In this document: positions 1 through 64,000 of the stretch, one piece after another
Position numbering within the stretch: position 1 is the stretch's first letter
Layout: each line of letters starts with the position of its first letter
Assembly (NCBI GenBank): GCA_963762565.1
Contig: CAVXLD010000005.1
Span: 352,001 to 416,000 of the forward strand
Direction: 5' to 3'
DNA: 64,000 nt
Source of the DNA: an uncultured Verrucomicrobiae bacterium
GTDB lineage: Bacteria; Verrucomicrobiota; Verrucomicrobiia; Chthoniobacterales; JAFAMB01
Made by a program: the position numbers and the translations under genes
The notes under the pieces: generated by a model
Seen by the model: only the letters and a program-made list of their open reading frames with translations
Database searches by the model: none
Told to the model about the DNA's origin: nothing

Positions 1-29
1 AAGCGGCTCCCCTCCAAATTTGGTGGCGT

Positions 30-1070
30 CTATTTCCCCTCAACCCGAATTTGTGCTTTCACACAATCCGGCGGCATGTGTAACGCGAAATTGAACGCGT
101 CCACACTCTCGCGGAATTCAAACGTCCGGCTGATCAACGGCTTTACATCGATCTTACCGGAGCCCATGAGGGCTAATGCCCGCGGATAAACGTGTGCGTA
201 CCGGAACACGGTTTCGACGGACGCTTCTTTTGCACTGAAGGCCACTATATCGATAGGCACCGGCTGGATCGGTAAACCGATAAAAACGATACGGCCGCCA
301 GGACAGAGTGGCTCATGCACGGTCTTGATTGCGGGTGGTGCGCCGCTGGCTTCAAAAACGATGTCTGCACCCCAGCCGTCCGTCAGATCATCAATCACTT
401 CGCGTAGATTCTCATTTGTCAGGTTTATCGGGCGGATGGGTCCCAGTTTCGCGGCCAGATCCAGTTTGGGCTGCAGGACATCCGTCATGACGACCTGGCT
501 ACAGCCGCCCGCGAGAGCTGCCAGCGCTGTCACATTGCCGATCGGTCCTGCTCCCATGACCACGGCCACATCTCCCGGCTTAATCTTAGCCTTTACCGAC
601 GCGTGCATGCCGACCGCTAACGGTTCTACCATTGCACCTTCAGCAAAGCTGACGTTGTCCGGTAGACGAAAGGTGTACGCTGCCGGATGGACCACGAATG
701 GCGTGAGGCACCCATGCACGGGTGGAGTGGCCCAGAATCGAACCGCCGGATCTAGATTGTAGATGCCTAACCGGCTAGCACGGCTGTTTGGGTCCGGTAT
801 ACCCGGTTCCATACAAACCCGGTCGCCGGCCCGTAAGTTTTTCACCTCGTTTCCGATCTCGACCACGGTGCCGGCCGCTTCGTGCCCCAGCACCATCGGT
901 GATTTAACCACAAACGGCCCGATCTGGCCGTATTCGTAATAGTGCACATCACTGCCGCAAATACCGACCGTGTGAATCGCGATCTTTACATCATGCGGTC
1001 CAACGGTAACCGGCAAATCGATTTCTCGCAGAGATAGTTCGCCTTTTCGTTCCAGGACTAAAGCTTCCAT
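30..1070 (-). CDS. Zn-dependent NAD(P) polyol dehydrogenase (xylitol/sorbitol dehydrogenase family)
   Basis: 346-aa ORF with [11 protein letters not shown] Zn-binding motif and GAGPIG Rossmann motif. Confidence 0.9.
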
Positions 1071-1150
1071 AGGGGAGGAGTTTCTTTCGGTAAATTTCTA
1101 AACTCTAGACGATGTCTCGGTGAGGTTCTACCGCTTGATTTGGCGGAGGC

Positions 1151-1650
1151 CGTGGAGCGCTGCCTCGCTTGCGAGGCCGAAAGGGGTCGCCATCCGTGGA
1201 GCGCGCCTCGCTTGCGAGGCCGTGGTGAACAAGGCGATATCGGGAATGGACACGGTTCCTTACCTGCGCTCTGTAACGGCCCGATTTGAGCTGAGGACTG
1301 GATCGCTATCTGGTCTTGCAATCACGATATCTTCCGATCCCGGGTCCGGTGGCTAATTGCCGTACGATAGAGCACTGTACGAGCAGGCGTTTATTTAACT
1401 GTGTCGCCCTGTTTACCACGGCCTCGCAAGCGAGGCACGCTCCACGGGGTGGCGACCCCTTCGGCCTCGCAAGCGAGGCACGCTCCACGGGGTGGCGACC
1501 CCTTCGGCCTCGCAAGCGAGGCACGCTCCACCGGGGTGGCGACCCCTTCGGCCTCGCAAGCGAGGCACGCTCCACCGGGGTGGCGACCCCTTCGGCCTCG
1601 CAAGCGAGGCAGCGCTCCACGGGTGGCGACCCTACGGCCTCGTCAGCGAG
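1151..1650. repeat. REP-type cluster: two REP units on the left arm (1151-1238) facing a tandem array of 5 full plus 1 partial 43-44-nt units (1420-1650) in inverted orientation
   Basis: Unit ggcctcgcaagcgaggcacgctccac(c)ggggtggcgaccccttc starts at 1420, 1463, 1506, 1550, 1594; reverse-complement copies at 1151-1222. Confidence 0.9.
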
Positions 1651-1715
1651 TCAGCGCCCCGGCGGAATCCGCATTGCGAAGCAATACCCAGTCGGGTATT
1701 CTCCTCGCATTCCGC

Positions 1716-3629
1716 ATGAAGTTTGTTCGTGTTAACGTTCGGCTCCCGGGCGTTAGTACGCGAATCGGAGCCGGCAGCCTGATACCAGTGTTTCAGGCTT
1801 ATCATGGTATCACCGAGGCCGAACACCAGGCCTACATCGATAAATGGTCCGCGCAAGGTTACCGGATCATCTCGCTCAGTGTATATGGCGATCCGGATCG
1901 CCCTCTTTACGCTGCGGTTTGGCTACATCGCGCCGGACCGGCATGGCAAGAGGTGCATGGGGTCGATGCGAACGGTTATCAAGCATTTCTCGATACTTGG
2001 ACAGCGAGAGGGTATGCCCCAGTTTTAGTGTCGGCGACTGGGACACTTGGTAATGCCATATTCGCGGCGGTACTCGAACGGGACATAAACGGACCTTGGC
2101 TAGCGCGCCACGGCATGCCGAGCGGATCAGCACAGGTGAGCGGCACCTTTGAGAATGAGAACGCGAAAGCAACCGCAGAGAGAATGATTCTTCAGTCCGT
2201 GGCAGTCTACGGAACTAGAGAGGACCCGCGCTATGCGGCCGTTTGGCGCTCGAACCTGCTCTATGTGAAGTGGCATGTCCATTCGTCGGATTCCGGGGCG
2301 AACTATCAGGTGGTATTCAATGCTGAGACCAGGCTACCGGGGTACGATCTCGCGGCCTATCGTCCGGCTTATATCGCTCTATCTCGTGAGTTGTCCTATT
2401 GCTCAGTCTTCAAGGACGATGTGGTAGGCCCGTGGGTGATGCGCCATGGGATGACCGGGGCAGAGTACCAAGCCGAATTCGATCACCAGGTTGCTAATGG
2501 GTTTTACCCCATTTGTGTGCAAGGCGGCGGATCGACCGCGAACCCTTTCTATGCCGCGATCTTCGCCACCCGAGACACCTCTTTGAGCCGGGAGTGGACG
2601 ATTACCGGGGAAGGAGTTCCGGATCTAGCTGAGCTAGACCAAATAATGCAGCGATTTATGCAAGCGAATGGAGTTCGCGCAGCCCAACTAGCAGTTGGCA
2701 CACGTGGCATAACTCTATTTTCACACGCTTACACCTGGGCCGAGCCTGGATACCGAATTACACAACCTTCCACCAGATTCTTGCTGGCGGGTTGCAGCCG
2801 AATATTCGTCGAGGCCGCGATTCAATCTTTATACAACGACGACAAATTAAAACCTGCTACTCCGGTTTACCCGTTGCTCGGATTCTCTAACCCATTAGAC
2901 CCGCGGAGCGACACGATTACGATACAGCAGCTCTTAGATCAGAACTCGGGGTACGACGATAGCCTGGCCGGTTTCGATCCGACGTATAATATGCGCGCAA
3001 TTGCGTTAGAGCTGGGTCTGAATCATCCGGTAACCAAGCTGGATGTCGCCCGCTACATGTACGGAAGGATGCTGGATTTCACGCCGGGCACGGCACAGAA
3101 AGAATCAAACTATGGTTATCTTTTGGCCGGAGCGGTTGTCGAACGTCTCACTGGTACAGCCTACATAGAATATATAGAAGAACGGTTATTAACACCGGCC
3201 GGAATCAGTGAAGCGAAGATCGTGTCAACGCTACCCTCAGAACGCACGACTGATGATGTAATTATGGAAGATCAAGGGTTGGGCCTGAGCCCGGTTGACT
3301 TCCGCTCGCCGCCTCAAGCGCCCTGTGTATATGGCGGTAACGGACAGATCAATGAGGTAGGAGACGCCAATTATGGGATGGGAGCTTCGGCCCAGGCATT
3401 GACCCAGTTTATTCATCGGTACGCAGTCTGGGGTAACGGCCCTCGATCCCCTGGTTATAGCCGGAGCGGCAGCGGGCCAGGCGCATCGTGTGTGGCATCG
3501 TCCCGAACGGATGAAGTCGATTGGGCCGTTACTATCAACACGCGAGATTGGCCGCCCTCCGCCTCAGTAACGCTGACCGATCTCGGCAATGTGATTGATG
3601 AATCGCTCAATCGAATCACGATTACCTAG
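1716..3629 (+). CDS. N-terminal tandem-repeat (BTRD1-like) plus beta-lactamase/serine-hydrolase-fold protein with degenerate catalytic motifs
   Basis: Repeats of type YHG...YQ...GY.P..VS.Y...YAAVW followed by a beta-lactamase-like domain (TIQQLL, PGT...SNYGY). The ORF-track start at 1401 runs through the REP array; real start is probably ATG 1716 or GTG 1788. Confidence 0.75.
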   Translation: MKFVRVNVRLPGVSTRIGAGSLIPVFQAYHGITEAEHQAYIDKWSAQGYRIISLSVYGDPDRPLYAAVWLHRAGPAWQEVHGVDANGYQAFLDTWTARGYAPVLVSATGTLGNAIFAAVLERDINGPWLARHGMPSGSAQVSGTFENENAKATAERMILQSVAVYGTREDPRYAAVWRSNLLYVKWHVHSSDSGANYQVVFNAETRLPGYDLAAYRPAYIALSRELSYCSVFKDDVVGPWVMRHGMTGAEYQAEFDHQVANGFYPICVQGGGSTANPFYAAIFATRDTSLSREWTITGEGVPDLAELDQIMQRFMQANGVRAAQLAVGTRGITLFSHAYTWAEPGYRITQPSTRFLLAGCSRIFVEAAIQSLYNDDKLKPATPVYPLLGFSNPLDPRSDTITIQQLLDQNSGYDDSLAGFDPTYNMRAIALELGLNHPVTKLDVARYMYGRMLDFTPGTAQKESNYGYLLAGAVVERLTGTAYIEYIEERLLTPAGISEAKIVSTLPSERTTDDVIMEDQGLGLSPVDFRSPPQAPCVYGGNGQINEVGDANYGMGASAQALTQFIHRYAVWGNGPRSPGYSRSGSGPGASCVASSRTDEVDWAVTINTRDWPPSASVTLTDLGNVIDESLNRITIT

Positions 3630-3819
3630 CGGCGCCCTCGAGCCCTTCGCCAGGGGGCGCTGTCTGTCCGCCGGTTCGGGAATTTGAAACGCAGCGCAGG
3701 CTTGCTTGGACAGACCGGATTATGTTAAGCGAAACACCCTGCGTGTCTCATCAAGGTACAGGCACTTCGCAGCATTAGGATCACTGATTCAGGATGATCT
3801 GGAAAAGAAAGAAAAAATT

Positions 3820-5892
3820 ATGCAGCCCTTCTTCACTTTCGCGAGTCGCGCATTACCGACTCAGCTTGCTGCCGGCGCCGCTAAGCTGCGCCGAGTTTGG
3901 ATAGTAATACTAGGCGGATTAGTTTCGCCTGGGATTGCATACGGTGGAACTTTTGCCCAGTTAGCGACAGACGTTTCGCCGTTAGTTGCCCAATCAAAGC
4001 TCATCTCACCAACCGGTCCCAACCAGGAGATCAGTGTCGTTCTTGTTGTGCCGCTGAAGGATGCAAACGGCGCAACCGAATTCGCAGAGCGCGTTTCAAA
4101 GCCAGGCGACGAACTTTTTGGTCAGTTTATTACGCCCGCGGAGTTCGCCGCTCGCTATGGAGCAGGTGAAAGTGATTACAGCTTGGTAAAAAATTGGGCC
4201 AAAGATAATCAATTGAAAATCACCGACGATTCGGTGAGTCGAACTACCCTTACGGTGACAGGCAAAGTGTCGCAGTTTGAAGCGCTGTTTAATGTCCAGC
4301 TCAATAACTACCGATCACCAAACGGTGATGAGTTTTACTCGGCTAGCACTGCACCGATTATTCCGTCCCGGATTGCCGGGCAAATAATGGCAGTGGTCGG
4401 ACTAAGCAGCTCGATTCACTACGCGCCGCTGAGCAAAATCTATCGAAGGCTGGGCGAAAATCCTTTACCCGCAATGAAGGCCGATACTGCCGGAGGAAGC
4501 GGCCCCGGAGGCGCTTTCAATACCGACGACTTGCGCGACGCGTACAACACGCCGGATTTGCACGGCACTGTGCGGCAAAAAGTAGCCGTGTTCGAACAAG
4601 GTGGTTACGCTCAGACCGACATTGACAGGTACATCGCGAATAACCGTTTACCGAACGTTTTAGTTAAGCCTCGTTTGGTTAACGGATACAAAGGCGGAGT
4701 CAACGATCCGAACATTGAACTCGAGGCAGTGCTTGATGTCGACATGATCATGGCCATGAATCGGGCCGTTAACGAAGTGTTAGTTTACGAGGACGGCAAA
4801 GATTCGTTTGACGTAGCCCTGCTGGATGCTCTGGCGGATGTCGCCAGCGACAACGCAGTTCAGACTTTTAGTATCTCGTATGGCCAGGATGAACGCCAGG
4901 CCGGGGCAAAGCGGATGGACGCCGAAAACCAAATATTCGTCCAACTCGCGGCTCAAGGAGTAACTGTGTTTGTCAGTTCCGGAGACAACGGCGCTTACGG
5001 CGATACCGGGATCGGCTATAACGCCAGTGATCCTGGCGCGCAACCACTGATTACCTCCGTCGGAGGCACAACGCTCTTTACCGGGAAAGATGCGTCTTAC
5101 GGTGACGAAGAAGCCTGGAACTTGCTGGTCAGTGGTTTAGGCGCTACCGGAGGTGGAGTCAGTGCTCATTGGACAATCCCTAATTGGCAGCCTCCATCGG
5201 AGGTTACCCCGAACGGAGGATCTGCTACCTACCGCAATTTCCCAGACGTTGCCGCCGTAGGTAACCCGGAGACGGGCGTGGCGGTGTACTCAGCGATCAA
5301 CGGAGGCTGGGTGCAGGTAGGAGGAACCAGCGTAGCTGCTCCGCTTTGGGCGGGTTATATCAGCTTGCTGAACTCAGCTCTACAGACCGTCGGTTTTCCC
5401 CGGCTCGGTTTTTTAAACCCTGCTTTTTATCCATTCGCGAACCAATATTACGGGGAGTATGGAGTCTTGCACGACGTCTTTGACGGCACTAACGGGAATT
5501 CGACCGAGTACCCTGATCTTCCCGGTTATTCTGCAGGACTCGGCTATGATAATTGCACCGGTTGGGGATCGATGAACGGGCAGGGCTTTGCCGCTGCGTG
5601 GCTGCTAACGCCGATCAAGGAAGGACAGAAACCGGGTGAGGCTGGGGGATTGAAAGGAACCGCGCAAACCAACACGGCTAAGCTGTCTTGGGACCCGGCA
5701 AATGGTGCAACCGGATATCTGGTAGAAGCGGATCCACCGAACGACGCGCTGCCGCTTAATTTTGTCTCTAAAGGCACGAGCACCGAAATCACGGGTCTGA
5801 CACCAAGGACAACCTACCGGATCGTCGTGTTCGCGCTGAACGAGAGTGGTAATACGGTGATTAAGAATCAGATTGTGCTGACTACGAAATAA
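3820..5892 (+). CDS. S53 family (sedolisin/kumamolisin) serine peptidase with pro-domain and C-terminal FN3-like domain
   Basis: E-AVL-D, SSGDNG, RNFPDVAA and GGTSVAAP motifs, GYDNCTGWGS Ca loop; C-terminal LSWD...ITGLTPRTTY. Confidence 0.9.
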   Translation: MQPFFTFASRALPTQLAAGAAKLRRVWIVILGGLVSPGIAYGGTFAQLATDVSPLVAQSKLISPTGPNQEISVVLVVPLKDANGATEFAERVSKPGDELFGQFITPAEFAARYGAGESDYSLVKNWAKDNQLKITDDSVSRTTLTVTGKVSQFEALFNVQLNNYRSPNGDEFYSASTAPIIPSRIAGQIMAVVGLSSSIHYAPLSKIYRRLGENPLPAMKADTAGGSGPGGAFNTDDLRDAYNTPDLHGTVRQKVAVFEQGGYAQTDIDRYIANNRLPNVLVKPRLVNGYKGGVNDPNIELEAVLDVDMIMAMNRAVNEVLVYEDGKDSFDVALLDALADVASDNAVQTFSISYGQDERQAGAKRMDAENQIFVQLAAQGVTVFVSSGDNGAYGDTGIGYNASDPGAQPLITSVGGTTLFTGKDASYGDEEAWNLLVSGLGATGGGVSAHWTIPNWQPPSEVTPNGGSATYRNFPDVAAVGNPETGVAVYSAINGGWVQVGGTSVAAPLWAGYISLLNSALQTVGFPRLGFLNPAFYPFANQYYGEYGVLHDVFDGTNGNSTEYPDLPGYSAGLGYDNCTGWGSMNGQGFAAAWLLTPIKEGQKPGEAGGLKGTAQTNTAKLSWDPANGATGYLVEADPPNDALPLNFVSKGTSTEITGLTPRTTYRIVVFALNESGNTVIKNQIVLTTK

Positions 5893-6001
5893 CAATCACT
5901 GCGCTGAATGGCGGGAATACCGAGGTATACACAGGAACAGTTAGCGCCGTCGCCCGCGACGCTTCACCCGGACCAGAGCCTGAAACCCACGCACTGACTG
6001 G

Positions 6002-6568
6002 TCACACATGCAACCGATAAAAAAGCAGCCCGACATAGAAAAGGAAAAGCAATGCGCTGACGGGTGCTAGTATTTTATGAAACCATTCCCACCGTAGGAT
6101 GATCGCGGCGATAGCGATGAGTCCAAAAGCGGATTGAAAATCTAGGTCGAGCGGGCGGGGGAGACGATTATAGAGAGCCAGCTCCTTCGCCAAGCTAAAG
6201 ACGACACTGCTGAGCAGCGCGCTGAAGAACCAGTGCCGATGAGCGAAATAATGTTCCCGCAGATCGACAATCGCGTCTCCTTTCGGGTCGGGCAGGACTA
6301 AGGCTGCGATCATATAAACGCTGACCGCCTGCAAAACGATAACTAGGAGCCCCAAGAAATTCCAGGTCGCCTGCTGATGCATGCTGAAAGCCGCCCACCA
6401 ACCCTGGATCGCCACCAGAAGAGCCATCCCGGTCCAAATCACGGTCGGCGTGTAAAGCTTCACCTTCTTCCTAGTCAAGATCAGACCGCGCACCCCCTGT
6501 AAGACCTGCGCGATAGCTAATCCCAGGATGATCGAGATCAGGACCGACAGATAGTTGAAGGACTCCAT
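6002..6568 (-). CDS. Hypothetical multi-pass membrane protein
   Basis: 188-aa ORF with ~5-6 hydrophobic helices. Confidence 0.7.
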   Translation of the reverse strand: MESFNYLSVLISIILGLAIAQVLQGVRGLILTRKKVKLYTPTVIWTGMALLVAIQGWWAAFSMHQQATWNFLGLLVIVLQAVSVYMIAALVLPDPKGDAIVDLREHYFAHRHWFFSALLSSVVFSLAKELALYNRLPRPLDLDFQSAFGLIAIAAIILRWEWFHKILAPVSALLFLFYVGLLFYRLHV

Positions 6569-6588
6569 AGTAGGAAGTTAACACTGCA

Positions 6589-6615
6589 TGTGGAGCGTGC
6601 CTCGCTTGCGAGGCC
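6589..6615 (+). repeat. Solo REP of the GTGGAGCG(T/C)GCCTCGCTTGCGAGGCC family
   Basis: Same sequence as the 1151-1650 units; further copies at ~43100-43125 and (interrupted) 45384-45439. Confidence 0.8.
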
Positions 6616-6737
6616 GACCCTTAGCGTGCCGCTACACTTGCAGCCTTAATTATCTCAGCCAAGCCTAAAAGCAATCGAAGCGAGGGTCAGCTTTTTGCTC
6701 GATTATGGGACTTTCCGCGCTGCTGGGCCTAGGCGCT

Positions 6738-7050
6738 TAATCGTCCTTCAATCCCGCGGCGCGTTTGGCTTCCTCAATAGCGGTCTCTTTTTTACCGAGA
6801 AGTGCATCGACTATTAACAGGAATCGTCGAACCGGCAAATTGTCCGTCGTCCTCGCCACCATTCATCTGTTCGATCAGTGCCGAGGCTTGCTGCCAGTCC
6901 CGCTCCCACAACGCAATGTTAAGACGGCAAGTTAGAACTCCCCGATCCTCTGCCATTGAGGCCGGAAGGGCGGCAAGCGTCGAACGCAGCGCTGTATCGT
7001 CTGCACTGTTCATGCCGAGATCTACTCAGATGAACACTTCCGACAAGTGA
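6738..7050 (-). pseudogene. Remnant of a TPR-like helical-repeat protein
   Basis: Two frames give ALAALPASMAEDRG...ALWERDWQQA...GGEDDG and LLIVDALLGKKETAIEEAKRA; no intact gene. Confidence 0.5.
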
Positions 7051-7135
7051 GAATTTTTAGGAGTCCGAACTTGCTGCCTCTGCTGTCCGAGATTCGGTTG
7101 GAAAGGCCCGGAATAAACGTGGCATAATCGGCCGC

Positions 7136-7522
7136 ATGGAACCTGATACGGCCGGCGCCAGTAACGGTCTTCGTCTTTTCAGCAAACTTCTGGGAGTCGG
7201 CTATCTGCTTAACGCAGCCTTAATCCTGTATATCGGCATTGCTCGATCAATTTTGATCTTCAATGCTATGGCCGCGCACGCGTCGGAGCTAAACCCATTG
7301 GTGATGGTGCCGTCCATTTCCTTCGTGATAATTTGCCTTTTATTTGTGGCCGGCTTAACCGCATTGAGCCTCCGTTTATTCGCCGGCAAACAGGGTTGGC
7401 CGACATGGACTCTAGCCGTCCTTTTCTTGATGAGTATCCCGATTGGGACAGTCCTCGGGATTTTGACCATCGTCTGGCTGATCCTTTCACGGCGAGCTGA
7501 GCGACAACCAGCCAGCGGCTAG
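7136..7522 (+). CDS. Hypothetical membrane protein
   Basis: 128-aa ORF with 3-4 TM segments and PIGTVLGI motif; extended -10 (TGGCATAAT) 7 nt before the ATG. Confidence 0.7.
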   Translation: MEPDTAGASNGLRLFSKLLGVGYLLNAALILYIGIARSILIFNAMAAHASELNPLVMVPSISFVIICLLFVAGLTALSLRLFAGKQGWPTWTLAVLFLMSIPIGTVLGILTIVWLILSRRAERQPASG

Positions 7523-7576
7523 AAGACAGAAAGAATAGCCGCAAAAGAACGCAAAAAAAGACGCCCTAAAACCCAG

Positions 7577-7722
7577 TCTCTCACAAAGCCACAAAGACAC
7601 AAAGAAAGGCGAAGATTGACGCTGCGTCTTGCCGAGGCCTGCTAACGCTCGTTCCCCTCGACCCCGCTCGCTAAACTTTTGGGCCGGGCTGGTCCTTCGT
7701 GTATTTGTGCCTTTGTGTGAGA
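7577..7722. mobile_element. MITE-like element with inverted CACAAAG-repeat arms
   Basis: 7577-7604 versus reverse complement of 7695-7722: 24/28 identical. Confidence 0.65.
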
Positions 7723-7777
7723 TGATATCCGGCGGCTGACGGGGAGGTACGCTCCACGATGTGTCCAATCACCATAC

Positions 7778-8617
7778 TCACCTCTCCCGTTTCACGCGTG
7801 TCACCAACTGGGTTGGGTCGACTACGCGCAGAGCGATCACCAGCGGGATCAGGGCAGTCACCATATAGATAACGGCCATGGCGTCGATCGATTGGCCGGC
7901 TCGAACGCCGGCTGCGAACACTGTGTAATATAAGGCCACAACGAGTGTCTGACTATCCGGACCCGCGGTCAAAAAGGTTAGTTCGAACATACCGATCGTG
8001 CGCACTAGAACCAGGAGACCGGCGGCAAGGATACCGGGTGCAAGTAGCGGCACAAGAACGTGCCTAAAAAGGCGTAGTGTGCCCGCGCCAAAAACCCGAG
8101 CGGCAGCTTCCAGCTTCGGATCGATCTGTTCAATAAACGGTGTCATCACCAAGATAACAAATGGCACCGCAGGGACGAGGTTGCCTAGAATGACACCGGT
8201 GATAGTGCCACCCAGATGCAAGCTGTAGAGCAAGGTCGCCAGCGGGATCCCGTAGGTCATGGGCGGAACCAGTAATGGTAAAACAAAAATCAAAAGGGTG
8301 ATTCGTTTAAATCGAAAATTTCGGCGCGCCAAAGCGTAAGCAGCAGGGACACCGAGCAGAAGTGAAATTGCTACCACCGCAAACACGACCTCGACAGTAA
8401 CCGTCAATACACTATCTAGCTGGAACTCGCTCCACGCTGTCGAATACCACCGCAAAGTGAACCCGCTCGGCAACCACGTGCCCAGCCAGGTAGTAGCAAA
8501 AGAATTAACCACCACCACGGCGATTACGGCGAGAACGTTGAGAACAAAAAACCCGATCGCAACCCAGACTAGGAGGCGGGGGAGGTGATTGGTGAGTGGT
8601 GATTGGTGATTGGTCAT
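7778..8617 (-). CDS. ABC transporter permease (PotC/CysW-like)
   Basis: EAAARVFGA EAA motif and TM helices; N-terminal MTNHQSPLTNH is encoded by heptamer repeats. Confidence 0.9.
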   Translation of the reverse strand: MTNHQSPLTNHLPRLLVWVAIGFFVLNVLAVIAVVVVNSFATTWLGTWLPSGFTLRWYSTAWSEFQLDSVLTVTVEVVFAVVAISLLLGVPAAYALARRNFRFKRITLLIFVLPLLVPPMTYGIPLATLLYSLHLGGTITGVILGNLVPAVPFVILVMTPFIEQIDPKLEAAARVFGAGTLRLFRHVLVPLLAPGILAAGLLVLVRTIGMFELTFLTAGPDSQTLVVALYYTVFAAGVRAGQSIDAMAVIYMVTALIPLVIALRVVDPTQLVTRVKRER

Positions 8618-8896
8618 AACGCCTGGGGTTTCGCCCTACGCAATTTGCTAGGCTCCTCGCGAGGCTTCTTTGGCGGATTGTGTGCGGGCGAAATAGCCGG
8701 GGAGGGATCGCGTCCTCGTCCGGCAGCCGCCGGATTGTTACCGAAGTCGAGGATGTCTGGGGATCGGCGAGGAGTTCACCTGTTGTTTGTCGTTCGCTGT
8801 TCACGTGCGCCCTCACCAATCACCGCGGAAACGCGGCATTGAGCTTTCTACCTGGCCCTTTGCATGTCCAATCACTAATCACTTATCACCTCTCAC
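8584..8896. repeat. Element with inverted GGTGATT / AATCAC(T/C) heptamer arms, containing a partial GGAG-REP
   Basis: ggtgatt-type x4 at 8584-8617; caatcac taatcac ttatcac ctctcac at 8868-8896. Confidence 0.75.
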
Positions 8897-8898
8897 GG

Positions 8899-9780
8899 TT
8901 AACCTTTGGCGCCTCCCGTCGGTCCTCGATAAAACAGACCGCGGAGACCGAGAACTAACACCACCACTACGAGCTGTACACCCGCCATGATGATCGCAAT
9001 CGCCGAAGCCATGGAATAATCGTAGTCCTCAAATGCAGCCTGATAAGCTGCGATCGAAATCACTCGAGTAGGGCCGGCGGGTGCACCCAGCAAGACCGCA
9101 GACGGGAACACCGAAAAGGCTTGCACAAAGGAAAGGCAAAACGCGATGGCTAATCCGGGAATGAGCAGCGGCAGGTAAACATGGATAAATTGTTTGCCCG
9201 GACTCGCTCCGAGTGTGGCGGCGGCCTGTGGCAGCGCAGGATCGATTCCAGTCAGGTAGCTCAGGATCAGGAGGTAAGCGAAGGGAAATCCACTGAGAAC
9301 GAGTGATAGAAACACGCCCCAATAATTGTGAGTCAGGTGGACCGGAGAGGTCGACAAATGTAGCAATATCAGGATTCGGCTTAGCCAACCTTGCGGACCC
9401 AGGTAGAGCAGAAGACCCTCAGCGATCAGTACAGTTCCCAACGTAATGGGGACTACCAGGACGGTTGTCAGTGTCCGCTGGAACGGATGCCGTCGGGTAA
9501 CAAACGCAATTGGCAACGCTAACCCGACGTTGATGAACGTTGTCGGCAATGATAGCCATAGCGTCGTCCAGATTGTCTCTCGCTGAAACGCCGTTGAGAA
9601 GAATTTTTGGTAGTTCTCGAAGCCGGCTCCCTGGTGGGTCGACAACGAGAGCACAAGGCCGAATAAGAATGGACATAGAAAGAGCGCCACGACCAGGAGC
9701 AGAGCGGGTGCTACCAACAACGCGACCCGATCTTGACGGTTCACCGTTCCAGCGACCTGCCTGTCGCGTTGATTGTTCAC
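8899..9780 (-). CDS. ABC transporter permease (PotB-like)
   Basis: QAAATLGAS EAA-like motif and TM helices. Confidence 0.9.
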   Translation of the reverse strand: MNNQRDRQVAGTVNRQDRVALLVAPALLLVVALFLCPFLFGLVLSLSTHQGAGFENYQKFFSTAFQRETIWTTLWLSLPTTFINVGLALPIAFVTRRHPFQRTLTTVLVVPITLGTVLIAEGLLLYLGPQGWLSRILILLHLSTSPVHLTHNYWGVFLSLVLSGFPFAYLLILSYLTGIDPALPQAAATLGASPGKQFIHVYLPLLIPGLAIAFCLSFVQAFSVFPSAVLLGAPAGPTRVISIAAYQAAFEDYDYSMASAIAIIMAGVQLVVVVLVLGLRGLFYRGPTGGAKG

Positions 9781-9936
9781 GCTTGCGCCGCCTCGCTGTC
9801 AGATTGAATGCGGGCCCATCGCCGGGAGGGATCGCAGCCTGTCCGACATAGTGTCTCTCTGGATTTTTTTCTCACGTCGGATCCTCGCGATCCGTCTTTA
9901 TTGCGATAGTCTGCGGAGGCGGATTCGAAGCGTTTG

Positions 9937-11091
9937 TCATTCGGGAGGAAAAACGAGCACGCGCTCCGCCGGTATCGCCAAACGCAGCCTCTCGCCTGCG
10001 ACCACGCGTTTCTGAGTTCGTACGTGCAGTAGAAGCCCGGCAGACGTCACAACATCGACCAGATAATCGCGTCCACAGTACTCGACGATCTCCGCTTGAC
10101 CCGACAACACGTTTCCTACGTCGACTGACCCCTGGCTCATCTCGGGTGCGTCCACCTGAACGTCATCGGGTCGGATGGCAGCAACGGCCCGGCCGGTCGT
10201 GAGCGGCTCCTGGGCAACGCCTTCGAGCCGCATACCGGGCCCGGTCAGTGAAACTCGATTCTCTAGAATCCGGTCGACTTCAAGATCGAGGATGTTCCGA
10301 TAGCCCATAAACCGCGCGACTTTCAGATTCGCGGGTCTGGTATAGAGCTCTTCCGGTGCATCGATCTGCAGTGTCCGGCCCTCGTTCATCACGACTATTC
10401 GGTCGGCCAGTGACAACGCTTCATCCTGATCGTGCGTGACATAGATAGTGGTCCGCTGCAAATCGCGATGGATACGCTTAATCTCGGCGCGCATCTCCAG
10501 GCGTAATTTGGCGTCGAGATTAGATAGAGGTTCGTCCATGAGAATAAGTGGCGGCTCGATCACGATGGCGCGGGCGATGGCAACCCGTTGTTGTTGGCCG
10601 CCCGAAAGCCGGCCCGGTAACTTATCTGCGTGCGCTTGCAGTTGAACCAGCTCCAGTGCAGCATCGACTCGGCCACGGATTTCCTTTTTTGGAAATCCCC
10701 GCATCATGAGTCCAAAAGCAACATTCCGGCGCACAGTCAGATGCGGAAAGAGGGCGTAATTCTGGAAAACCATTCCGAAACCGCGCCGTTCAGGAGGCAA
10801 TTCATCAATCCGCTGCTGGTCCAGCCAAATGCTTCCGCCTGTCAACGGCAACAACCCCGCCACGCAATTCAGCGCGGTCGATTTGCCGCAGCCCGAGGGG
10901 CCGAGTAAGGCGATAAACTCGCCTGCTTGAATCGTCAGATCCATCCCGGCTAGAGCAACCGCGCTCCCGAAATGCCGGCTCACCCGCTGAAGACAGAGCT
11001 GTTTAAAGGTTTGCGGCCGACCTTCGCCAAGCCATTCTTTCCGGTTAGCGTTCGGCGTTTGGCGTTCGGCGTTCGGCGATGCAGAGGACAT
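9937..11091 (-). CDS. ABC transporter ATP-binding protein (PotA/CysA-like)
   Basis: [30 protein letters not shown] at 11091 preferred. Confidence 0.92.
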
Positions 11092-11257
11092 TAGGTTCCA
11101 AATTTCTATACGGCAGATCGCCTGCAAGGAGTGTTTTGCTCGAGCCTAGATAAATCCGCAGTCGACAGTGGCTGCCCCCGACCGCGCCAAACGCCGAACG
11201 CCGAACGCCAAACGCCAAACGCCGAACGCCAAACGCCAAACGCCAAACGCCAAACGC
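11048..11257. repeat. Element with inverted GGCGTT(C/T) / AACGCC(A/G) heptamer arms
   Basis: ~4 heptamers at 11048-11078 and ~10 at 11185-11257 in opposite orientation. Confidence 0.85.
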
Positions 11258-11263
11258 ATACAC

Positions 11264-12511
11264 TCACCGCGATTTGGCTGCTCCGATTTCTTCGTCCCAA
11301 CGGTGGAAAGCGGTTACCATTGCTTTCGCATCAAGCGGAGTCTCTTTTGGATTGTCAGCAATCAAACTGTCGTACTCTGGCCGGCCGAATTCCTTTATTA
11401 CTTGCTGGCTGTGCTCAGGCGCCATTGAAATCGGCACATCTTTGACCGCTGGACCCGGATAAAAGTATCCGTCGTCATAGGTCGTAGCTTGCTGTTCCGG
11501 TCTCAATAAGAAAGCCATCAAATCCAGCAGCACCGCGATTTTCTCCGGCGCCATTCCTTTTGGAATCACCATATAATGTCCGTCGGTAACCCAATGGAAC
11601 CCTTTCAGCGCGGCTACTTGCGCCGATTTCGGAACGATGCCAAGAACGCGGGGATTGATGTCCCAGCCTGTCGTACTAGCGATAATATCGCGCGACCCCT
11701 CGCCAAATTCCTTCATCGTCGCTGTAGTCCCGGAAGGATAATAGTCGACGTACTTGTTCAATTCCTTCAAGTAGGACCAGGTCTTCTCCCAACCATTGAC
11801 TGGGTCTTTCGGGCTAGAATCCCCGAGAAGATAGGGTAACCCCATCAAAAGAGTTCGTCCCGGACCGGAATTCGCCGGCCGGGCATACATGAACCGTCCG
11901 GGATGCGCCTTGCACCATGCGAGTAGTTCATCTGTACTTTTCGGAACATCTTTCACCCGTTCAGGCGCGTACTCTAGAAGTGGACCCGAAGGATAATACG
12001 TGACTGTGATGCCGTAGCCTTTTCCCAGCTGGTACAAGTCCCGAGCCGGAGGTAAATAATTTGACTCCAGGTTTGGAAATTTATCCTGATAATCCGGCAT
12101 CAGCCTTAACCAAAGGTCTTGGTCGATACCGGCCGCAAGTCCGTCTAAGCCGGTGAGAACGAGATCAATGTCAAGACGCCCTGCATTCTGTTGCGCCTTA
12201 ATCTTGCTGGGGAGCTCTGGGGCAGGAGCCTGATTGTAGTGAATTTGGCTAACCAGCTTAGGATTCACCTTGCGATAGTTCTCAATGCTTTGTTTGGTCA
12301 GCTGCAGGTTGCCGGCCACATCAATGATGTTGAGCATCACCGGGTTATTCGGCAGTGCCGGCGCGTCTGCCCAGGCAGAAAGCAGATTGCCAGGCAAAAA
12401 CGTTGCCGCTGCGGTGGAAGCAGAAACTCCGGCGATAAAACGTCGCCGGGTGATCTCCTGTTCGCGTTTTAGCGAACTCGAGCCATTGGTCTTAGAAGGG
12501 GAGTCAGCCAT
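11264..12511 (-). CDS. ABC transporter extracellular solute-binding protein with Tat signal
   Basis: ITRRRFI twin-arginine leader; first gene of the operon with the ATPase and permeases. Confidence 0.88.
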   Translation of the reverse strand: MADSPSKTNGSSSLKREQEITRRRFIAGVSASTAAATFLPGNLLSAWADAPALPNNPVMLNIIDVAGNLQLTKQSIENYRKVNPKLVSQIHYNQAPAPELPSKIKAQQNAGRLDIDLVLTGLDGLAAGIDQDLWLRLMPDYQDKFPNLESNYLPPARDLYQLGKGYGITVTYYPSGPLLEYAPERVKDVPKSTDELLAWCKAHPGRFMYARPANSGPGRTLLMGLPYLLGDSSPKDPVNGWEKTWSYLKELNKYVDYYPSGTTATMKEFGEGSRDIIASTTGWDINPRVLGIVPKSAQVAALKGFHWVTDGHYMVIPKGMAPEKIAVLLDLMAFLLRPEQQATTYDDGYFYPGPAVKDVPISMAPEHSQQVIKEFGRPEYDSLIADNPKETPLDAKAMVTAFHRWDEEIGAAKSR

Positions 12512-12576
12512 TTTTCGGGGGATTGCAGTTTATTCTTAGCAGATTTCATCAGCTTCTCTAGAGAAATTTCGTCCCT

Positions 12577-13014
12577 CGTCCTCGAAACTCTGGTAGGGCG
12601 AGGCTCCAAAACGTAATAGGCTGCTGGCATACTTAGCGCCCGCGGCTACTCCGTCTAGTAGGTTACGTAAGCATGGCCGAGCCGGGGATGGAGCGTGGCA
12701 AAGATTGAGCGTGCTCTCTTGTTGCGAATCCGGTCTTGGGTCATCGCCCTGGTGTGGCACGCTTATCGGACCAAATCATACTGTCCCTTTCGGGACGGGC
12801 CGCCTTCTTACACCATTCCAGGCACTAAACTGCCTGGCTACCATCGTAAAGTCCCTCCAGGACAGAAACCTTACACGAGCCCATCGCCAGGAGGGATCGC
12901 GTCCTCGCGATCAGCTGTTACCGAAGCCGAGCACGTGTTCTAATCATCGGCGAAAATACACGCTTCGGTTATGGCACGTCCTCGCGGCGCGCGGGGACGC
13001 GCGCCCTCCCGAAT
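12577..13014. repeat. 438-bp composite REP element, copy 1 (split GTAG-REP + GTCCC/GGGAC module + GGAG-REP doublet)
   Basis: Collinear homolog at 23673-24110. Confidence 0.9.
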
Positions 13015-13036
13015 ACGTGACCACGCGCCCATCGCT

Positions 13037-13156
13037 GGGAGGGATCGCGTCTCGTGATCGTTGTTAACGAAGCCAAGCACGTGTTCTAATCACCGGCGAA
13101 AATAGACCCTTCGGTTATGGCACATCCTCGCGGCGCGCGGGGACGCGCGCCCTCCC
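13037..13156. repeat. Extra tandem copy of the ~120-bp GGAG-REP doublet (REPIN-like)
   Basis: gggagggatcgcg...gcggcgcgcggggacgcgcgccctccc; other copies at 12890-13010, 23985-24105 and inverted at 37690-37808. Confidence 0.85.
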
Positions 13157-13230
13157 CGATCTGCACCCTGCGAACGCTGTTGGAGAGGGACATCCTCCAA
13201 CCCGAAAACCTAAAACCTAAAACCTCCAAC

Positions 13231-15015
13231 TCATGACCCTTTTAAGTAACGATCAAAGAATTGGAGCTCCCGCCGGATCGCATCGATCTGGTTCTCGCGC
13301 TTACTGAATCTGTGCCCCTCATTCGGATAATAATGAGCCTCCACAGTCTTCCCCGCATCACGGAGGATCTTTACCACTTGTTCGGCTTCTTCTTTGGGAA
13401 CGCGGATATCGTTATCGCCTTGTAGCACTAACAGGGGCGCCTTTGCGTTCCTGATGTACGCCAAGGGAGAATCAGCCTCGTAAATGGAACGATCCTTATC
13501 CGGATCACCGAGGAGCGATTTTTCGTATTGCTGAAGAAGCGGGTCTTCGTGCTGCAGCATGGTCAACCAATTGATAATGCCGAACATTTCGACCACGGCT
13601 GCCCTACATCCGGTGTCTTACCAATCGCCATCATCGTCATATAGCCGCCATAGGAGCCTCCGGTGATCCCGATTTTCTTCGGATTGACGTAGCCGGTGGC
13701 TTCAAGGAATTTCGCCGCATAAACTTCGTCTTGTAAGTCGCCGCCACCTAGGTCTTTGACATTCGCTTTTTGAAACTCGATGCCGTACCCGGTCGATCCT
13801 CGCACATTTGGAGCGATGCAAACGTAGCCGCGCGTAACCAAGGTAATGATCCCGCGGCTGAAGTTATCAACGGTTTGTCCGGTAGGTCCTCCGTGCGGAA
13901 GCACAATTCCAGGGTTCGACCCGTCTCGCTTGAGGTTGAACGGTGCCCAAACAAAGGCGCTAATGATCTTACCATCGAAAGTTTTGTAGTGGACCAATTG
14001 AGAGGCGGGGATTTTGGCCGCGCTGAGGCTCGCAATCGCAGAAAACGTTAACTGCCGCGCCTGATGCCGGGCAATATCGTAATCCACGGATGATTCGCTC
14101 TCGAGCTCTCGTGTGCGACTAGGAGAGGTCCTTTTTGCGGCGAGAACGGGTTGTGTTCGGTGGTCCTATTTAATCCGTCTGGGAAACTGATTTTCTCGCC
14201 GTGCCGGGTGGCGGTTTCTGCGAGATAGGCGTCGACCCGTCCGTCTTCGTTCACATAATAAGTAAATTGTTTGCAATCCTGGGGAAGAATACCGAACGCT
14301 TCCACTTCAGGTCAGTTACCCAGGTTGGTTTTTTGGTAAGGAGATCGATCTCCGCGACATTAAAGTAACCGCCTGGCCGGTCTGCTGATACCAGAAGAGT
14401 AGCGCCGTCCGGCGAAATGGAAGAAAGGGTAGTCCGCACTTCTCCCTGGTGCGGTGTTAGGTTTTCCAATTTGCCGGTGGCGACTTCGATTCGATAGATA
14501 TCGCTGTCAGTGAACCCAGCGTTGGAACGGGTTGAATAAATGAATTGCCATCTGGACTCCAGACTATGTCGACCGACGAATGGTCCGGGCTCTTTTCCTG
14601 GGTGAGGTTACGGACGGTGTGCCGGTTCCAATCGAGCACCGCGACGTCGGTGGATGGCGATGTTTTGGGCTTATAAAGCAGAGCCAATGATTGTCCGTCA
14701 GGTGACCATGTCGGGTCCGTTTCGGAGATGTCTGGTGTGTTAGTGAGGTTAACGACCGCACCGCCGTCACTGGGAATCGCGTAAATATCATACATCTCAT
14801 CTCCGCCTCGATCCGATGTGAAGGCGATCCATTTTCCATCGGGTGACCAAGCGGCGCCCACCTGGCGTTCATCGGATTGGCTGAGTTGAATCGGCCATCC
14901 GCCGTCCGCTTTACCTTCCACAGATTGTATCGACCGGTGAAGGCTGAAAACGATATTTCATCCGCGACCAGGCCCGCCGGCAAGCGAGCGAGTGTAGAAA
15001 AGGTCATCAATTGGA
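13231..15015 (-). pseudogene. Frameshifted S9 (prolyl oligopeptidase/acylaminoacyl peptidase) gene with TolB-like propeller
   Basis: Consecutive fragments in different frames: WSPDG repeats, PHGGP, GGSYGG nucleophile, QGDND, EGH; at least 5 frameshifts. Confidence 0.88.
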
Positions 15016-15033
15016 ATCGGGACGGCGTTCACT

Positions 15034-15209
15034 ACAGATTACACAGATTACTGCGGATTTCGTATTTCAGGTTCCGCGATCACTACCAAGCTGAACGCCA
15101 AATAGACAGACCAAAGGGATGTATTTCATAACGGGGTATCCGCACTGGTCTCCCGCCTCGATAGCCGCCGACTTCTGGCGTCAATCCGAAATCTGCAAAA
15201 TCTGCGGAT
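15034..15209. repeat. Element with inverted CAGATTA-type 9-mer arms
   Basis: acagattacacagatt at 15034-15060; aatctgcaaaatctgcggat at 15183-15209. Confidence 0.65.
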
Positions 15210-15271
15210 ATTTACTCTTTCTTTCTGCGGTCGTTCTTGAACGTCCAGTCGCTCGGCTTAAAGAACCAGGT

Positions 15272-15619
15272 ATGCCCTATCTATCGATCCAGACCAACAA
15301 AGAGTTAGAGGAGAAGGAACAGAGCCGGCTGCTGGCGGAGGCATCCAAGATTGTTGCCGCTAAGCTAAACAAACCAGAGAAGTACGTCATGGTTGCCTGG
15401 ACAGCGGCGCCAAAAATGATTTTTGATAATGATCCGAACGGCGCTGCGTTTCTCGAACTGCAAAGCATTGGTATCCCGGAAGCAAGTCGCCAGGAACTTG
15501 CTGCCGCATTAGCCAAATGTGTCGCTCAATTCCTCGGAATAGACGCCGATCGCGTCTATTTGGTGATGAAGGACGTACCCGCTAAATACTGGGCACAAGG
15601 CGAACAGACGTTTGGCTAA
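15272..15619 (+). CDS. MIF/phenylpyruvate tautomerase family protein
   Basis: Starts M-P (catalytic Pro1) MPYLSIQTN; KPEKYVMV, SIG and DRVY motifs. Confidence 0.85.
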   Translation: MPYLSIQTNKELEEKEQSRLLAEASKIVAAKLNKPEKYVMVAWTAAPKMIFDNDPNGAAFLELQSIGIPEASRQELAAALAKCVAQFLGIDADRVYLVMKDVPAKYWAQGEQTFG

Positions 15620-15671
15620 CCCAGCGCTCTTTTTGCCACAAGCCCGAGCAAACGCCGGCAAAACGGGAAAG

Positions 15672-15840
15672 ATCCGCAGATTACGCAGCGAAAGTTCCGG
15701 GGTAAAATTACGCAGATTTCGTTGCGAGGTGAGTTAGCATCACGGGTTAAGGAGAACGTATTGGTACGAAAGATTTATCTTTCTCGCCGGCGGCATCAAA
15801 GCTCACAACGAAATCTGCGCAATCTGCGAAATCTGCGGAT
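15672..15840. mobile_element. MITE-like element with inverted CGCAGATTA 9-mer arms, copy A
   Basis: Arms and interior are homologous to 20191-20332. Confidence 0.75.
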
Positions 15841-16275
15841 CATTTCTCTTTGTGACCGTGGCTCCACCGAGTGACCGACGAGAGTTCTAGAACCATCTGC
15901 GCCCCAGCTAAATCAGTGTCTATCTGGTTCATCCGCCTCCGCAAGGCCTGCGGCGCGACAGGTTCTGCGGTTAGGGTCTTTGTTCCTGTTCGTTCCCAGG
16001 TTTCCCGCTCGTGATTGGTGCCCATCTGCGGTTCGGCCGTGCATGCCGCAGATAACTAGTTGGAGCTGCAAGGAACACAGCGACCGAAGTCCATTCAGGT
16101 CACAGCGCTCCAAGCAGCTCCGTTCTACGAGTTCCCGAAAACCCAAGCCCTCCTGGCTTTAGTGCCCGTGCTCGTCTTGTCTGATATCTTTTTTGTCTGC
16201 CCTGATATCCTTCTCCACCGCTTTGATCTTTTCCTTCTCCTTATCGATCACGCTTTTGCTTTTATGCTCTAGCCG

Positions 16276-16402
16276 GTGAGCAGTAAGCCGTAAGCAGTAA
16301 GCCGTAAGTGAGCAGTCACCCCAGCAGCGACTTTCGATCGAGTAGCGAAGCTGACGACTGATTTACTGCTCACTGCTCACTGCTTACTGCTCACTGCTTA
16401 CT
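16276..16402. repeat. Element with inverted CAGTAAG / CTTACTG heptamer arms
   Basis: Arrays at 16276-16316 and 16357-16402. Confidence 0.8.
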
Positions 16403-16425
16403 TAGCGCGACCGAGTCTCTCAATC

Positions 16426-17250
16426 TCACACGGTCTGGGCGAGCCGCGGAGTCCGGGCTGCATGCTCGGCGCCTCCGCCCATCTCTCGTTCGTAAAGAGG
16501 GACGACTTCAGTAGTAGGTCCAAACATCTCGACTTGCCCCTGGCGCAGCCAGAGGCAGAGTTGGCTTGTCCGGCGGACGTGGGCCGTCTCGTGATTGACC
16601 ATGATCGTGGTATGCCCTTGCTTGATGATCGCATCCATCCGTTCAAAACACTTCTTTTTGAACGCAGCGTCTCCGACCGCGATGACTTCATCTAAAATGA
16701 CGATCTCCGGGTTGAGATTCGCGGCCACGGAAAAAGCTAAACGGATGTACATCCCGCTTGAATAGTTCTTAACGGGTACATCTATGAACCGTTCTAGCCC
16801 GGAGAAATCAACGATCTCGTCGAACTTTCCCCGGATCTCCTTCTTGGAAAAACCGAGCATCGTCCCATTTAGATAGATGTTGTCTCGTCCGGAAAACTCA
16901 GGATGAAACCCGGCTCCTACCTCGAGCAGGCTCGCTAACCGGCCGAAGACCCTGGCCTTTCCTGCGGTGGGTTGAGTAATGCGAGATAAGATCTTGAGTA
17001 AAGTGGACTTGCCCGCTCCGTTCTCCCCGATAATGGCTAACGTTTGGCCTTGATACAATTGAAAGGAGACATCACGCAGCGCCCAGAAACCGTTGCGGGA
17101 ACTTTCTATCTCGCCGAGTGCTCGAGTCTGGAGCAGCCGGTGCACACCGGTGACGGTGCTGGACCAGATATCCTCAAAAAATGTCCGCTGGTTGCGTTCA
17201 CCGAGGAAAAACTCTTTCGAGATATGATGAGCTTCGATGGCAATTGGCAT
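16426..17250 (-). CDS. wzt: Polysaccharide export ABC transporter ATP-binding protein (Wzt-like)
   Basis: GENGAGKS, YSSGM signature, ILDEV, FWALRDVSF. Confidence 0.88.
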   Translation of the reverse strand: MPIAIEAHHISKEFFLGERNQRTFFEDIWSSTVTGVHRLLQTRALGEIESSRNGFWALRDVSFQLYQGQTLAIIGENGAGKSTLLKILSRITQPTAGKARVFGRLASLLEVGAGFHPEFSGRDNIYLNGTMLGFSKKEIRGKFDEIVDFSGLERFIDVPVKNYSSGMYIRLAFSVAANLNPEIVILDEVIAVGDAAFKKKCFERMDAIIKQGHTTIMVNHETAHVRRTSQLCLWLRQGQVEMFGPTTEVVPLYEREMGGGAEHAARTPRLAQTV

Positions 17251-18158
17251 TAGATCGTATCTGTGAAAGTTCTCTCGGCCCTTTTGAAGCAGGTAACGCC
17301 AACTATGGCCACCACGAGCGTAATCGCGGTCGCGATGATAAGAGGCTGAGTGTTAGCGTGTTCTGTGCCAAATAAGCTTGAGCGATAACATTCCACAAAG
17401 CTCGCCATGGGGTTCAGCGTAATCAGCCAGTGCAGATTCGCTGGCACAGCGCTCCGTGGACAAATTACCAAGCTGCCATACATCCAGAGGTTGAGCATGT
17501 AGCCAACCACAATCGTCAGGTCCCGATATTTCACCGTGGCTGCTGCGATCAGACAACCGAGGCCTAGAGCCAATAAGGCCATTAATCCAAGGATCAATGG
17601 CAATTCAAACAGTCGCAGACTCAGCTCGATTCTTTTCCCACTGAGCGCGTAGAAGCCGATCACGACGAACAAGACCAGCAACTGGGGAAGAAAGTTAAGC
17701 ACATTCGTGCCGATCTGGCTGAGCGGCATGATAAGGCGCGGGAAGTAGATCTTTCGGAAGACCGTGGCGTTCAGCAGAAAGGTATACGCCACCTGGCTCA
17801 CACAATTCGAAAAGAAATTCCAAACGATGATGCCAGACATATAGAAAACCAACGGCGGTAAATCCGTGGTGGAAAGGCGAGCAATGCGGCTAAAGATGAC
17901 CAAAAAAGTGAGCGAGGCAATGAATGGCTGAACGAAAAACCAGAGCGGTCCAAGAGCAGTCTGTTTATAGGCAGCAACGAAATCTCTTTTGACAAGCAAT
18001 GAAAAAAGCTCGCGGTAGGCCCAAAGATCTCTCGGATGGCCATCGAGCGCTTTACCCGGCTCAACCACATAGCTCGGTCTGGCAACGTTTATTTCAGAGG
18101 CTGACATCGCATCGGAATTAGGTTGATGGACCTGATCTGCGCCGTGAGCGGGCGACAC
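17250..18158 (-). CDS. wzm: Polysaccharide export ABC-2 permease (Wzm-like)
   Basis: LWAYREL...YKQTALG, KIYFPR, YRD, LNPM and F.D.I C-terminus. Confidence 0.88.
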   Translation of the reverse strand: MSPAHGADQVHQPNSDAMSASEINVARPSYVVEPGKALDGHPRDLWAYRELFSLLVKRDFVAAYKQTALGPLWFFVQPFIASLTFLVIFSRIARLSTTDLPPLVFYMSGIIVWNFFSNCVSQVAYTFLLNATVFRKIYFPRLIMPLSQIGTNVLNFLPQLLVLFVVIGFYALSGKRIELSLRLFELPLILGLMALLALGLGCLIAAATVKYRDLTIVVGYMLNLWMYGSLVICPRSAVPANLHWLITLNPMASFVECYRSSLFGTEHANTQPLIIATAITLVVAIVGVTCFKRAERTFTDTI

Positions 18159-18389
18159 CGCCGGCTGAACGGTTGAGCACTTTCGGTCGCCAGGTTACCG
18201 TTCTTTGCCCGCGTAATAAAGAGTTGCGCCTATCCATCTAAAAATCCTCGCGTCCTTAGACACCAATAGCAATCGGGTGTTTAAGTGCAATCTTAATCTA
18301 TACTAGATTGATATGGTTTAAGGGTTAAACAGCTCATCTCCAAGTCGATATGGTGCACGTTTTCATTGCTCGTACCAGCCAATAAAAAA

Positions 18390-18462
18390 CGACCCTAACG
18401 GGATTCGAACCCGTGTTACCGCCGTGAAAGGGCGGTGTCCTAGGCCACTGGACGATAGGGTC
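18390..18462 (-). tRNA. tRNA-Glu (TTC)
   Basis: Reverse complement gaccctatcgtccagtggcctaggacaccgcccTTTCACggcggtaacacgggttcgaatcccgttagggtcg folds as a cloverleaf; CCA not encoded. Confidence 0.95.
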
Positions 18463-18708
18463 TCAAAAAAAAGAGAGCGGTTACGGTTGCATTAACCCAC
18501 GAGTCTGCAAGCAAAATAAACGAGCGAGAACGCCGGGACCGAGCGTGAACGGTAGGACTGAATAGCCAGATACCAGATCACAAATAGCAAGAGAACACCC
18601 GACAAACGCGCCCAGAATTCGCAGGCGTATTGGCCTTTGCGCCCGTCTTACTGATCACTGATTACTGTTTACTGTTTACTAGTCCCCTGGCGAGAACGGA
18701 GCTGGCGG

Positions 18709-20001
18709 CTATCCCTGCCACGTCATGTTCCGAAGAATAAACGCGGCGGCACGCTCTGTGGCGCCGCGGTGCTGGGCTAAGACGCGGTCAGAATTGGCCA
18801 CCATTTCGGACGCGGCTTTTGAATTAGTAAGGAGACGCTCGACGGCGGTCGCGAGACCTGATTCATCAGCCAACTGCAGGATTCCTTTCTCGCGTACAAG
18901 CTCTTCAATTAAGAACTTAAAATTCTCCATGTGCGGTCCGCAGATAACCGGTTTACGCGCGAGCAGCGGTTCCACTGGATTCTGGCCGCCCACACTTCTG
19001 AAGCTTTTTCCGATGACCACCACGGACGCGGTTTGGTACCAATCTGTCAGTTCCCCAGTCGAATCGACGATCAGCACCGATGGGTTTTCGCGGAAAGCCG
19101 GTGCTGAGCGCAGGGTGTGCGGAATGGATCGTTCGCGTAGGATTTTTTCAACGTCGGGCGCCCGTTCAAAATGACGAGGAACCAGGATCAGGAACAGGTC
19201 AGGGAATTTCGGGAGCAGGCTTTGAAAAATCTGGATCAAAAGTTCTTCTTCGCCTGAATGAAGGCTGCCGCCGAGTAGGCACGGACGGTTGGGATGAATC
19301 CCCTGTTGTTTCAGCCAATCAACGAACCGGAGGTTCGCTGGAGTATCGACAGTGTCGTATTTGATACTGCCGGTCAGAATGACCTGATCTGAGCGCAGAC
19401 CGAGCCGGATCCAACGCTCAGCATCGTGCGGGTCCTGGCTCAGAATCGAGCTCAGCCGGTCCCAGAAAAGTGGCTTAGCAAACCGTTGAAACCGAAGGTA
19501 TCGGGCTTCTGACCTGGGCGATAGGCGCGCATTGGCCAGGAATACCGGCGTCCGTTCTTGTTGAGCAATGGCTAAGAAACTGGGCCAAAGATCGGAATCG
19601 ATCAGGATAAGAGTTTGCGGCCGGATCAGGCGCCAAATTGGGCGTAACAGCGGATAAAAATCGATTGGGCTGTAAATGACCCGGCTCCAATCTGGCGCTC
19701 GATCCAAGGCCAATTGGTATCCGGTGGAAGTGGTAGTTGAGATTACAGCCTGAAAAGTAGGGTCTTGCCGGCGTATCTCTTCTATCAGTCGAAAGGCCAC
19801 TAAGACTTCGCCGACGCTGACGGCGCGTACCCAGCTCCACTTCCCCTGGCTAAGGTCCGAACGTAACCGGTGCGAAAAAAAACCGAACCGCTGAAAGAAG
19901 TTCCGGGCGTACCCGCCGCGCCGGATCATTCGCCGAAGGTAAACCGGAAGCGACACCAGCAAGAACAGAGGTAGCAGCAGATTATAAAGAAATAAAAGCA
20001 T
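18709..20001 (-). CDS. waaA: 3-deoxy-D-manno-octulosonic acid (Kdo) transferase
   Basis: AVSVGE, NARLS, TGSIKYD, VPRHFER, GGQNPVEP, GPHMENF. Confidence 0.93.
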   Translation of the reverse strand: MLLFLYNLLLPLFLLVSLPVYLRRMIRRGGYARNFFQRFGFFSHRLRSDLSQGKWSWVRAVSVGEVLVAFRLIEEIRRQDPTFQAVISTTTSTGYQLALDRAPDWSRVIYSPIDFYPLLRPIWRLIRPQTLILIDSDLWPSFLAIAQQERTPVFLANARLSPRSEARYLRFQRFAKPLFWDRLSSILSQDPHDAERWIRLGLRSDQVILTGSIKYDTVDTPANLRFVDWLKQQGIHPNRPCLLGGSLHSGEEELLIQIFQSLLPKFPDLFLILVPRHFERAPDVEKILRERSIPHTLRSAPAFRENPSVLIVDSTGELTDWYQTASVVVIGKSFRSVGGQNPVEPLLARKPVICGPHMENFKFLIEELVREKGILQLADESGLATAVERLLTNSKAASEMVANSDRVLAQHRGATERAAAFILRNMTWQG

Positions 20002-20022
20002 CCAAAGGCCGAACCGCAGAGG

Positions 20023-20464
20023 TAACCGCGAATAGACACGAATACTACCGCGAATGCACGCGAATGGAGAACCAACCGCAGCCCCGAAATCCTCCGGGGT
20101 GAAATGAACGCAGATTTAGATTGGAACGAGAGGCCGCGTTAGAACCGTGGTGAGTCACTCGGCCGGGCCACGATCAAACAAAGAGAAATTATCCGCAGAT
20201 TACGCAGATTACGCAGATTTCGTTCGGGGGTTAGCTAGCCCGCGAGGTAAAGAAGAACGTGTCACTACGATAGATGCGTTTCAATCGCCGGTCGTATCAA
20301 GGCTCCAAAGGTAATCTGCGAAATCTGCGGATCGTTCCTGTCTTGCCGGCTTTGCTCGATCCAACGCGCGTCTCGCTCTATTGCGTTGCCCGTCCGGACG
20401 TTATCATCTGCGTCAATCTGCGTTCATCTGCGGTTGAGGTGTTTGTTCGTGTCTATTTGCGGTT
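20023..20464. mobile_element. Nested element: outer inverted CGCGAAT/CGCAGAT arms enclosing an inner CGCAGATTA element (copy B, 20191-20332)
   Basis: taaccgcgaatagacacgaa (20023-20042) matches the reverse complement of 20446-20465 at 19/20. Confidence 0.75.
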
Positions 20465-20997
20465 AAAAAGAGGACTTGGGTTGAGCCGTAGGTTTTATCT
20501 CGGACTGCGGTCCAGCCGTGGGCTTCCAGGGCTAGGTCGCCTGACGTTTTTTCGAGCACTAGCAGGCCGTCATCTGCAAGCCGGTCCTTAAGCGCACTCG
20601 ATCCGATGAGCTTGGCGGCGAGGTCAGGGTCGTTCGGGCGTTTCGAGTAAGGTGGATCCGCGAAGATGAGATCGAATTTTTGATCGGTTCGTTCCAGGAA
20701 ACGAAACACATCCGAGCGAAAGACAGCGGCTTCGAGCCGGGTTTTCTCAAGGTTCGCTGTGATCGCGGCGATCGCCTTAGGATGATCATCCACAAAAGTT
20801 GCTGACGCTGCGCCACGGCTTAAAGCCTCGATGCCAAAAGCGCCGCTCCCCGAAAAAAGGTCGAGCACTCGGGCGTCGATCACCCGTTCACCCAGAGCCG
20901 AAAAGATCGCTCCGCGCACCATCTCCATCGTCGGACGCAGGTCATTACTCGGAATCCTGAGAGGGATGCCGCGAGCGGAACCGGAGATTATTCGCAA
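20413..20997 (-). CDS. rsmD: 16S rRNA (guanine966-N2)-methyltransferase
   Basis: MRIISG, LRPT, VLDLFSGSG, EALSRGA, FADPPY, YG; C-terminal tail is repeat-derived. Confidence 0.92.
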   Translation of the reverse strand: MRIISGSARGIPLRIPSNDLRPTMEMVRGAIFSALGERVIDARVLDLFSGSGAFGIEALSRGAASATFVDDHPKAIAAITANLEKTRLEAAVFRSDVFRFLERTDQKFDLIFADPPYSKRPNDPDLAAKLIGSSALKDRLADDGLLVLEKTSGDLALEAHGWTAVRDKTYGSTQVLFLTANRHEQTPQPQMNAD

Positions 20998-21293
20998 AGC
21001 CGTGAGAGGTGAGAGGTGAGAAGTGAGAGGTGGTGCGGCGTAAGCAGTAAACAGTAAGCAGTAAGCAGGGATTGGTGATTGGCGGTGCCTGGGGTGCCGG
21101 TGTTCGATAGGCTGTTTTGCCGGCCTGCTCTCAGGCTCGTTTGTTGCTCGATTGAATGACGTGTTCCGCTCTATCGCATAGCCGGACTACCAGATCATCT
21201 GCGTACATCTGCGTTCATTTCACCCCGGAGGATTTCGGGGCTGCGGTTGGACTGTCTTAATTTCGCGTCCATTCGTGGTTTGGCTCCCGCTCG

Positions 21294-22730
21294 TTACTCG
21301 GAAGCAGGCGCTTCGGTAGGCGTCGCGCGGCTGCCGTGCAGTAGGCGTTGCCAAAGCTTGCGACGGTCCCCGATGATCTTTTCAAACAGGTTACTCTCCG
21401 GGCGCATCAACGACCCGGAGACATGAAAGTCAAGGTAACGGCTGTGTCCATCGGTGGCAGGCTGGAAATTGTCTTCGAGCTCGTTCGGTATCTTCTGGGT
21501 TAGGAACTGACTCACCGTGAGCCGGCCATCCAAGGCCAACCGGTGAGCATCCTCGACTTGGCCGTTCAAGGTGATCTGACAATTTTTGGATACTAAGCGG
21601 ATCGAGTCGACCTGAATATTAGGCCCGACAACCCGGAAATTTGAGACTGCGCGTTCCAGATTCAACCGTTGCAATTCGTCAATCTGAGTCCAACGACCCA
21701 GTTCCTGCATTAACGGGTATTGGTCTAAATAAGCAGACTTGACTTCCAAGCTCCCAGTTCCGGAAAGCTTCGAAGAGTCGCGCACGGAGCCGGTGAGCTC
21801 GAATGATCCTTCCAGGGAACCATGTGCTCGATCCAAGAAATTGCTGGTCCGGCTTGCGACTTCGTTGAGATCGACCCCGGCAGCATGGAGCTGCAAATGG
21901 TAATCTACACCCGGCTTATTGAAATCGACGGTGAGCTCTCCGGTCAATTCGCCACCGGCGACGCTCGCGCTGATTTCGTTCAGGGTGAGCACGCCGGCCT
22001 GAAATTTCACCGGCGCACCGATGTCATCGATCGGAATCGCGTCCATTACTACGGCGTTTTCGGCATGGGCGCGGCCAAGATAATCCCCATGCCGGAAGTT
22101 CAGAATGCAATCCAGCCCGCGGACTAGCGCAACGTTCGAGCCGTCCGGATGCACAACCGTGATGGCAGCGTCTCTGAGCTTAAACTTTTGAATCTCCACC
22201 CAAAACCTGCGACTCAGCGTGTCACCCAAAGTTGCCGTTTGCGGTTGTGATTGCGGCTGTTGAACAGTCGCGGTTTCAGCTCGGGTGCCGCTAGTCACCG
22301 GCTGAGAAGCGGGCGACGGCGAGCTGGAGGTTTTCTTTACCTGTGCCGACACAGGCGGGTCCTCGTTCGACCCCATTGGGACGGTGATTTCTACGTGCTG
22401 CAGCAGGATCTCTCGAATGATGATCTTGTGGCGGAAAAACGCGTCGTAGTCGCACCGAACCTTGAGAGTTTTGGCCTGTAGCACCGGAGACGAAGTACCA
22501 GGTTTGCCCACGGTAACGGAGTCGAGATTTAGTCCGCCCCATGGCGTAAATGTGATGCGGAAAACGTCGATCGGCAGATCCAAGCTTTCGCTGACCGATG
22601 CACGTATCTCTCGCTGGATGCCGGGAGATTGGATGTAAAGGTTGATCGCGAGCAATGCGACGCCACAGAAGGCAATTACTCCCAGGATAAGGAATAACGC
22701 TATCCGAAAAACACGTTTCAAACGACTCAC
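21294..22730 (-). CDS. AsmA-family protein
   Basis: N-terminal TM anchor followed by beta-rich repeats (GGELTG, G.LEGSFELTG, V.GSL.RP); GTG 22730 avoids overlap with the divergent gene. Confidence 0.7.
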   Translation of the reverse strand: MSRLKRVFRIALFLILGVIAFCGVALLAINLYIQSPGIQREIRASVSESLDLPIDVFRITFTPWGGLNLDSVTVGKPGTSSPVLQAKTLKVRCDYDAFFRHKIIIREILLQHVEITVPMGSNEDPPVSAQVKKTSSSPSPASQPVTSGTRAETATVQQPQSQPQTATLGDTLSRRFWVEIQKFKLRDAAITVVHPDGSNVALVRGLDCILNFRHGDYLGRAHAENAVVMDAIPIDDIGAPVKFQAGVLTLNEISASVAGGELTGELTVDFNKPGVDYHLQLHAAGVDLNEVASRTSNFLDRAHGSLEGSFELTGSVRDSSKLSGTGSLEVKSAYLDQYPLMQELGRWTQIDELQRLNLERAVSNFRVVGPNIQVDSIRLVSKNCQITLNGQVEDAHRLALDGRLTVSQFLTQKIPNELEDNFQPATDGHSRYLDFHVSGSLMRPESNLFEKIIGDRRKLWQRLLHGSRATPTEAPASE

Positions 22731-22767
22731 AGCCGCCAAGCCGCTATAATTAAGTCCAACGGTACCG

Positions 22768-23634
22768 ATGGACAAGCAGAAGGTGTGTATAATTTTCAAC
22801 CCGGCGGCGAGAGGAGGAAAAGCGGTTTCTCTCTACGCGGAGCTCAAAGAACTAGCCGGGAAGATCCCAATTTTCGGTGTGGCAGAGCCGGAATCAATCC
22901 TAGAGCTCGCTGCTATGGTGGCCAACCAAGGGTATGATCACATCATCGCTGCTGGCGGTGACGGCACCGTCAACGGCGTCATCAACGGTGTCGGCACGGC
23001 CGAGGTTATGTTGAGCGTTTTGCCGACGGGCACAATGAATGTTTTTGCCTACGAGCTCGGGATGCGTTCGTCGCAACTCAAGAAATGCTGGGAAATGATC
23101 GAGCTTGGTCGCCCCAGAGCCGTAGACTTGGTGTCGGCCAACCAGAATTATTTCGTGCAATTGGCCGGAGTCGGTTTAGACGCAATGACCGTTCAAGGGA
23201 CCGACTTGCAGATGCGGAAAACGATCGGTCCGGTAAGCTATCTTCTATCGGCTGCGAAAGTGATTGGTCGCCCAGCGCCAAACCTTCAGCTCCAGTTCGA
23301 GGACAATTCCGAAAGCGCTGGCTGTTTCGTCTTAATCGGCAACGGCCGCTTTTATGGAGGACCTTTTTCGTTGTTCCAAGACGCAAGAAACGACGACGGC
23401 TTGCTTGATGTGTTGATTTTTAAGCACCAGAGCTATCTCGACATTTTCCGATATTTGCAGGGAGTACTCATCGGAAATCACACGGACCTCCCCGATATCG
23501 AGTACCGGCAAGTCCCCTCGGTACGGGTGTTGAGCAGTCAGCCAGTCCCTTTAGAGCTGGACGGCGATGTATCCGGCTCGACCCCCGTACAATTTCGAAT
23601 CGCCCCCAAGAAACTGCAGGTTCTGGCGGGGTAA
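22768..23634 (+). CDS. Diacylglycerol kinase family lipid kinase (YegS/DagK-like)
   Basis: NPAAR, AGGDGTV, PTGTMN, GNGRFYGG, DDGLLD, LDGD. Confidence 0.92.
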   Translation: MDKQKVCIIFNPAARGGKAVSLYAELKELAGKIPIFGVAEPESILELAAMVANQGYDHIIAAGGDGTVNGVINGVGTAEVMLSVLPTGTMNVFAYELGMRSSQLKKCWEMIELGRPRAVDLVSANQNYFVQLAGVGLDAMTVQGTDLQMRKTIGPVSYLLSAAKVIGRPAPNLQLQFEDNSESAGCFVLIGNGRFYGGPFSLFQDARNDDGLLDVLIFKHQSYLDIFRYLQGVLIGNHTDLPDIEYRQVPSVRVLSSQPVPLELDGDVSGSTPVQFRIAPKKLQVLAG

Positions 23635-23672
23635 GGGTGGGGGCGCTTCGTTCTCGTTCTCGTCCTCGTCGT

Positions 23673-24110
23673 CGTCCTCGAAACTCTGGTAGGGCGAGGC
23701 TCCAAAACGAAATAGGCCGCTGGCATACTTAGCGCCCGCGGCTGCTTCGTCTAATAGGTTACGCAAGCATGGCCGAGCCGGGGATGGCGCATGCCAAAGA
23801 TTGAGCGTGGTCTGTTGTCGCGAATCCCGTCTTGGTTCATCGCCCTGGTCGTGCCCCGCGTATTGGACCCAATCATACCGTCCCTGCGGGACGGATCGTG
23901 CGGGGTGCCCTTTCCAGGCATTTCATGCCAGGCTACCATCGTAAAGTCCCTCCGGGACAGAAACCTCACACGAGCCCGTCGCCGGGAGGGATCGCGTCCT
24001 CGCGATCCGTTGTTAACGAAGCCGAGGGCGTGTTCTAATCACCGGCGAAAATACGCCCTTGGGTTATGGTTTATCCTCGCGGCGCGCGGGGACGCGCGCC
24101 CTCCCCGAAT
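23673..24110. repeat. 438-bp composite REP element, copy 2 (preceded by a CGTCCT/CGTTCT array at 23648-23681)
   Basis: Homologous end-to-end to 12577-13014. Confidence 0.9.
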
Positions 24111-24176
24111 TGCGCCGCGTGTCCGACTTGCGGCAAAGCACGACAAAAAGCCCGGGGTACGCTAGAATATTGCCGG

Positions 24177-26927
24177 ATGAGCGGACCCCGTCGCGCCGAA
24201 GCTAGCGAAGGCGGAACCAGTCGCGCCGAAGCTGGCGAAGGCGGAAGTTTGCCCTGGACCCAGAGACTCTCCGCCCAGTGTTGGGACCAGCAGTTGGCCG
24301 AGGAAATATTGGCCAGGCTGGCTGAGTTTTCTCCTGATATCGAAACCCTTTACCGCCGATCGCCGAGTGAAGCGGTCGATCTTCTCAATTTTCTGTGTTT
24401 TTCGCCGGTTTCGCTGGAAAAGATCCGCCGGTCTCCAGATTTGCTGCTTTGGTTGGTCGCGCCCGATGTGCTCGACTTTCAGAAGGCAGAGCGACAAGGG
24501 AGGGACCGTGAGGGACCGGACCCCGATTTCAGGTCGCTGCGCGCTTGGAAATCGCAGGAGTTGTTGCGAGTGGCGTTTCGAGAAATCAGCGGGCTAGCTG
24601 GATTTGTCGAGACCACGCGCGACATAACGGAAATCGCTGAGCGATGTGTGCGCCAGGTTTATCGCGCGAGTCTTACGACGTTGAGCAGTCGATGGGGCGC
24701 GCCACAGACTGGCTTCGGCGTGCTAGGGATGGGGAAGCTTGGCGGCCGCGAACTGAACTATAGCTCGGATATAGATGTTATTTTTTTGTACGGAGAGGAA
24801 GGGTTCGTTAATCCGCGATTCAGTTACCACGAGTTTTTTACACGGTTGGCCGAAAAGATTGTGACCGAGTTCGCCGAGAGAGGCAACGCGCTCTTCCGAA
24901 TTGACTTGCGGTTGAGGCCGGAAGGCAGCTCTGGGCCATTAGTTCGGGGGCTTGCGAGCACAGAAAATTATTACGCCGGTTACGGCGAAACCTGGGAACG
25001 GATGGCGTTAATCAAAGCCAGAGGGATCGCAGGCGACCAAGAGCTCTTATACGAATTCGAACATCATCTTCAGCCGTTTATTTTTCCAAAAGCCGTTTCG
25101 GACGAATTACTGACCGAGATCGCGGCTGTGAAAGAACGGATCGAACGCGATTTGTTAGGAGTCGACGATCTGTATCGGAATGTGAAGCTCGGCTTTGGCG
25201 GGATCCGTGAAGTCGAGTTTATCGTGCAGACCCTGCAAGTGCTACATGGGGCTCGCAATGCCTTTCTGCAGGAACGTAATACCCTGGAAGCACTCAGCGC
25301 ATTGGCCGAGCTCGAGATTATGCCGCCCAAAGAGGTCAATGCGCTTCGGTCAGCCTATGTTTTCTTGCGTGCGGTCGAGCACCGTTTGCAGATTGTGCGA
25401 GAACAACAAACGCACACCTTGCCGGCGAAAACCGAGGATCGGTTTCTTTTGGCCAAGAGCCTGGGCCTGGATTCCGTAGAAGCGTTTGATCAACAGTACG
25501 GCGAGCAAACCTTCACCGTGCGAGTGATCTTTGATCGGTTGCTACAAAGCCGCTCAGGTGAAGTTGCCGAAAAGCGGGGGCGGGAATTTTTCTCTCAACC
25601 AATCGAGGCGAACCGAACCCTGGAACGACTCCAGGCGGGTCCGAGCGATATGCATGTATCGGCACGGACCCGTCGCCTGTACGCAAAGTTAGAACCGGAA
25701 CTACTCGGTTGGCTGGCCCAGATGGCGGATCCGGATGCAGCGTTGGGTCGGTTCGTTCGGTTTGTCGACAATTATGGGATCCGTGGCCTCCTATTCGAGA
25801 CGATGCTGGCCAATCCGAGATTGCTGGAGCTGTTGGTGCGTTTGTTTGATGCCAGCGCGGCATTTAGCGACTTGGCCATCCGGCGTCCGGAGTTGATCGA
25901 AGAAATTGCTCGTGGAAGATCATTGAATGCGACGGCTAGCGCCACCGAATACCTCGCCGCTCTTCAGGCTAATCCAGAGAACCTTGCGCCTTTGGAATGG
26001 GTAAGAGCCTTCCGCGAATCGGAGGTATTACGAATCTTACTCCGCGATATTTTGGGTACCGCCCCATTAGGTGAGTTGCAGGCCGAGATGACAAACTTGG
26101 CGGATGCTTGTGTCCGGTTCTGCCAAGGAAACATTCCTGGAGCGGACCGGCTGACTATCGTGACACTCGGAAAATTCGGTGGTCAAGAACTGCTTTATGG
26201 CGCCGACTTGGATGTCGTGTTTATCGGAGAAGAACCGGGACCGGCCGAACGGCTAATTGCGGCGCTCAGTGCCACCACTAACGCCGGCAGGGTATTCCCC
26301 ATCGATACCCGGTTACGGCCAGAGGGGGATAATGGGATGTTAGTAGTTACTATCAGTGGTTATGAGTCCTATTTCAACGGACGAGCGCAAACCTGGGAGC
26401 AACAAGCTTTGACCAAAGCCCGCGTTATCTCCGGCCCCGAAAGGGAGGAAGCAGAGAACCGGATCGCCAAGATTTGGGACCGCCTCCGGACCCGGCCTGA
26501 TACCAAGAGAGAAATTGCTGGTATGTATGAGCGGATTGTCAAGGCACGGGCCAAGAGCGGTGATTGGTACGAGTTTAAAACCGGCCGCGGTGGATTGATT
26601 GGTATAGAATTCCTGGTGCAATCGCTTGAGATTGAGCTCGGGGTTCGCGAACCAAATACATTGAAGGCCCTTGACCGGGTTGGGCGCCGGCTAGAGAAAG
26701 ACGAATCAGAGACCTTGGCGAACGATTACCTTTTCTATCGCCGAATTGAATCGATCCTGCGCCGGGTAAACAATCAATCCGTTTCTAGCATCCCGTTGCC
26801 GGAGCCCGAGCAGAAAAAACTCGCTTTACGGATGGGGTTTCGAGATCGCGAAACATTCCTGGATGACTACCGCCTGCGCCGCAGCCGCGACGATAAAATG
26901 GTGCGGAGATATTTTTATGGAGCGTAA
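24177..26927 (+). CDS. glnE: Bifunctional glutamine synthetase adenylyltransferase/adenylyl-removing enzyme
   Basis: Two NT domains: GMGKLGGRELNYSSDID...DLRLRPEG and LGKFGGQELLYGADLD...DTRLRPEG; ATG 24177 preferred because the upstream extension runs through the REP. Confidence 0.93.
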   Translation: MSGPRRAEASEGGTSRAEAGEGGSLPWTQRLSAQCWDQQLAEEILARLAEFSPDIETLYRRSPSEAVDLLNFLCFSPVSLEKIRRSPDLLLWLVAPDVLDFQKAERQGRDREGPDPDFRSLRAWKSQELLRVAFREISGLAGFVETTRDITEIAERCVRQVYRASLTTLSSRWGAPQTGFGVLGMGKLGGRELNYSSDIDVIFLYGEEGFVNPRFSYHEFFTRLAEKIVTEFAERGNALFRIDLRLRPEGSSGPLVRGLASTENYYAGYGETWERMALIKARGIAGDQELLYEFEHHLQPFIFPKAVSDELLTEIAAVKERIERDLLGVDDLYRNVKLGFGGIREVEFIVQTLQVLHGARNAFLQERNTLEALSALAELEIMPPKEVNALRSAYVFLRAVEHRLQIVREQQTHTLPAKTEDRFLLAKSLGLDSVEAFDQQYGEQTFTVRVIFDRLLQSRSGEVAEKRGREFFSQPIEANRTLERLQAGPSDMHVSARTRRLYAKLEPELLGWLAQMADPDAALGRFVRFVDNYGIRGLLFETMLANPRLLELLVRLFDASAAFSDLAIRRPELIEEIARGRSLNATASATEYLAALQANPENLAPLEWVRAFRESEVLRILLRDILGTAPLGELQAEMTNLADACVRFCQGNIPGADRLTIVTLGKFGGQELLYGADLDVVFIGEEPGPAERLIAALSATTNAGRVFPIDTRLRPEGDNGMLVVTISGYESYFNGRAQTWEQQALTKARVISGPEREEAENRIAKIWDRLRTRPDTKREIAGMYERIVKARAKSGDWYEFKTGRGGLIGIEFLVQSLEIELGVREPNTLKALDRVGRRLEKDESETLANDYLFYRRIESILRRVNNQSVSSIPLPEPEQKKLALRMGFRDRETFLDDYRLRRSRDDKMVRRYFYGA

Positions 26928-26937
26928 CACCTTTTCG

Positions 26938-27149
26938 GTGGGGCGAGGCTCCGGAACAACCCACCCTTTTGAACGAAGCCGCTTACCATGCTCGACTACT
27001 GGTTTGCGGTACCTAAGGACTGCCGAGCCGCTGTGTGTTCTGCCCACGCTGGAAACGGCTCGGCAGCGCAACTTGGTCTCGCCATCAGGATCCGGTCTAG
27101 ATCGATCGCTCTGCGAACGCCTGGCGGCCATTCCGGAGCCTCGCCCCAC
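26938..27149. repeat. Inverted pair of split REPs (GTGGGGCGAGGCTCC-N68/69-TGCCGAGCCG)
   Basis: Half-elements at 26938-27030 (+) and 27056-27149 (-). Confidence 0.8.
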
Positions 27150-27232
27150 CAAAGAAGCAATTCGGATATGGCGCAACACTCCAGCACTCCAACGCTCCGG
27201 TACTCCATCACTCCGCGCGCCTCTAACCCCCC

Positions 27233-30034
27233 GTGCCTACTGACGTTTCCGTCCAACTTTTCAACCATGTCGACGACGCCTGGTCTGACGGACTGCGTGA
27301 CTGGTTAGACACAGGGTCCGAAGCAGCGTTGTCCGGTGAGAAAGTCTGGATGGTTTGCCGTTCGTTCGTCCAGGCAAATTGGTTACGCCGGCGCTTCCTG
27401 GAAGCGAACCAGACGTTGATGGGGGTCCGCTTTCTCGATCTACGGCGGCTCCGGCGCGAGCTCTGTTTGCGCGCGAGCCTCCCAACACCTTCTTTCGGCC
27501 GGGAAACATTGAGTCTGATCCTGCGAGCGAACATGACGGAGGCGGAAGCTGCATCGGCCTATGCCGGACAACTGCTCGATGCATTGGACAATCTTGCGGC
27601 CTGTGGCTGGCTCGACCGGTTTGGCGCCGATGCAGCCATGAATGTTCTCCACGTGACGCAGAGCCTACGGCCGGCGGTGCGTGGGATCATCGACTCAATG
27701 CTTTGGCGTCCACGGGTGGATCAAGCCTTGCTCGAAAAACAAGTCCAGATCCGAGACCTGCGTCTTGGTTTCTTTGGATTGGATGCTCAGTCTCTTGATC
27801 AACAGGCCTTGATCGCGGCGGCGGTATCCGCATCTGAGCAAACCCATTTTTGGATCGCTCAACCACTGGTAGCTCAGGATATTTTCATGCGTTGGATTGA
27901 GCGGCTGGAGACTCTTTTGCCCGCGACGGTCACGGTGGCTGCTAGCGAGGGTAAACCTCGGCCCTATGAGGATGTAGTTAGTCAGTTTGTTTATCCCACC
28001 CAGCCACCGGAGACGCTTCCTCGAGTCGTTCGCGGCGCTCGTTGGTCAGACCAGATCCGCGCGGTGGTCGCTGTCGTCCAAGAGGCATTTAGGCGTGGCT
28101 GCCGGGACGTGGCTATCGCCATTCCCCAAAGCTCACCATCCGGCGCCGCCATAGTCGAGGCTTTGATCGCCGCCGGGATTCCGGTCAGCGACGAGTTTCG
28201 CTCAAATGCGATCCTGGCTTTCTCGGAAAGAGTTCATCGTTGGTTAGCCGATTGGGTGGCCGGTCCGCGAACCCCAGAAAAGCTACTGCATTTGTTTGGC
28301 TTGCTCGCGCACGGACCGGAGAGTTACGGACGCTTTCGTAAGTATCTGTTAAAACAGTTTGATGACCGGCAGACACGCTTAGTTGCGGAGCTCGTGCCGG
28401 CCGACGGCGGCTATCTTTGGATCCGGGAACTAGTGGAATTCGGGCCGGACTGGCCGCCAAACGGGTCCTGGAAACAGCTGGATGCTAAATGGTCTGAAAC
28501 ACTTACCCGGTTTCAAGAATTCCTAAATCAGCATCGATCTTTTTTACGAGCGGCGCGCATCTCTCTCGAACCCTTACAACCAAATTGGGATGAAATTCAA
28601 AACGCGCTCGGAGACTTGGTCATTTCATCGAGCCTTTTTCTCCGGTTCGTGTCGGATTCTCTTTCGGGGCCAAGCCGGGTCGGGCATCCGGAAGCATCGC
28701 ACCGTTATGCTCCCGTCGTAGTCAGTACACCGGAACAACTTCACGCGACCAGCTGGGACGCCGTGGTTTTGGTTGATGGGATCGGCGATCTCTGGACGCG
28801 TCCGGTTGAACAGGATTCATTGCTTAATCAGGAATTCAGAGCCCAAACCCGCGATGAAGGATTCCTGCTGCCAACGATTCAGGATCAGGCATCGCTCCGG
28901 GAAGACGCCATTCTCCAACTAATTCAGCATGGACGCTCTTCCGTAACGGTTTGCGGGTACGCGAAAGAGGAGAGCGGTGAAGAAGTCGACGCGAATCGGT
29001 TTGTAACGTTTCTCGAACACAGCCTGCGCGCTGTCCCAGTCATATTCGAACCCGCTGCCATCGAGCCGAGGATTCTGTATCCATTGCTGGGGAAGATTCG
29101 CCAGGACCGCTGCGATCCGGAACATGGTTTTGACGAGTATCTCTTCGACTTCAGCAGCCTGGATCTGAAGCCGGATGCATGGCCGGCGTCGGAACTACAG
29201 AGAGCAATTGCGGCGCCCGGCACCTTTGCCTTTAGACAATTATTCGGTCTCAGACGGACTTGGGATCGCCGATTTGAACGCGATGGCCGGAGGACATTGG
29301 GAACCACGCTTCACGAGCTCATGAAGGTGATCCTGCGCAATCCGTTCGGAGACTTGTTCAAACAAGGTCTCGCAGATTTGAGCCAGAGTTCCGACTTAAA
29401 AGAGAGCCGCGGACCGAATGCCTTCCGGCACATTACTAAAATCGCGCTGAGATGGAATCTGCCGTCCGAGGATGCTTGGTGGCAATCGATCATCGCGAAA
29501 GCGGCGCACCTGGTTGAAGGGATGTCGCAGAAGCTAATGGAGTGGTTGGCAGACTTTCCTTACGGAATCTCGGAATATTCTTCGGGGGATAAAGTCGTGC
29601 CGGAACTGCAACTGTTTTTGAAAGGCCGCTTTGATCTTTTACTAGCCAATGTTGACCACATTGAGGGGGCCGACATTGTTATAATCGACTTCAAAACCAC
29701 GAACTCGATTCGGCGCTTCAACCCGGATACTGGCGAAGGTTTCCAGATCGTCGCCTACACATTGTTAGCCAAAGTAATGGGCGCGGCGCATTGCGCTCAG
29801 TGCGTGTTCACGCCGGCCAACGCGAAAGAATTAGATCTTAATAAAGGAGCTGACGAGATTGTGGCGAAACTCGACGAATTGTCTTGGATCCAAGAGACGA
29901 ACTGCTTCGGTCACGCTCCGTTGTTAAAGCAGGAATTTGCTATCAACGAAGCGCTGCCTTTAGCGACACTAACTATCCCTGTTTGGGTTTTGAGGAAGAA
30001 ACGGGCGTTGATGCTAGAGGGGATTGTGGATTGA
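27233..30034 (+). CDS. AddB/RexB-like subunit: degenerate helicase-like N-terminus plus C-terminal PD-(D/E)XK nuclease
   Basis: GTTLHE, LKGRFDL...IIDFKT...QIVAY; upstream of a UvrD helicase-nuclease. Confidence 0.75.
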   Translation: MPTDVSVQLFNHVDDAWSDGLRDWLDTGSEAALSGEKVWMVCRSFVQANWLRRRFLEANQTLMGVRFLDLRRLRRELCLRASLPTPSFGRETLSLILRANMTEAEAASAYAGQLLDALDNLAACGWLDRFGADAAMNVLHVTQSLRPAVRGIIDSMLWRPRVDQALLEKQVQIRDLRLGFFGLDAQSLDQQALIAAAVSASEQTHFWIAQPLVAQDIFMRWIERLETLLPATVTVAASEGKPRPYEDVVSQFVYPTQPPETLPRVVRGARWSDQIRAVVAVVQEAFRRGCRDVAIAIPQSSPSGAAIVEALIAAGIPVSDEFRSNAILAFSERVHRWLADWVAGPRTPEKLLHLFGLLAHGPESYGRFRKYLLKQFDDRQTRLVAELVPADGGYLWIRELVEFGPDWPPNGSWKQLDAKWSETLTRFQEFLNQHRSFLRAARISLEPLQPNWDEIQNALGDLVISSSLFLRFVSDSLSGPSRVGHPEASHRYAPVVVSTPEQLHATSWDAVVLVDGIGDLWTRPVEQDSLLNQEFRAQTRDEGFLLPTIQDQASLREDAILQLIQHGRSSVTVCGYAKEESGEEVDANRFVTFLEHSLRAVPVIFEPAAIEPRILYPLLGKIRQDRCDPEHGFDEYLFDFSSLDLKPDAWPASELQRAIAAPGTFAFRQLFGLRRTWDRRFERDGRRTLGTTLHELMKVILRNPFGDLFKQGLADLSQSSDLKESRGPNAFRHITKIALRWNLPSEDAWWQSIIAKAAHLVEGMSQKLMEWLADFPYGISEYSSGDKVVPELQLFLKGRFDLLLANVDHIEGADIVIIDFKTTNSIRRFNPDTGEGFQIVAYTLLAKVMGAAHCAQCVFTPANAKELDLNKGADEIVAKLDELSWIQETNCFGHAPLLKQEFAINEALPLATLTIPVWVLRKKRALMLEGIVD

Positions 30035-30066
30035 ACCCAAGATATAGAATAACCCGTGACCTCTTA

Positions 30067-30598
30067 ATCGTTCTCGTCCTCGTCGTCGTCCTCGTCCTCG
30101 ATTTTGACCCTGCGTTTTCCACCTCCCATTAACTCACCATTCCACATCATGTTCGACCACGAAAAACTCGACGTCTACCAAATCGAACTGAAATTCCTCG
30201 GTTGGGCAACAGAGTTTTTGGTCGAATTGGCCGAGGTACCGTCTCCTGTAAATAAACGAGAGCTATCCGATCAACTCGATCGTGCGAGTCTTTCCGCGCT
30301 CTTAGACACCGCCGAAGGCAACGGAAGACGTCAGGGCAAACAACGTGCTAAATTCTTCGATGACGCTCGTAGATCAGCATTTGAATGCGCGGCGTGTTTG
30401 GACGCATCGGTGGCGAAGGAATTGTCGACGGTGGAGCGGATTCAGCCCGGCAAAGACCTGTTGCAGCGTATCGTGGCGATGCTGTCGAAACTGGTCGAGA
30501 GGTTCGATCCTGATTCGTACCGCGTGAGGGAAGGTGAAAACGAGCTGGGTGAGGCGGAACCTATCGAGGACGAGGACGACGACGAGGACGAGAACGAT
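30067..30598. mobile_element. Cassette bounded by perfect 36-bp inverted repeats carrying a four-helix-bundle gene
   Basis: atcgttctcgtcctcgtcgtcgtcctcgtcctcgat (30067-30102) is the exact reverse complement of 30563-30598. Confidence 0.75.
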
Positions 30599-30621
30599 AC
30601 GCGAGGGGGCGGGGCACATTC

Positions 30622-30625
<4 letters not shown>
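30149..30625 (+). CDS. Four helix bundle protein (23S rRNA IVS protein / Avd-like family)
   Basis: MFDHEKLDVYQ, DQLDRAS.S...AEG, FFDDAR.SA.ECAACLD, RIVAMLSKL. Confidence 0.88.
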
Positions 30626-33591
<2,966 letters not shown>

Positions 33592-33600
33592 GCAAACTTG

Positions 33601-33892
33601 GTGGGGCGAGGCTCCCGGATGGCCTGAGAGCTTTCGCAGGGTTAAGCTGCGTATCCTACCTTATTGCATAAAACGCCTGAACCCTGCCGAGCCGGGCCCA
33701 GCGCGAACCATGCTCATCAGTAGATTTGTGAGAATAAGGTTCCCTCCCGGACTTGGGGCTGGCGATAGCTTACGGTTTCAATGACATCCTGGGACCAACG
33801 GCTCGGCAACGGTTTGGTGTATTCCGCGAATCGTCTGAATGAGCTGTGTTGCCTTGCGAAATCTCACAGGCCATTCCGGAGCCTCGCCCCAC
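33601..33892. repeat. Second inverted pair of split REPs (69-nt inserts)
   Basis: Half-elements at 33601-33694 (+) and 33799-33892 (-). Confidence 0.8.
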
Positions 33893-33968
33893 CAATCATG
33901 GCTTCCACTGTAAACGTTTGCATCATTTGCTCTGCGAGTGTTACGTTTGCGCGTTTTCTCTTTCCCCC

Positions 33969-35411
33969 ATGAAACGCGTTGCTCAATTCTTGGCTGCCGG
34001 TGTTGGAGCCGTTATTTGGACCTCTGCTGCTGCGGCAGCCGATTTACCTTCGTTTAACCATGTCACCGTTACTGTCGTGGGCGATGCCGGCCAAAACATG
34101 GAGTCGTTGAACAAATACGCCGACGATTTCACTAAAGCTGGGATCACCATCAAACAGGTCGGCGCCACCTTTACCGGTCTTTACGACAAGTTGAAGACCA
34201 GTTTTGTCGCAGGTTCGAGTGACTACGACATGGTGATCTTTTACCCGTCCTATATCGGCGATTTTGCTGGAAACGGTTATCTGGCGCCGCTCGACGATTA
34301 TATGAAAAAGACGCCGGCTTCCATCTGGGACCCGAAGATGGATGAGGTAATGCCGCCTTACCGCGAGGTCTATTGCAAATGGGAGGGGAAAACTTATGCA
34401 TTGCCCTACGATGGCGACGTGCTGGTGCTTTACTATCGCAAGGACCTATTCAACAACCCGGACGAAAAGGCCGCTTTTCAGAAAAAGTATGGACGTGAAC
34501 TGGCTCCGCCTGCGACTTGGAAAGATTGGCTGCAGGTAGCGGAATTCTTCACCCGAAAAGCCGGAGATACGTTGGCCGGTCAGAAGTTGACCCGGCCTTT
34601 CTATGGCGCTGCCGAGTACGGCGCTCGCGGGTTCAGTTACGGCTGGTTCCTATCCCGATTTGCCAGTTCCGGCGGCATTTACTTCGATGCCAACATGAAC
34701 CCACAGATTAATACGGACGCCGCAGTAGCCGGTCTGCAAAACATGGTGGATACGCTGAAGTTCAGTCCGCCGGATGTCCTTAGTTACGGATATGAAGAGC
34801 TCAAGAATGCGTTCTTAAACGGCGATCTCGCCATGGTGGTTCAATGGTCTGACGTCGGCAAAAAGACGGCCGATCCGCAACTCAGCAAGATCGTCGGTAA
34901 AGCCGGATTTGCCGTGGTCCCTGGGACGGAGGTGAACGGCAAAGTTGTCCATAAAGCGCCCATGCCCGTGGGCCGGGTATTAGCCGTGTCTGCCAAATCG
35001 AAGAACAAAGAAGCAGCCTATTGGGTTGCGAAGTATCTATCGCTAGATAAGAGCCCGATCACGGTAGCGGCTAACTGGAGCGGCCAGGATCCTTATCGGC
35101 TCAGCCATTTCACCGATACTTCCCATTACAAGTTCCCGGATGAAGCTTCAGTCAAAGACTACGTGGCGGCAGTCCAAGAGAACCTGAACGACGGTTTTCC
35201 GGACCTCAATATTCCTGGCGCCGCTCAATACATCGATTCTTTGGACGTCGCCGTGACCAAGGCTTTAGCTGGTGAAGCTGATCCGAAGACCGCATTGGAC
35301 GGCGTCGCCGAAGATTGGAAGGGAATTACCCAGCGTCTGGGAGCGGACACCCAGAAGAAATTCTGGGACGCGGCCTTGGAAAGCTACCGCGCAGCAGGGC
35401 TGCTCAAATAA
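33969..35411 (+). CDS. Sugar ABC transporter substrate-binding protein (CUT1)
   Basis: Signal peptide MKRVAQFL...AAA, YALPYDGD..LYYRKDLF, PPATW. Confidence 0.9.
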   Translation: MKRVAQFLAAGVGAVIWTSAAAAADLPSFNHVTVTVVGDAGQNMESLNKYADDFTKAGITIKQVGATFTGLYDKLKTSFVAGSSDYDMVIFYPSYIGDFAGNGYLAPLDDYMKKTPASIWDPKMDEVMPPYREVYCKWEGKTYALPYDGDVLVLYYRKDLFNNPDEKAAFQKKYGRELAPPATWKDWLQVAEFFTRKAGDTLAGQKLTRPFYGAAEYGARGFSYGWFLSRFASSGGIYFDANMNPQINTDAAVAGLQNMVDTLKFSPPDVLSYGYEELKNAFLNGDLAMVVQWSDVGKKTADPQLSKIVGKAGFAVVPGTEVNGKVVHKAPMPVGRVLAVSAKSKNKEAAYWVAKYLSLDKSPITVAANWSGQDPYRLSHFTDTSHYKFPDEASVKDYVAAVQENLNDGFPDLNIPGAAQYIDSLDVAVTKALAGEADPKTALDGVAEDWKGITQRLGADTQKKFWDAALESYRAAGLLK

Positions 35412-35966
35412 AGACCGTGTGGGCGTATGGGCGCGCCGGCGTATCGGCGAGACGCCGGCCGCTATTCGTGGTCCACTCAGTCTACTTTGTCCACTACCAG
35501 TAACGGGCGGGACGCATCCATAAGTCCCCTCCCTGCCGGATAGGTCGAGAGATCGAACTCGGCCTGGCGGGGAACCCCGAGAGCGAAAATTCGTACTTGG
35601 ATCTCTAGATCATGTTCGATGTATAACTCGCTGAGCACCAACGAGATTCACTCGATGCCAAACATTGGCATGCTCTATGTTCGCTCATGGCTTAGAGCAA
35701 TCCCGTTACCTAACTGAAACTATCATGCAGAGCGCCGCAACTCCTGCTTATCGCTGTGAGAAAAACTAACTATTACCCGCGTTCGCGATCACGGGTTTAT
35801 CTTCGCCGAGATAAAATTACCGACATCACACAAGCAGTTGTTCCATGAGTCTACTCGATCCACTCCGTAAACTTATTTCACCAGAGCCAAAAGCTTTCGA
35901 CGCTGATGCGCTTCCAAGCAAACCGCTAAACGCCGAACGCCAAACGCCGAACGCCAAACGCCAATC

Positions 35967-36851
35967 GTGAACCTTTCTCAGCAACACGACCGAACGTTTG
36001 CCCGCGCCATGGTTGGACCCGCGGTGACCCTCCTATTTCTGGTGACCATCGGTCCGTTACTGTTCTCCTTGGTGGTTTCGTTCACGAATCTGCAATTCAG
36101 TGCGCCGCAACCGATGCGCTGGGTGGGTATCGATAATTATGTAAACCTGCTCTTCAATGATTCTCGGTTCCTCAGCTCAATGGGTCGAACCCTGGTCTTT
36201 GTGCTGGCCGGTGTTGTGGTCCAGACACTGCTCGGCTATTTCATCGCTTCCTTGCTGTTGCATGTCCAGCGGTTCCGCGCGTTCTTCCTCGGACCGATCT
36301 TAATTCCTTCTGTGATTTCCTCTGTGGTGGCCGGCTGGCAAGGGAGAATGATTTTCAATGCGTCTTACGGTCCATTGAACGATCTTCTTGCGCATATCGG
36401 GATCACAGGACCTGCCTGGTTGGCGCATCCGCAGACGGCTCTTTTATCCGTATTTCTGACTGATACCTGGCAATGGACGCCGTTTCTAGCCCTGATTATT
36501 TTAGCAGCGTTACAAAGCCAACCTCAGGAGTTGTTGGAGGCAGCCCGGCTCGATGGCGCCCGCGGTTGGTCTATGTTTCGCCGGATCACGTTACCGCTGA
36601 TTTTGCCGGTAGCTGGGGTAGGTGTCTTGCTTCGCGGAGTCGATTTATTCAAAACGTTTGATTTGGTTTATATCCTGACCCAGGGGGGACCCGGCAATAG
36701 CAGCGAGACCCTCACGTTCTTAACCTATCTGCAGGGGTTCAAGTTCTTCAATCCGAGCTACGCTTCGGCCATGTCGTTCATTCAACTGATCGTCATCACG
36801 ATCGTGGCGAAAAGCTACCTCGGAGTAATGAATAGAAGGGGAGCGATCTAA
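35967..36851 (+). CDS. Sugar ABC transporter permease
   Basis: WVGIDNY, DTWQWTPF, EAARLDGA, TQGGPG. Confidence 0.9.
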   Translation: MNLSQQHDRTFARAMVGPAVTLLFLVTIGPLLFSLVVSFTNLQFSAPQPMRWVGIDNYVNLLFNDSRFLSSMGRTLVFVLAGVVVQTLLGYFIASLLLHVQRFRAFFLGPILIPSVISSVVAGWQGRMIFNASYGPLNDLLAHIGITGPAWLAHPQTALLSVFLTDTWQWTPFLALIILAALQSQPQELLEAARLDGARGWSMFRRITLPLILPVAGVGVLLRGVDLFKTFDLVYILTQGGPGNSSETLTFLTYLQGFKFFNPSYASAMSFIQLIVITIVAKSYLGVMNRRGAI

Positions 36852-37669
36852 TGTCGAAACGGTCATTGATCGACATCGCAAGGTGGATTGCCCTATTAGC
36901 AGTGCTGGTAGTTCTGCTCTTCCCCCTGTTTTGGATTATCTCCAGCAGCCTTAAGGCCAGGGGCGAATTCTTTACTCGCCCACCCGTTTGGTTGCCTGCC
37001 CATCCAGAATGGTTTAACTATCCGGATTCACTTCAACGGGGCGGAATGAAGGGGTTAACGGATAGTTTTACCATTGCTTTCTTTTCGATGGCCGTTTCGC
37101 TGCTGCTGGGTACGCCAGCCGCTTATGCCATCGCCCGTTTCCAGATAGGGAAGAAGAACCTGGCTTTTTGGATCCTGTCCATTCGCATGTTCCCGCCCAT
37201 CGCTACGATCCTGCCTTTATTTGTGCTATTCCGGTATGCCGGTCTAGTCGATACCTATGCCGGGTTAGTTCTGTGTTATACGGTATTTAATCTTCCCTTT
37301 GCGATTTGGATCCTGAAAGGATTCATCGAGGACTTACCAAAAGAAATTGAGGAAGCAGCCAAGGTAGACGGAGCCACCCGTTTCCAAATTTTTCGGAGCA
37401 TAGTGCTCCCATTGACCGCACCGGGACTGGTGGTGGTGGCATTGTTCACCTTCATCTTCGCTTGGAACGATTTCGCCTACGCGGTCATTTTCAGTGGGTC
37501 GAATGTCACGCCACTGCCAGTCGTGATAGCACAATTTGCCGGTGGCCATGAGATTCTTTGGGGACAAATTTCCGCCGCCGCCATCATGGCGATTTTACCA
37601 GCCTTAGTCCTGGCGACTTTCTTACAGAAATACCTCACCCGAGGCCTGACCATGGGAGCGGTGAAATGA
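36851..37669 (+). CDS. Sugar ABC transporter permease
   Basis: EEAAKVDGA, FIFAWND, GLTMGAVK. Confidence 0.9.
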   Translation: MSKRSLIDIARWIALLAVLVVLLFPLFWIISSSLKARGEFFTRPPVWLPAHPEWFNYPDSLQRGGMKGLTDSFTIAFFSMAVSLLLGTPAAYAIARFQIGKKNLAFWILSIRMFPPIATILPLFVLFRYAGLVDTYAGLVLCYTVFNLPFAIWILKGFIEDLPKEIEEAAKVDGATRFQIFRSIVLPLTAPGLVVVALFTFIFAWNDFAYAVIFSGSNVTPLPVVIAQFAGGHEILWGQISAAAIMAILPALVLATFLQKYLTRGLTMGAVK

Positions 37670-37689
37670 AGCAAGGAGGGCCCAACGCC

Positions 37690-37808
37690 GGGAGGGCGCG
37701 CGTCCCCGCGCGCCGCGGACCCGGTCTGTATCGTCGACCCAATCCGGCGCTTGATCGGGTCTATGCTGGGCTTCGCGAACAACGGATCGCGAGGACGCGA
37801 TAGCTCCC
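37690..37808. repeat. GGAG-REP doublet, inverted relative to the 12890/23985 copies; followed by an AAACCTA heptamer array (37833-37871)
   Basis: gggagggcgcgcgtccccgcgcgccgc...cggatcgcgaggacgcgat. Confidence 0.8.
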
Positions 37809-37906
37809 CATCACGGGTGATGACCGGACCCCAACCTAAAACCTAGAACTTAAAACTTAAAACCTAAAACCCAGAGCCGTAATGGTGATATAGATCAAAG
37901 ACACTT

Positions 37907-38335
37907 ATGCTTAAAAATCTGACCTCCCTGCACACGCCCGAGTTGTTACACACATTGGCTTCGATGGGACACGGTGATGATATCGTAGTCGTTGACGCCC
38001 ATTTTCCGGCTGTATCTATGGCGCAAAGACTTGTCCGGCTTGATGGTGTCAGTGCTCCTGCCGCTCTGGATGCGATTTTACAGCTCATCCCCCTGGATAG
38101 CTTCGTGGATGACCCAGCCTTACGGATGGAAGTGGTGGGAAAGCCGGATGAAGTTCCGGAGGTGCAGAAAGAATTCCAAGCGGTCATCGATAAGCGGGAA
38201 GGTAAGGCTTCGCCGTTAGCGAAAATCGAACGGTTCGCATTTTATGAACGGGCAAAGAAAGCTTTTGCCATCGTAGCGACCGGCGAACTGCGTACTTACG
38301 GGTGTGTGATCATTAAGAAGGGCGTTATCCTGTAG
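37907..38335 (+). CDS. RbsD/FucU family sugar pyranase/mutarotase
   Basis: MGHGD.IVVVDAHFP, ERFAFYE, TGE.R.YG. Confidence 0.9.
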   Translation: MLKNLTSLHTPELLHTLASMGHGDDIVVVDAHFPAVSMAQRLVRLDGVSAPAALDAILQLIPLDSFVDDPALRMEVVGKPDEVPEVQKEFQAVIDKREGKASPLAKIERFAFYERAKKAFAIVATGELRTYGCVIIKKGVIL

Positions 38336-38345
38336 AATTGCCGGT

Positions 38346-39281
38346 ATGCCGAAAGCGAAAGTCAGCATCCTAGGAGCATTCGTAACCGATCTCGCTTGCC
38401 GAACGGATCGTATGCCGAAGTGGGGAGAAACGATCCTGGGTAATTCATTCAAGCTGGGGCCTGGTGGAAAAGGCTCGAACCAAGGGGTAGCCGCGGCGCG
38501 TTTAGACGCGGACGTTGGTTTGATCACTAAGATCGGGAAGGATGCATTCGGCGAGATGGCGAAGCGCTTTTACGTAGAGCAGGGGATGAGTCTAGCGCAT
38601 ATCTACGAAGACCCGGAAGAAACCAGCGCCACCGCTACAATCGTTATCGACGAAAAGACGAATGAGAACTCGATCATCGTTGTGCAAGGCGCTTGTGCTC
38701 ATCTCACCATAGAAGAAGTGGAAGCCGCCGATTCTGATATTGGCAGCGCTGACATTTTCATGACCCAACTCGAGTTACCGCTCGCGCCGACGGTACGCGG
38801 TATCGAGTTGGCACATGCAGCCGGCGTACCGATCATTCTGAACCCGGCGCCCGCTTTACCCGTACCGCCGGATGTACTGGCCAAGGTCGATTATTTGACT
38901 CCGAATGAGACCGAAGCAGTGACCCTGGTTGGCAAAGAATCGCTGGATCAATTCCGAAACATCGAGCAGCTCGCCGATGAGCTTCTCGCGCTCGGAGTAC
39001 GCAATGTGGTGATTACTTTGGGCGAGAAGGGAGCTTTTGTGAAAGGGCCGGGGGTTACCCAGCACGTTCCACCGTTTTCGGTAGAAAAAGTCGTGGAAAC
39101 CACCGGCGCGGGGGATGCCTTTGCCGGCGGGTTCGCAGTGGCGTTAGCCGAGAAAAAGCTCCTGGTAGAGGCGGTGACATTCGGGTGTGCAGTCGCCGCG
39201 ATTTCTGTGACTCGACGCGGCACCGCGCCATCGATGCCCTACAGGAAGGAAGTGGATGCGTTGTTGGGAGTGAGGACTTAG
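38346..39281 (+). CDS. rbsK: Ribokinase family (ribose/deoxyribose kinase)
   Basis: GPGGKGSNQ, LNPAPA, TPNETEA, ETTGAGDAF. Confidence 0.9.
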   Translation: MPKAKVSILGAFVTDLACRTDRMPKWGETILGNSFKLGPGGKGSNQGVAAARLDADVGLITKIGKDAFGEMAKRFYVEQGMSLAHIYEDPEETSATATIVIDEKTNENSIIVVQGACAHLTIEEVEAADSDIGSADIFMTQLELPLAPTVRGIELAHAAGVPIILNPAPALPVPPDVLAKVDYLTPNETEAVTLVGKESLDQFRNIEQLADELLALGVRNVVITLGEKGAFVKGPGVTQHVPPFSVEKVVETTGAGDAFAGGFAVALAEKKLLVEAVTFGCAVAAISVTRRGTAPSMPYRKEVDALLGVRT

Positions 39282-39315
39282 CAAGCGATGAAAACGCTGC
39301 CAACAGGATGAACCT

Positions 39316-40296
39316 ATGAACTCGATCGACACAAGCTACCCCGATGCGTTGCTCAAAGACCAGGACGCCTGGGCCAGGCCGGATCTGGATTGGGTAAAAG
39401 CGATCGCCGTAAACAAAAGCGCTATCGAACGGCGGGTCGCTACGTTAGCGGGGAGGCGTACAGTAAAGAAGGAATGGCAGGCTGCTTGGCTCTTAAAAGC
39501 GATTACCTGTATCGATCTTACCACTCTGTCCGGAGACGACACCGAAGGCAAAGTGCAACGGCTGTGCGCCAAGGCCAAATCTCCCGTTCGAGCGGACCTT
39601 CTCGAGGCTTTAGGTGTGACTGACATTACGGTCGGTGCGGTCTGTGTCTATCCGACCATGGTCGGCCACGCAGTACGAGCCCTGAGCGGCACCAACATCC
39701 CGGTTGCCTCAGTTGCCACCGGTTTTCCCACCGGTTTGATGCCGATGACCCAGCGCTTGGAGGAGATCCGGTACGCAGTCGATCAAGGGGCCGCCGAGAT
39801 CGATATGGTAATCACGCGCGAGCTCGTACTAACGGGAAGATGGGAAGAGCTTTTCGATGAAGTTGCTGCCTGTAAGGACGCCTGTGGCCGGGCACATTTA
39901 AAGGTCATTTTAGCCACAGGCGAGCTTGCCACTCTGCGGAACGTGGCTCGGGCTAGCATGGTTGCCCAACTCGCCGGCGCCGATTTCATAAAGACTTCCA
40001 CCGGAAAAGAGGCAGTAAACGCGACTTTGCCGGTTACTTTAACCATGGTTCGTTGTATCCGGCATTATTATCAATCGACCGGCCGAAAAGTCGGTTTCAA
40101 ACCCGCCGGCGGTATCCGTTCCGCCAAAGACGCTCTAGCCTGGCAAATCTTAATGAAAGAAGAACTGGGCCGCGATTGGCTTGAACCAGAGCTCTTCCGT
40201 TTCGGCGCCTCCGGCCTGTTAACCGATATCGAACGCCAGCTCGAACACTTTGTGACCGGCCGGTATTCGGCCAATTACCGCCATCCGGCGGCATGA
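39316..40296 (+). CDS. deoC: Deoxyribose-phosphate aldolase (long form)
   Basis: IDLTTLSGDDT, AVCVYP, ADFIKTSTGK, KPAGGI, FRFGAS. Confidence 0.93.
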   Translation: MNSIDTSYPDALLKDQDAWARPDLDWVKAIAVNKSAIERRVATLAGRRTVKKEWQAAWLLKAITCIDLTTLSGDDTEGKVQRLCAKAKSPVRADLLEALGVTDITVGAVCVYPTMVGHAVRALSGTNIPVASVATGFPTGLMPMTQRLEEIRYAVDQGAAEIDMVITRELVLTGRWEELFDEVAACKDACGRAHLKVILATGELATLRNVARASMVAQLAGADFIKTSTGKEAVNATLPVTLTMVRCIRHYYQSTGRKVGFKPAGGIRSAKDALAWQILMKEELGRDWLEPELFRFGASGLLTDIERQLEHFVTGRYSANYRHPAA

Positions 40297-40325
40297 CTCA
40301 CATCTGAGAACGGAGCGATGGCCCA

Positions 40326-40497
40326 CAGTAAGCACGTAAGCAGTAAGCAGTAAGCGGTAAGCAGTAAGCAGTAAGCAGTAAGCAGTTTTATCATGACCTG
40401 GCTATCCAAAGCACCGACTAATTGTGGCGACGGCGCCGTAATCGAATGCCGCCTCGGCTGCTCGGCACTGCTCACTGCTTACAGCTTACTGCTTACT
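40326..40497. repeat. Element with inverted CAGTAAG / CTTACTG heptamer arms
   Basis: ~8 heptamers at 40326-40386; 4-5 inverted at 40466-40497. Confidence 0.85.
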
Positions 40498-40549
40498 TCC
40501 GCGCCACCCCACCAAACCTTTTCTAACCCAGTTAGCTTCCACGCCAACA

Positions 40550-42958
40550 ATGCCTACCGTTAAAGAGATATTCGCCACCATGGAATACGGCCCAGCGCCG
40601 GAGAGCGCCGAATACGTGAATGCATGGCTGGAAAAACACGGGCGCCGCTTTGGGCACTTTATCAATGGCCGGTTCGTGGAAGGGAGTAGCACCTTTGAGG
40701 TGATCAATCCGGCGACGAAAGCAACTATCGCTACGGTTAGCCAGGGAACCGGCGCCGAGATCGATCAAGCGGTTCAAGCTGCCAGTGCTGCCTTTGAAAA
40801 CTGGCGTGCTACTTCCGGTCATGAACGTGCGCGTTATCTGTACGCGATTGCTCGTCAGATCCAAAAACATTCCCGGCTTTTCGCTGTGCTCGAAACCATC
40901 GATAACGGCAAACCGATCCGTGAGACCCGTGACATCGACATCCCGCTGGTAGCGCGGCATTTCTACCATCACGCGGGCTGGGCCCAGCTCGCCGGCGAGG
41001 CTTTTTCGAATTACGGACCTGTGGGTGTTTGTGGCCAGATCATTCCCTGGAACTTTCCGCTACTGATGTTGTCCTGGAAAGTCGCGCCCGCATTAGCGGC
41101 CGGTAACACCGTCGTGCTGAAGCCTGCCGAGTTTACTCCGCTAAGCGCAATCCTTTTTGCCGAGATCACCCAGCAGATCGGCTTACCTCCCGGCGTATTT
41201 AATTTGGTTACTGGAGACGGACGCGCCGGAGCAGCGTTGGTAGAACACCCTGGCGTCGCTAAGATTGCATTTACCGGTTCAACTGAAGTCGGCCGGATCA
41301 TCCGGCAAAAAACTGCCGGTTCCGGGAAAAAGCTATCGCTCGAGCTCGGCGGCAAGTCCCCGTTTGTTGTTTTCGACGATGCCGATCTGGACAGCGTCGT
41401 GGAAGGTGTGGTGGACGCGATCTGGTTCAATCAAGGCCAGGTCTGTTGCGCGGGAAGCCGGTTATTGATTCAAGAGAGCATCGCAGAGGTGATGTACTCC
41501 AAACTTCGGAACCGGATGGAGAATCTGCGAGTGGGTGATCCTCTCGATAAAGCGATCGATATTGGCGCGATCGTGGCGCCCGTCCAACTCCAAAAGATCG
41601 AGTCCCTGGTCCAGCAAGGCATCAAAGAAGGCGCCAGTTGCTGGCAACCGCACTGGGCGGTCCCAACCGAGGGACTGTTTTATCCTCCCACCCTGTTTAC
41701 CAATGTTGAACCGGCCGGCACCCTGGCCCAGGTCGAGATCTTCGGACCTGTCCTGGTCGCGATGACCTTCCGTACACCAGAGGAGGCAGTCGAGCTTGCT
41801 AATAATACTCCGTATGGATTGGCCGCATCGGTCTGGACCGAAAATTTGAATCTGGCACTCGATATCGCTCCAAAAATCAAAGCCGGAGTCGTCTGGGTGA
41901 ATTGTACAAATGTGTTCGACGCTGCAGCCGGGTTCGGCGGCTACCGAGAGAGTGGGTTTGGCCGGGAAGGCGGCGTGGAGGGAATGTACGAATATCTGAA
42001 GCCGAATTGGGAGCAACACCTTCCCGAGGTAGAGGACTCCGGCTTTGAACCTCGAGCCGAACCGGGTGTTAACGCCGGCAACGCCGACAGCGCCGACAGC
42101 GCCGTCAACGTGGGTATCGATCGGACACCAAAGCTTTATATAGCGGGAAAACAGACACGGCCGGACAGCGGTTATAGTTATCCGGTGTTTGATCCAGCCG
42201 GAAAACACCGGGGAGAGGCCGGATTCGGCAACCGCAAAGATATCCGGAACGCGGTCGAAGCGGCCGTTAAAGCCACAGGCTGGGCAAAGTCACCGGCGCA
42301 TTTGCGGGCTCAGATTCTTTTTTATATCGCCGAGAACCTTCAGGTGCGGGCCCGGGAATTCACAGACCGTTTGGTTGGCGACGCCGGTTATGCGGTTGAG
42401 CTGGCTGAACGTGAAGTGAAAGCCGCTATCGAACGGACGTTCTATTACGCGGCGTGGGCCGACAAATACGACGGGCGGATACACCAGACCCCATTCCGCA
42501 ACGTGACCTTGGCCATGCCTGAGCCATGGGGAGTCATGGGAATCGTCTGTCCGGAAGCAAACCCGCTGCTGGGTTTCCTTTCCCTGGTGCTGCCGGCCAT
42601 CACCATGGGAAATAATGTCGTGGCGATCCCGTCCGCAAAATATCCGCTCGCGGCAACGGACCTTTATCAAGTCCTCGACACCAGCGACTTGCCGGGTGGA
42701 GTCATCAACATCGTCACCGGCAACCAGCTGGAGCTCGCCAAGGTTCTCGCCCAACACCTCGAGGTCGCAGCCATGTGGTTCTTCGGCTCAAAATCGGGAA
42801 GCGAGATGGTGGAACGCGAGTCGGCCGGCAATCTCAAGGCAACCTGGGTCAGCCATGGTAAAGCCCGCGACTGGTTCAACCCCGAACAAAGCCAAGGGGA
42901 AGAATTCTTGCGGCATGCGACGCAGATAAAGAACATCTGGGTGCCGTACGGAGAGTGA
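40550..42958 (+). CDS. Two-domain aldehyde dehydrogenase (ALDH16-like)
   Basis: IPWNFP, FTGSTEVG, LELGGKSP, QVCCAG (catalytic Cys), EIFGP; second partial ALDH domain ending KNIWVPYGE. Confidence 0.9.
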   Translation: MPTVKEIFATMEYGPAPESAEYVNAWLEKHGRRFGHFINGRFVEGSSTFEVINPATKATIATVSQGTGAEIDQAVQAASAAFENWRATSGHERARYLYAIARQIQKHSRLFAVLETIDNGKPIRETRDIDIPLVARHFYHHAGWAQLAGEAFSNYGPVGVCGQIIPWNFPLLMLSWKVAPALAAGNTVVLKPAEFTPLSAILFAEITQQIGLPPGVFNLVTGDGRAGAALVEHPGVAKIAFTGSTEVGRIIRQKTAGSGKKLSLELGGKSPFVVFDDADLDSVVEGVVDAIWFNQGQVCCAGSRLLIQESIAEVMYSKLRNRMENLRVGDPLDKAIDIGAIVAPVQLQKIESLVQQGIKEGASCWQPHWAVPTEGLFYPPTLFTNVEPAGTLAQVEIFGPVLVAMTFRTPEEAVELANNTPYGLAASVWTENLNLALDIAPKIKAGVVWVNCTNVFDAAAGFGGYRESGFGREGGVEGMYEYLKPNWEQHLPEVEDSGFEPRAEPGVNAGNADSADSAVNVGIDRTPKLYIAGKQTRPDSGYSYPVFDPAGKHRGEAGFGNRKDIRNAVEAAVKATGWAKSPAHLRAQILFYIAENLQVRAREFTDRLVGDAGYAVELAEREVKAAIERTFYYAAWADKYDGRIHQTPFRNVTLAMPEPWGVMGIVCPEANPLLGFLSLVLPAITMGNNVVAIPSAKYPLAATDLYQVLDTSDLPGGVINIVTGNQLELAKVLAQHLEVAAMWFFGSKSGSEMVERESAGNLKATWVSHGKARDWFNPEQSQGEEFLRHATQIKNIWVPYGE

Positions 42959-43179
42959 GCTGCGTATCGGCGTATCGGCGTGTCGGCGTGTGGGGAGCTC
43001 GAGCGCTTCGTTCTCCCGACTTCGCTCGCCGACAGAGCTGCCAAACCAGGGAGGTAAAGCTTCGTCGGGCAGGCTGTCCTCGTCGTCGCCGAGGTTCTTG
43101 TGGAGCGCGCCTCGCTTGCGAGGCCGACTCGGTGGAAACCGCGGACGGAGGAAATAGACTGGGGCGAACCGGGCCTTCG

Positions 43180-43785
43180 CTATCTAGCGCGGCGCTGACT
43201 GCGCATGCGATACATGCGCTCCGTGAAACCGCCCTCTTCTAGGAAATGTTTTCCGAGGCTAGCGAGCTGACGATCCAAGAGCGAGCAGGCGACCGCGATC
43301 AGTACGAGGGCGGCGTTCGCGGCGATTTCGCAGTACCGTTGCTGCCGGCGGCTATGAGCGAGACGGCTACGGGTCTCTCTCACCCATCGCGCCACTTCCG
43401 CTGCGCTGCCGCAGCGCGCATCGATGAGTTCTTGTCGTAGTGGCTCTGAAAAGGACCATTCCTTGAATCCTCTTTGGCGGAGAAAGTCTCGATAATCGCG
43501 CTTCAGCTCTTCGAGACTGAACCGTGCCGTATCAGTGAGCTTCAGCTCAGTCTTCTTTGAGGTGCCGCTGGAGGCACTCCCTTCAACGATATTCTGCGTG
43601 CCGCTCCTCGCGGCCTGGACCATCTGATCATGAGTGCGGCTACGTCTTTCGACGTACCGTTCGCAAAAGCGAACCGTCACATCGAAGCAGAGCTCCGCCA
43701 TCTGGAAACTTTTCAGCTTCCGGTACCCGCCATGCGGCGGGATAAGACCATCGCCGTCAGGCGTGTCGTCAGAACGTCTCTCCAT
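43180..43785 (-). CDS. Four helix bundle protein with suffix domain
   Basis: LIPPHGGYRKLKSFQ, DQMVQAARSG.QNI.EGS, KLT..AR.SLEEL..DY, LLDRQL...F..EGGFTERMY; ATG 43785. Confidence 0.88.
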   Translation of the reverse strand: MERRSDDTPDGDGLIPPHGGYRKLKSFQMAELCFDVTVRFCERYVERRSRTHDQMVQAARSGTQNIVEGSASSGTSKKTELKLTDTARFSLEELKRDYRDFLRQRGFKEWSFSEPLRQELIDARCGSAAEVARWVRETRSRLAHSRRQQRYCEIAANAALVLIAVACSLLDRQLASLGKHFLEEGGFTERMYRMRSQRRAR

Positions 43786-43849
43786 GGAGAAGAGACATAT
43801 ATCATAACATAAAATATTCAAGTTGTATATTCGCGGCCCCGCCAGAATA

Positions 43850-43958
43850 GTAGACAGAGTGGACGTAGTGGACCCAGTAGACGGAGTAGCCACGACGATG
43901 AGCAGCCATCCGCTGTCCACTAGGTCCACTCCCGTCCACTCCGTCCACTCTGTCCACT
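43850..43958. repeat. Element with inverted GTGGAC / GTCCAC 9-mer arms upstream of the four-helix gene
   Basis: Arrays at 43850-43890 and 43915-43958; solo GTCCAC arrays also at ~35471-35496, 45046-45090, 45447-45490, 46782-46816. Confidence 0.8.
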
Positions 43959-44026
43959 TCCCCCGCATGCCATCCCTTCGCCGCCCCACTCATTGACAAC
44001 CCGCCCCTCCATTCCCATTTTTCTAC

Positions 44027-45013
44027 ATGAAATCTCCCGTCAAGGTCGCCGTGACCGGCGCCGCAGGTCAGATCGGCTATTCGCTTCTCTTCCGGATTGC
44101 TTCCGGGTCAATGCTCGGACCGGATCAACCGGTCGAGCTGTATCTTATCGAAATACCACCGGTATTGCCCGCCCTGGAAGGAGTCGTGATGGAGCTCGAA
44201 GATTGTGCTTTCCCGCTACTAAAGCGGATCGTGCCGACGGCTGACTTGAATGAAGGCTTCAATGGTGTGAACTGGGCGCTCCTGGTAGGAAGCGTTCCCC
44301 GTAAGCAAGGGATGGAACGAAAAGATTTGTTGGGCATTAACGGGAAGATCTTCACCGGGCAAGGACAAGCGATCGCCAAAAATGCCGCCGCGGATATCCG
44401 CATCCTGGTCGTCGGTAACCCATGTAACACCAATTGTCTGATCGCCATGAACAACGCAAATGACATCCCCAGCGATCGTTGGTTTGCAATGACGCGCTTA
44501 GACGAAAACCGGGCCAAAGCCCAACTAGCCACCAAGGCTGGAGTACACAGTTCCCAAGTCACGAATCTCACGATCTGGGGTAACCATTCATCGACCCAGT
44601 ACCCGGATTTTTATAACGCCAAGATCGACGGAAGGCCGGCAACCGAAGTGATCAAAGACGAGGCTTGGTTCAAGGAAACGTTTATCCCTACGGTCCAACA
44701 GCGCGGGGCCGCCATTATCAAAGCCCGCGGCGCTTCTTCGGCCGCATCGGCCGCAAACGCAGCCGTTGACACGGTCCGGAGCTTGGTAACGCCGACGGCC
44801 GCAGGCGACTGGTACAGCGTGGCGATCTGTTCCGATGGAAGCTACGGCGTTGAAAAAGGCCTGATCGCTTCTTTCCCGATCCGGACCAGCGGCGCCGGCC
44901 GGGAAATTGTATCCGGCGTCCCCATCAACGATTTTAGCCGCCAAAAAATCGATCTCTCGGTAAAAGAACTCGCCGAAGAGCGTTCCCTGGTCAGCGAACT
45001 TCTCCCGAAATAA
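44027..45013 (+). CDS. mdh: Malate dehydrogenase
   Basis: [46 protein letters not shown]. Confidence 0.95.
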
Positions 45014-45490
45014 TGGAGCGGCCGCGCTCGCGGGGCCCACTGCCATTCCACTGAGTCCACTCCGTCTACTCAGTCCACTTAGGTCCACTAAACCCCAAAA
45101 CGCCGACACGCCCTCGTGGCGTATCGGCGTTTTCCCGACGTCTATCCCTGACCATCTACGTGTAACCAATGCCGGCCACACTTGGATGCTTTCCTTTGCC
45201 TGAATCCTCTTTGCGCGCAACGTCGGCTGTTCAACGCCGGGATTGAAATATTTCTTTCGAATGCGGACGATAGGCTGGGCCTATAGCAAGAGCGCTGAGA
45301 TGGCGACTGCGCGTTAGCTAGGCGGCGTTAAATCGCCTTGGTTCAGTGTTGGACAATGTGCGCCTTCGCCGAAGCGCTTGTTATGGAGCGGCCTCACTTC
45401 CGCCTTCGCCAAGCCTACGGCGCGACAAGGTGCGAGGCCAACTTATGTCCACTCCTGTCCACTGCGTCCACTCCGTCCACTCCCGTCCGC

Positions 45491-46720
45491 TCACCGATAC
45501 AACCGCGGCGGCGTATGTTGCCAGGGGTCCCCACGTACACCTTCCGCGTGCCCTAAATCAAAGAGAGCCAACATATATTTTTGGTCGACTAAACCGACGC
45601 TTTTGACTTCGAAGCTATTAGGAATGTAGGCCAGGTTAAAAGTGTATCCCTCATCCTTGGCGAAGACGTACGAGTTGAGGATGGTGTCGTAGAAAGAGCT
45701 CTTCACTAAAGTGTTAAAGGCCCGAGCTGCGATATTGAATGTTTTGGGCTTGGTGACGGCAAAATCCGGGTCAAGGTTATTATTGATGATGACGTAAATT
45801 TGGCCGCCATTATGGCCACTACCTTGGCCGCTGTCGCCACTACCTTGGCCGCTGTCGCCACTACCTTGGCCGCTGTCGCCACTACCTTGGCCGCCGTTGC
45901 CACCAGCCTCGCCGCTGTTATGGCCGTCAACTTGGCTGGTAGCGGCCAACAATCGTACCGGCACAGCAAACAGCGGGTAAGCGGTCCCTCCGTCCACATG
46001 CATCTCTTTAAAATGGTGTCCGTTTGCCTCCGCATCGATATAAATGGGATCGAATGCGCCCGCTACGCTGGCTGAAGCCACGAGCACTTTGCGGAACAAT
46101 TCCAAGGCTTGAGGATGACCGCTGGCCGCCAGAGCGCCCATGTTCCAGAGCACAGGCCGCTGAGCGTCCAGATTAGTCGTGATAACGAAAAGACGTCTCC
46201 CGTTGCGATACGCGGTAGCAATGTCGTCGAGCACCTTTTGATCGATCTGACTCGCTACAAGCCGTTGTAGCGGAGCTGTGCTGTACAATCCTTGCCCGAA
46301 CAGCCCCAGGAAAGGATTCCCTGAAAAGACACTATGGAACGTCATCTGCGTATAGAGTGTCTTAAGCCGTTCGTCGTATTGCCGTCCGAGAAAGGCAAAC
46401 GGAGACATGAGTGCGCCCGTTGAAACCCCGGTCACAATATCGAAACTCGGGCGATGTCCACTCTCGCTCCAGCCGCACAGTAAGCCGGCTCCGAAGGCGC
46501 CGTGTTCACCGCCACCGGAAAGGGCAAGCATCGAAACCGGTTGCCCAGTGAGCAGGGGACCTAAGTTTGCTAGCTGGGTTCGAAGCACAGAAAGCGGCGC
46601 ATCTCCCCAGGCGCGTACTCCGGGGATCCCCATCGGTAACGCGTTTTCTAGTTCCGCTTCGGTGTATGGCATCCGCTGTTCTGCAGTTGCCGGGATAGCC
46701 GTGCTTACGAGGAGAAGCAC
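45491..46720 (-). CDS. Patatin-like phospholipase with a Gly/Ser repeat insertion
   Basis: SGGGEHGAFGAG, GVSTG, HVDGG motifs. Confidence 0.88.
   Translation of the reverse strand: MLLLVSTAIPATAEQRMPYTEAELENALPMGIPGVRAWGDAPLSVLRTQLANLGPLLTGQPVSMLALSGGGEHGAFGAGLLCGWSESGHRPSFDIVTGVSTGALMSPFAFLGRQYDERLKTLYTQMTFHSVFSGNPFLGLFGQGLYSTAPLQRLVASQIDQKVLDDIATAYRNGRRLFVITTNLDAQRPVLWNMGALAASGHPQALELFRKVLVASASVAGAFDPIYIDAEANGHHFKEMHVDGGTAYPLFAVPVRLLAATSQVDGHNSGEAGGNGGQGSGDSGQGSGDSGQGSGDSGQGSGHNGGQIYVIINNNLDPDFAVTKPKTFNIAARAFNTLVKSSFYDTILNSYVFAKDEGYTFNLAYIPNSFEVKSVGLVDQKYMLALFDLGHAEGVRGDPWQHTPPRLYR
45815..45919. repeat. 21-nt coding tandem repeat (GQGSGDS)
   Basis: gccactaccttggccgctgtc x3 perfect plus 2 degenerate units. 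Confidence 0.9.
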
Positions 46721-46884
46721 GGAGAGGCCGTAACAAATCGAGCATGACCGAAGTTTTGCATCCGTTCGAAAGTTGTTTCTCGTCTACTAAGTCCAGTCCG
46801 TCCACTAAGTCCACTTCCTGCAGGCGCGAATTTTAGCTTGCAACAAACGCTTCTCCCTCTACTTTTCTTTTCCTCTGATTCTCA

Positions 46885-46957
46885 GCACCGTTAGCTCAAT
46901 TGGCAGAGCAAGTGACTCTTAATCACTGGGTTGTAGGTTCGATTCCTACACGGTGCA
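46885..46957 (+). tRNA. tRNA-Lys (CTT)
   Basis: gcaccgttagctcaattggcagagcaagtgaCTCTTAAtcactgggttgtaggttcgattcctacacggtgca cloverleaf. Confidence 0.95.
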
Positions 46958-47379
46958 TGGCTCAGTATCAAGTACTTACGTATGTTTTTACGTAAGTTAG
47001 CAAGCTCGCTTTTTTTGGTATCTTAGCCACTTTTTTGACTGATCCGAGTTAAGAAACTCCGTTCACACCTGAACGCTATCACTCCGGCCTGGTCTGCGGA
47101 AGGTCAGCATCCACGCGCTGGCGCCGGATCCATCAATCAAGTGCGACGTGGCCGGAGTTTACCTCACGGCCGCATCACGCTTTGTGCGCAGACGCATCAG
47201 AAACAGACTTGGCCTCGCTTTGGAGTTTTTCTTCGAGTCGGCGCGTGCAACCACACTCCGAACACGCCCACGGTTCGGTGCCGTTCAAATGCGGCAGTTC
47301 CGACGCGCGTGCGCGGCATTCGCGATTAGCACGAACGGAAACGTAATAATTGCGATTTTCGGTTGAAGTTTCTAGGAGA

Positions 47380-47526
47380 CCCGCTCTCGAAGAAGTGAAG
47401 TGTGTTCAGTAGTCGACTGAACATTTTTCAGTTTCGCAAAAGCGAGGCGTCGGGAACTTGCAATAATGTTTTGGAGTTCGTCGCTAGGACGCGGCCAATT
47501 ATCAGACAGAAAGAAAACATTCTGCT
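47380..47526 (+). promoter_or_regulatory. ~145-bp conserved non-coding segment, copy 1, with palindrome TGTTCAGT-N5-ACTGAACA (47403-47423)
   Basis: Direct homolog at ~51254-51401. Confidence 0.7.
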
Positions 47527-47534
47527 ATTGCTAT

Positions 47535-47918
47535 ATGGACCCTCTTGACTACACGAACTCCCTTCAACCATCTGACTTCGGCGAGAAGTTAGTAGAGCGC
47601 AAAGAGTCTGCGCGTCACGCTCTGCGTCAGACATCCAGCCAAGAATTGCACGAGCTGGTTCGCACGCTATTTCCCGATGGAACCCATCCGTGGGCCGCAG
47701 AATTCTCGAAATTCATTGACGAACACCGGGCGGAATCCCCGGTTCGAGGTGAAACGTCTGACGGGTTTGTGTTCGTTTATTATCCGCAATCCAATTGCGG
47801 AATCTGGTATAAGTATTTCGGTGAGTTACCGGCTGTGGGATTGCTTGGGCCATCCAACCTTCGCATGATTAGCGAAATCATGGCTGAATCCAGCGGAAGC
47901 CAGACGACTGGTCACTGA
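47535..47918 (+). CDS. Hypothetical protein
   Basis: 127-aa ORF from ATG 47535, immediately after the conserved upstream segment. Confidence 0.6.
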   Translation: MDPLDYTNSLQPSDFGEKLVERKESARHALRQTSSQELHELVRTLFPDGTHPWAAEFSKFIDEHRAESPVRGETSDGFVFVYYPQSNCGIWYKYFGELPAVGLLGPSNLRMISEIMAESSGSQTTGH

Positions 47919-48031
47919 AAGTGTTTGCTTGCGCATGGCTGGTGTTGAGGTCTCGAGGCTTCCCGTATTCCACCTGGCAAAACTTGTGCAAACGTGAGGT
48001 CACGCTGTTAATCGGCTGAAGCCATTGCCGG

Positions 48032-49375
48032 ATGGACTACTCCAGCCACACTTATCCTAGAGAGCTTGCGGAACGAATCATTTCTGAATGGCCGGAGGTT
48101 ACGAACCCTTTGGACGATCTGCCTCCTAAGGAGGCTCTTATTTCTCTTTTGAACGAAGCATTTCAGGCAAGTTTGCTGCGGGAAGAGAGCCGGCCTATCA
48201 CATGTCGCTTGATTCTAATTAATCCCTCCGAACTCAGCGAGGCGGAGGGTCCGCCGACGGGGATGCATGTTTTACAGCTGGAAGACGAAAGGAAATTAAG
48301 TGCGCAAGAAATTCGGCGGCTTAGCCCTTGTGCAACATTTTATCGTTCGCTAATTGGTATCCGCTGGGATTCCGAAGAGGGCTTCCGGATCTGGGCAATA
48401 TTAAACTCTGGTACTCGCTGGGTGGCCCGAATCGATGGAGGTCGTTTGCAAAGTTCAGCCGCCCCAGGTCGTCTGACCATTCATGTCAGCGGGCCCGGTA
48501 ACTTGATCATCTCCCGAGGTGACAACCTGATCACCACGCTGCTGAATGGCAGGCTGGAAGGTCATGGATTTGATATTTATGAAGCGCGTTGGCTACAGAA
48601 ATCTCAAGAGGCCTTCGAACAGTGGGCAATTCGAGAATGTTTTAGGGATCACGACAGAGGTGCCATCGTCGAATCGGATTTCGTCAACATGCTTGGCCAA
48701 AACTTCACGCGCCGGATAATCAGCAAAGTCAGACGCGCTCGGCATGGCGGTATGCTTATTATCGTCAGAACGAAAGACGCTGCGAAAATTGTCGATCCGC
48801 TAGGCCTAATCTGGCCAAAATATTGGGTCAAAGAGACTCGGGCCAGACATCGTTGTCGCGACCTTCTTTTCTCCGTGATGCGGACACTATCGCAAGTGGG
48901 AGCTGAACGCGGCTTGAAGAAAGTCGGTTGGAAAGATTACCAGGAGCTCGAGGATCAGCGCCTGACGCGATTGGACGAGTCGATTTTTGAGTGCGCAAAT
49001 TTCTTGGCCGATCTTATGGCGGTGGACGGTGCTTTGGTGGTGACGGATGCCTGGGATATCATCGGGTTCGGGGCAGAAATTCACGGTCCCAGTAACCGGA
49101 ATGAAGTGATTTATCGAGCGCTAGCTCTTGAAGGCACGAAACTTGTCGGAGAACGCACGGATGAGGCGGGCACGCGACATCGAGCTGCGTACCGGCTGAG
49201 CCGTCAGCACCCAGAATGCATGATTATCGTCATTTCACAAGACGGTGCTGCTAGGTATGTGGGTAATCTAAACGGGAAGGTTATCTACTGGGAACTCGGT
49301 TCGTTTAAACCCCGAGCCCGAAATTCGGCGTCATCGCCCTCGTCCTCGATAATTGGGGCGCAAATGCGAGAGTAA
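48032..49375 (+). CDS. DAC/DisA_N (diadenylate cyclase-like) domain protein with N-terminal putative sensor domain
   Basis: AFQASL.REE N-terminus, HGG, VDGA and GTRHRAA, ISQDG motifs. Confidence 0.75.
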   Translation: MDYSSHTYPRELAERIISEWPEVTNPLDDLPPKEALISLLNEAFQASLLREESRPITCRLILINPSELSEAEGPPTGMHVLQLEDERKLSAQEIRRLSPCATFYRSLIGIRWDSEEGFRIWAILNSGTRWVARIDGGRLQSSAAPGRLTIHVSGPGNLIISRGDNLITTLLNGRLEGHGFDIYEARWLQKSQEAFEQWAIRECFRDHDRGAIVESDFVNMLGQNFTRRIISKVRRARHGGMLIIVRTKDAAKIVDPLGLIWPKYWVKETRARHRCRDLLFSVMRTLSQVGAERGLKKVGWKDYQELEDQRLTRLDESIFECANFLADLMAVDGALVVTDAWDIIGFGAEIHGPSNRNEVIYRALALEGTKLVGERTDEAGTRHRAAYRLSRQHPECMIIVISQDGAARYVGNLNGKVIYWELGSFKPRARNSASSPSSSIIGAQMRE

Positions 49376-49405
49376 TCTTGGTAAAACCCGAGCATTGATT
49401 GGGCG

Positions 49406-50434
49406 TTAGTTGCCGAAGTCGAGCACGACGCGCCCCTCGATCTGTCCCTCGCGCATCCGCTCGAACACTTCGTTAATGTCCTCGAGCCGTTCCGTTTGAA
49501 CCGTCGCCTTTACCGAACCCTTCTCGGCGAAGGCCAAGGCCTCCTGCAAGTCGAGCCTGGTTCCGACGATCGACCCGCGAAGGGTAATGCCCTCAAGCAC
49601 CATGTTGATAATCGGCAGAGGGAAAGAGCCTGGGGGCAGGCCATTCAGGACGATCGTCCCGCCGCGGCGGACCATGCCCAGAGCCTGCTCGAACGCCTCC
49701 GGAGAGGGGGCGGTTACAAGCACGCCATGCGCTCCGCCGATTTCCTGCTTCAGGTAGGTGGCGGGGTCGGTGCCGCGGGCATTGACCGCTACGGCTGCAC
49801 CAAGTTGGTGGGCGAGGTCGAGCTTGCGATCTTCCACATCGACTGCCGCGACGTTTAGGCCCATCGCTCTGGCGTACTGGATGGCCATGTGCCCGAGACC
49901 GCCGACGCCGGAGACCACGACCCAGTCGCCCGGTCGGGTGCCCGACACCTTCAGGCCCTTGTACACGGTAATGCCCGCGCACAGAATTGGCGCGATCTGG
50001 ACGAAGTCCACGTTGGAGGGCAGGTGACCGATGTAGTTGGCGTCTGCGACCACATACTCGGCGAAGGCGCCGTTAACCGAGTACCCGGTGTTCTTCTGCG
50101 CCTCGCACAGCGTTTCCCAGCCGGACCAGCAGTAGGAGCAGTGACCACAGGCGGAGTGCAGCCACGGTACGCCGACCCGGTCGCCCTCGCTCACGTGCGT
50201 TACCCCGGGGCCGACGACCGCCACGTTCCCCACGCCCTCATGCCCCGGAATAAAGGGAGGGTTCGGCTTGACTGGCCAGTTGCCGCTGACCGCATGTAGA
50301 TCGGTCCCGCACACGCCGCATGCCCGAATCTTTACCAGCACCTGGCCAGGCCCCGGCTGGGGGATTGGCACCTCCTCGATCTCCAGTGGCTTACCGAACT
50401 CGCGCACGATTGCGGCTTTCATTGTTCTTTTCAT
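49406..50434 (-). CDS. adhP: Zn-dependent alcohol dehydrogenase (AdhP type)
   Basis: GHEGVG, C..C.YC...WETLC, APILCAG.TVYK, GVGGLG, GSIVGTR. Confidence 0.9.
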
Positions 50435-50510
50435 AATCGTAGTCGCATCCGATTTTCAGCCTTAGGTCAGAACAGATTTAAGATACCCTGGAACAGGCAT
50501 TCCGGAAAAA

Positions 50511-50972
50511 TCAAGGCGCTAAAGGTCCAGTGTGTAGATCCAAAGCCGCTTGGCGTTTTAATTCAAAGCTTACCTTAACCGGTGAACTATTCCTGAGTAC
50601 CTTGCCTCCCTCAATGTCAAATCGAGTGCCCTGCGGTTCAGTGTAAGACAAGACTTCCACGTCTCCCGTTGCATCATAAGCGACCGAGAAATCTGTGACT
50701 AAATCAGCTACAACAAATGGGTGGTCGCCGACGATTACTCTGTTTTTCTCCTCGATTACCACCAGTCCTGTCCTCACTTTCGAATTTATCCAGTCGGTTC
50801 TCTCAGCGACCGGCCTCGTTGGAGAGTTGTAATATAGGCTGTATAGGTACTCCTTGACCTTCTCTGCCTTCCAGCGCCACGGGAGGACCTGGAAAAAGTC
50901 TTGCAAAACGGAGGCTTTTCCCGCAAATCGCCATCGAACTACCCAACAATGTCCAGTCTCTTCTTTGTCCAT
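50511..50972 (-). CDS. Hypothetical protein
   Basis: 153-aa ORF from ATG 50972; palindrome copy at 51017-51037 lies just upstream. Confidence 0.6.
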   Translation of the reverse strand: MDKEETGHCWVVRWRFAGKASVLQDFFQVLPWRWKAEKVKEYLYSLYYNSPTRPVAERTDWINSKVRTGLVVIEEKNRVIVGDHPFVVADLVTDFSVAYDATGDVEVLSYTEPQGTRFDIEGGKVLRNSSPVKVSFELKRQAALDLHTGPLAP

Positions 50973-51253
50973 CAATGGAAGTTTGATCGCAATTTCCAGG
51001 TTGGGAAAATGAAAGATGTTCAGCGACTGACTGAACAAGTCTCACTTTTCTAACTATACCCGCTTGGCGGCAGAGGAAGCGGACCAGCCCTCTTAAGCCG
51101 AGAAAACAAAAGAAGGGTGGCTTTGGTCAAATCATGATTAGCAACCAACAATCACCGTTCTAAACTGGAGTGGAACATCGTATGCACTCGTCCCGGAAGA
51201 ATGGCGGTCGGGATCATAGTAGTTCCGGTTTCCGATTCAACGTCTAACCGGGA

Positions 51254-51401
51254 CCTGCTCTCAGGGAAATGAAGAGTATTCAGTAATCGACTAAACATTG
51301 TTAAGTTTCGCAAAAGCGAAGCGTAGGAAACTTGCAACGATGCTTTGGAGTTAGTCACTAGGACGAGGACAATCATCAGACAGAAAGGAAAACATTCTGC
51401 T
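51254..51401 (+). promoter_or_regulatory. Conserved non-coding segment, copy 2; further palindrome copies at 51017-51037 and 51437-51457
   Basis: Aligns with 47380-47526. Confidence 0.7.
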
Positions 51402-51608
51402 CGTTTCAGAAGCAGTACGAACAGTTAGCTGAAAGAAGCTCAGTCATGAACTGAATACCTTTCACTTTCGTAAAAGCAGCGCCTCAGGAAAGTCACTATA
51501 CGGAAAACAAGAGACGCGACCGGGACAAGAACACGTTCCGGAACACGTTCCGACCCACGCCTGAAAATTTGCTGCGACTATTTTACTTAAACCCATCCGA
51601 CTCACGAA

Positions 51609-54065
51609 ATGAATCAGACTCAATCAAACGAAGCAACAACGCCGGCTACCGGCGCCAAGGGGCCCGCAGCTAAACCAGGCGCAAGAAAGCGTTCAGCAGC
51701 CGAAATTTCACCGCTGTCGCTTAGTCCTGACCTGCTTGAAAAAATCGATGCATGGTGGCGCGCCGCCAACTATCTAAACATCGGGCAGATCTATTTAATG
51801 GCCAACCCGCTTCTCCGGGAGCCGCTAAAGAAGGAACACATCAAACCGCGTCTGCTGGGGCACTGGGGCACCTCACCCGGCCTAAATCTTGTTTATGTCC
51901 ACCTGAATCGTCTGATCAACCAGTACGACCTCAATGTGGTGTATATGGCTGGTCCCGGCCATGGGGGTCCAGCGCTGGTGGCCAACGTTTATCTCGAAGG
52001 CACCTACACCGAACATTTTCCTCACATTACTCAAGATCAGGAAGGGATGCTTAAGCTTTTCCGCCAGTTTTCTACCCCTGGTGGTGTTCCTAGCCATGTA
52101 AGCGCCCCAACGCCCGGTTCCATTCACGAAGGAGGGGAACTAGGTTACGTGCTGGTGCACGCGTTTGGCGCGGCATTTGATAATCCGGACTTGATTGTCG
52201 CAGCGGTCGTTGGCGACGGCGAGGCAGAAACCGGACCTTTGGAAGGCAGCTGGAAAGGAAACAAGTTCCTGAACCCCGTACGCGACGGCGCAGTCCTTCC
52301 CATTCTCCATCTCAATGAATACAAGATTTCCGGTCCAACCATCTGGGGTCGCGAAAGCGATGATCGGGTCAGTAGTTTTCTGGCCGGTCACGGCTACGAA
52401 CCCGTATTTGTTGAAGGCAGCGATCCGATGACAGTGCATCAGGAATTCTCGGGTACGCTGGAAACAGCGATCCTGAAAATCCGTGATATTCAGAGTGACG
52501 CTCGTAAAAACGGATTCAAGGAACGCCCAGTTTGGCCGGCAATCGTCTTACGGACGCCCAAAGGTTGGACCGGGCCAAAAATCGTGGATGGTCTGCCAGT
52601 CGAGGGCACATTCCGAGCCCATCAGGTGCCGCTCGCCAATGTGCGCGATAATCCCTCGCATCTAAAGCTGCTCGAGGAATGGATGCGCAGCTATCGCCCG
52701 GAAGAGCTTTTTGACGGCAAAGGCCGGTTCCGGGAGGAGTATGCCGCACTGGCTCCGAAAGGACAAAGACGCATGGGCGCTAATCCACACGCGAACGGAG
52801 GATTAGTGTCTGTTCCGCTGGATCTACCTGACTTCACCGAATATGCTCTGGAGGTAGCCAAGCCAGGAACGGTTCAGCACGAATCGACCCGCGCCCTGGG
52901 AGAGCTCTTAAGAGATACTTTTAAGAGGAACGCCAAACAGGCCAATTTTCGCCTCTTCTGTCCAGACGAAACCAACTCCAATCGACTCGGCGCCGTTTTC
53001 GAGGTCACCAACCGCTGTCTGGTCAGCCGACTTATCGATAATGATGACCATGTTTCGCATGATGGTCGAGTCATGGAGGTCTTGAGTGAGCACAACTGCC
53101 ACGGATGGCTGGAAGGGTATGTTTTGACCGGGCGACACGGATTGTTCGCGACCTACGAAGCCTTTGCGATGGTGGTTGATTCCATGGCGATGCAACATGC
53201 GAAATGGGTTGAACATTGTTCGCGGATCTCTTGGCGTCGGCCGGTTCCGTCCCTGAATTATCTGCTGACGTCAACCTGCTGGCGGAACGACCACAACGGC
53301 TTCAGCCACCAAGGGCCGGGGTTCATCGATAACATCGTGACCAAGAAGCCGAGCGTCGTCCGAGTTTATCTACCTCCGGATGCCAACTGTTTGCTTTCAG
53401 TGGCCGATCATTGTTTGCGCAGCGTCAACTATCTCAATTTGATCGTGATCGATAAGCAACTTCAGCTGCAGTGGTTAAAGATGGATGATGCGCGCGAACA
53501 CTGCGCCCGTGGCGCCGGAGCCTGGGAGTGGTGTAGCAATGATCAAGGCAGAGATCCGGATATGGTGTTGGCCTGCGCCGGTGATATCGCAACGCTCGAG
53601 ACAGTGGCAGCGGCCTGGCTTTTGCGCCAGTATCTGCCTGAGCTGAAGGTGCGCGTGGTCAACGTTGTCGACCTCATGTCGCTTTGCCCGCCGGATCGAC
53701 ATCCCCACGGCATGACCAGCGACAGGTTCATTTCGCTCTTCACCGCAAACAAGCCGGTCATTTTCGCGTTCCACGGTTATCCCGGGGTTATACACCAGCT
53801 TATCCACGGTCGCCCGGAAGCCACCCGATTCCATGCGCGCGGCTACATCGAAGAAGGTACGACGACTACCCCGTTCGATATGGTGGTGTTGAACAAAATG
53901 AGTCGTGTTCACCTCTGCATGGACGCGGTACGATACGCACCGGACATCCGCAATGCCGGGGAATTGTTAGCTAAAGGGGAAGCGGTGCTGGCGAAACATC
54001 GGGCTTATGTGCAGGAGCACTTTGAAGATTTACCGGAGGTTCGAGACTGGGTGTGGTCGGACTAG
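51609..54065 (+). CDS. xfp: Xylulose-5-P/fructose-6-P phosphoketolase
   Basis: [52 protein letters not shown]. Confidence 0.95.
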
Positions 54066-54254
54066 GGGACGCAGCTTAACCAACTGGAAAGTTTAAATCA
54101 CGAGTAGTCAGGACTAAGTACGCCAACCATAGACTCCGCGAAATTGCTACTGCCGGAAGGAAGGGAGGGAGGCCCGCGCTTACTCCGTCAACCCACCGGA
54201 AGCCAGGGCTAAGGCATCGCAACCTATCACGACAAAACTTCTTTAGTTAGTACT

Positions 54255-56774
54255 ATGAATCCACCTCCAAACACATCCTTAGATTCTCAATGCCAGAACC
54301 CAGGCGTCGAGGACGATCGCACCGGTTTGAGTGTAGAAACGCTCAGACGAGCCCTGGCCGATAACCTTTTCTACGTACAGGGTAAATTCCGAGCGATCGC
54401 GACAAAAAATGATTTCTACATGGCCTTGGCCTATACTGTGCGCGATCGTTTGTTGCAGCGCTGGATAAATACCCTCGAAACCTACATCAAAGAAAAACAG
54501 CCTAAAATTGTCTGCTATTTGTCTGCGGAATTTCTATTGGGACCGCGCCTTGGTAATTCCCTGATCAATCTCGGTATCTACGATCAAGCGCGGCAAGCGG
54601 TTGAAGAACACGGGCTAGACCTGAAGGAATTGCTCGAGCAGGAAGCGGAACCAGGCCTAGGAAATGGCGGACTGGGACGGCTTGCCGCCTGCTACATGGA
54701 CTCGCTATCAACTCTGGAGATTCCCGCTATCGGATACGGTATCCGCTACGAATTCGGGATCTTTAGCCAGGTGATTCAGGATGGCTGGCAGGTGGAAATT
54801 GCGGACAAATGGTTGCGTTTGGGAGATCCCTGGGAGATTCCGCGTCCAGAGGCATCGGTCGAGGTAAACTTCAGTGGTTATACCGAAGCTTACACCGACG
54901 ATCAAGGCTGCTATCGGGTGCGCTGGATTCCTGCGCAGGTAGTTAACGGTGTTCCCTGCGATATGACTATCCTTGGCTATAGCGTAAATACCGCTAATAC
55001 GCTGCGTCTGTGGAAAGCGGAAGCACGCGAATCCTTCAGTTTTCAGGAGTTCAATGTGGGTGACTACTATGGCGCCGTCCACGACAAGGTGGTCACGGAG
55101 AACATCACAAAAGTTCTGTATCCGAACGATGAACCCGCTCAAGGCAAACAATTACGTCTGGAGCAACAATATTTCTTCGTGTCCTGTTCCTTGCAGGACA
55201 TGATCCGTATTCACCTGCGCAGGGGAAAGAACCTGACCGACTTCCACGAAACGTTTGCCGTGCAACTGAATGATACCCATCCATCGATTGGGGTTGCCGA
55301 ACTCATGCGGTTGCTGGTGGATGAGCATCAGATGAATTGGGATGTGGCTTGGGACATTACCGAGAAAACGTTTGCTTACACCAATCACACGCTACTGCCG
55401 GAGGCTTTGGAGAAGTGGCCGATCAGCTTGTTTGGTAGCCTCTTGCCCCGGCACCTCGAGATTATTTACGAGATCAATCGGCGTTTCCTGGATCAGGTGC
55501 GCCTTAAATTTCCCGACGACACAGCCCGCATCGCCCGAATGTCGCTGATTGATGAGAGCGGTGAAAGGTATGTCCGGATGGCTTATCTCGCCACGGTCGG
55601 TAGCCATAAAGTCAATGGAGTGGCCGAACTGCATTCCCAGCTTCTGAAGGAAACAACGTTGCGCGACTTCTTTGAGCTCTGGCCCGAGAAATTTCTCAAC
55701 ATCACTAACGGCGTTACTCCGCGCCGGTTCATGGTGGCGAACAATCCTCGACTCTCCAGCTTGGTGACCCGGACAATTGGTGATGGCTGGGTCAAACAAT
55801 TGGACGATCTCCGCGAACTGGAAGCGTTGGTGGAAGACCCAGGATTCCGTAGCGAGTTTCAAAAGGTTAAGCAGGAAAATAAGCAGGACCTAGCTGACTA
55901 CATTCGCGCGCAGACGGGGATAGCCGTGAATCCGGAATCGATCTTTGATGTGCAGGTGAAACGCTTGCATGAATATAAGCGACAGCATCTGAATGTGCTG
56001 CACATCATCACGTTGTACAATCGCCTAAAACACGATCTCAATACCGAGATCGTGCCCCGGACGTTTATTTTTGGCGGCAAAGCCGCTCCGGGCTACTTCA
56101 TGGCCAAGCTGATCATTAAGTTGATTAATTCAGTGGGAGAAGTCTTGAACAGCGATTCCGACGTAGGCGACCGCCTCAAGGTCGTGTTCTTGCCCAACTA
56201 CAACGTCAAACAAGCTCGATGGATCTATCCCGCCGGAGACTTGTCCGAACAAATCTCCACGGCTGGCTATGAGGCGTCCGGTACCAGCAATATGAAATTT
56301 GCCCTGAACGGGGCTTTAACGATTGGCACGTTGGACGGCGCTAACATTGAAATCCGCCAAGCAGTCGGCCAAGACAACTTTTTCCTGTTTGGATTAACCG
56401 CGGAAGAAGTTCGAGCGAAACGAGCTACCGGTTATCATCCGTGGGATTACTACGAGTCTAACCCGCACTTGCGGGAAGCGATTGACCAGATAAACTCCGG
56501 TCACTTTTCCCGTGGCGACACTAACTTGTTTAAGCCACTGGTAGATTCTGTGATGAAATACGATCCGTACCTGGTTTTCGCGGATTACCAGGCCTATGTA
56601 GATTGCCAAAAACAGGTCAGTCAGGCTTATAAGGATAGAGAGAACTGGACCCGGATGTCGATTCGCAATACTGCTTGCATGGGCAAATTTTCATCTGACC
56701 GCGCGATTCGGGAGTACTGTGAGAAGATCTGGAATGCCAAGCCAGTCAAGGTTGAACTCGAACAATATGTTTAG
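54255..56774 (+). CDS. glgP: Glycogen/starch phosphorylase
   Basis: [38 protein letters not shown] (PLP Lys), FSSDR. Confidence 0.95.
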
Positions 56775-56825
56775 GGCGAGTGGAAAAGCGGCAACTTGAA
56801 ACGAGTTTTGAGTTAACAAGTCTGT

Positions 56826-57479
56826 TTGGGAGCGGTAATTCTGAGCTTAACACTATATTTTTTGCGCCATGGAGAGACGGCCTACAGTAAGACCGGCGCG
56901 TACTGTGGGGAAGTGGACGCCGAACTAACTTCTGAGGGCGCCCGAATGGCGAAAGCGTTTGCCGACGCCTACCGCCTAGTGCCATGGACCGCCGTTTATG
57001 TCAGCCCAATGAAACGCACCATCGCAAGCGCGCAACCTTTGTGTGACGCTCTCGGCTTGAAGATGGAACTCCGATCCGGACTCGAAGAAATCCACTACGG
57101 GAAGTGGGAAGATAAGAGTGTCGATTTTGTGAAACAACATCACTGGGACGATTATATCCATTGGCTAGCTGAACCTGCCTGGAATCCGCCCACTGGAGGT
57201 GAAACCTCCGTCGAAATTGCCAGTCGAGCATCGTTAGTGATAGCGGAGATTCAGAAGAAGTATGCCTCCGGTAATGTCTTGGTTGTTTCTCACAAAGCGA
57301 CGATCCGAATTATTCTCTGTGACCTGCTAGGCATCGACCTGGGGCGTTATCGCGATCGCATCGATATGTTGGCTGGCGCAGTGAGTACTGTTAAGTTTGA
57401 CCTACATGGTCCCTTACTACAGGAACTGGGTAATCGCGCCTATATGGGCGAAGACCTGCGTTCTCGGGCAGGAACGTAG
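56826..57479 (+). CDS. Histidine phosphatase (phosphoglycerate mutase-like) family protein
   Basis: LRHGET, SPMKR, E..YG.WE, VVSH. Confidence 0.88.
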   Translation: MGAVILSLTLYFLRHGETAYSKTGAYCGEVDAELTSEGARMAKAFADAYRLVPWTAVYVSPMKRTIASAQPLCDALGLKMELRSGLEEIHYGKWEDKSVDFVKQHHWDDYIHWLAEPAWNPPTGGETSVEIASRASLVIAEIQKKYASGNVLVVSHKATIRIILCDLLGIDLGRYRDRIDMLAGAVSTVKFDLHGPLLQELGNRAYMGEDLRSRAGT

Positions 57480-57530
57480 GGTGCCAATTTTGCCAGAGAT
57501 GCTGCCGTTCAGTCTTGTTGTGATGTCGCG

Positions 57531-58745
57531 ATGAAAATCTTGGTACTGAACGCGGGATCGAGCAGCCAAAAGAGCTGTCTCTATGAGTTCAATCCGGAAG
57601 CGCTCCCATCTCCGTCTCAGCCTCTTTGGGAAGCCGAGATTGATTGGACCCACCGCCGGGCTCTGGCGGAGCTGAAAGTAACAACTGCGCACGGAGCTTC
57701 GCTGGAGGAGAGTTTGAAGTCAGAATCCCGGTCTGACGCAACCGGCCACATGCTGAGGACTCTCTGGAGCGGGAAAACGCAGACGATCACGCAGCCTAAC
57801 GACATTGATATAGTCGGTCATCGAGTGGTGCATGGTGGGCGGGAGTATGGACAGAGTGCATTTATTACGCCTGAGGTGAAGGCGGCGATCGCCCGCCTGG
57901 CCGAGCTAGCTCCTGCTCATAATCCAGCGAATTTGGCGGGCATTGTTGCGATTGAGCAAATGTTAGGCGCTGTTCGGCAAGTAGCCGTCTTCGATACCGC
58001 CTTTCACGCGCAAATGCCAGAGATAGCGGCGATTTATCCGGGCCCCTACGAATGGTGGGAACAAGAGATTCGACGGTATGGTTTCCATGGCATTAGCCAT
58101 CAATATTGTGCGGCTCGTGCTGCCGAAATCCTTGATCGCGACCCGAAGGATTTGCGCCTAGTTACCTGCCATCTCGGCAACGGTTGTTCCTTGGCGGCCA
58201 TTCGCGGCGGCCGCAGTGTCGATACCACAATGGGGTTCACGCCACTGGAGGGGCTGATGATGGGCAGTCGCTCTGGCTCAATCGATCCCGGCCTGTTGCT
58301 CCATTTGTTGCGGCAGCCAGACTACAGCGTCGACAAGCTCGACCGCGTCCTAAATCAGGAATCAGGTTTAGAGGGCATCTCTGGCATATCGAGCGACCTG
58401 CGGGAAATTTTGGCAGCGATGGCCCAAGGCAATTCGCGCGCTCAACTCGCTTTTGATGCCTATGTACATAGCTTGCGGTCTCACATTGGTGCGATGCTGG
58501 CTACCCTCGGCGGGTTGGACGCACTGGCGTTTACGGCAGGAGTCGGCGAACACGCCGCGGCCGTGCGCGCTGCCGCCTGTGAGGCATTTGCGTTTCTAGG
58601 GCTGAAGCTAGACCCGGAGAAGAACGCTCAATCGCGATTGGACTGGGATATCGCGGCTCCTGACTCAACCGTGCGAGTGTTAGTGATTCATGCCCAAGAA
58701 GATTGGGAGATCGCGCGCGAATGCTGGAAACTCACTCGGCACTGA
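57531..58745 (+). CDS. ackA: Acetate kinase
   Basis: [43 protein letters not shown]. Confidence 0.95.
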
Positions 58746-58758
58746 AAGGAACCAACCC

Positions 58759-60438
58759 ATGGAAATCTCCGCACTGGCAGGCAAGCCTGCCCCGAGGAAT
58801 ATGCTAGTAGATCTTGCGCGACTCGAACGGGAATATTACGAGCACCGGCCCGACATTGCAGATCCCGACCAATTGGTCAGTTTCGGGACCAGCGGACACC
58901 GCGGCTCCTCGCTGCGCGGCACGTTCACCGAATCCCATATTCTCGCGATTACCCAAGCCATCTGCGACTGCCGGCGCAGCCGTGGGGTCGACGGGCCGCT
59001 CTATATGGGCAAGGATACGCACGCATTGTCCGGTCCTGCGCAGCGGACCGCGCTAGAAGTGCTCGCGGCCAATGAGGCGGAGACATTCATCCAGCGCGAC
59101 GACGGCGTGACTCCGACCCCGGTGATTTCGCATGCCATTCTTGGATACAACCGAGGGCGCAAGGAGCATTTCGCAGATGGCATTGTCATTACACCATCGC
59201 ATAACCCGCCTGAAGATGGCGGCTTCAAGTACAACCCTCCTAATGGCGGGCCGGCGGACACCGACGTGACGCGGTGGGTGCAGGATCGAGCAAACGACTT
59301 GCTCCGCGGGCGCAATGCCGGCGTGAAACGCGTGCCATTTGCCAAAGCGATCGCGGCGGCAAGCACGCACCAGGAAGACTTTGTCGTGCCCTACGTCAAG
59401 GATCTGCGGAACGTGGTGGACCTTGATGCCATCCGCACGGCCGGCCTCAAGCTGGGCGTAGACCCGCTCGGCGGCGCCGCCCTCTCTTATTGGGAACCGA
59501 TCAACTCCATTTACAAATTGGATATTAGCGTCGTCAACCCGAAGCTCGACGCAACGTTCTCATTTATGACCGTCGATCATGACGGCAAAATTCGTATGGA
59601 CTGCTCCAGCCCGTATGCGATGGCCCGGCTCGTGGGACTCAAGGATCAATTTCGAGTTGCTTTTGCTAATGATCCGGATTCGGACCGGCATGGGATCGTA
59701 ACCCCTTTCGCGGGATTGATGAATCCCAACCATTATTTGGCAGTGGCGATCCGCTACTTGCTTACCCATCGTCCGGGTTGGGCGGCCAGCGCCGCGGTGG
59801 GAAAAACGGTGGTTAGTAGCAGCCTGATTGACCGCGTCGTCCAGAAACTCGGCCGCCGGCTGTATGAGGTGCCGGTGGGATTCAAATGGTTTGCGCCTGG
59901 ACTGTTCGATGGCTCACTCTGCTTCGGGGGCGAGGAGAGCGCGGGAGCAAGTTTCCTCCGGCAGAAGGGCACTGTTTGGACGACCGATAAGGACGGACCG
60001 ATCATGGATCTGCTAGCAGCCGAGATCACCGCGCGCACCGGCAAAGATCCCGGTGAACACTTCGATGAGCTGGCGGCGGAATTTGGCATGCCTTACTACA
60101 CGCGCATCGATGCGCCGGCCACGCCGCAGCAGAAGAAAAGTCTCGGGCAGCTTTCGGCTGACGCCGTTAAGGAATCAACATTGGCCGGAGAGACGATTAC
60201 CGCCAAGCTGACCCGTGCTCCGGGTAACAACGCGCCTATCGGCGGCTTGAAGGTCGTTGCTGTTAATGGCTGGTTCGCGGCCCGTCCGTCCGGCACGGAG
60301 AACATCTACAAGATTTACGCAGAGAGTTTTAAGGATCTGACGCACCTGAAAACGATTTTGAATGAAGCCCAGGATATGGTGACCAACGCGCTGAAATCGA
60401 CGCTTCCAGGTCGCGAACCTGCAGAAGGAGAACAATGA
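58759..60438 (+). CDS. pgm: Phosphoglucomutase
   Basis: [38 protein letters not shown] 58759 preferred. Confidence 0.95.
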
Positions 60439-62003
60439 GCGATACTAGCCGCCCAACGCGTCTTATCCCGTTCGGACCCCAGTACCGCGCTTCCGGTATG
60501 CTGCTGCATCTAACGTCGTTGCCTTCGCCTTATGGTATTGGAGATATTGGGCCGGCCGCATTCGCGATGGTGGACCGCCTCCAAGCAGCGGGCCAGGGCT
60601 GGTGGCAGGCGCTCCCGCTCGGTCCTACGGGTTATGGTAATTCGCCCTACCAGTCTTTATCTTCTTTCGCGGGCAATGGACTGCTCATCAGCCCGGACTT
60701 CCTGATCGAAGAAGGACTCTTGCAAGCCAGCGATTGTGACGAGGGACGTTCGTTCCCAACAAACGCTGTCGATTACGACGTAGTCATCCCGTTCAAACAT
60801 AAGTTACTCGAGAAGGCCTGGACGACCTTTAGCGGCATGCCGCGCTCAGCGTTGCGCCTCGACTATGACCAGTTTTGCACTCAGCATGCACATTGGTTAG
60901 ACGACTACGCTTTGTTTCGAGCATTGAAAGCCAGACATGGCGGCGTCTGCTACCTCGATTGGCCGGAAGAATTAGTCCGGCGTGAGCCAACAACGTTGGC
61001 TCAAGCGCGGCGCGATCTGGCGGAACCGATCGACCAGTTTCGTTTCGCCCAGTTTCTTCTTTTCCGTCAGGGCAAACAGCTGAGGGAATATGCTCACTCC
61101 AAGGGGGTGCATCTCGTCGGTGATCTGCCCTTTTTCGTTTCGCCCGATTCGAGCGACGTTTGGGCAAACCCAGAACTGTTTCTGCTAGATGAACATCGCC
61201 GGCCGCGGTTCGTTGGTGGCGTTCCACCCGACTATTTCAGCGCACAAGGGCAACTGTGGGGCAACCCCGTCTATGATTGGGAGGCGCTTCAACGGATCGG
61301 TTATCGGTGGTGCATCGACCGCTTGCGAGCGTTGCTGACGCACGTTGATGTCGTGCGACTAGATCATTTTCGCGGGTTTGCGGCTGCGTGGCACGTACCG
61401 GCAGAGGCGAAAACCGCGCAGTCCGGACAGTGGGTGTCCGGTCCGGGTGCCGGCTTCTTCAGTGCGGTCCGGAAGGAGTTAGGGACTCTGCCGTTTATAG
61501 CCGAGGACTTGGGAGTAATCACACCCGACGTTTCCGGGTTACGCGAGCAGTTCCAGTTGCCCGGAACCAGGGTCCTTCAGTTCGCGTTCGACGGCCACTC
61601 GGACAACCCATACCTCCCTGAAAACTATATCCCGAATACGGTTGTTTACACGGGCACCCACGACAATAACACAACTCGTGGTTGGTTTGACGCACTGCCA
61701 GAGGACCAGCGGCGGAACCTGTGGAATTATCTGAAGAGCCCGATGGGTAAGAGCGAGGAGGTGGCTTGGGAACTAATCCGTCTGGCATCGTCTTCCGTCG
61801 CAGGGCTCGCCATCGTGCCATTACAGGATTTGCTCAATCTGGGAGCAGAAACTCGGATGAATCTGCCTGGAAGCACGGAAGGCAACTGGCGCTGGCGCTG
61901 CACCGACAAAATGTTGTCCGATTCGGTTTTCGACCGCTTGCGCGAGTTGACCATGACGTCGGAACGCTCTCCGGGAATAACGCCGACGAGGCCGCGAATT
62001 TAA
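60435..62003 (+). CDS. malQ: 4-alpha-glucanotransferase (amylomaltase)
   Basis: [46 protein letters not shown]. Confidence 0.95.
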
Positions 62004-62134
62004 TGTGCGAGTGCATTTTTTCCGCCCCGAAGGGGCGCATGATTCGGGGCGGGCGCTCCAAGACCAAGCGCCCTTACGAGGAGCGCCAGATGGAGTGGCT
62101 TTTATATGAACAAAGAAAAGAAAGCCGGAAATTT

Positions 62135-62170
62135 ATGCGCATAGGAATTGCCACCAATTACGGCAGATGA
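62135..62170 (+). pseudogene. Possible 11-codon vestige of an rpiB N-terminus (MRIGIATNYGR*)
   Basis: Resembles the RpiB start MRIGIAxDHGG; stop overlaps the glgX ATG. Confidence 0.4.
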
Positions 62171-64000
62171 ACACCGTAGTTTCGACCGGTAAAAGTTTTC
62201 CAATCGGTGCGACCGTGTATCCGAGCGGCGTGAATTTCAGCGTTTTCGCCCAAGGCAACACTGCTGTGGAGTTGCTGCTGTTTGACCAGGCCGATGACAG
62301 TTGCCCTTCGCGGACGATCATGCTGGATCCAGTTATTAACCGCAGCCGTCACTACTGGCATGTCTTTGTGTCGGGCGTCGAAGTTCGCCAGATTTACGGT
62401 TATCGTGTAGACGGGTCCTTCGCCCCCGAGCGCGGGTTGCGATTTGATCCCCAAAAGGTGTTGCTCGACCCGTATGGCAGCGCCATTGCGCGCCCGGCGA
62501 ACTATAGCCGTGTTGCTGCCTGCAGGCCCGGCGATAACTGTGCTACGTCCCTAAAGAGCGTCGTTGCGGACGTAAGCCGGTACGATTGGGAAGGCGATGA
62601 GCCCCTGCGGCGGCCATTCTCAAGCACAGTGATTTACGAAATGCACGTTGCCGGTTTCACTAAACATCCTAGTTCCGGCATCGATCCGGTGAAGCGAGGC
62701 ACCTATGCGGGGTTAATTGATAAGATCCCGTATCTTCAAGATCTCGGCGTAACGGCCGTAGAATTGCAGCCTGTTTTCCAGTTCGACGAGCAAGATGCTC
62801 CCGGAGGGTTAACTAACTATTGGGGTTACTCGCCCGTGTCGTTCTTCACCCCTCATTCCAAATACAGTTCGTGTCTTGATCCCCTAGCCATGCTCGATGA
62901 GTTCCGGGATATGGTTAAGGAGCTGCACCGGGCTGGAATCGAGGTTATTCTCGATGTGGTTTATAATCATACCGCAGAAGGCGACGAGAATGGGCCAACT
63001 CTCTGTTTTAAAGGGTTCGCCAACCAGGCCTACTACATCCTTGATCGAGACACGGGGCGCTACGCGAATTACACTGGCACCGGCAATACTCTGAACGCTA
63101 ACGAACCCTTTGTCCGGCGACTCATTCGTGACAGCCTGCATCATTGGGTAGAGGTCATGCATGTAGACGGTTTCCGCTTCGACCTGGCATCGATCCTCTC
63201 GCGAGACGAGTCGGGGCGTCCACTTGAGAATCCACCTATCCTCTGGGACATCGAATCGGATCCAGGGCTAGCCGACACCAAGCTTATTGCGGAAGCATGG
63301 GACGCCGCCGGCCTCTACCAGGTCGGCTCATTCATTGGCGATTCGTGGAAGGAATGGAACGGCCGGTTCCGAGACGATGTGCGCAGCTTTATGAAGGCGG
63401 ACAATGACACGGTCACACGGATCTCGTATCGACTGTTTGGCAGCCCGGACATCTACGGGCCGGCGCAACGTGAGCCCGAGCAAAGCGTTAACTTTATTAC
63501 CTGCCATGACGGCTTCACACTGAACGATCTCGTCTCGTACAACGTGAAGCACAACGAAGCGAACGGAGAGAACAATTGCGATGGTTCAGATGCCAACGTC
63601 AGTTGGAACTGCGGCTTCGAAGGTCCCAGCGACGATCCAGCTATCGAGGGATTGCGCAACCGCATGGTGAAGAATTTTCTAGCTCTCATACTGCTCTCTG
63701 TTGGCACGCCGATGCTGCTCATGGGGGACGAGGTTCGGCGTACCCAACGCGGAAATAACAATGCTTATTGTCAGGACAACGACATTACTTGGTATGACTG
63801 GTCGCTATTGGAAAAGCACGCGGACATTCACCGGTTTGTCAAAACGCTGATCGAAATCCGGCGCCGGCAGACGGAGAGTGTCTTGCCGAATTTGACTCTT
63901 AATCAGTTGCTGGCACGGGCTCGCATCCAGTGCCACGGCACTAGCCTAAATGAACCCGACTGGAGCAATCAATCTCACAGCCTGGCGTTAGCTGCGTCTT
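62167..64000 (+). CDS. glgX: Glycogen debranching enzyme/isoamylase (runs off the window end)
   Basis: Hand translation from ATG 62167: GKSFPIGAT...GVNFSVF, LLDPY, IYEMHV, NYWGY, DVVYNHT, DGFRFDLA, IAEAWD, HDGFTL, GNNNAYCQD. Confidence 0.93.
   Translation, partial: MNTVVSTGKSFPIGATVYPSGVNFSVFAQGNTAVELLLFDQADDSCPSRTIMLDPVINRSRHYWHVFVSGVEVRQIYGYRVDGSFAPERGLRFDPQKVLLDPYGSAIARPANYSRVAACRPGDNCATSLKSVVADVSRYDWEGDEPLRRPFSSTVIYEMHVAGFTKHPSSGIDPVKRGTYAGLIDKIPYLQDLGVTAVELQPVFQFDEQDAPGGLTNYWGYSPVSFFTPHSKYSSCLDPLAMLDEFRDMVKELHRAGIEVILDVVYNHTAEGDENGPTLCFKGFANQAYYILDRDTGRYANYTGTGNTLNANEPFVRRLIRDSLHHWVEVMHVDGFRFDLASILSRDESGRPLENPPILWDIESDPGLADTKLIAEAWDAAGLYQVGSFIGDSWKEWNGRFRDDVRSFMKADNDTVTRISYRLFGSPDIYGPAQREPEQSVNFITCHDGFTLNDLVSYNVKHNEANGENNCDGSDANVSWNCGFEGPSDDPAIEGLRNRMVKNFLALILLSVGTPMLLMGDEVRRTQRGNNNAYCQDNDITWYDWSLLEKHADIHRFVKTLIEIRRRQTESVLPNLTLNQLLARARIQCHGTSLNEPDWSNQSHSLALAAS

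Follow-up and report, generated by a model that had tools for sequence, protein, structure and literature searches.

Gene-less hairpin elements with short-word arms as candidate partners of two kinds of mini-gene cassette in a Verrucomicrobiae genome

Elements and gene cassettes in the window

The window, the whole 64-kb stretch of DNA analysed here, contains two small genes for four-helix-bundle proteins, which score 51.4 and 26.5 bits against the TIGR02436 HMM (cut-off 24). The first (30149-30625, plus strand, 158 aa; TIGR02436, PF05635) belongs to a cassette at 30067-30598 that is bounded by inverted tandem arrays of the word TCGTCC, hereafter arms, and folds at z -10.6. This cassette lies between addB-like and addA genes and not in an rRNA gene, and its gene reads through the right arm, with the stop codon overlapping the addA start; the encoded protein has a weak match to PDB 2gsc (E 0.03). 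The second gene (43180-43785, minus strand), missing from an earlier, sequence-only reading of this DNA, carries a suffix domain (TIGR04258). A GTGGAC/GTCCAC pair at 43849-43958 forms the upstream end of its cassette, whose downstream arm is present in the relatives G002, G003 and G005 and lost here. We take the four-helix protein to be akin to Avd, and we know of no active site in it.

The sequence-only reading listed nine inverted pairs and a set of solo arms, every one of which is in place, and called them gene-less; this holds for most pairs but not for the one it put at 43850/43958, the cassette end just described. Gene-less pairs lie at 7577-7722 (CACAAAG-type arms of the GxxExxY class, core of about 90 nt, fold z -3.1), 8584-8896 (GGTGATT arms of the four-helix class, with a REP-like remnant within the core and a left arm that overlaps the predicted start of the permease gene) and 11048-11257 (GGCGTTT/AACGCC arms, whose cognate gene is absent from the loci sampled). 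Two pairs with CGCAGATTA arms follow, a decayed one at 15034-15209 (fold z -1.3) and one at 15672-15840 with an 88-nt core and a small palindrome inserted into its left arm. CAGTAAG arms of the four-helix class bound the pair at 16276-16402, and CAGTAAG arms also bound the pair at 40326-40497, between deoC and an aldehyde dehydrogenase gene. The pair at 20191-20332 does exist, but it does not stand alone: it is the innermost, CGCAGATTA-armed member of three nested pairs (20025-20465), surrounded by a CGCGAAT shell and an CGCAGATGAA shell, and it too holds the 88-nt core. Under DNA parameters, eight of the nine pairs fold better than their shuffled versions, at z -3.1 to -7.0. The smallest loop measures about 25 nt (43889-43915) and the largest about 250 nt (8614-8864), matching the core range of 25-250 nt given earlier.

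Solo arms are scattered between these elements. An AAAACCT arm (13205-13225) and an GGCGTATC arm (42962-42989) each sit immediately 3' of a stop codon, whereas the AACGCC arm in a group with GGCGTATC and GTCCAC (35420-35964) ends beside a start codon. A TTACTG(A) arm (18648-18680) represents the CAGTAATC word, whose cognate four-helix genes were found in relatives, and a CACTCCA arm (27176-27215) the GGAGTG word, whose cognate gene lies elsewhere in the genome. GTGAGAG, CAGTAAG and GGTGATT arms are stacked with a right CGCAGATGAA arm at 21002-21225; a TCGTCC arm (23648-23680) is followed by REP-type elements; an AAACCTA arm (37833-37871) is kept in G002 and G003; GTCCAC and GGCGTATC arms lie at 45047-45492, and a GTCCAC arm precedes tRNA-Lys (46782-46815). 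By hand count, 19 of the 22 spacers of at least 60 nt between 7577 and 46816 contain an arm, in line with the earlier statement that elements occupy most of them.

Repeat words and their protein families

Genome-wide, arms consist of words of 6-10 bases repeated in direct tandem, unlike palindromic REP sequences, and 1750 of 1969 arrays are intergenic. Their polarity is fixed (669:8 over 23 words). Neighbours of the same word within 300 nt are inverted in 275 cases and direct in 23, against a permuted expectation of 18 ± 4.6 inverted pairs, an excess of about 15-fold and well above chance. Inverted doublets are thus over-represented, hairpin-forming and extragenic, as in REPIN-type elements, and the array data contradict the random orientation and lack of common flanks or cores that mark phase-variable microsatellites. 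More than 20 words coexist in the genome, and words are conserved across genera while cores decay. Arms sit shortly 3' of stop codons, and between 36 and 51% of spacers of at least 60 nt carry one: 43% of co-directional, 51% of convergent and 36% of divergent spacers, which does not agree with the preference for operon spacers proposed earlier. Host genes seemingly enclosed by arms were set aside as probably lying between two neighbouring elements.

The arms of gene-less pairs also flank genes of two unrelated types; the earlier reading had likened the pairs to the 30067-30598 cassette. Inverted arms surround 46 of 55 four-helix loci and 53 of 59 loci of GxxExxY genes (TIGR04256/PF13366, PD-(D/E)XK family; 12 genomic matches above cut-off, all outside the window), which upholds the suggested association with small genes. 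The parent cassettes encode PF05635 and PF13366 proteins and no recognised transposase, and the arms flank TIGR02436/TIGR04256 genes, not Y1/HUH transposase genes. To our knowledge, neither PF05635 nor GxxExxY proteins have an assigned function. Words of 9-10 bases (CACAAAG, CGCAGATTA) belong to GxxExxY genes and not to the four-helix gene. The nearest protein of another genome has a matching word in 36 of 45 (four-helix) and 36 of 47 (GxxExxY) comparisons, where shuffling gives 4.9 and 6.0 with a maximum of 15; the four-helix tree was built by a quick method. Within one genome, a word is shared by just 7 of 56 and 9 of 97 protein pairs. The words are not interchangeable, each being tied to one protein clade; the idea of one system with interchangeable repeat types is not supported, there being two unrelated protein families.

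Arm number follows the cognate gene. TCGTCC arms have a median of 46 in the 14 genomes with the gene and of 7 in the 27 without, a comparison that includes kin and is not independent, and all five genomes with more than 150 such arms have the gene; inside genus g4 the link is weak (p 0.17). CGCAGATTA arms occur in 9 of 10 genomes with the gene and in 14 of 31 without, and G003 and G005 hold 77 and 65 matches with no cognate gene found in assemblies that are 78-81% complete.

We compared arm likeness on the inside, on the outside and in unit variants. The two arms of one element are no more alike than arms across the family (p 0.14-0.82); local fold-back copying was rejected as a general source on this basis. 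Each arm is as close to its family word as to its partner arm; together with the conservation of words over decaying cores, this suggests that the word is read by something outside the element. Arms do not in general cluster around their own gene (2 of 14 cassettes stand out), and local hopping away from a parent gene is likewise not general.

Copies, derivatives and turnover

Five internal-deletion derivatives retain pieces of a cassette gene (C5:122416, C14:123033, C13:1370, C10:281569 and C10:371471). Two derivatives of one GxxExxY cassette differ in their breakpoints, which indicates independent decay. The earlier proposal that the gene-less elements derive from gene cassettes thus stands for these five loci, a small minority of the cores.

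Other gene-less cores recur as units. The cores of 15672-15840 and 20191-20332 are homologous, as first read (62/90 nt; score 80, shuffled 16 ± 7.5), and belong to a family of 13 genomic matches whose orientation relative to the flanks we judge to be 5:7. Core families of 13, 7, 6, 7, 8 and 3 matches have one arm word each, and the biggest core clusters consist of REP-type inserts that sit within differing arms. At C7:544610 and C12:406187, two unrelated sites, a 198-nt element is 97.5% identical and its 128-nt core identical; homology ends at the arms, the copied stretch can begin within an arm, and no target-site duplication was seen by eye at this one recent pair. In G051, three gene copies (96-99% identical) lie at unrelated places, surrounded by arm-bounded modules of either orientation, and one 325-nt gene-deleted block is identical at two sites.

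Spread as units, as the sequence-only reading had it, is supported by the 13-hit core and the identical 128-nt core, but 539 of 685 cores are without a counterpart in the rest of the set, so spread is demonstrated for a minority. In that minority gene-less units were copied as units; most copying is old, since of the 140 cores that have a full-length paralogue just 4 are at least 95% identical to it. Multi-copy cores had no match in the interiors of the sampled gene cassettes (best E 0.19), and the 88-nt core likewise found no parent with a gene there; another copy of that family used as query gave no match in five congeners, a search without positive control and hence uninformative.

At orthologous junctions the elements turn over faster than the surrounding genes. 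Arms are missing at the 8584-8896 junction in G001 and G009 (G005 has related arms around another core) and at 11048-11257 in G001 and G017, and the pairs at 15672-15840 and 16276-16402 are missing in G002-G005. G002 has a different nested element at 15034-15209, and the shells of 20025-20465 are kept around other cores in G002, G004 and G005. Cassette 30067-30598 is kept in G003 and G004, with a REP-type element instead in G002 and G005. The deoC junction shows five arm types across 18 loci, all occupied, and no empty deoC site among 14 metagenome loci whose genes are 77-84% identical; nor was an empty target site seen at the compared orthologous junctions, deoC included. Strain polymorphism, earlier suggested as a check, was found in part in a noisy comparison of four DNA contig sets over 27500-47400: a contig of run X7 has 13 letters in place of 45013-45099, a solo-arm loss, and X5 has one REP-type insert replaced, but no clean excision of a pair was seen.

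Proposed copying through the arms and its alternatives

We hold with moderate confidence that these elements are gene-less partners of four-helix and GxxExxY cassettes, arising partly by internal deletion and partly by gene-less copying, with the cognate protein probably reading the word and driving or licensing copying in trans. The best reading likens them to REPIN/RAYT elements: they would be partners of mini-gene cassettes that have persisted for long, and a putative enzyme would copy them by way of their arms. It builds on the arm-gene and word-clade links, deletion derivatives, gene-less copying, orthologous-site turnover and flipped cores, all of which the sequences show. The matching protein would bind its own word, and the arrays would serve as multi-site landing pads spaced at 9-10 bases for the GxxExxY protein with its PD-(D/E)XK fold and at 6-9 bases for an Avd-like pentamer. 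A nick or a single-stranded hairpin at an arm may begin copy-in, which would start and stop inside or at arms, and the four-helix protein would require a partner enzyme. Copying bounded in this way would land new cores in or beside old arms, giving nesting, replacement and inversion without target duplication. Solo arms would be remnants, and selection would filter positions, favouring those close 3' of stop codons and leaving fewer in divergent promoter gaps.

An RNA route is unlikely. Transcript arms would pair, RNase III would excise the element, an Avd-like protein would bind the RNA and a reverse transcriptase would copy it back, template switching producing deletions and mosaics. In its favour, the Coxiella intervening sequence combines this protein family with tandem heptamers and a stem that RNase III cuts (PMC4990558, in the portion used here), the genome encodes a full-length group II intron-type reverse transcriptase, and the arms lie close 3' of stop codons. 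Against this, G-U-compatible mismatches on the transcribed strand show no excess (328 vs 309 in 367 elements), gaps between convergent and between divergent genes are occupied too, and the GxxExxY nuclease-fold class would go unexplained. We also consider it unlikely that the small genes are passengers, with the hairpins spread through host recombination, through gene conversion among the abundant arms or through the genome's RAYT transposases in trans, and the word-clade link due to mere co-inheritance. Ten Y1 transposase matches above the cut-off, several with REP ends of their own, the REP-type core clusters, copies that can begin inside an arm and arm-rich genomes in which no cognate gene was found would all suit this view. 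No tandem-word array lies within 500 nt of any of 12 Y1 loci, and this, the conservation of words over decaying cores, the resemblance of each arm to its family word as much as to its partner and the way arm counts follow the gene speak against it.

That every gene-less pair is merely a former full cassette minus its gene, immobile once formed, is improbable: fixed-length gene-free cores at up to 13 places, the 128-nt core shared by unrelated sites and the duplicated G051 deletion contradict it for the multi-copy families. Independent deletions with gene pieces, a majority of unique cores and many solo arms speak for it, and for many singletons it may still hold. That the host keeps the hairpins, however they arose, as regulators of mRNA stability, processing or termination has a very small chance of being the main account but can coexist with the best explanation; the fully occupied deoC junction, with its five words, and arms hugging stop codons invite the idea, whereas other junctions are empty in relatives, strand bias is absent and spread is left unexplained. 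Local slippage of microsatellites that pair by chance has next to none. Unit numbers do differ between relatives, but the inverted excess, fixed polarity, common cores and gene link refute slippage as an origin; it only resizes arms.

In this genome the one-word-per-clade rule joins PF05635 and GxxExxY proteins to unexplained 7-base repeats, and it leads to a direct question of binding and mobility with non-cognate words as built-in negative controls. Such elements can occur in 36-51% of the larger spacers in a free-living soil bacterium. Tentatively, they could form a hitherto undescribed kind of selfish DNA, served by two unrelated tiny proteins, an Avd-like four-helix pentamer and a nuclease of PD-(D/E)XK fold, that would each read a subfamily-specific tandem word of 6-10 bases and spread hundreds of gene-less hairpins from arm to arm without transposase, integrase or target duplication; this class might be the source of bacterial paired heptamer arrays and of ORF-bearing rRNA intervening sequences, with a code of more than 20 protein-word pairs. 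The literature searched does not connect either gene family with inverted tandem arms except in rRNA.

MITEs and foldback elements with sub-terminal tandem repeats are internally deleted copies of gene-bearing elements with inverted ends, mobilised in trans. Our elements resemble them in their internal-deletion derivatives (at five loci, not in most cores) and in gene-less copies at unrelated sites; they differ in the absence of a DDE transposase and in having ends inside or at arrays, and no target duplication was seen by eye at the one recent pair. Long intergenic heptamer arrays are known from Xanthomonas, Nostoc and Beggiatoaceae, with no cause given in the parts of PMC4692102 and PMC4679880 used here. 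The GGGAATC repeats of Xanthomonas form 70-75 inverted pairs (Rehm 2015, PMC4692102), so paired heptamers alone are already published, and the TAACTGA repeats of Beggiatoaceae form arrays (MacGregor 2015, PMC4679880); both lie near stop or start codons, as here, but in those parts they are single-word, interpreted as G-quadruplex or regulatory sites, with no gene partner or derivatives, and the term 'four helix' is absent from both main texts. The Coxiella 23S rRNA intervening sequence, as described in the excerpt of PMC4990558, encloses an S23p ORF (PF05635) between terminal inverted repeats, and tandem heptamers precede the ORF. Cassette 30067-30598 likewise holds a PF05635 ORF inside terminal inverted repeats, whereas our elements lie outside rRNA in ordinary spacers, are mostly gene-less, have a second gene family and lack the strand signal. 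REPIN/RAYT systems, in the portion of Bertels and Rainey (2011, PMC3116915) drawn on here, comprise hundreds of gene-less inverted doublets that form hairpins, every flavour being tied to a single low-copy gene. The elements described here differ in that their arms are tandem arrays and not palindromic REPs, their partner is a four-helix-bundle or PD-(D/E)XK-fold protein and not an HUH tyrosine transposase, and their words exceed 20, true RAYT/REP elements being a separate layer of this genome; they share with REPIN/RAYT singlets that are remnants and elements inserted in or beside each other.

Inverted arms in the window and the genome

Every pair of inverted tandem-word arrays (arms) and every unpaired solo arm that a sequence-only reading had listed was found in the window, and eight of nine listed pairs fold as hairpins well beyond shuffled sequences, the exception being the decayed pair 15034-15209. 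By our count, arms occupy 19 of the 22 spacers of at least 60 nt in 7577-46816. Arm sequence is also protein-coding: 8584-8617 forms a predicted permease start and 30565-30625 is translated as the acidic tail of a four-helix protein.

The window corresponds to C5:352001-416000. Soil metagenome runs contain its genome (6.1 Mb, 54% GC), in which a scan found 1969 tandem arrays with units of 5-11 bases, 1059 of them 7-mers and 1750 intergenic by our own gene calls. Same-unit neighbours at most 300 nt apart were inverted in 275 cases and direct in 23 (control after unit permutation, 18 ± 4.6), and within 1.2 kb, 1097 arrays are matched with an inverted partner and 252 with a direct one. Over 23 words, with the left strand of each chosen by us from the pairs themselves, the left arm lies on the same strand in 669 pairs and on the opposite strand in 8. 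The proposed preference for spacers within operons was not borne out, as 43% of co-directional spacers are occupied versus 51% of convergent and 36% of divergent ones. Median distances are 9-16 nt for arms facing a stop codon and 54-66 nt for those facing a start (start positions approximate).

A second, REP/REPIN-type repeat layer occupies 12874-13156, 23970-24110, 37690-37810 and 33598-33895 and includes a 146-nt tandem pair; genome-wide, such elements often lie in the loops of tandem-word arms. At 1419-1650, a 44-nt REP-like unit forms 5.4 tandem copies, and it also adjoins a 349-aa Y1 transposase (G000:C1:531664). The CGCAG-type arms carry a ~25-nt palindrome (CCCCG..CGGGG; 20082-20099, 21223-21240, 15690-15706); in 43 of 52 genomic matches it sits precisely between CAG and AT, as a tiny element targeting the arms. 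A patatin-like gene (45491-46720, minus strand), with a weak CBASS phospholipase match far below cut-off, contains five copies of a 21-nt coding repeat (45815-45918).

Small genes between arms

In the TCGTCC-armed cassette 30067-30598, gene 30149-30625 encodes a four-helix-bundle protein (TIGR02436, PF05635). Another four-helix-bundle gene, at 43180-43785 (minus strand), carries a suffix domain; the 43850/43958 pair is the upstream end of its cassette, whose matching downstream arm is kept in relatives. The genome holds 8 TIGR02436 and 12 GxxExxY hits over cut-off. From this genome and its relatives, 119 loci were collected, orthologues and two duplicates included; five were left out, two for lack of a seed hit and three for short flanks. 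In the remaining 114, inverted arms flank 46 of the 55 four-helix genes and 53 of the 59 GxxExxY genes. GxxExxY arms are built from words of 9-10 bases containing C(A/G)C(A/G), and those of four-helix genes from words of 6-9 bases. By eye, a promoter-like AT-rich stretch separates the GxxExxY left arm from the start codon at loci L037-L066.

When each protein is compared with its nearest counterpart in another genome, the two share a word in 36 of 45 and 36 of 47 cases, some of these pairs being orthologues at one site, against 4.9 and 6.0 (maximum 15) after shuffling; within a single genome, words mostly differ between proteins. In a quick tree, one protein clade covers the CAGTAAG, CAGTAATC, GGTGATT/GTGAGAG and GGCGA words. 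The sampled loci contained no cognate gene for AACGCC, AAACCTA, AATGACA or GGGACCTAT. In genus g4, oppositely facing arms bracket the TCGTCC gene, as if it had been set between two gene-less hairpins.

TCGTCC arms number a median of 46 in genomes with the cognate gene versus 7 without (p 0.002, uncorrected; p 0.17 inside g4). Of 10 genomes with the matching gene, 9 contain CGCAGATTA arms, as do 14 of 31 genomes without it, and in two draft genomes rich in these arms no cognate gene was found.

Copying, decay and turnover

Most cores (539 of 685) are singletons, and the biggest clusters are REP-type inserts within various arms. Six families, with 13, 7, 6, 7, 8 and 3 hits, combine a fixed gene-free core with one word each. 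The largest takes in the 15672 and 20191 elements, whose cores are homologous, as had been claimed (62 of 90 nt match); its median identity is 69%, its usual setting is within a CGCAGATGAA shell, and by our reading its core runs either way relative to the flanks (5:7). Full-length paralogues exist for 140 of 595 cores, 4 with at least 95% identity. One 198-nt element, at C7:544610 and C12:406187, is 97.5% identical with an identical 128-nt core; homology extends no further than the arms, of which the left ones differ in their units, and we saw no target duplication there. In the related genome G051 (89% complete, 7% contamination), the four-helix subfamily of the window is present in three copies, 96-99% identical. 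They occupy unrelated sites and are embedded in mosaics whose arm-bounded modules face both ways, and a 325-nt gene-deleted block there is identical at two sites. The mosaics at G051 loci L143, L151 and L156 are recent and 1.4-1.9 kb long; they combine gene, deleted-gene and spacer modules, with TCGTCC arms bounding each one.

Derivatives retaining gene pieces are scarce, at five loci plus one truncated copy among 685 cores. The five keep both arms: C5:122416 and C14:123033 retain the last 27-29 codons with different breakpoints, C13:1370 about ten from the start and nineteen from the end, C10:281569 the first fifteen or so of a four-helix gene, and C10:371471 a gene piece. At G000:C3:44257-44848, a repeat of roughly 270 nt, present in dozens of copies across the genome, splits a four-helix-bundle gene; relatives of this repeat end in CTAG, similar to the ends of a 356-aa IS-type gene (C1:708631).

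Across orthologous junctions compared at about 80% identity, the 8584 element is missing from G001 and G009, the 11048 element from G001 and G017, and the 15672 and 16276 elements from G002-G005; G003 and G004 retain the 30067 cassette, and in G002 and G005 another element has taken its place. The deoC junction (40326..40497) is occupied in 18 of 18 loci by five different words. These loci come from 4 genomes and from 14 contigs of metagenomes, some of them nearly identical; a further contig that ended in the gene was excluded. At 16060-16272 lies what is left of a gene that G003 and G004 have in longer form, with inserted elements now on its flanks. Only the tail of a membrane-protein gene is left at 23635-24176, where repeats occupy the gap; G002 and G004 have that gene between lipid kinase and glnE.

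Proposed route of spread and known systems

The arms act like a word shared across a family and not like mirror images generated by local copying, in keeping with protein recognition. A cognate protein would bind its array, and on a nicked or single-stranded hairpin copying would begin and finish at the arms, so that new units would land in old arms. PF13366 assigns GxxExxY a nuclease fold. The four-helix protein, a pentamer of unknown function (PMC4990558), would require a partner. No tandem-word array lies within 500 nt of any of the 12 Y1 transposase loci. Spread through RNA is possible: the Coxiella IVS combines the same protein with heptamers and RNase III cutting, and the genome has a reverse transcriptase (a full-length, 453-aa group II intron-type enzyme at G000:C11:224500-225861), but the mismatches do not favour the transcribed strand (328:309).

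Inverted heptamer pairs have been described in Xanthomonas (PMC4692102) and heptamers near starts in Beggiatoaceae (PMC4679880), with no gene partner mentioned in the available parts of either main text. In the literature covered, which leaves out most subscription journals, we found no description of an arm-gene link outside rRNA. The system is real, genome-wide and outside known families. Further comparison systems are MITEs, foldback elements and Avd. The pattern of few long-lived genes, many gene-less doublets and one flavour per gene matches REPIN/RAYT as described in PMC3116915, and by this analogy the elements would work like REPIN/RAYT but with different proteins.

Follow-up and report, generated by a model that had tools for sequence, protein, structure and literature searches.

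A four-helix-bundle gene enclosed by inverted repeats lies between the addB-like and addA-like genes of an uncultured Verrucomicrobiae bacterium, which raises the question of what kind of element this gene belongs to. The initial annotation proposed a gene-bearing mobile or RNA-processing element without a transposase, whose transcript would fold into a 36-bp stem and loop out the gene, like an intervening sequence (IVS) of 23S rRNA but in mRNA. We examined the window, i.e., the whole stretch of 64,000 nucleotides, together with its genome (G000, 93.7% complete) and a same-genus group of sister genomes that includes G001, G002, G003, G004, and G005. The relevant features of the window are the following.

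23648 to 23681, forward strand: solo arm of the CTCGTN family, 13 nt behind the stop codon of a DAGK-family gene
27233 to 30034, forward strand: addB-like gene, the upstream neighbor, with a C-terminal PD-(D/E)XK domain
30067 to 30102, forward strand: left arm, six TCG-containing hexamer units; the commonest variant of the genome's CTCGTN repeat family
30149 to 30625, forward strand: four-helix-bundle gene of 158 amino acids (PF05635/TIGR02436), ATG at 30149 and TGA at 30625
30563 to 30598, reverse strand: right arm, the exact reverse complement of the left arm; the open reading frame reads through it into an acidic tail
30622 to 33591, forward strand: addA-like gene, the downstream neighbor, with UvrD helicase and PD-(D/E)XK domains
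43180 to 43791, reverse strand: second PF05635-family gene of the window (TIGR02436 plus a TIGR04258 suffix domain)

The architecture described initially was largely upheld. The two arms are identical at 36/36 positions once one is reverse complemented, with no extension of the match on either side. The reading frame runs through the right arm, which codes for the acidic tail IEDEDDDEDEND, and the stop codon of the cassette gene overlaps the addA start codon as ATGA. The cassette is a gene-bearing member of a repeat family and has no transposase inside, PF05635 being its only Pfam match. The solo arm at 23648, reported as the same sequence, is identical at only 31/34 positions. No Rfam match at E values up to 1 was found between 29900 and 30800, and the cassette sits between addB and addA, not in an rRNA gene. 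A consensus scan of positions 29900 to 30700 yielded no promoter or terminator belonging to the cassette itself.

The cassette protein scores 51 bits against PF05635 (cut-off, 33.8) and 51.4 bits against TIGR02436 (cut-off, 24); a close homolog is labeled Chthoniobacterales, and the sequencing runs with matches are soil metagenomes. Its predicted model has four helices (residues 4 to 119) followed by a low-confidence tail (residues 123 to 158). The nearest solved structures in a fold search were the pentamers 2GSC (Xcc0516) and 2RLD (BT_0352), with a best E value of 0.005. A prediction of self-association with four copies scored 0.58 (best control, 0.00; one run only 0.06), a pass that may come from likeness to 2GSC; the mark was reached by 20 of 30 solved pairs and by 1 of 23 single chains, and the runs share at least 76% of contacts at a pLDDT of at least 78.

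Avd of diversity-generating retroelements (4DWL) appeared in the same fold search at rank 30, with 9% identity. This likeness brings up one scenario, in which a reverse transcriptase would write tandem units, templated by RNA, with the cassette protein as its Avd-like partner. According to the accessible part of 10.1101/2023.10.23.563531, Avd is a nucleic acid-binding pentameric barrel said to resemble S23 proteins; moreover, unit number varies among arrays, and reverse transcriptase genes are present in G000. Yet the fold match is weak and the cassette has no linked reverse transcriptase: PF00078 matches in G000 lie more than 100 kb from the family genes or on other contigs, and the draft genome G060 has no such match despite 383 matches to the repeat pattern. 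The cassette arm is, besides, a fixed 33-nt word and not a free array. We consider this scenario highly improbable.

Two normally conserved positions had been described as substituted, and the copy as possibly decaying. Two private changes, N53D and G75R, stand (N and G each occur in 120/120 homologs), and residue 75 falls in the predicted subunit interface; the T of the DTAEG motif is normal in the clade. An assembly error was set aside, since both changes recur in a contig of 99+% identity from run X1, which may be the source sample itself; a contig from another study (X5) has N and G at positions 53 and 75. Private changes are common among homologs, with a median of two at 84 conserved columns and three in this copy. 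Decay thus applies to this strain only, whose copy is probably impaired by two recent substitutions, and not to its orthologs, for which six pairwise comparisons gave dN/dS values of 0.03 to 0.07, against 0.06 to 0.11 for addA (rough values, as dS is near saturation). As judged from these alignments, the cassette gene is under purifying selection.

To trace the history of the site, we surveyed 24 relative loci with addA, 19 of them from other genera. As anticipated, relatives have empty sites: the gene is present in 0/19 loci of other genera, and in 12 of the 19 addB and addA overlap or lie within about 10 nt of each other (starts estimated). Within the genus, G003 carries the whole cassette at addB-addA and G004 carries it split over two contigs, while G002 and G005 retain an interrupted right arm with neither gene nor left arm; the G001 locus lacks addB. 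A metagenome contig has the cassette ahead of addA with shorter arms. On sequence comparison, the distribution is that of one gain in the genus followed by loss through deletion in two of four sister genomes, and within the genus the cassette seems to stay in place instead of moving actively. Synonymous divergence at positions 30149 to 30550 is about twice as high in the cassette gene as in addA (1.1 to 2.4 versus 0.6 to 1.0), in a small sample of overlapping genome sets with values near saturation.

If the arms belong with the gene, other members of the protein family should carry them as well, as the initial annotation suggested. Inverted tandem arms accompany seven of eight four-helix-bundle genes in G000 and 113 of 136 sampled loci, compared with 5/136 for direct repeats and 13/300 for mismatched pairs (inverted flanks counted at a score of at least 14). 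Of about 210 matches in 43 family genomes, 129 entered the sample, taken best-scoring first with some near contig ends skipped; further loci raised it to 166, of which 159 gave a profile hit, and 5 were then dropped as duplicates or wrong genes and 18 for short flanks or low score. Arm units at the seven armed G000 genes have 6, 7, or 8 bases, and the eighth PF05635 match has an upstream 9-mer doublet only. Upstream of the second family gene of the window lies a GTGGAC doublet of 9-mers, and no arm matching it was seen downstream.

The arm unit follows the protein clade, also at unrelated sites (quick tree, 152 rows), and hexamer arms stand on both sides in 11/16 loci of the cassette's own clade. 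As read from sequence, the clade-unit match shows co-inheritance, not binding, since kin share labels; visual inspection of clade consensus lines revealed no readable residue-to-base code. Genomes hold up to a dozen paralogs, each with its own unit, many of them broken, and four abundant repeat classes of G000 that have no gene there bracket family genes in relatives. At two loci, L042 (G022) and L044 (G016), whole doublets rather than single arms flank the gene, inverted in the former and direct in the latter, as REPINs flank RAYT genes.

Similar layouts surround other protein families. All 11 GxxExxY loci examined (PD-(D/E)XK fold, TIGR04256) have inverted flanks (scores of 19 to 95), many with 9-mer units, and all five RAYT loci examined have REP-type flanks. 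G000 has 12 Y1_Tnp and 14 PDDEXK_3 matches, and its Y1_Tnp genes have other flanks than the cassette. These matches leave room for a passenger scenario, in which some other enzyme, e.g., a RAYT or a GxxExxY nuclease, moved an independent repeat doublet that came to enclose the gene by accident; that repeats nest within one another and outlive the gene would agree with it. An accident, however, does not account for inverted flanks at 113 of 136 family loci or for a unit that follows the clade at unrelated sites, and RAYT and GxxExxY genes carry their own, different arms. This is the least probable of the scenarios considered here.

Most arms of the cassette's repeat class are dispersed in G000 and have no gene between them. 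The genome contains 187 arrays of at least three (C/G)TCGTN units, most often six (83/187); a match of five units to a pentameric ring was discarded because the mode is six, not five. The 33-nt core of the cassette arm has 32 exact copies and is the top variant, with 31 of 103 full-length arrays (the next variant has 9). The perfect match between the cassette arms is therefore less surprising than it appears, because the arm is the commonest variant genome-wide, although the cassette is alone among 24 doublets in having identical arms. Chance or a simple microsatellite was rejected as an origin, given a defined word with 32 exact copies and a fixed polarity: array pairs within 1.5 kb comprise 24 in the cassette polarity, 3 in the opposite polarity, and 1 direct. 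In 17 of the 24 doublets, 88 to 128 nt separate the cores, and only one doublet, the cassette itself, encloses the gene. By crude gene calls, 23/187 arrays lie inside genes, and a stop codon lies within 60 nt on the outer side of 73/187 arms and on the inner side of 5.

None of the 24 doublets has a target duplication of at least 3 bp, and none of 232 doublet spacers from nine repeat classes is nearly identical to another (90% identity), so no recent whole-doublet copy was caught among them. The cassette family thus differs from miniature inverted-repeat elements (MITEs) and insertion sequences in lacking both target-site duplications and near-identical dispersed copies. Nor are the doublets deletion derivatives of the cassette, since their spacers show no homology to its interior. 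Arm-to-arm copying inside gene-less doublets was not seen either, as arms are scarcely more alike within one doublet than between doublets (0.865 versus 0.844).

Could the arms act in RNA? In such a module, they would pair in the addB-addA transcript, RNase III would cut the stem as in 23S IVSs, the protein would bind repeat RNA, and the doublets would be mRNA processing or stability signals. The 36-bp stem is present in the predicted fold (−250.9 kcal/mol; z = −10.4, 20 shuffles), arms hug stop codons, and Avd binds an RNA stem-loop in the accessible part of 10.1101/2023.10.23.563531. Moreover, the accessible text of PMC4990558 describes an open reading frame-bearing 23S rRNA IVS of Coxiella that encodes a protein of the same family (S23p) within terminal inverted repeats able to form a stem (28 bp, versus 36 bp in the cassette) that RNase III cuts, with heptamer repeats (GACAGAT) beside the gene; G000 has an ACAGATG class with 41 arrays. 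Unlike that IVS, the cassette lies between protein genes, its gene is under purifying selection, and hundreds of gene-less arms occur elsewhere.

No support emerged for selection on an mRNA stem or for its processing in the manner of an IVS: the stem can form, but arm mismatches in 116 loci show no sense-strand G·U excess and lean slightly the opposite way (119 G·U-type versus 158 A·C-type mismatches; 32 versus 41 loci). No skipped or excised cassette joints occurred in the DNA contigs of four of 20 listed runs, an uninformative result because records are cut at arms and contigs drop rare forms. RNA processing is unsupported, as searches for target duplications, for skipped-form contigs, and for a G·U bias on the mRNA strand were all negative. 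Cutting would also truncate the gene's own message, because the right arm lies inside the reading frame. Further points against the RNA scenario are that the two arms of a gene-less doublet are barely more alike than arms of different ones and that doublets lie between genes of every orientation (16 codirectional, 4 convergent, and 4 divergent); it also leaves unexplained the genome-wide replacement of arm variants and the turnover at orthologous sites (see below). We regard it as unlikely.

Arm variants differ among the sister genomes. Both arms of the G003 cassette depart from those of G000 at the same two positions. The arm word of G000 occurs 57 times in G000 and 3 times in G003, whereas that of G003 occurs 0 times in G000 and 51 times in G003; both words are present in G004 and G005. 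At the sequence level, the cassette arms follow the dominant, genome-specific variant, and the direction of change may run from the cassette as template or may reflect conversion or selection of all arms together. Individual sites turn over as well: three G000 doublets are missing in 12/12 orthologous comparisons, where other elements occur, often inside the same outer TAGGAGC arms, and the solo-arm site at 23648 holds other repeat classes in 3/3 sister genomes. A search for a clean empty site with exact ends found none, the divergence of the sister genomes being too great. Among 11 genomes that carry the gene of this clade or a fragment of it, 7 have at least 10 pattern matches, versus 3 of 30 genomes without, and G002 has 101 pattern matches and no gene match.

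The association extends beyond the phylum. In Xanthomonas, arrays of GGGAATC are described in the accessible part of PMC4692102 as intergenic, of fixed polarity, near stop codons, and often in convergent pairs; they are mostly conserved in place between two species, unlinked to mobile elements, and treated there as G-quadruplex candidates. The main text of that report contains no instance of "helix bundle," "S23," or "transposase." The cassette unit cannot form G-quadruplex tracts; the likeness is that GGGAATC repeats bracket an Xcc0516-like (2GSC) gene in the genomes sampled here. We chose 5 of 19 genomes on the GGGAATC repeat alone, and the prediction that its arms bracket a family gene was borne out in two Xanthomonas genomes and one Luteimonas genome, each with one family gene and GGGAATC-type arms on both sides. 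By eye, the protein closely matches the corresponding 2GSC stretch. The gene occupies the same operon position in both genera, between genes that we take to be accB and accC. One such gene is also present in a Gemmatimonadaceae genome, where the only arm lies downstream, and a Frateuria genome has 40 GGGAAT matches and no family gene found. Among 81 genomes of the order, a family gene was found in 10/13 with the repeat and 16/68 without (Fisher p = 0.0004, overstated by kinship). G061 and G130 have 40 and 65 GGGAAT matches, respectively, with no family-gene hit. In G113, GGGAAT matches are strongly strand skewed (7 forward and 209 reverse), unlike in other genomes.

A conserved operon position is what a host regulator would also show, i.e., a domesticated DNA- or RNA-binding factor whose selected sites are the arrays beside gene ends, with its own arms autoregulatory and the rest spread by slippage and gene conversion. 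Purifying selection, stable position, the bias of arrays to gene ends, and the lack of recent identical doublets fit this scenario. However, sister species hold different repeat classes in orthologous gaps, which a regulon would not tolerate; furthermore, genomes carry many paralogs with separate units, often broken, and the same layout recurs at GxxExxY and RAYT genes. We find a regulatory role quite unlikely. The regulator, reverse transcriptase-partner, and passenger scenarios all fit less well than either the RNA scenario or the partnership between protein and repeat that we set out below.

The system that the cassette most brings to mind is REPIN-RAYT. In the accessible parts of PMC3116915, 10.1101/2022.05.22.493013, and PMC3733652, a single-copy, mostly vertically inherited gene is flanked by its own repeat, which is also dispersed as extragenic inverted doublets with spacers and has a commonest "master" variant; repeats are fewer where the gene is lost. 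The cassette family shares these features, and no target duplication was seen here. The two systems differ in that a four-helix bundle here replaces the HUH (Y1) tyrosine transposase, the arms are tandem 6- to 9-mers (hexamers at the cassette) and not palindromic REPs, and the spacers are about 100 nt and never nearly identical.

By analogy, a dispersed repeat family may have its resident "master" locus in the cassette, where the four-helix-bundle protein takes the transposase's place. The gene is conserved in place under purifying selection while the dispersed copies turn over, and the right arm has been taken into the reading frame as a disordered acidic tail. We infer that the protein forms a ring like those of Avd and Xcc0516 and recognizes its own tandem unit. 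More tentatively, this recognition may take place on DNA in single-stranded or hairpin form and, aided by the host's recombination or repair machinery or by a further activity of the protein, might allow arms to be copied to new sites or rewritten in place, either way with no target duplication. To our knowledge, the four-helix-bundle family has no catalytic fold. We give an even chance to this RAYT/REPIN-like partnership, in which an Avd-like ring would recognize its own repeat and promote the copying or rewriting of arms. Several observations count against it. Repeats persist without a cognate gene (G002, G061, G130, and the four large G000 classes), neither a young doublet nor a clean empty site turned up, and units shared within a clade may be co-inheritance alone; in addition, the Xanthomonas repeats are mostly in place and unlinked to mobile elements, according to the accessible part of PMC4692102.

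A broader proposal is possible but doubtful: that four-helix-bundle (S23p/Avd-like) rings are sequence-specific drivers of transposase-free selfish DNA, each subfamily recognizing one unit of 6 to 9 bases, with arms written or converted chromosome-wide around variable resident DNA. If so, orphan heptamer arrays in many phyla, among them GGGAATC of Xanthomonas, would have these rings as their cognate proteins. Open reading frame-bearing 23S IVSs would then represent copies inserted into rRNA, and cassettes with GxxExxY nucleases would form a class parallel to this one.

Separate publications already exist on the protein family, the IVS case, and the Xanthomonas arrays. In the literature searched, which mostly lacked subscription journals, we found no description of repeat-armed family cassettes outside 23S rRNA and none joining the family, the IVS, and the Xanthomonas arrays. 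The present locus contributes a genome-specific master variant, evidence against pairing at the mRNA level, and a prediction that was borne out in Xanthomonadaceae. Together, these results suggest that a widespread and so far unexplained class of short bacterial repeats has its missing partner in the four-helix-bundle family. Two open questions are thereby tied, namely, the role of a very common family with solved structures and the origin of abundant intergenic arrays of 6 to 9 bases, and each gene's arm becomes its candidate ligand. Should the protein drive the spread, it would embody a novel mode of DNA movement or rewriting and offer a naturally occurring collection of programmable repeat binders.

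Some further observations concern the repeats and genes around the cassette. The spacer family proved to be nested in TAGGAGC doublets; CTCGTN doublets lie within such doublets at G000:C10:495040-495340, C1:135840-136160, and C3:312330-312620, and sister genomes often retain the outer TAGGAGC arms with a different inner element of similar size. A search for the spacer family in four sister genomes gave no match, which is uninformative at such divergence. Many CTCGTN arrays (e.g., G000:C1:477563) belong to a set of short arrays that end at GTCGTY followed by CTTCCGACTTCGC, a different element inserted at a fixed point of the arm. GxxExxY 9-mer units, such as GCAGATTAC and GCAGAGGAC, also form gene-less doublets about 100 nt apart, and the G000 GxxExxY genes (e.g., L098 to L107, at C1:116913, C11:163341, C11:64902, and C1:643983) constitute a parallel cassette class with a nuclease fold. 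Many genes of the four-helix-bundle, GxxExxY, and RAYT families share an upstream AT-rich motif like TATGTTAT, which resembles an extended −10 promoter and is located within the left arm; examples are the minus strand of the window at 43800 to 43830 and loci L042, L045, and L046, and the addB-addA cassette is without it. Near the solo arm (window positions 23635 to 24180), G002 and G004 have one more gene, membrane-protein-like, separating the DAGK-family gene from glnE; G000 and G003 retain just the last bases of this additional gene. Finally, several paralogs of the family are frameshifted; in G000, one with GTAAGCA arms (C3:44245-44815) is split by an insertion of about 210 bp, and a 53-amino-acid fragment at C3:960231 derives from another family clade.
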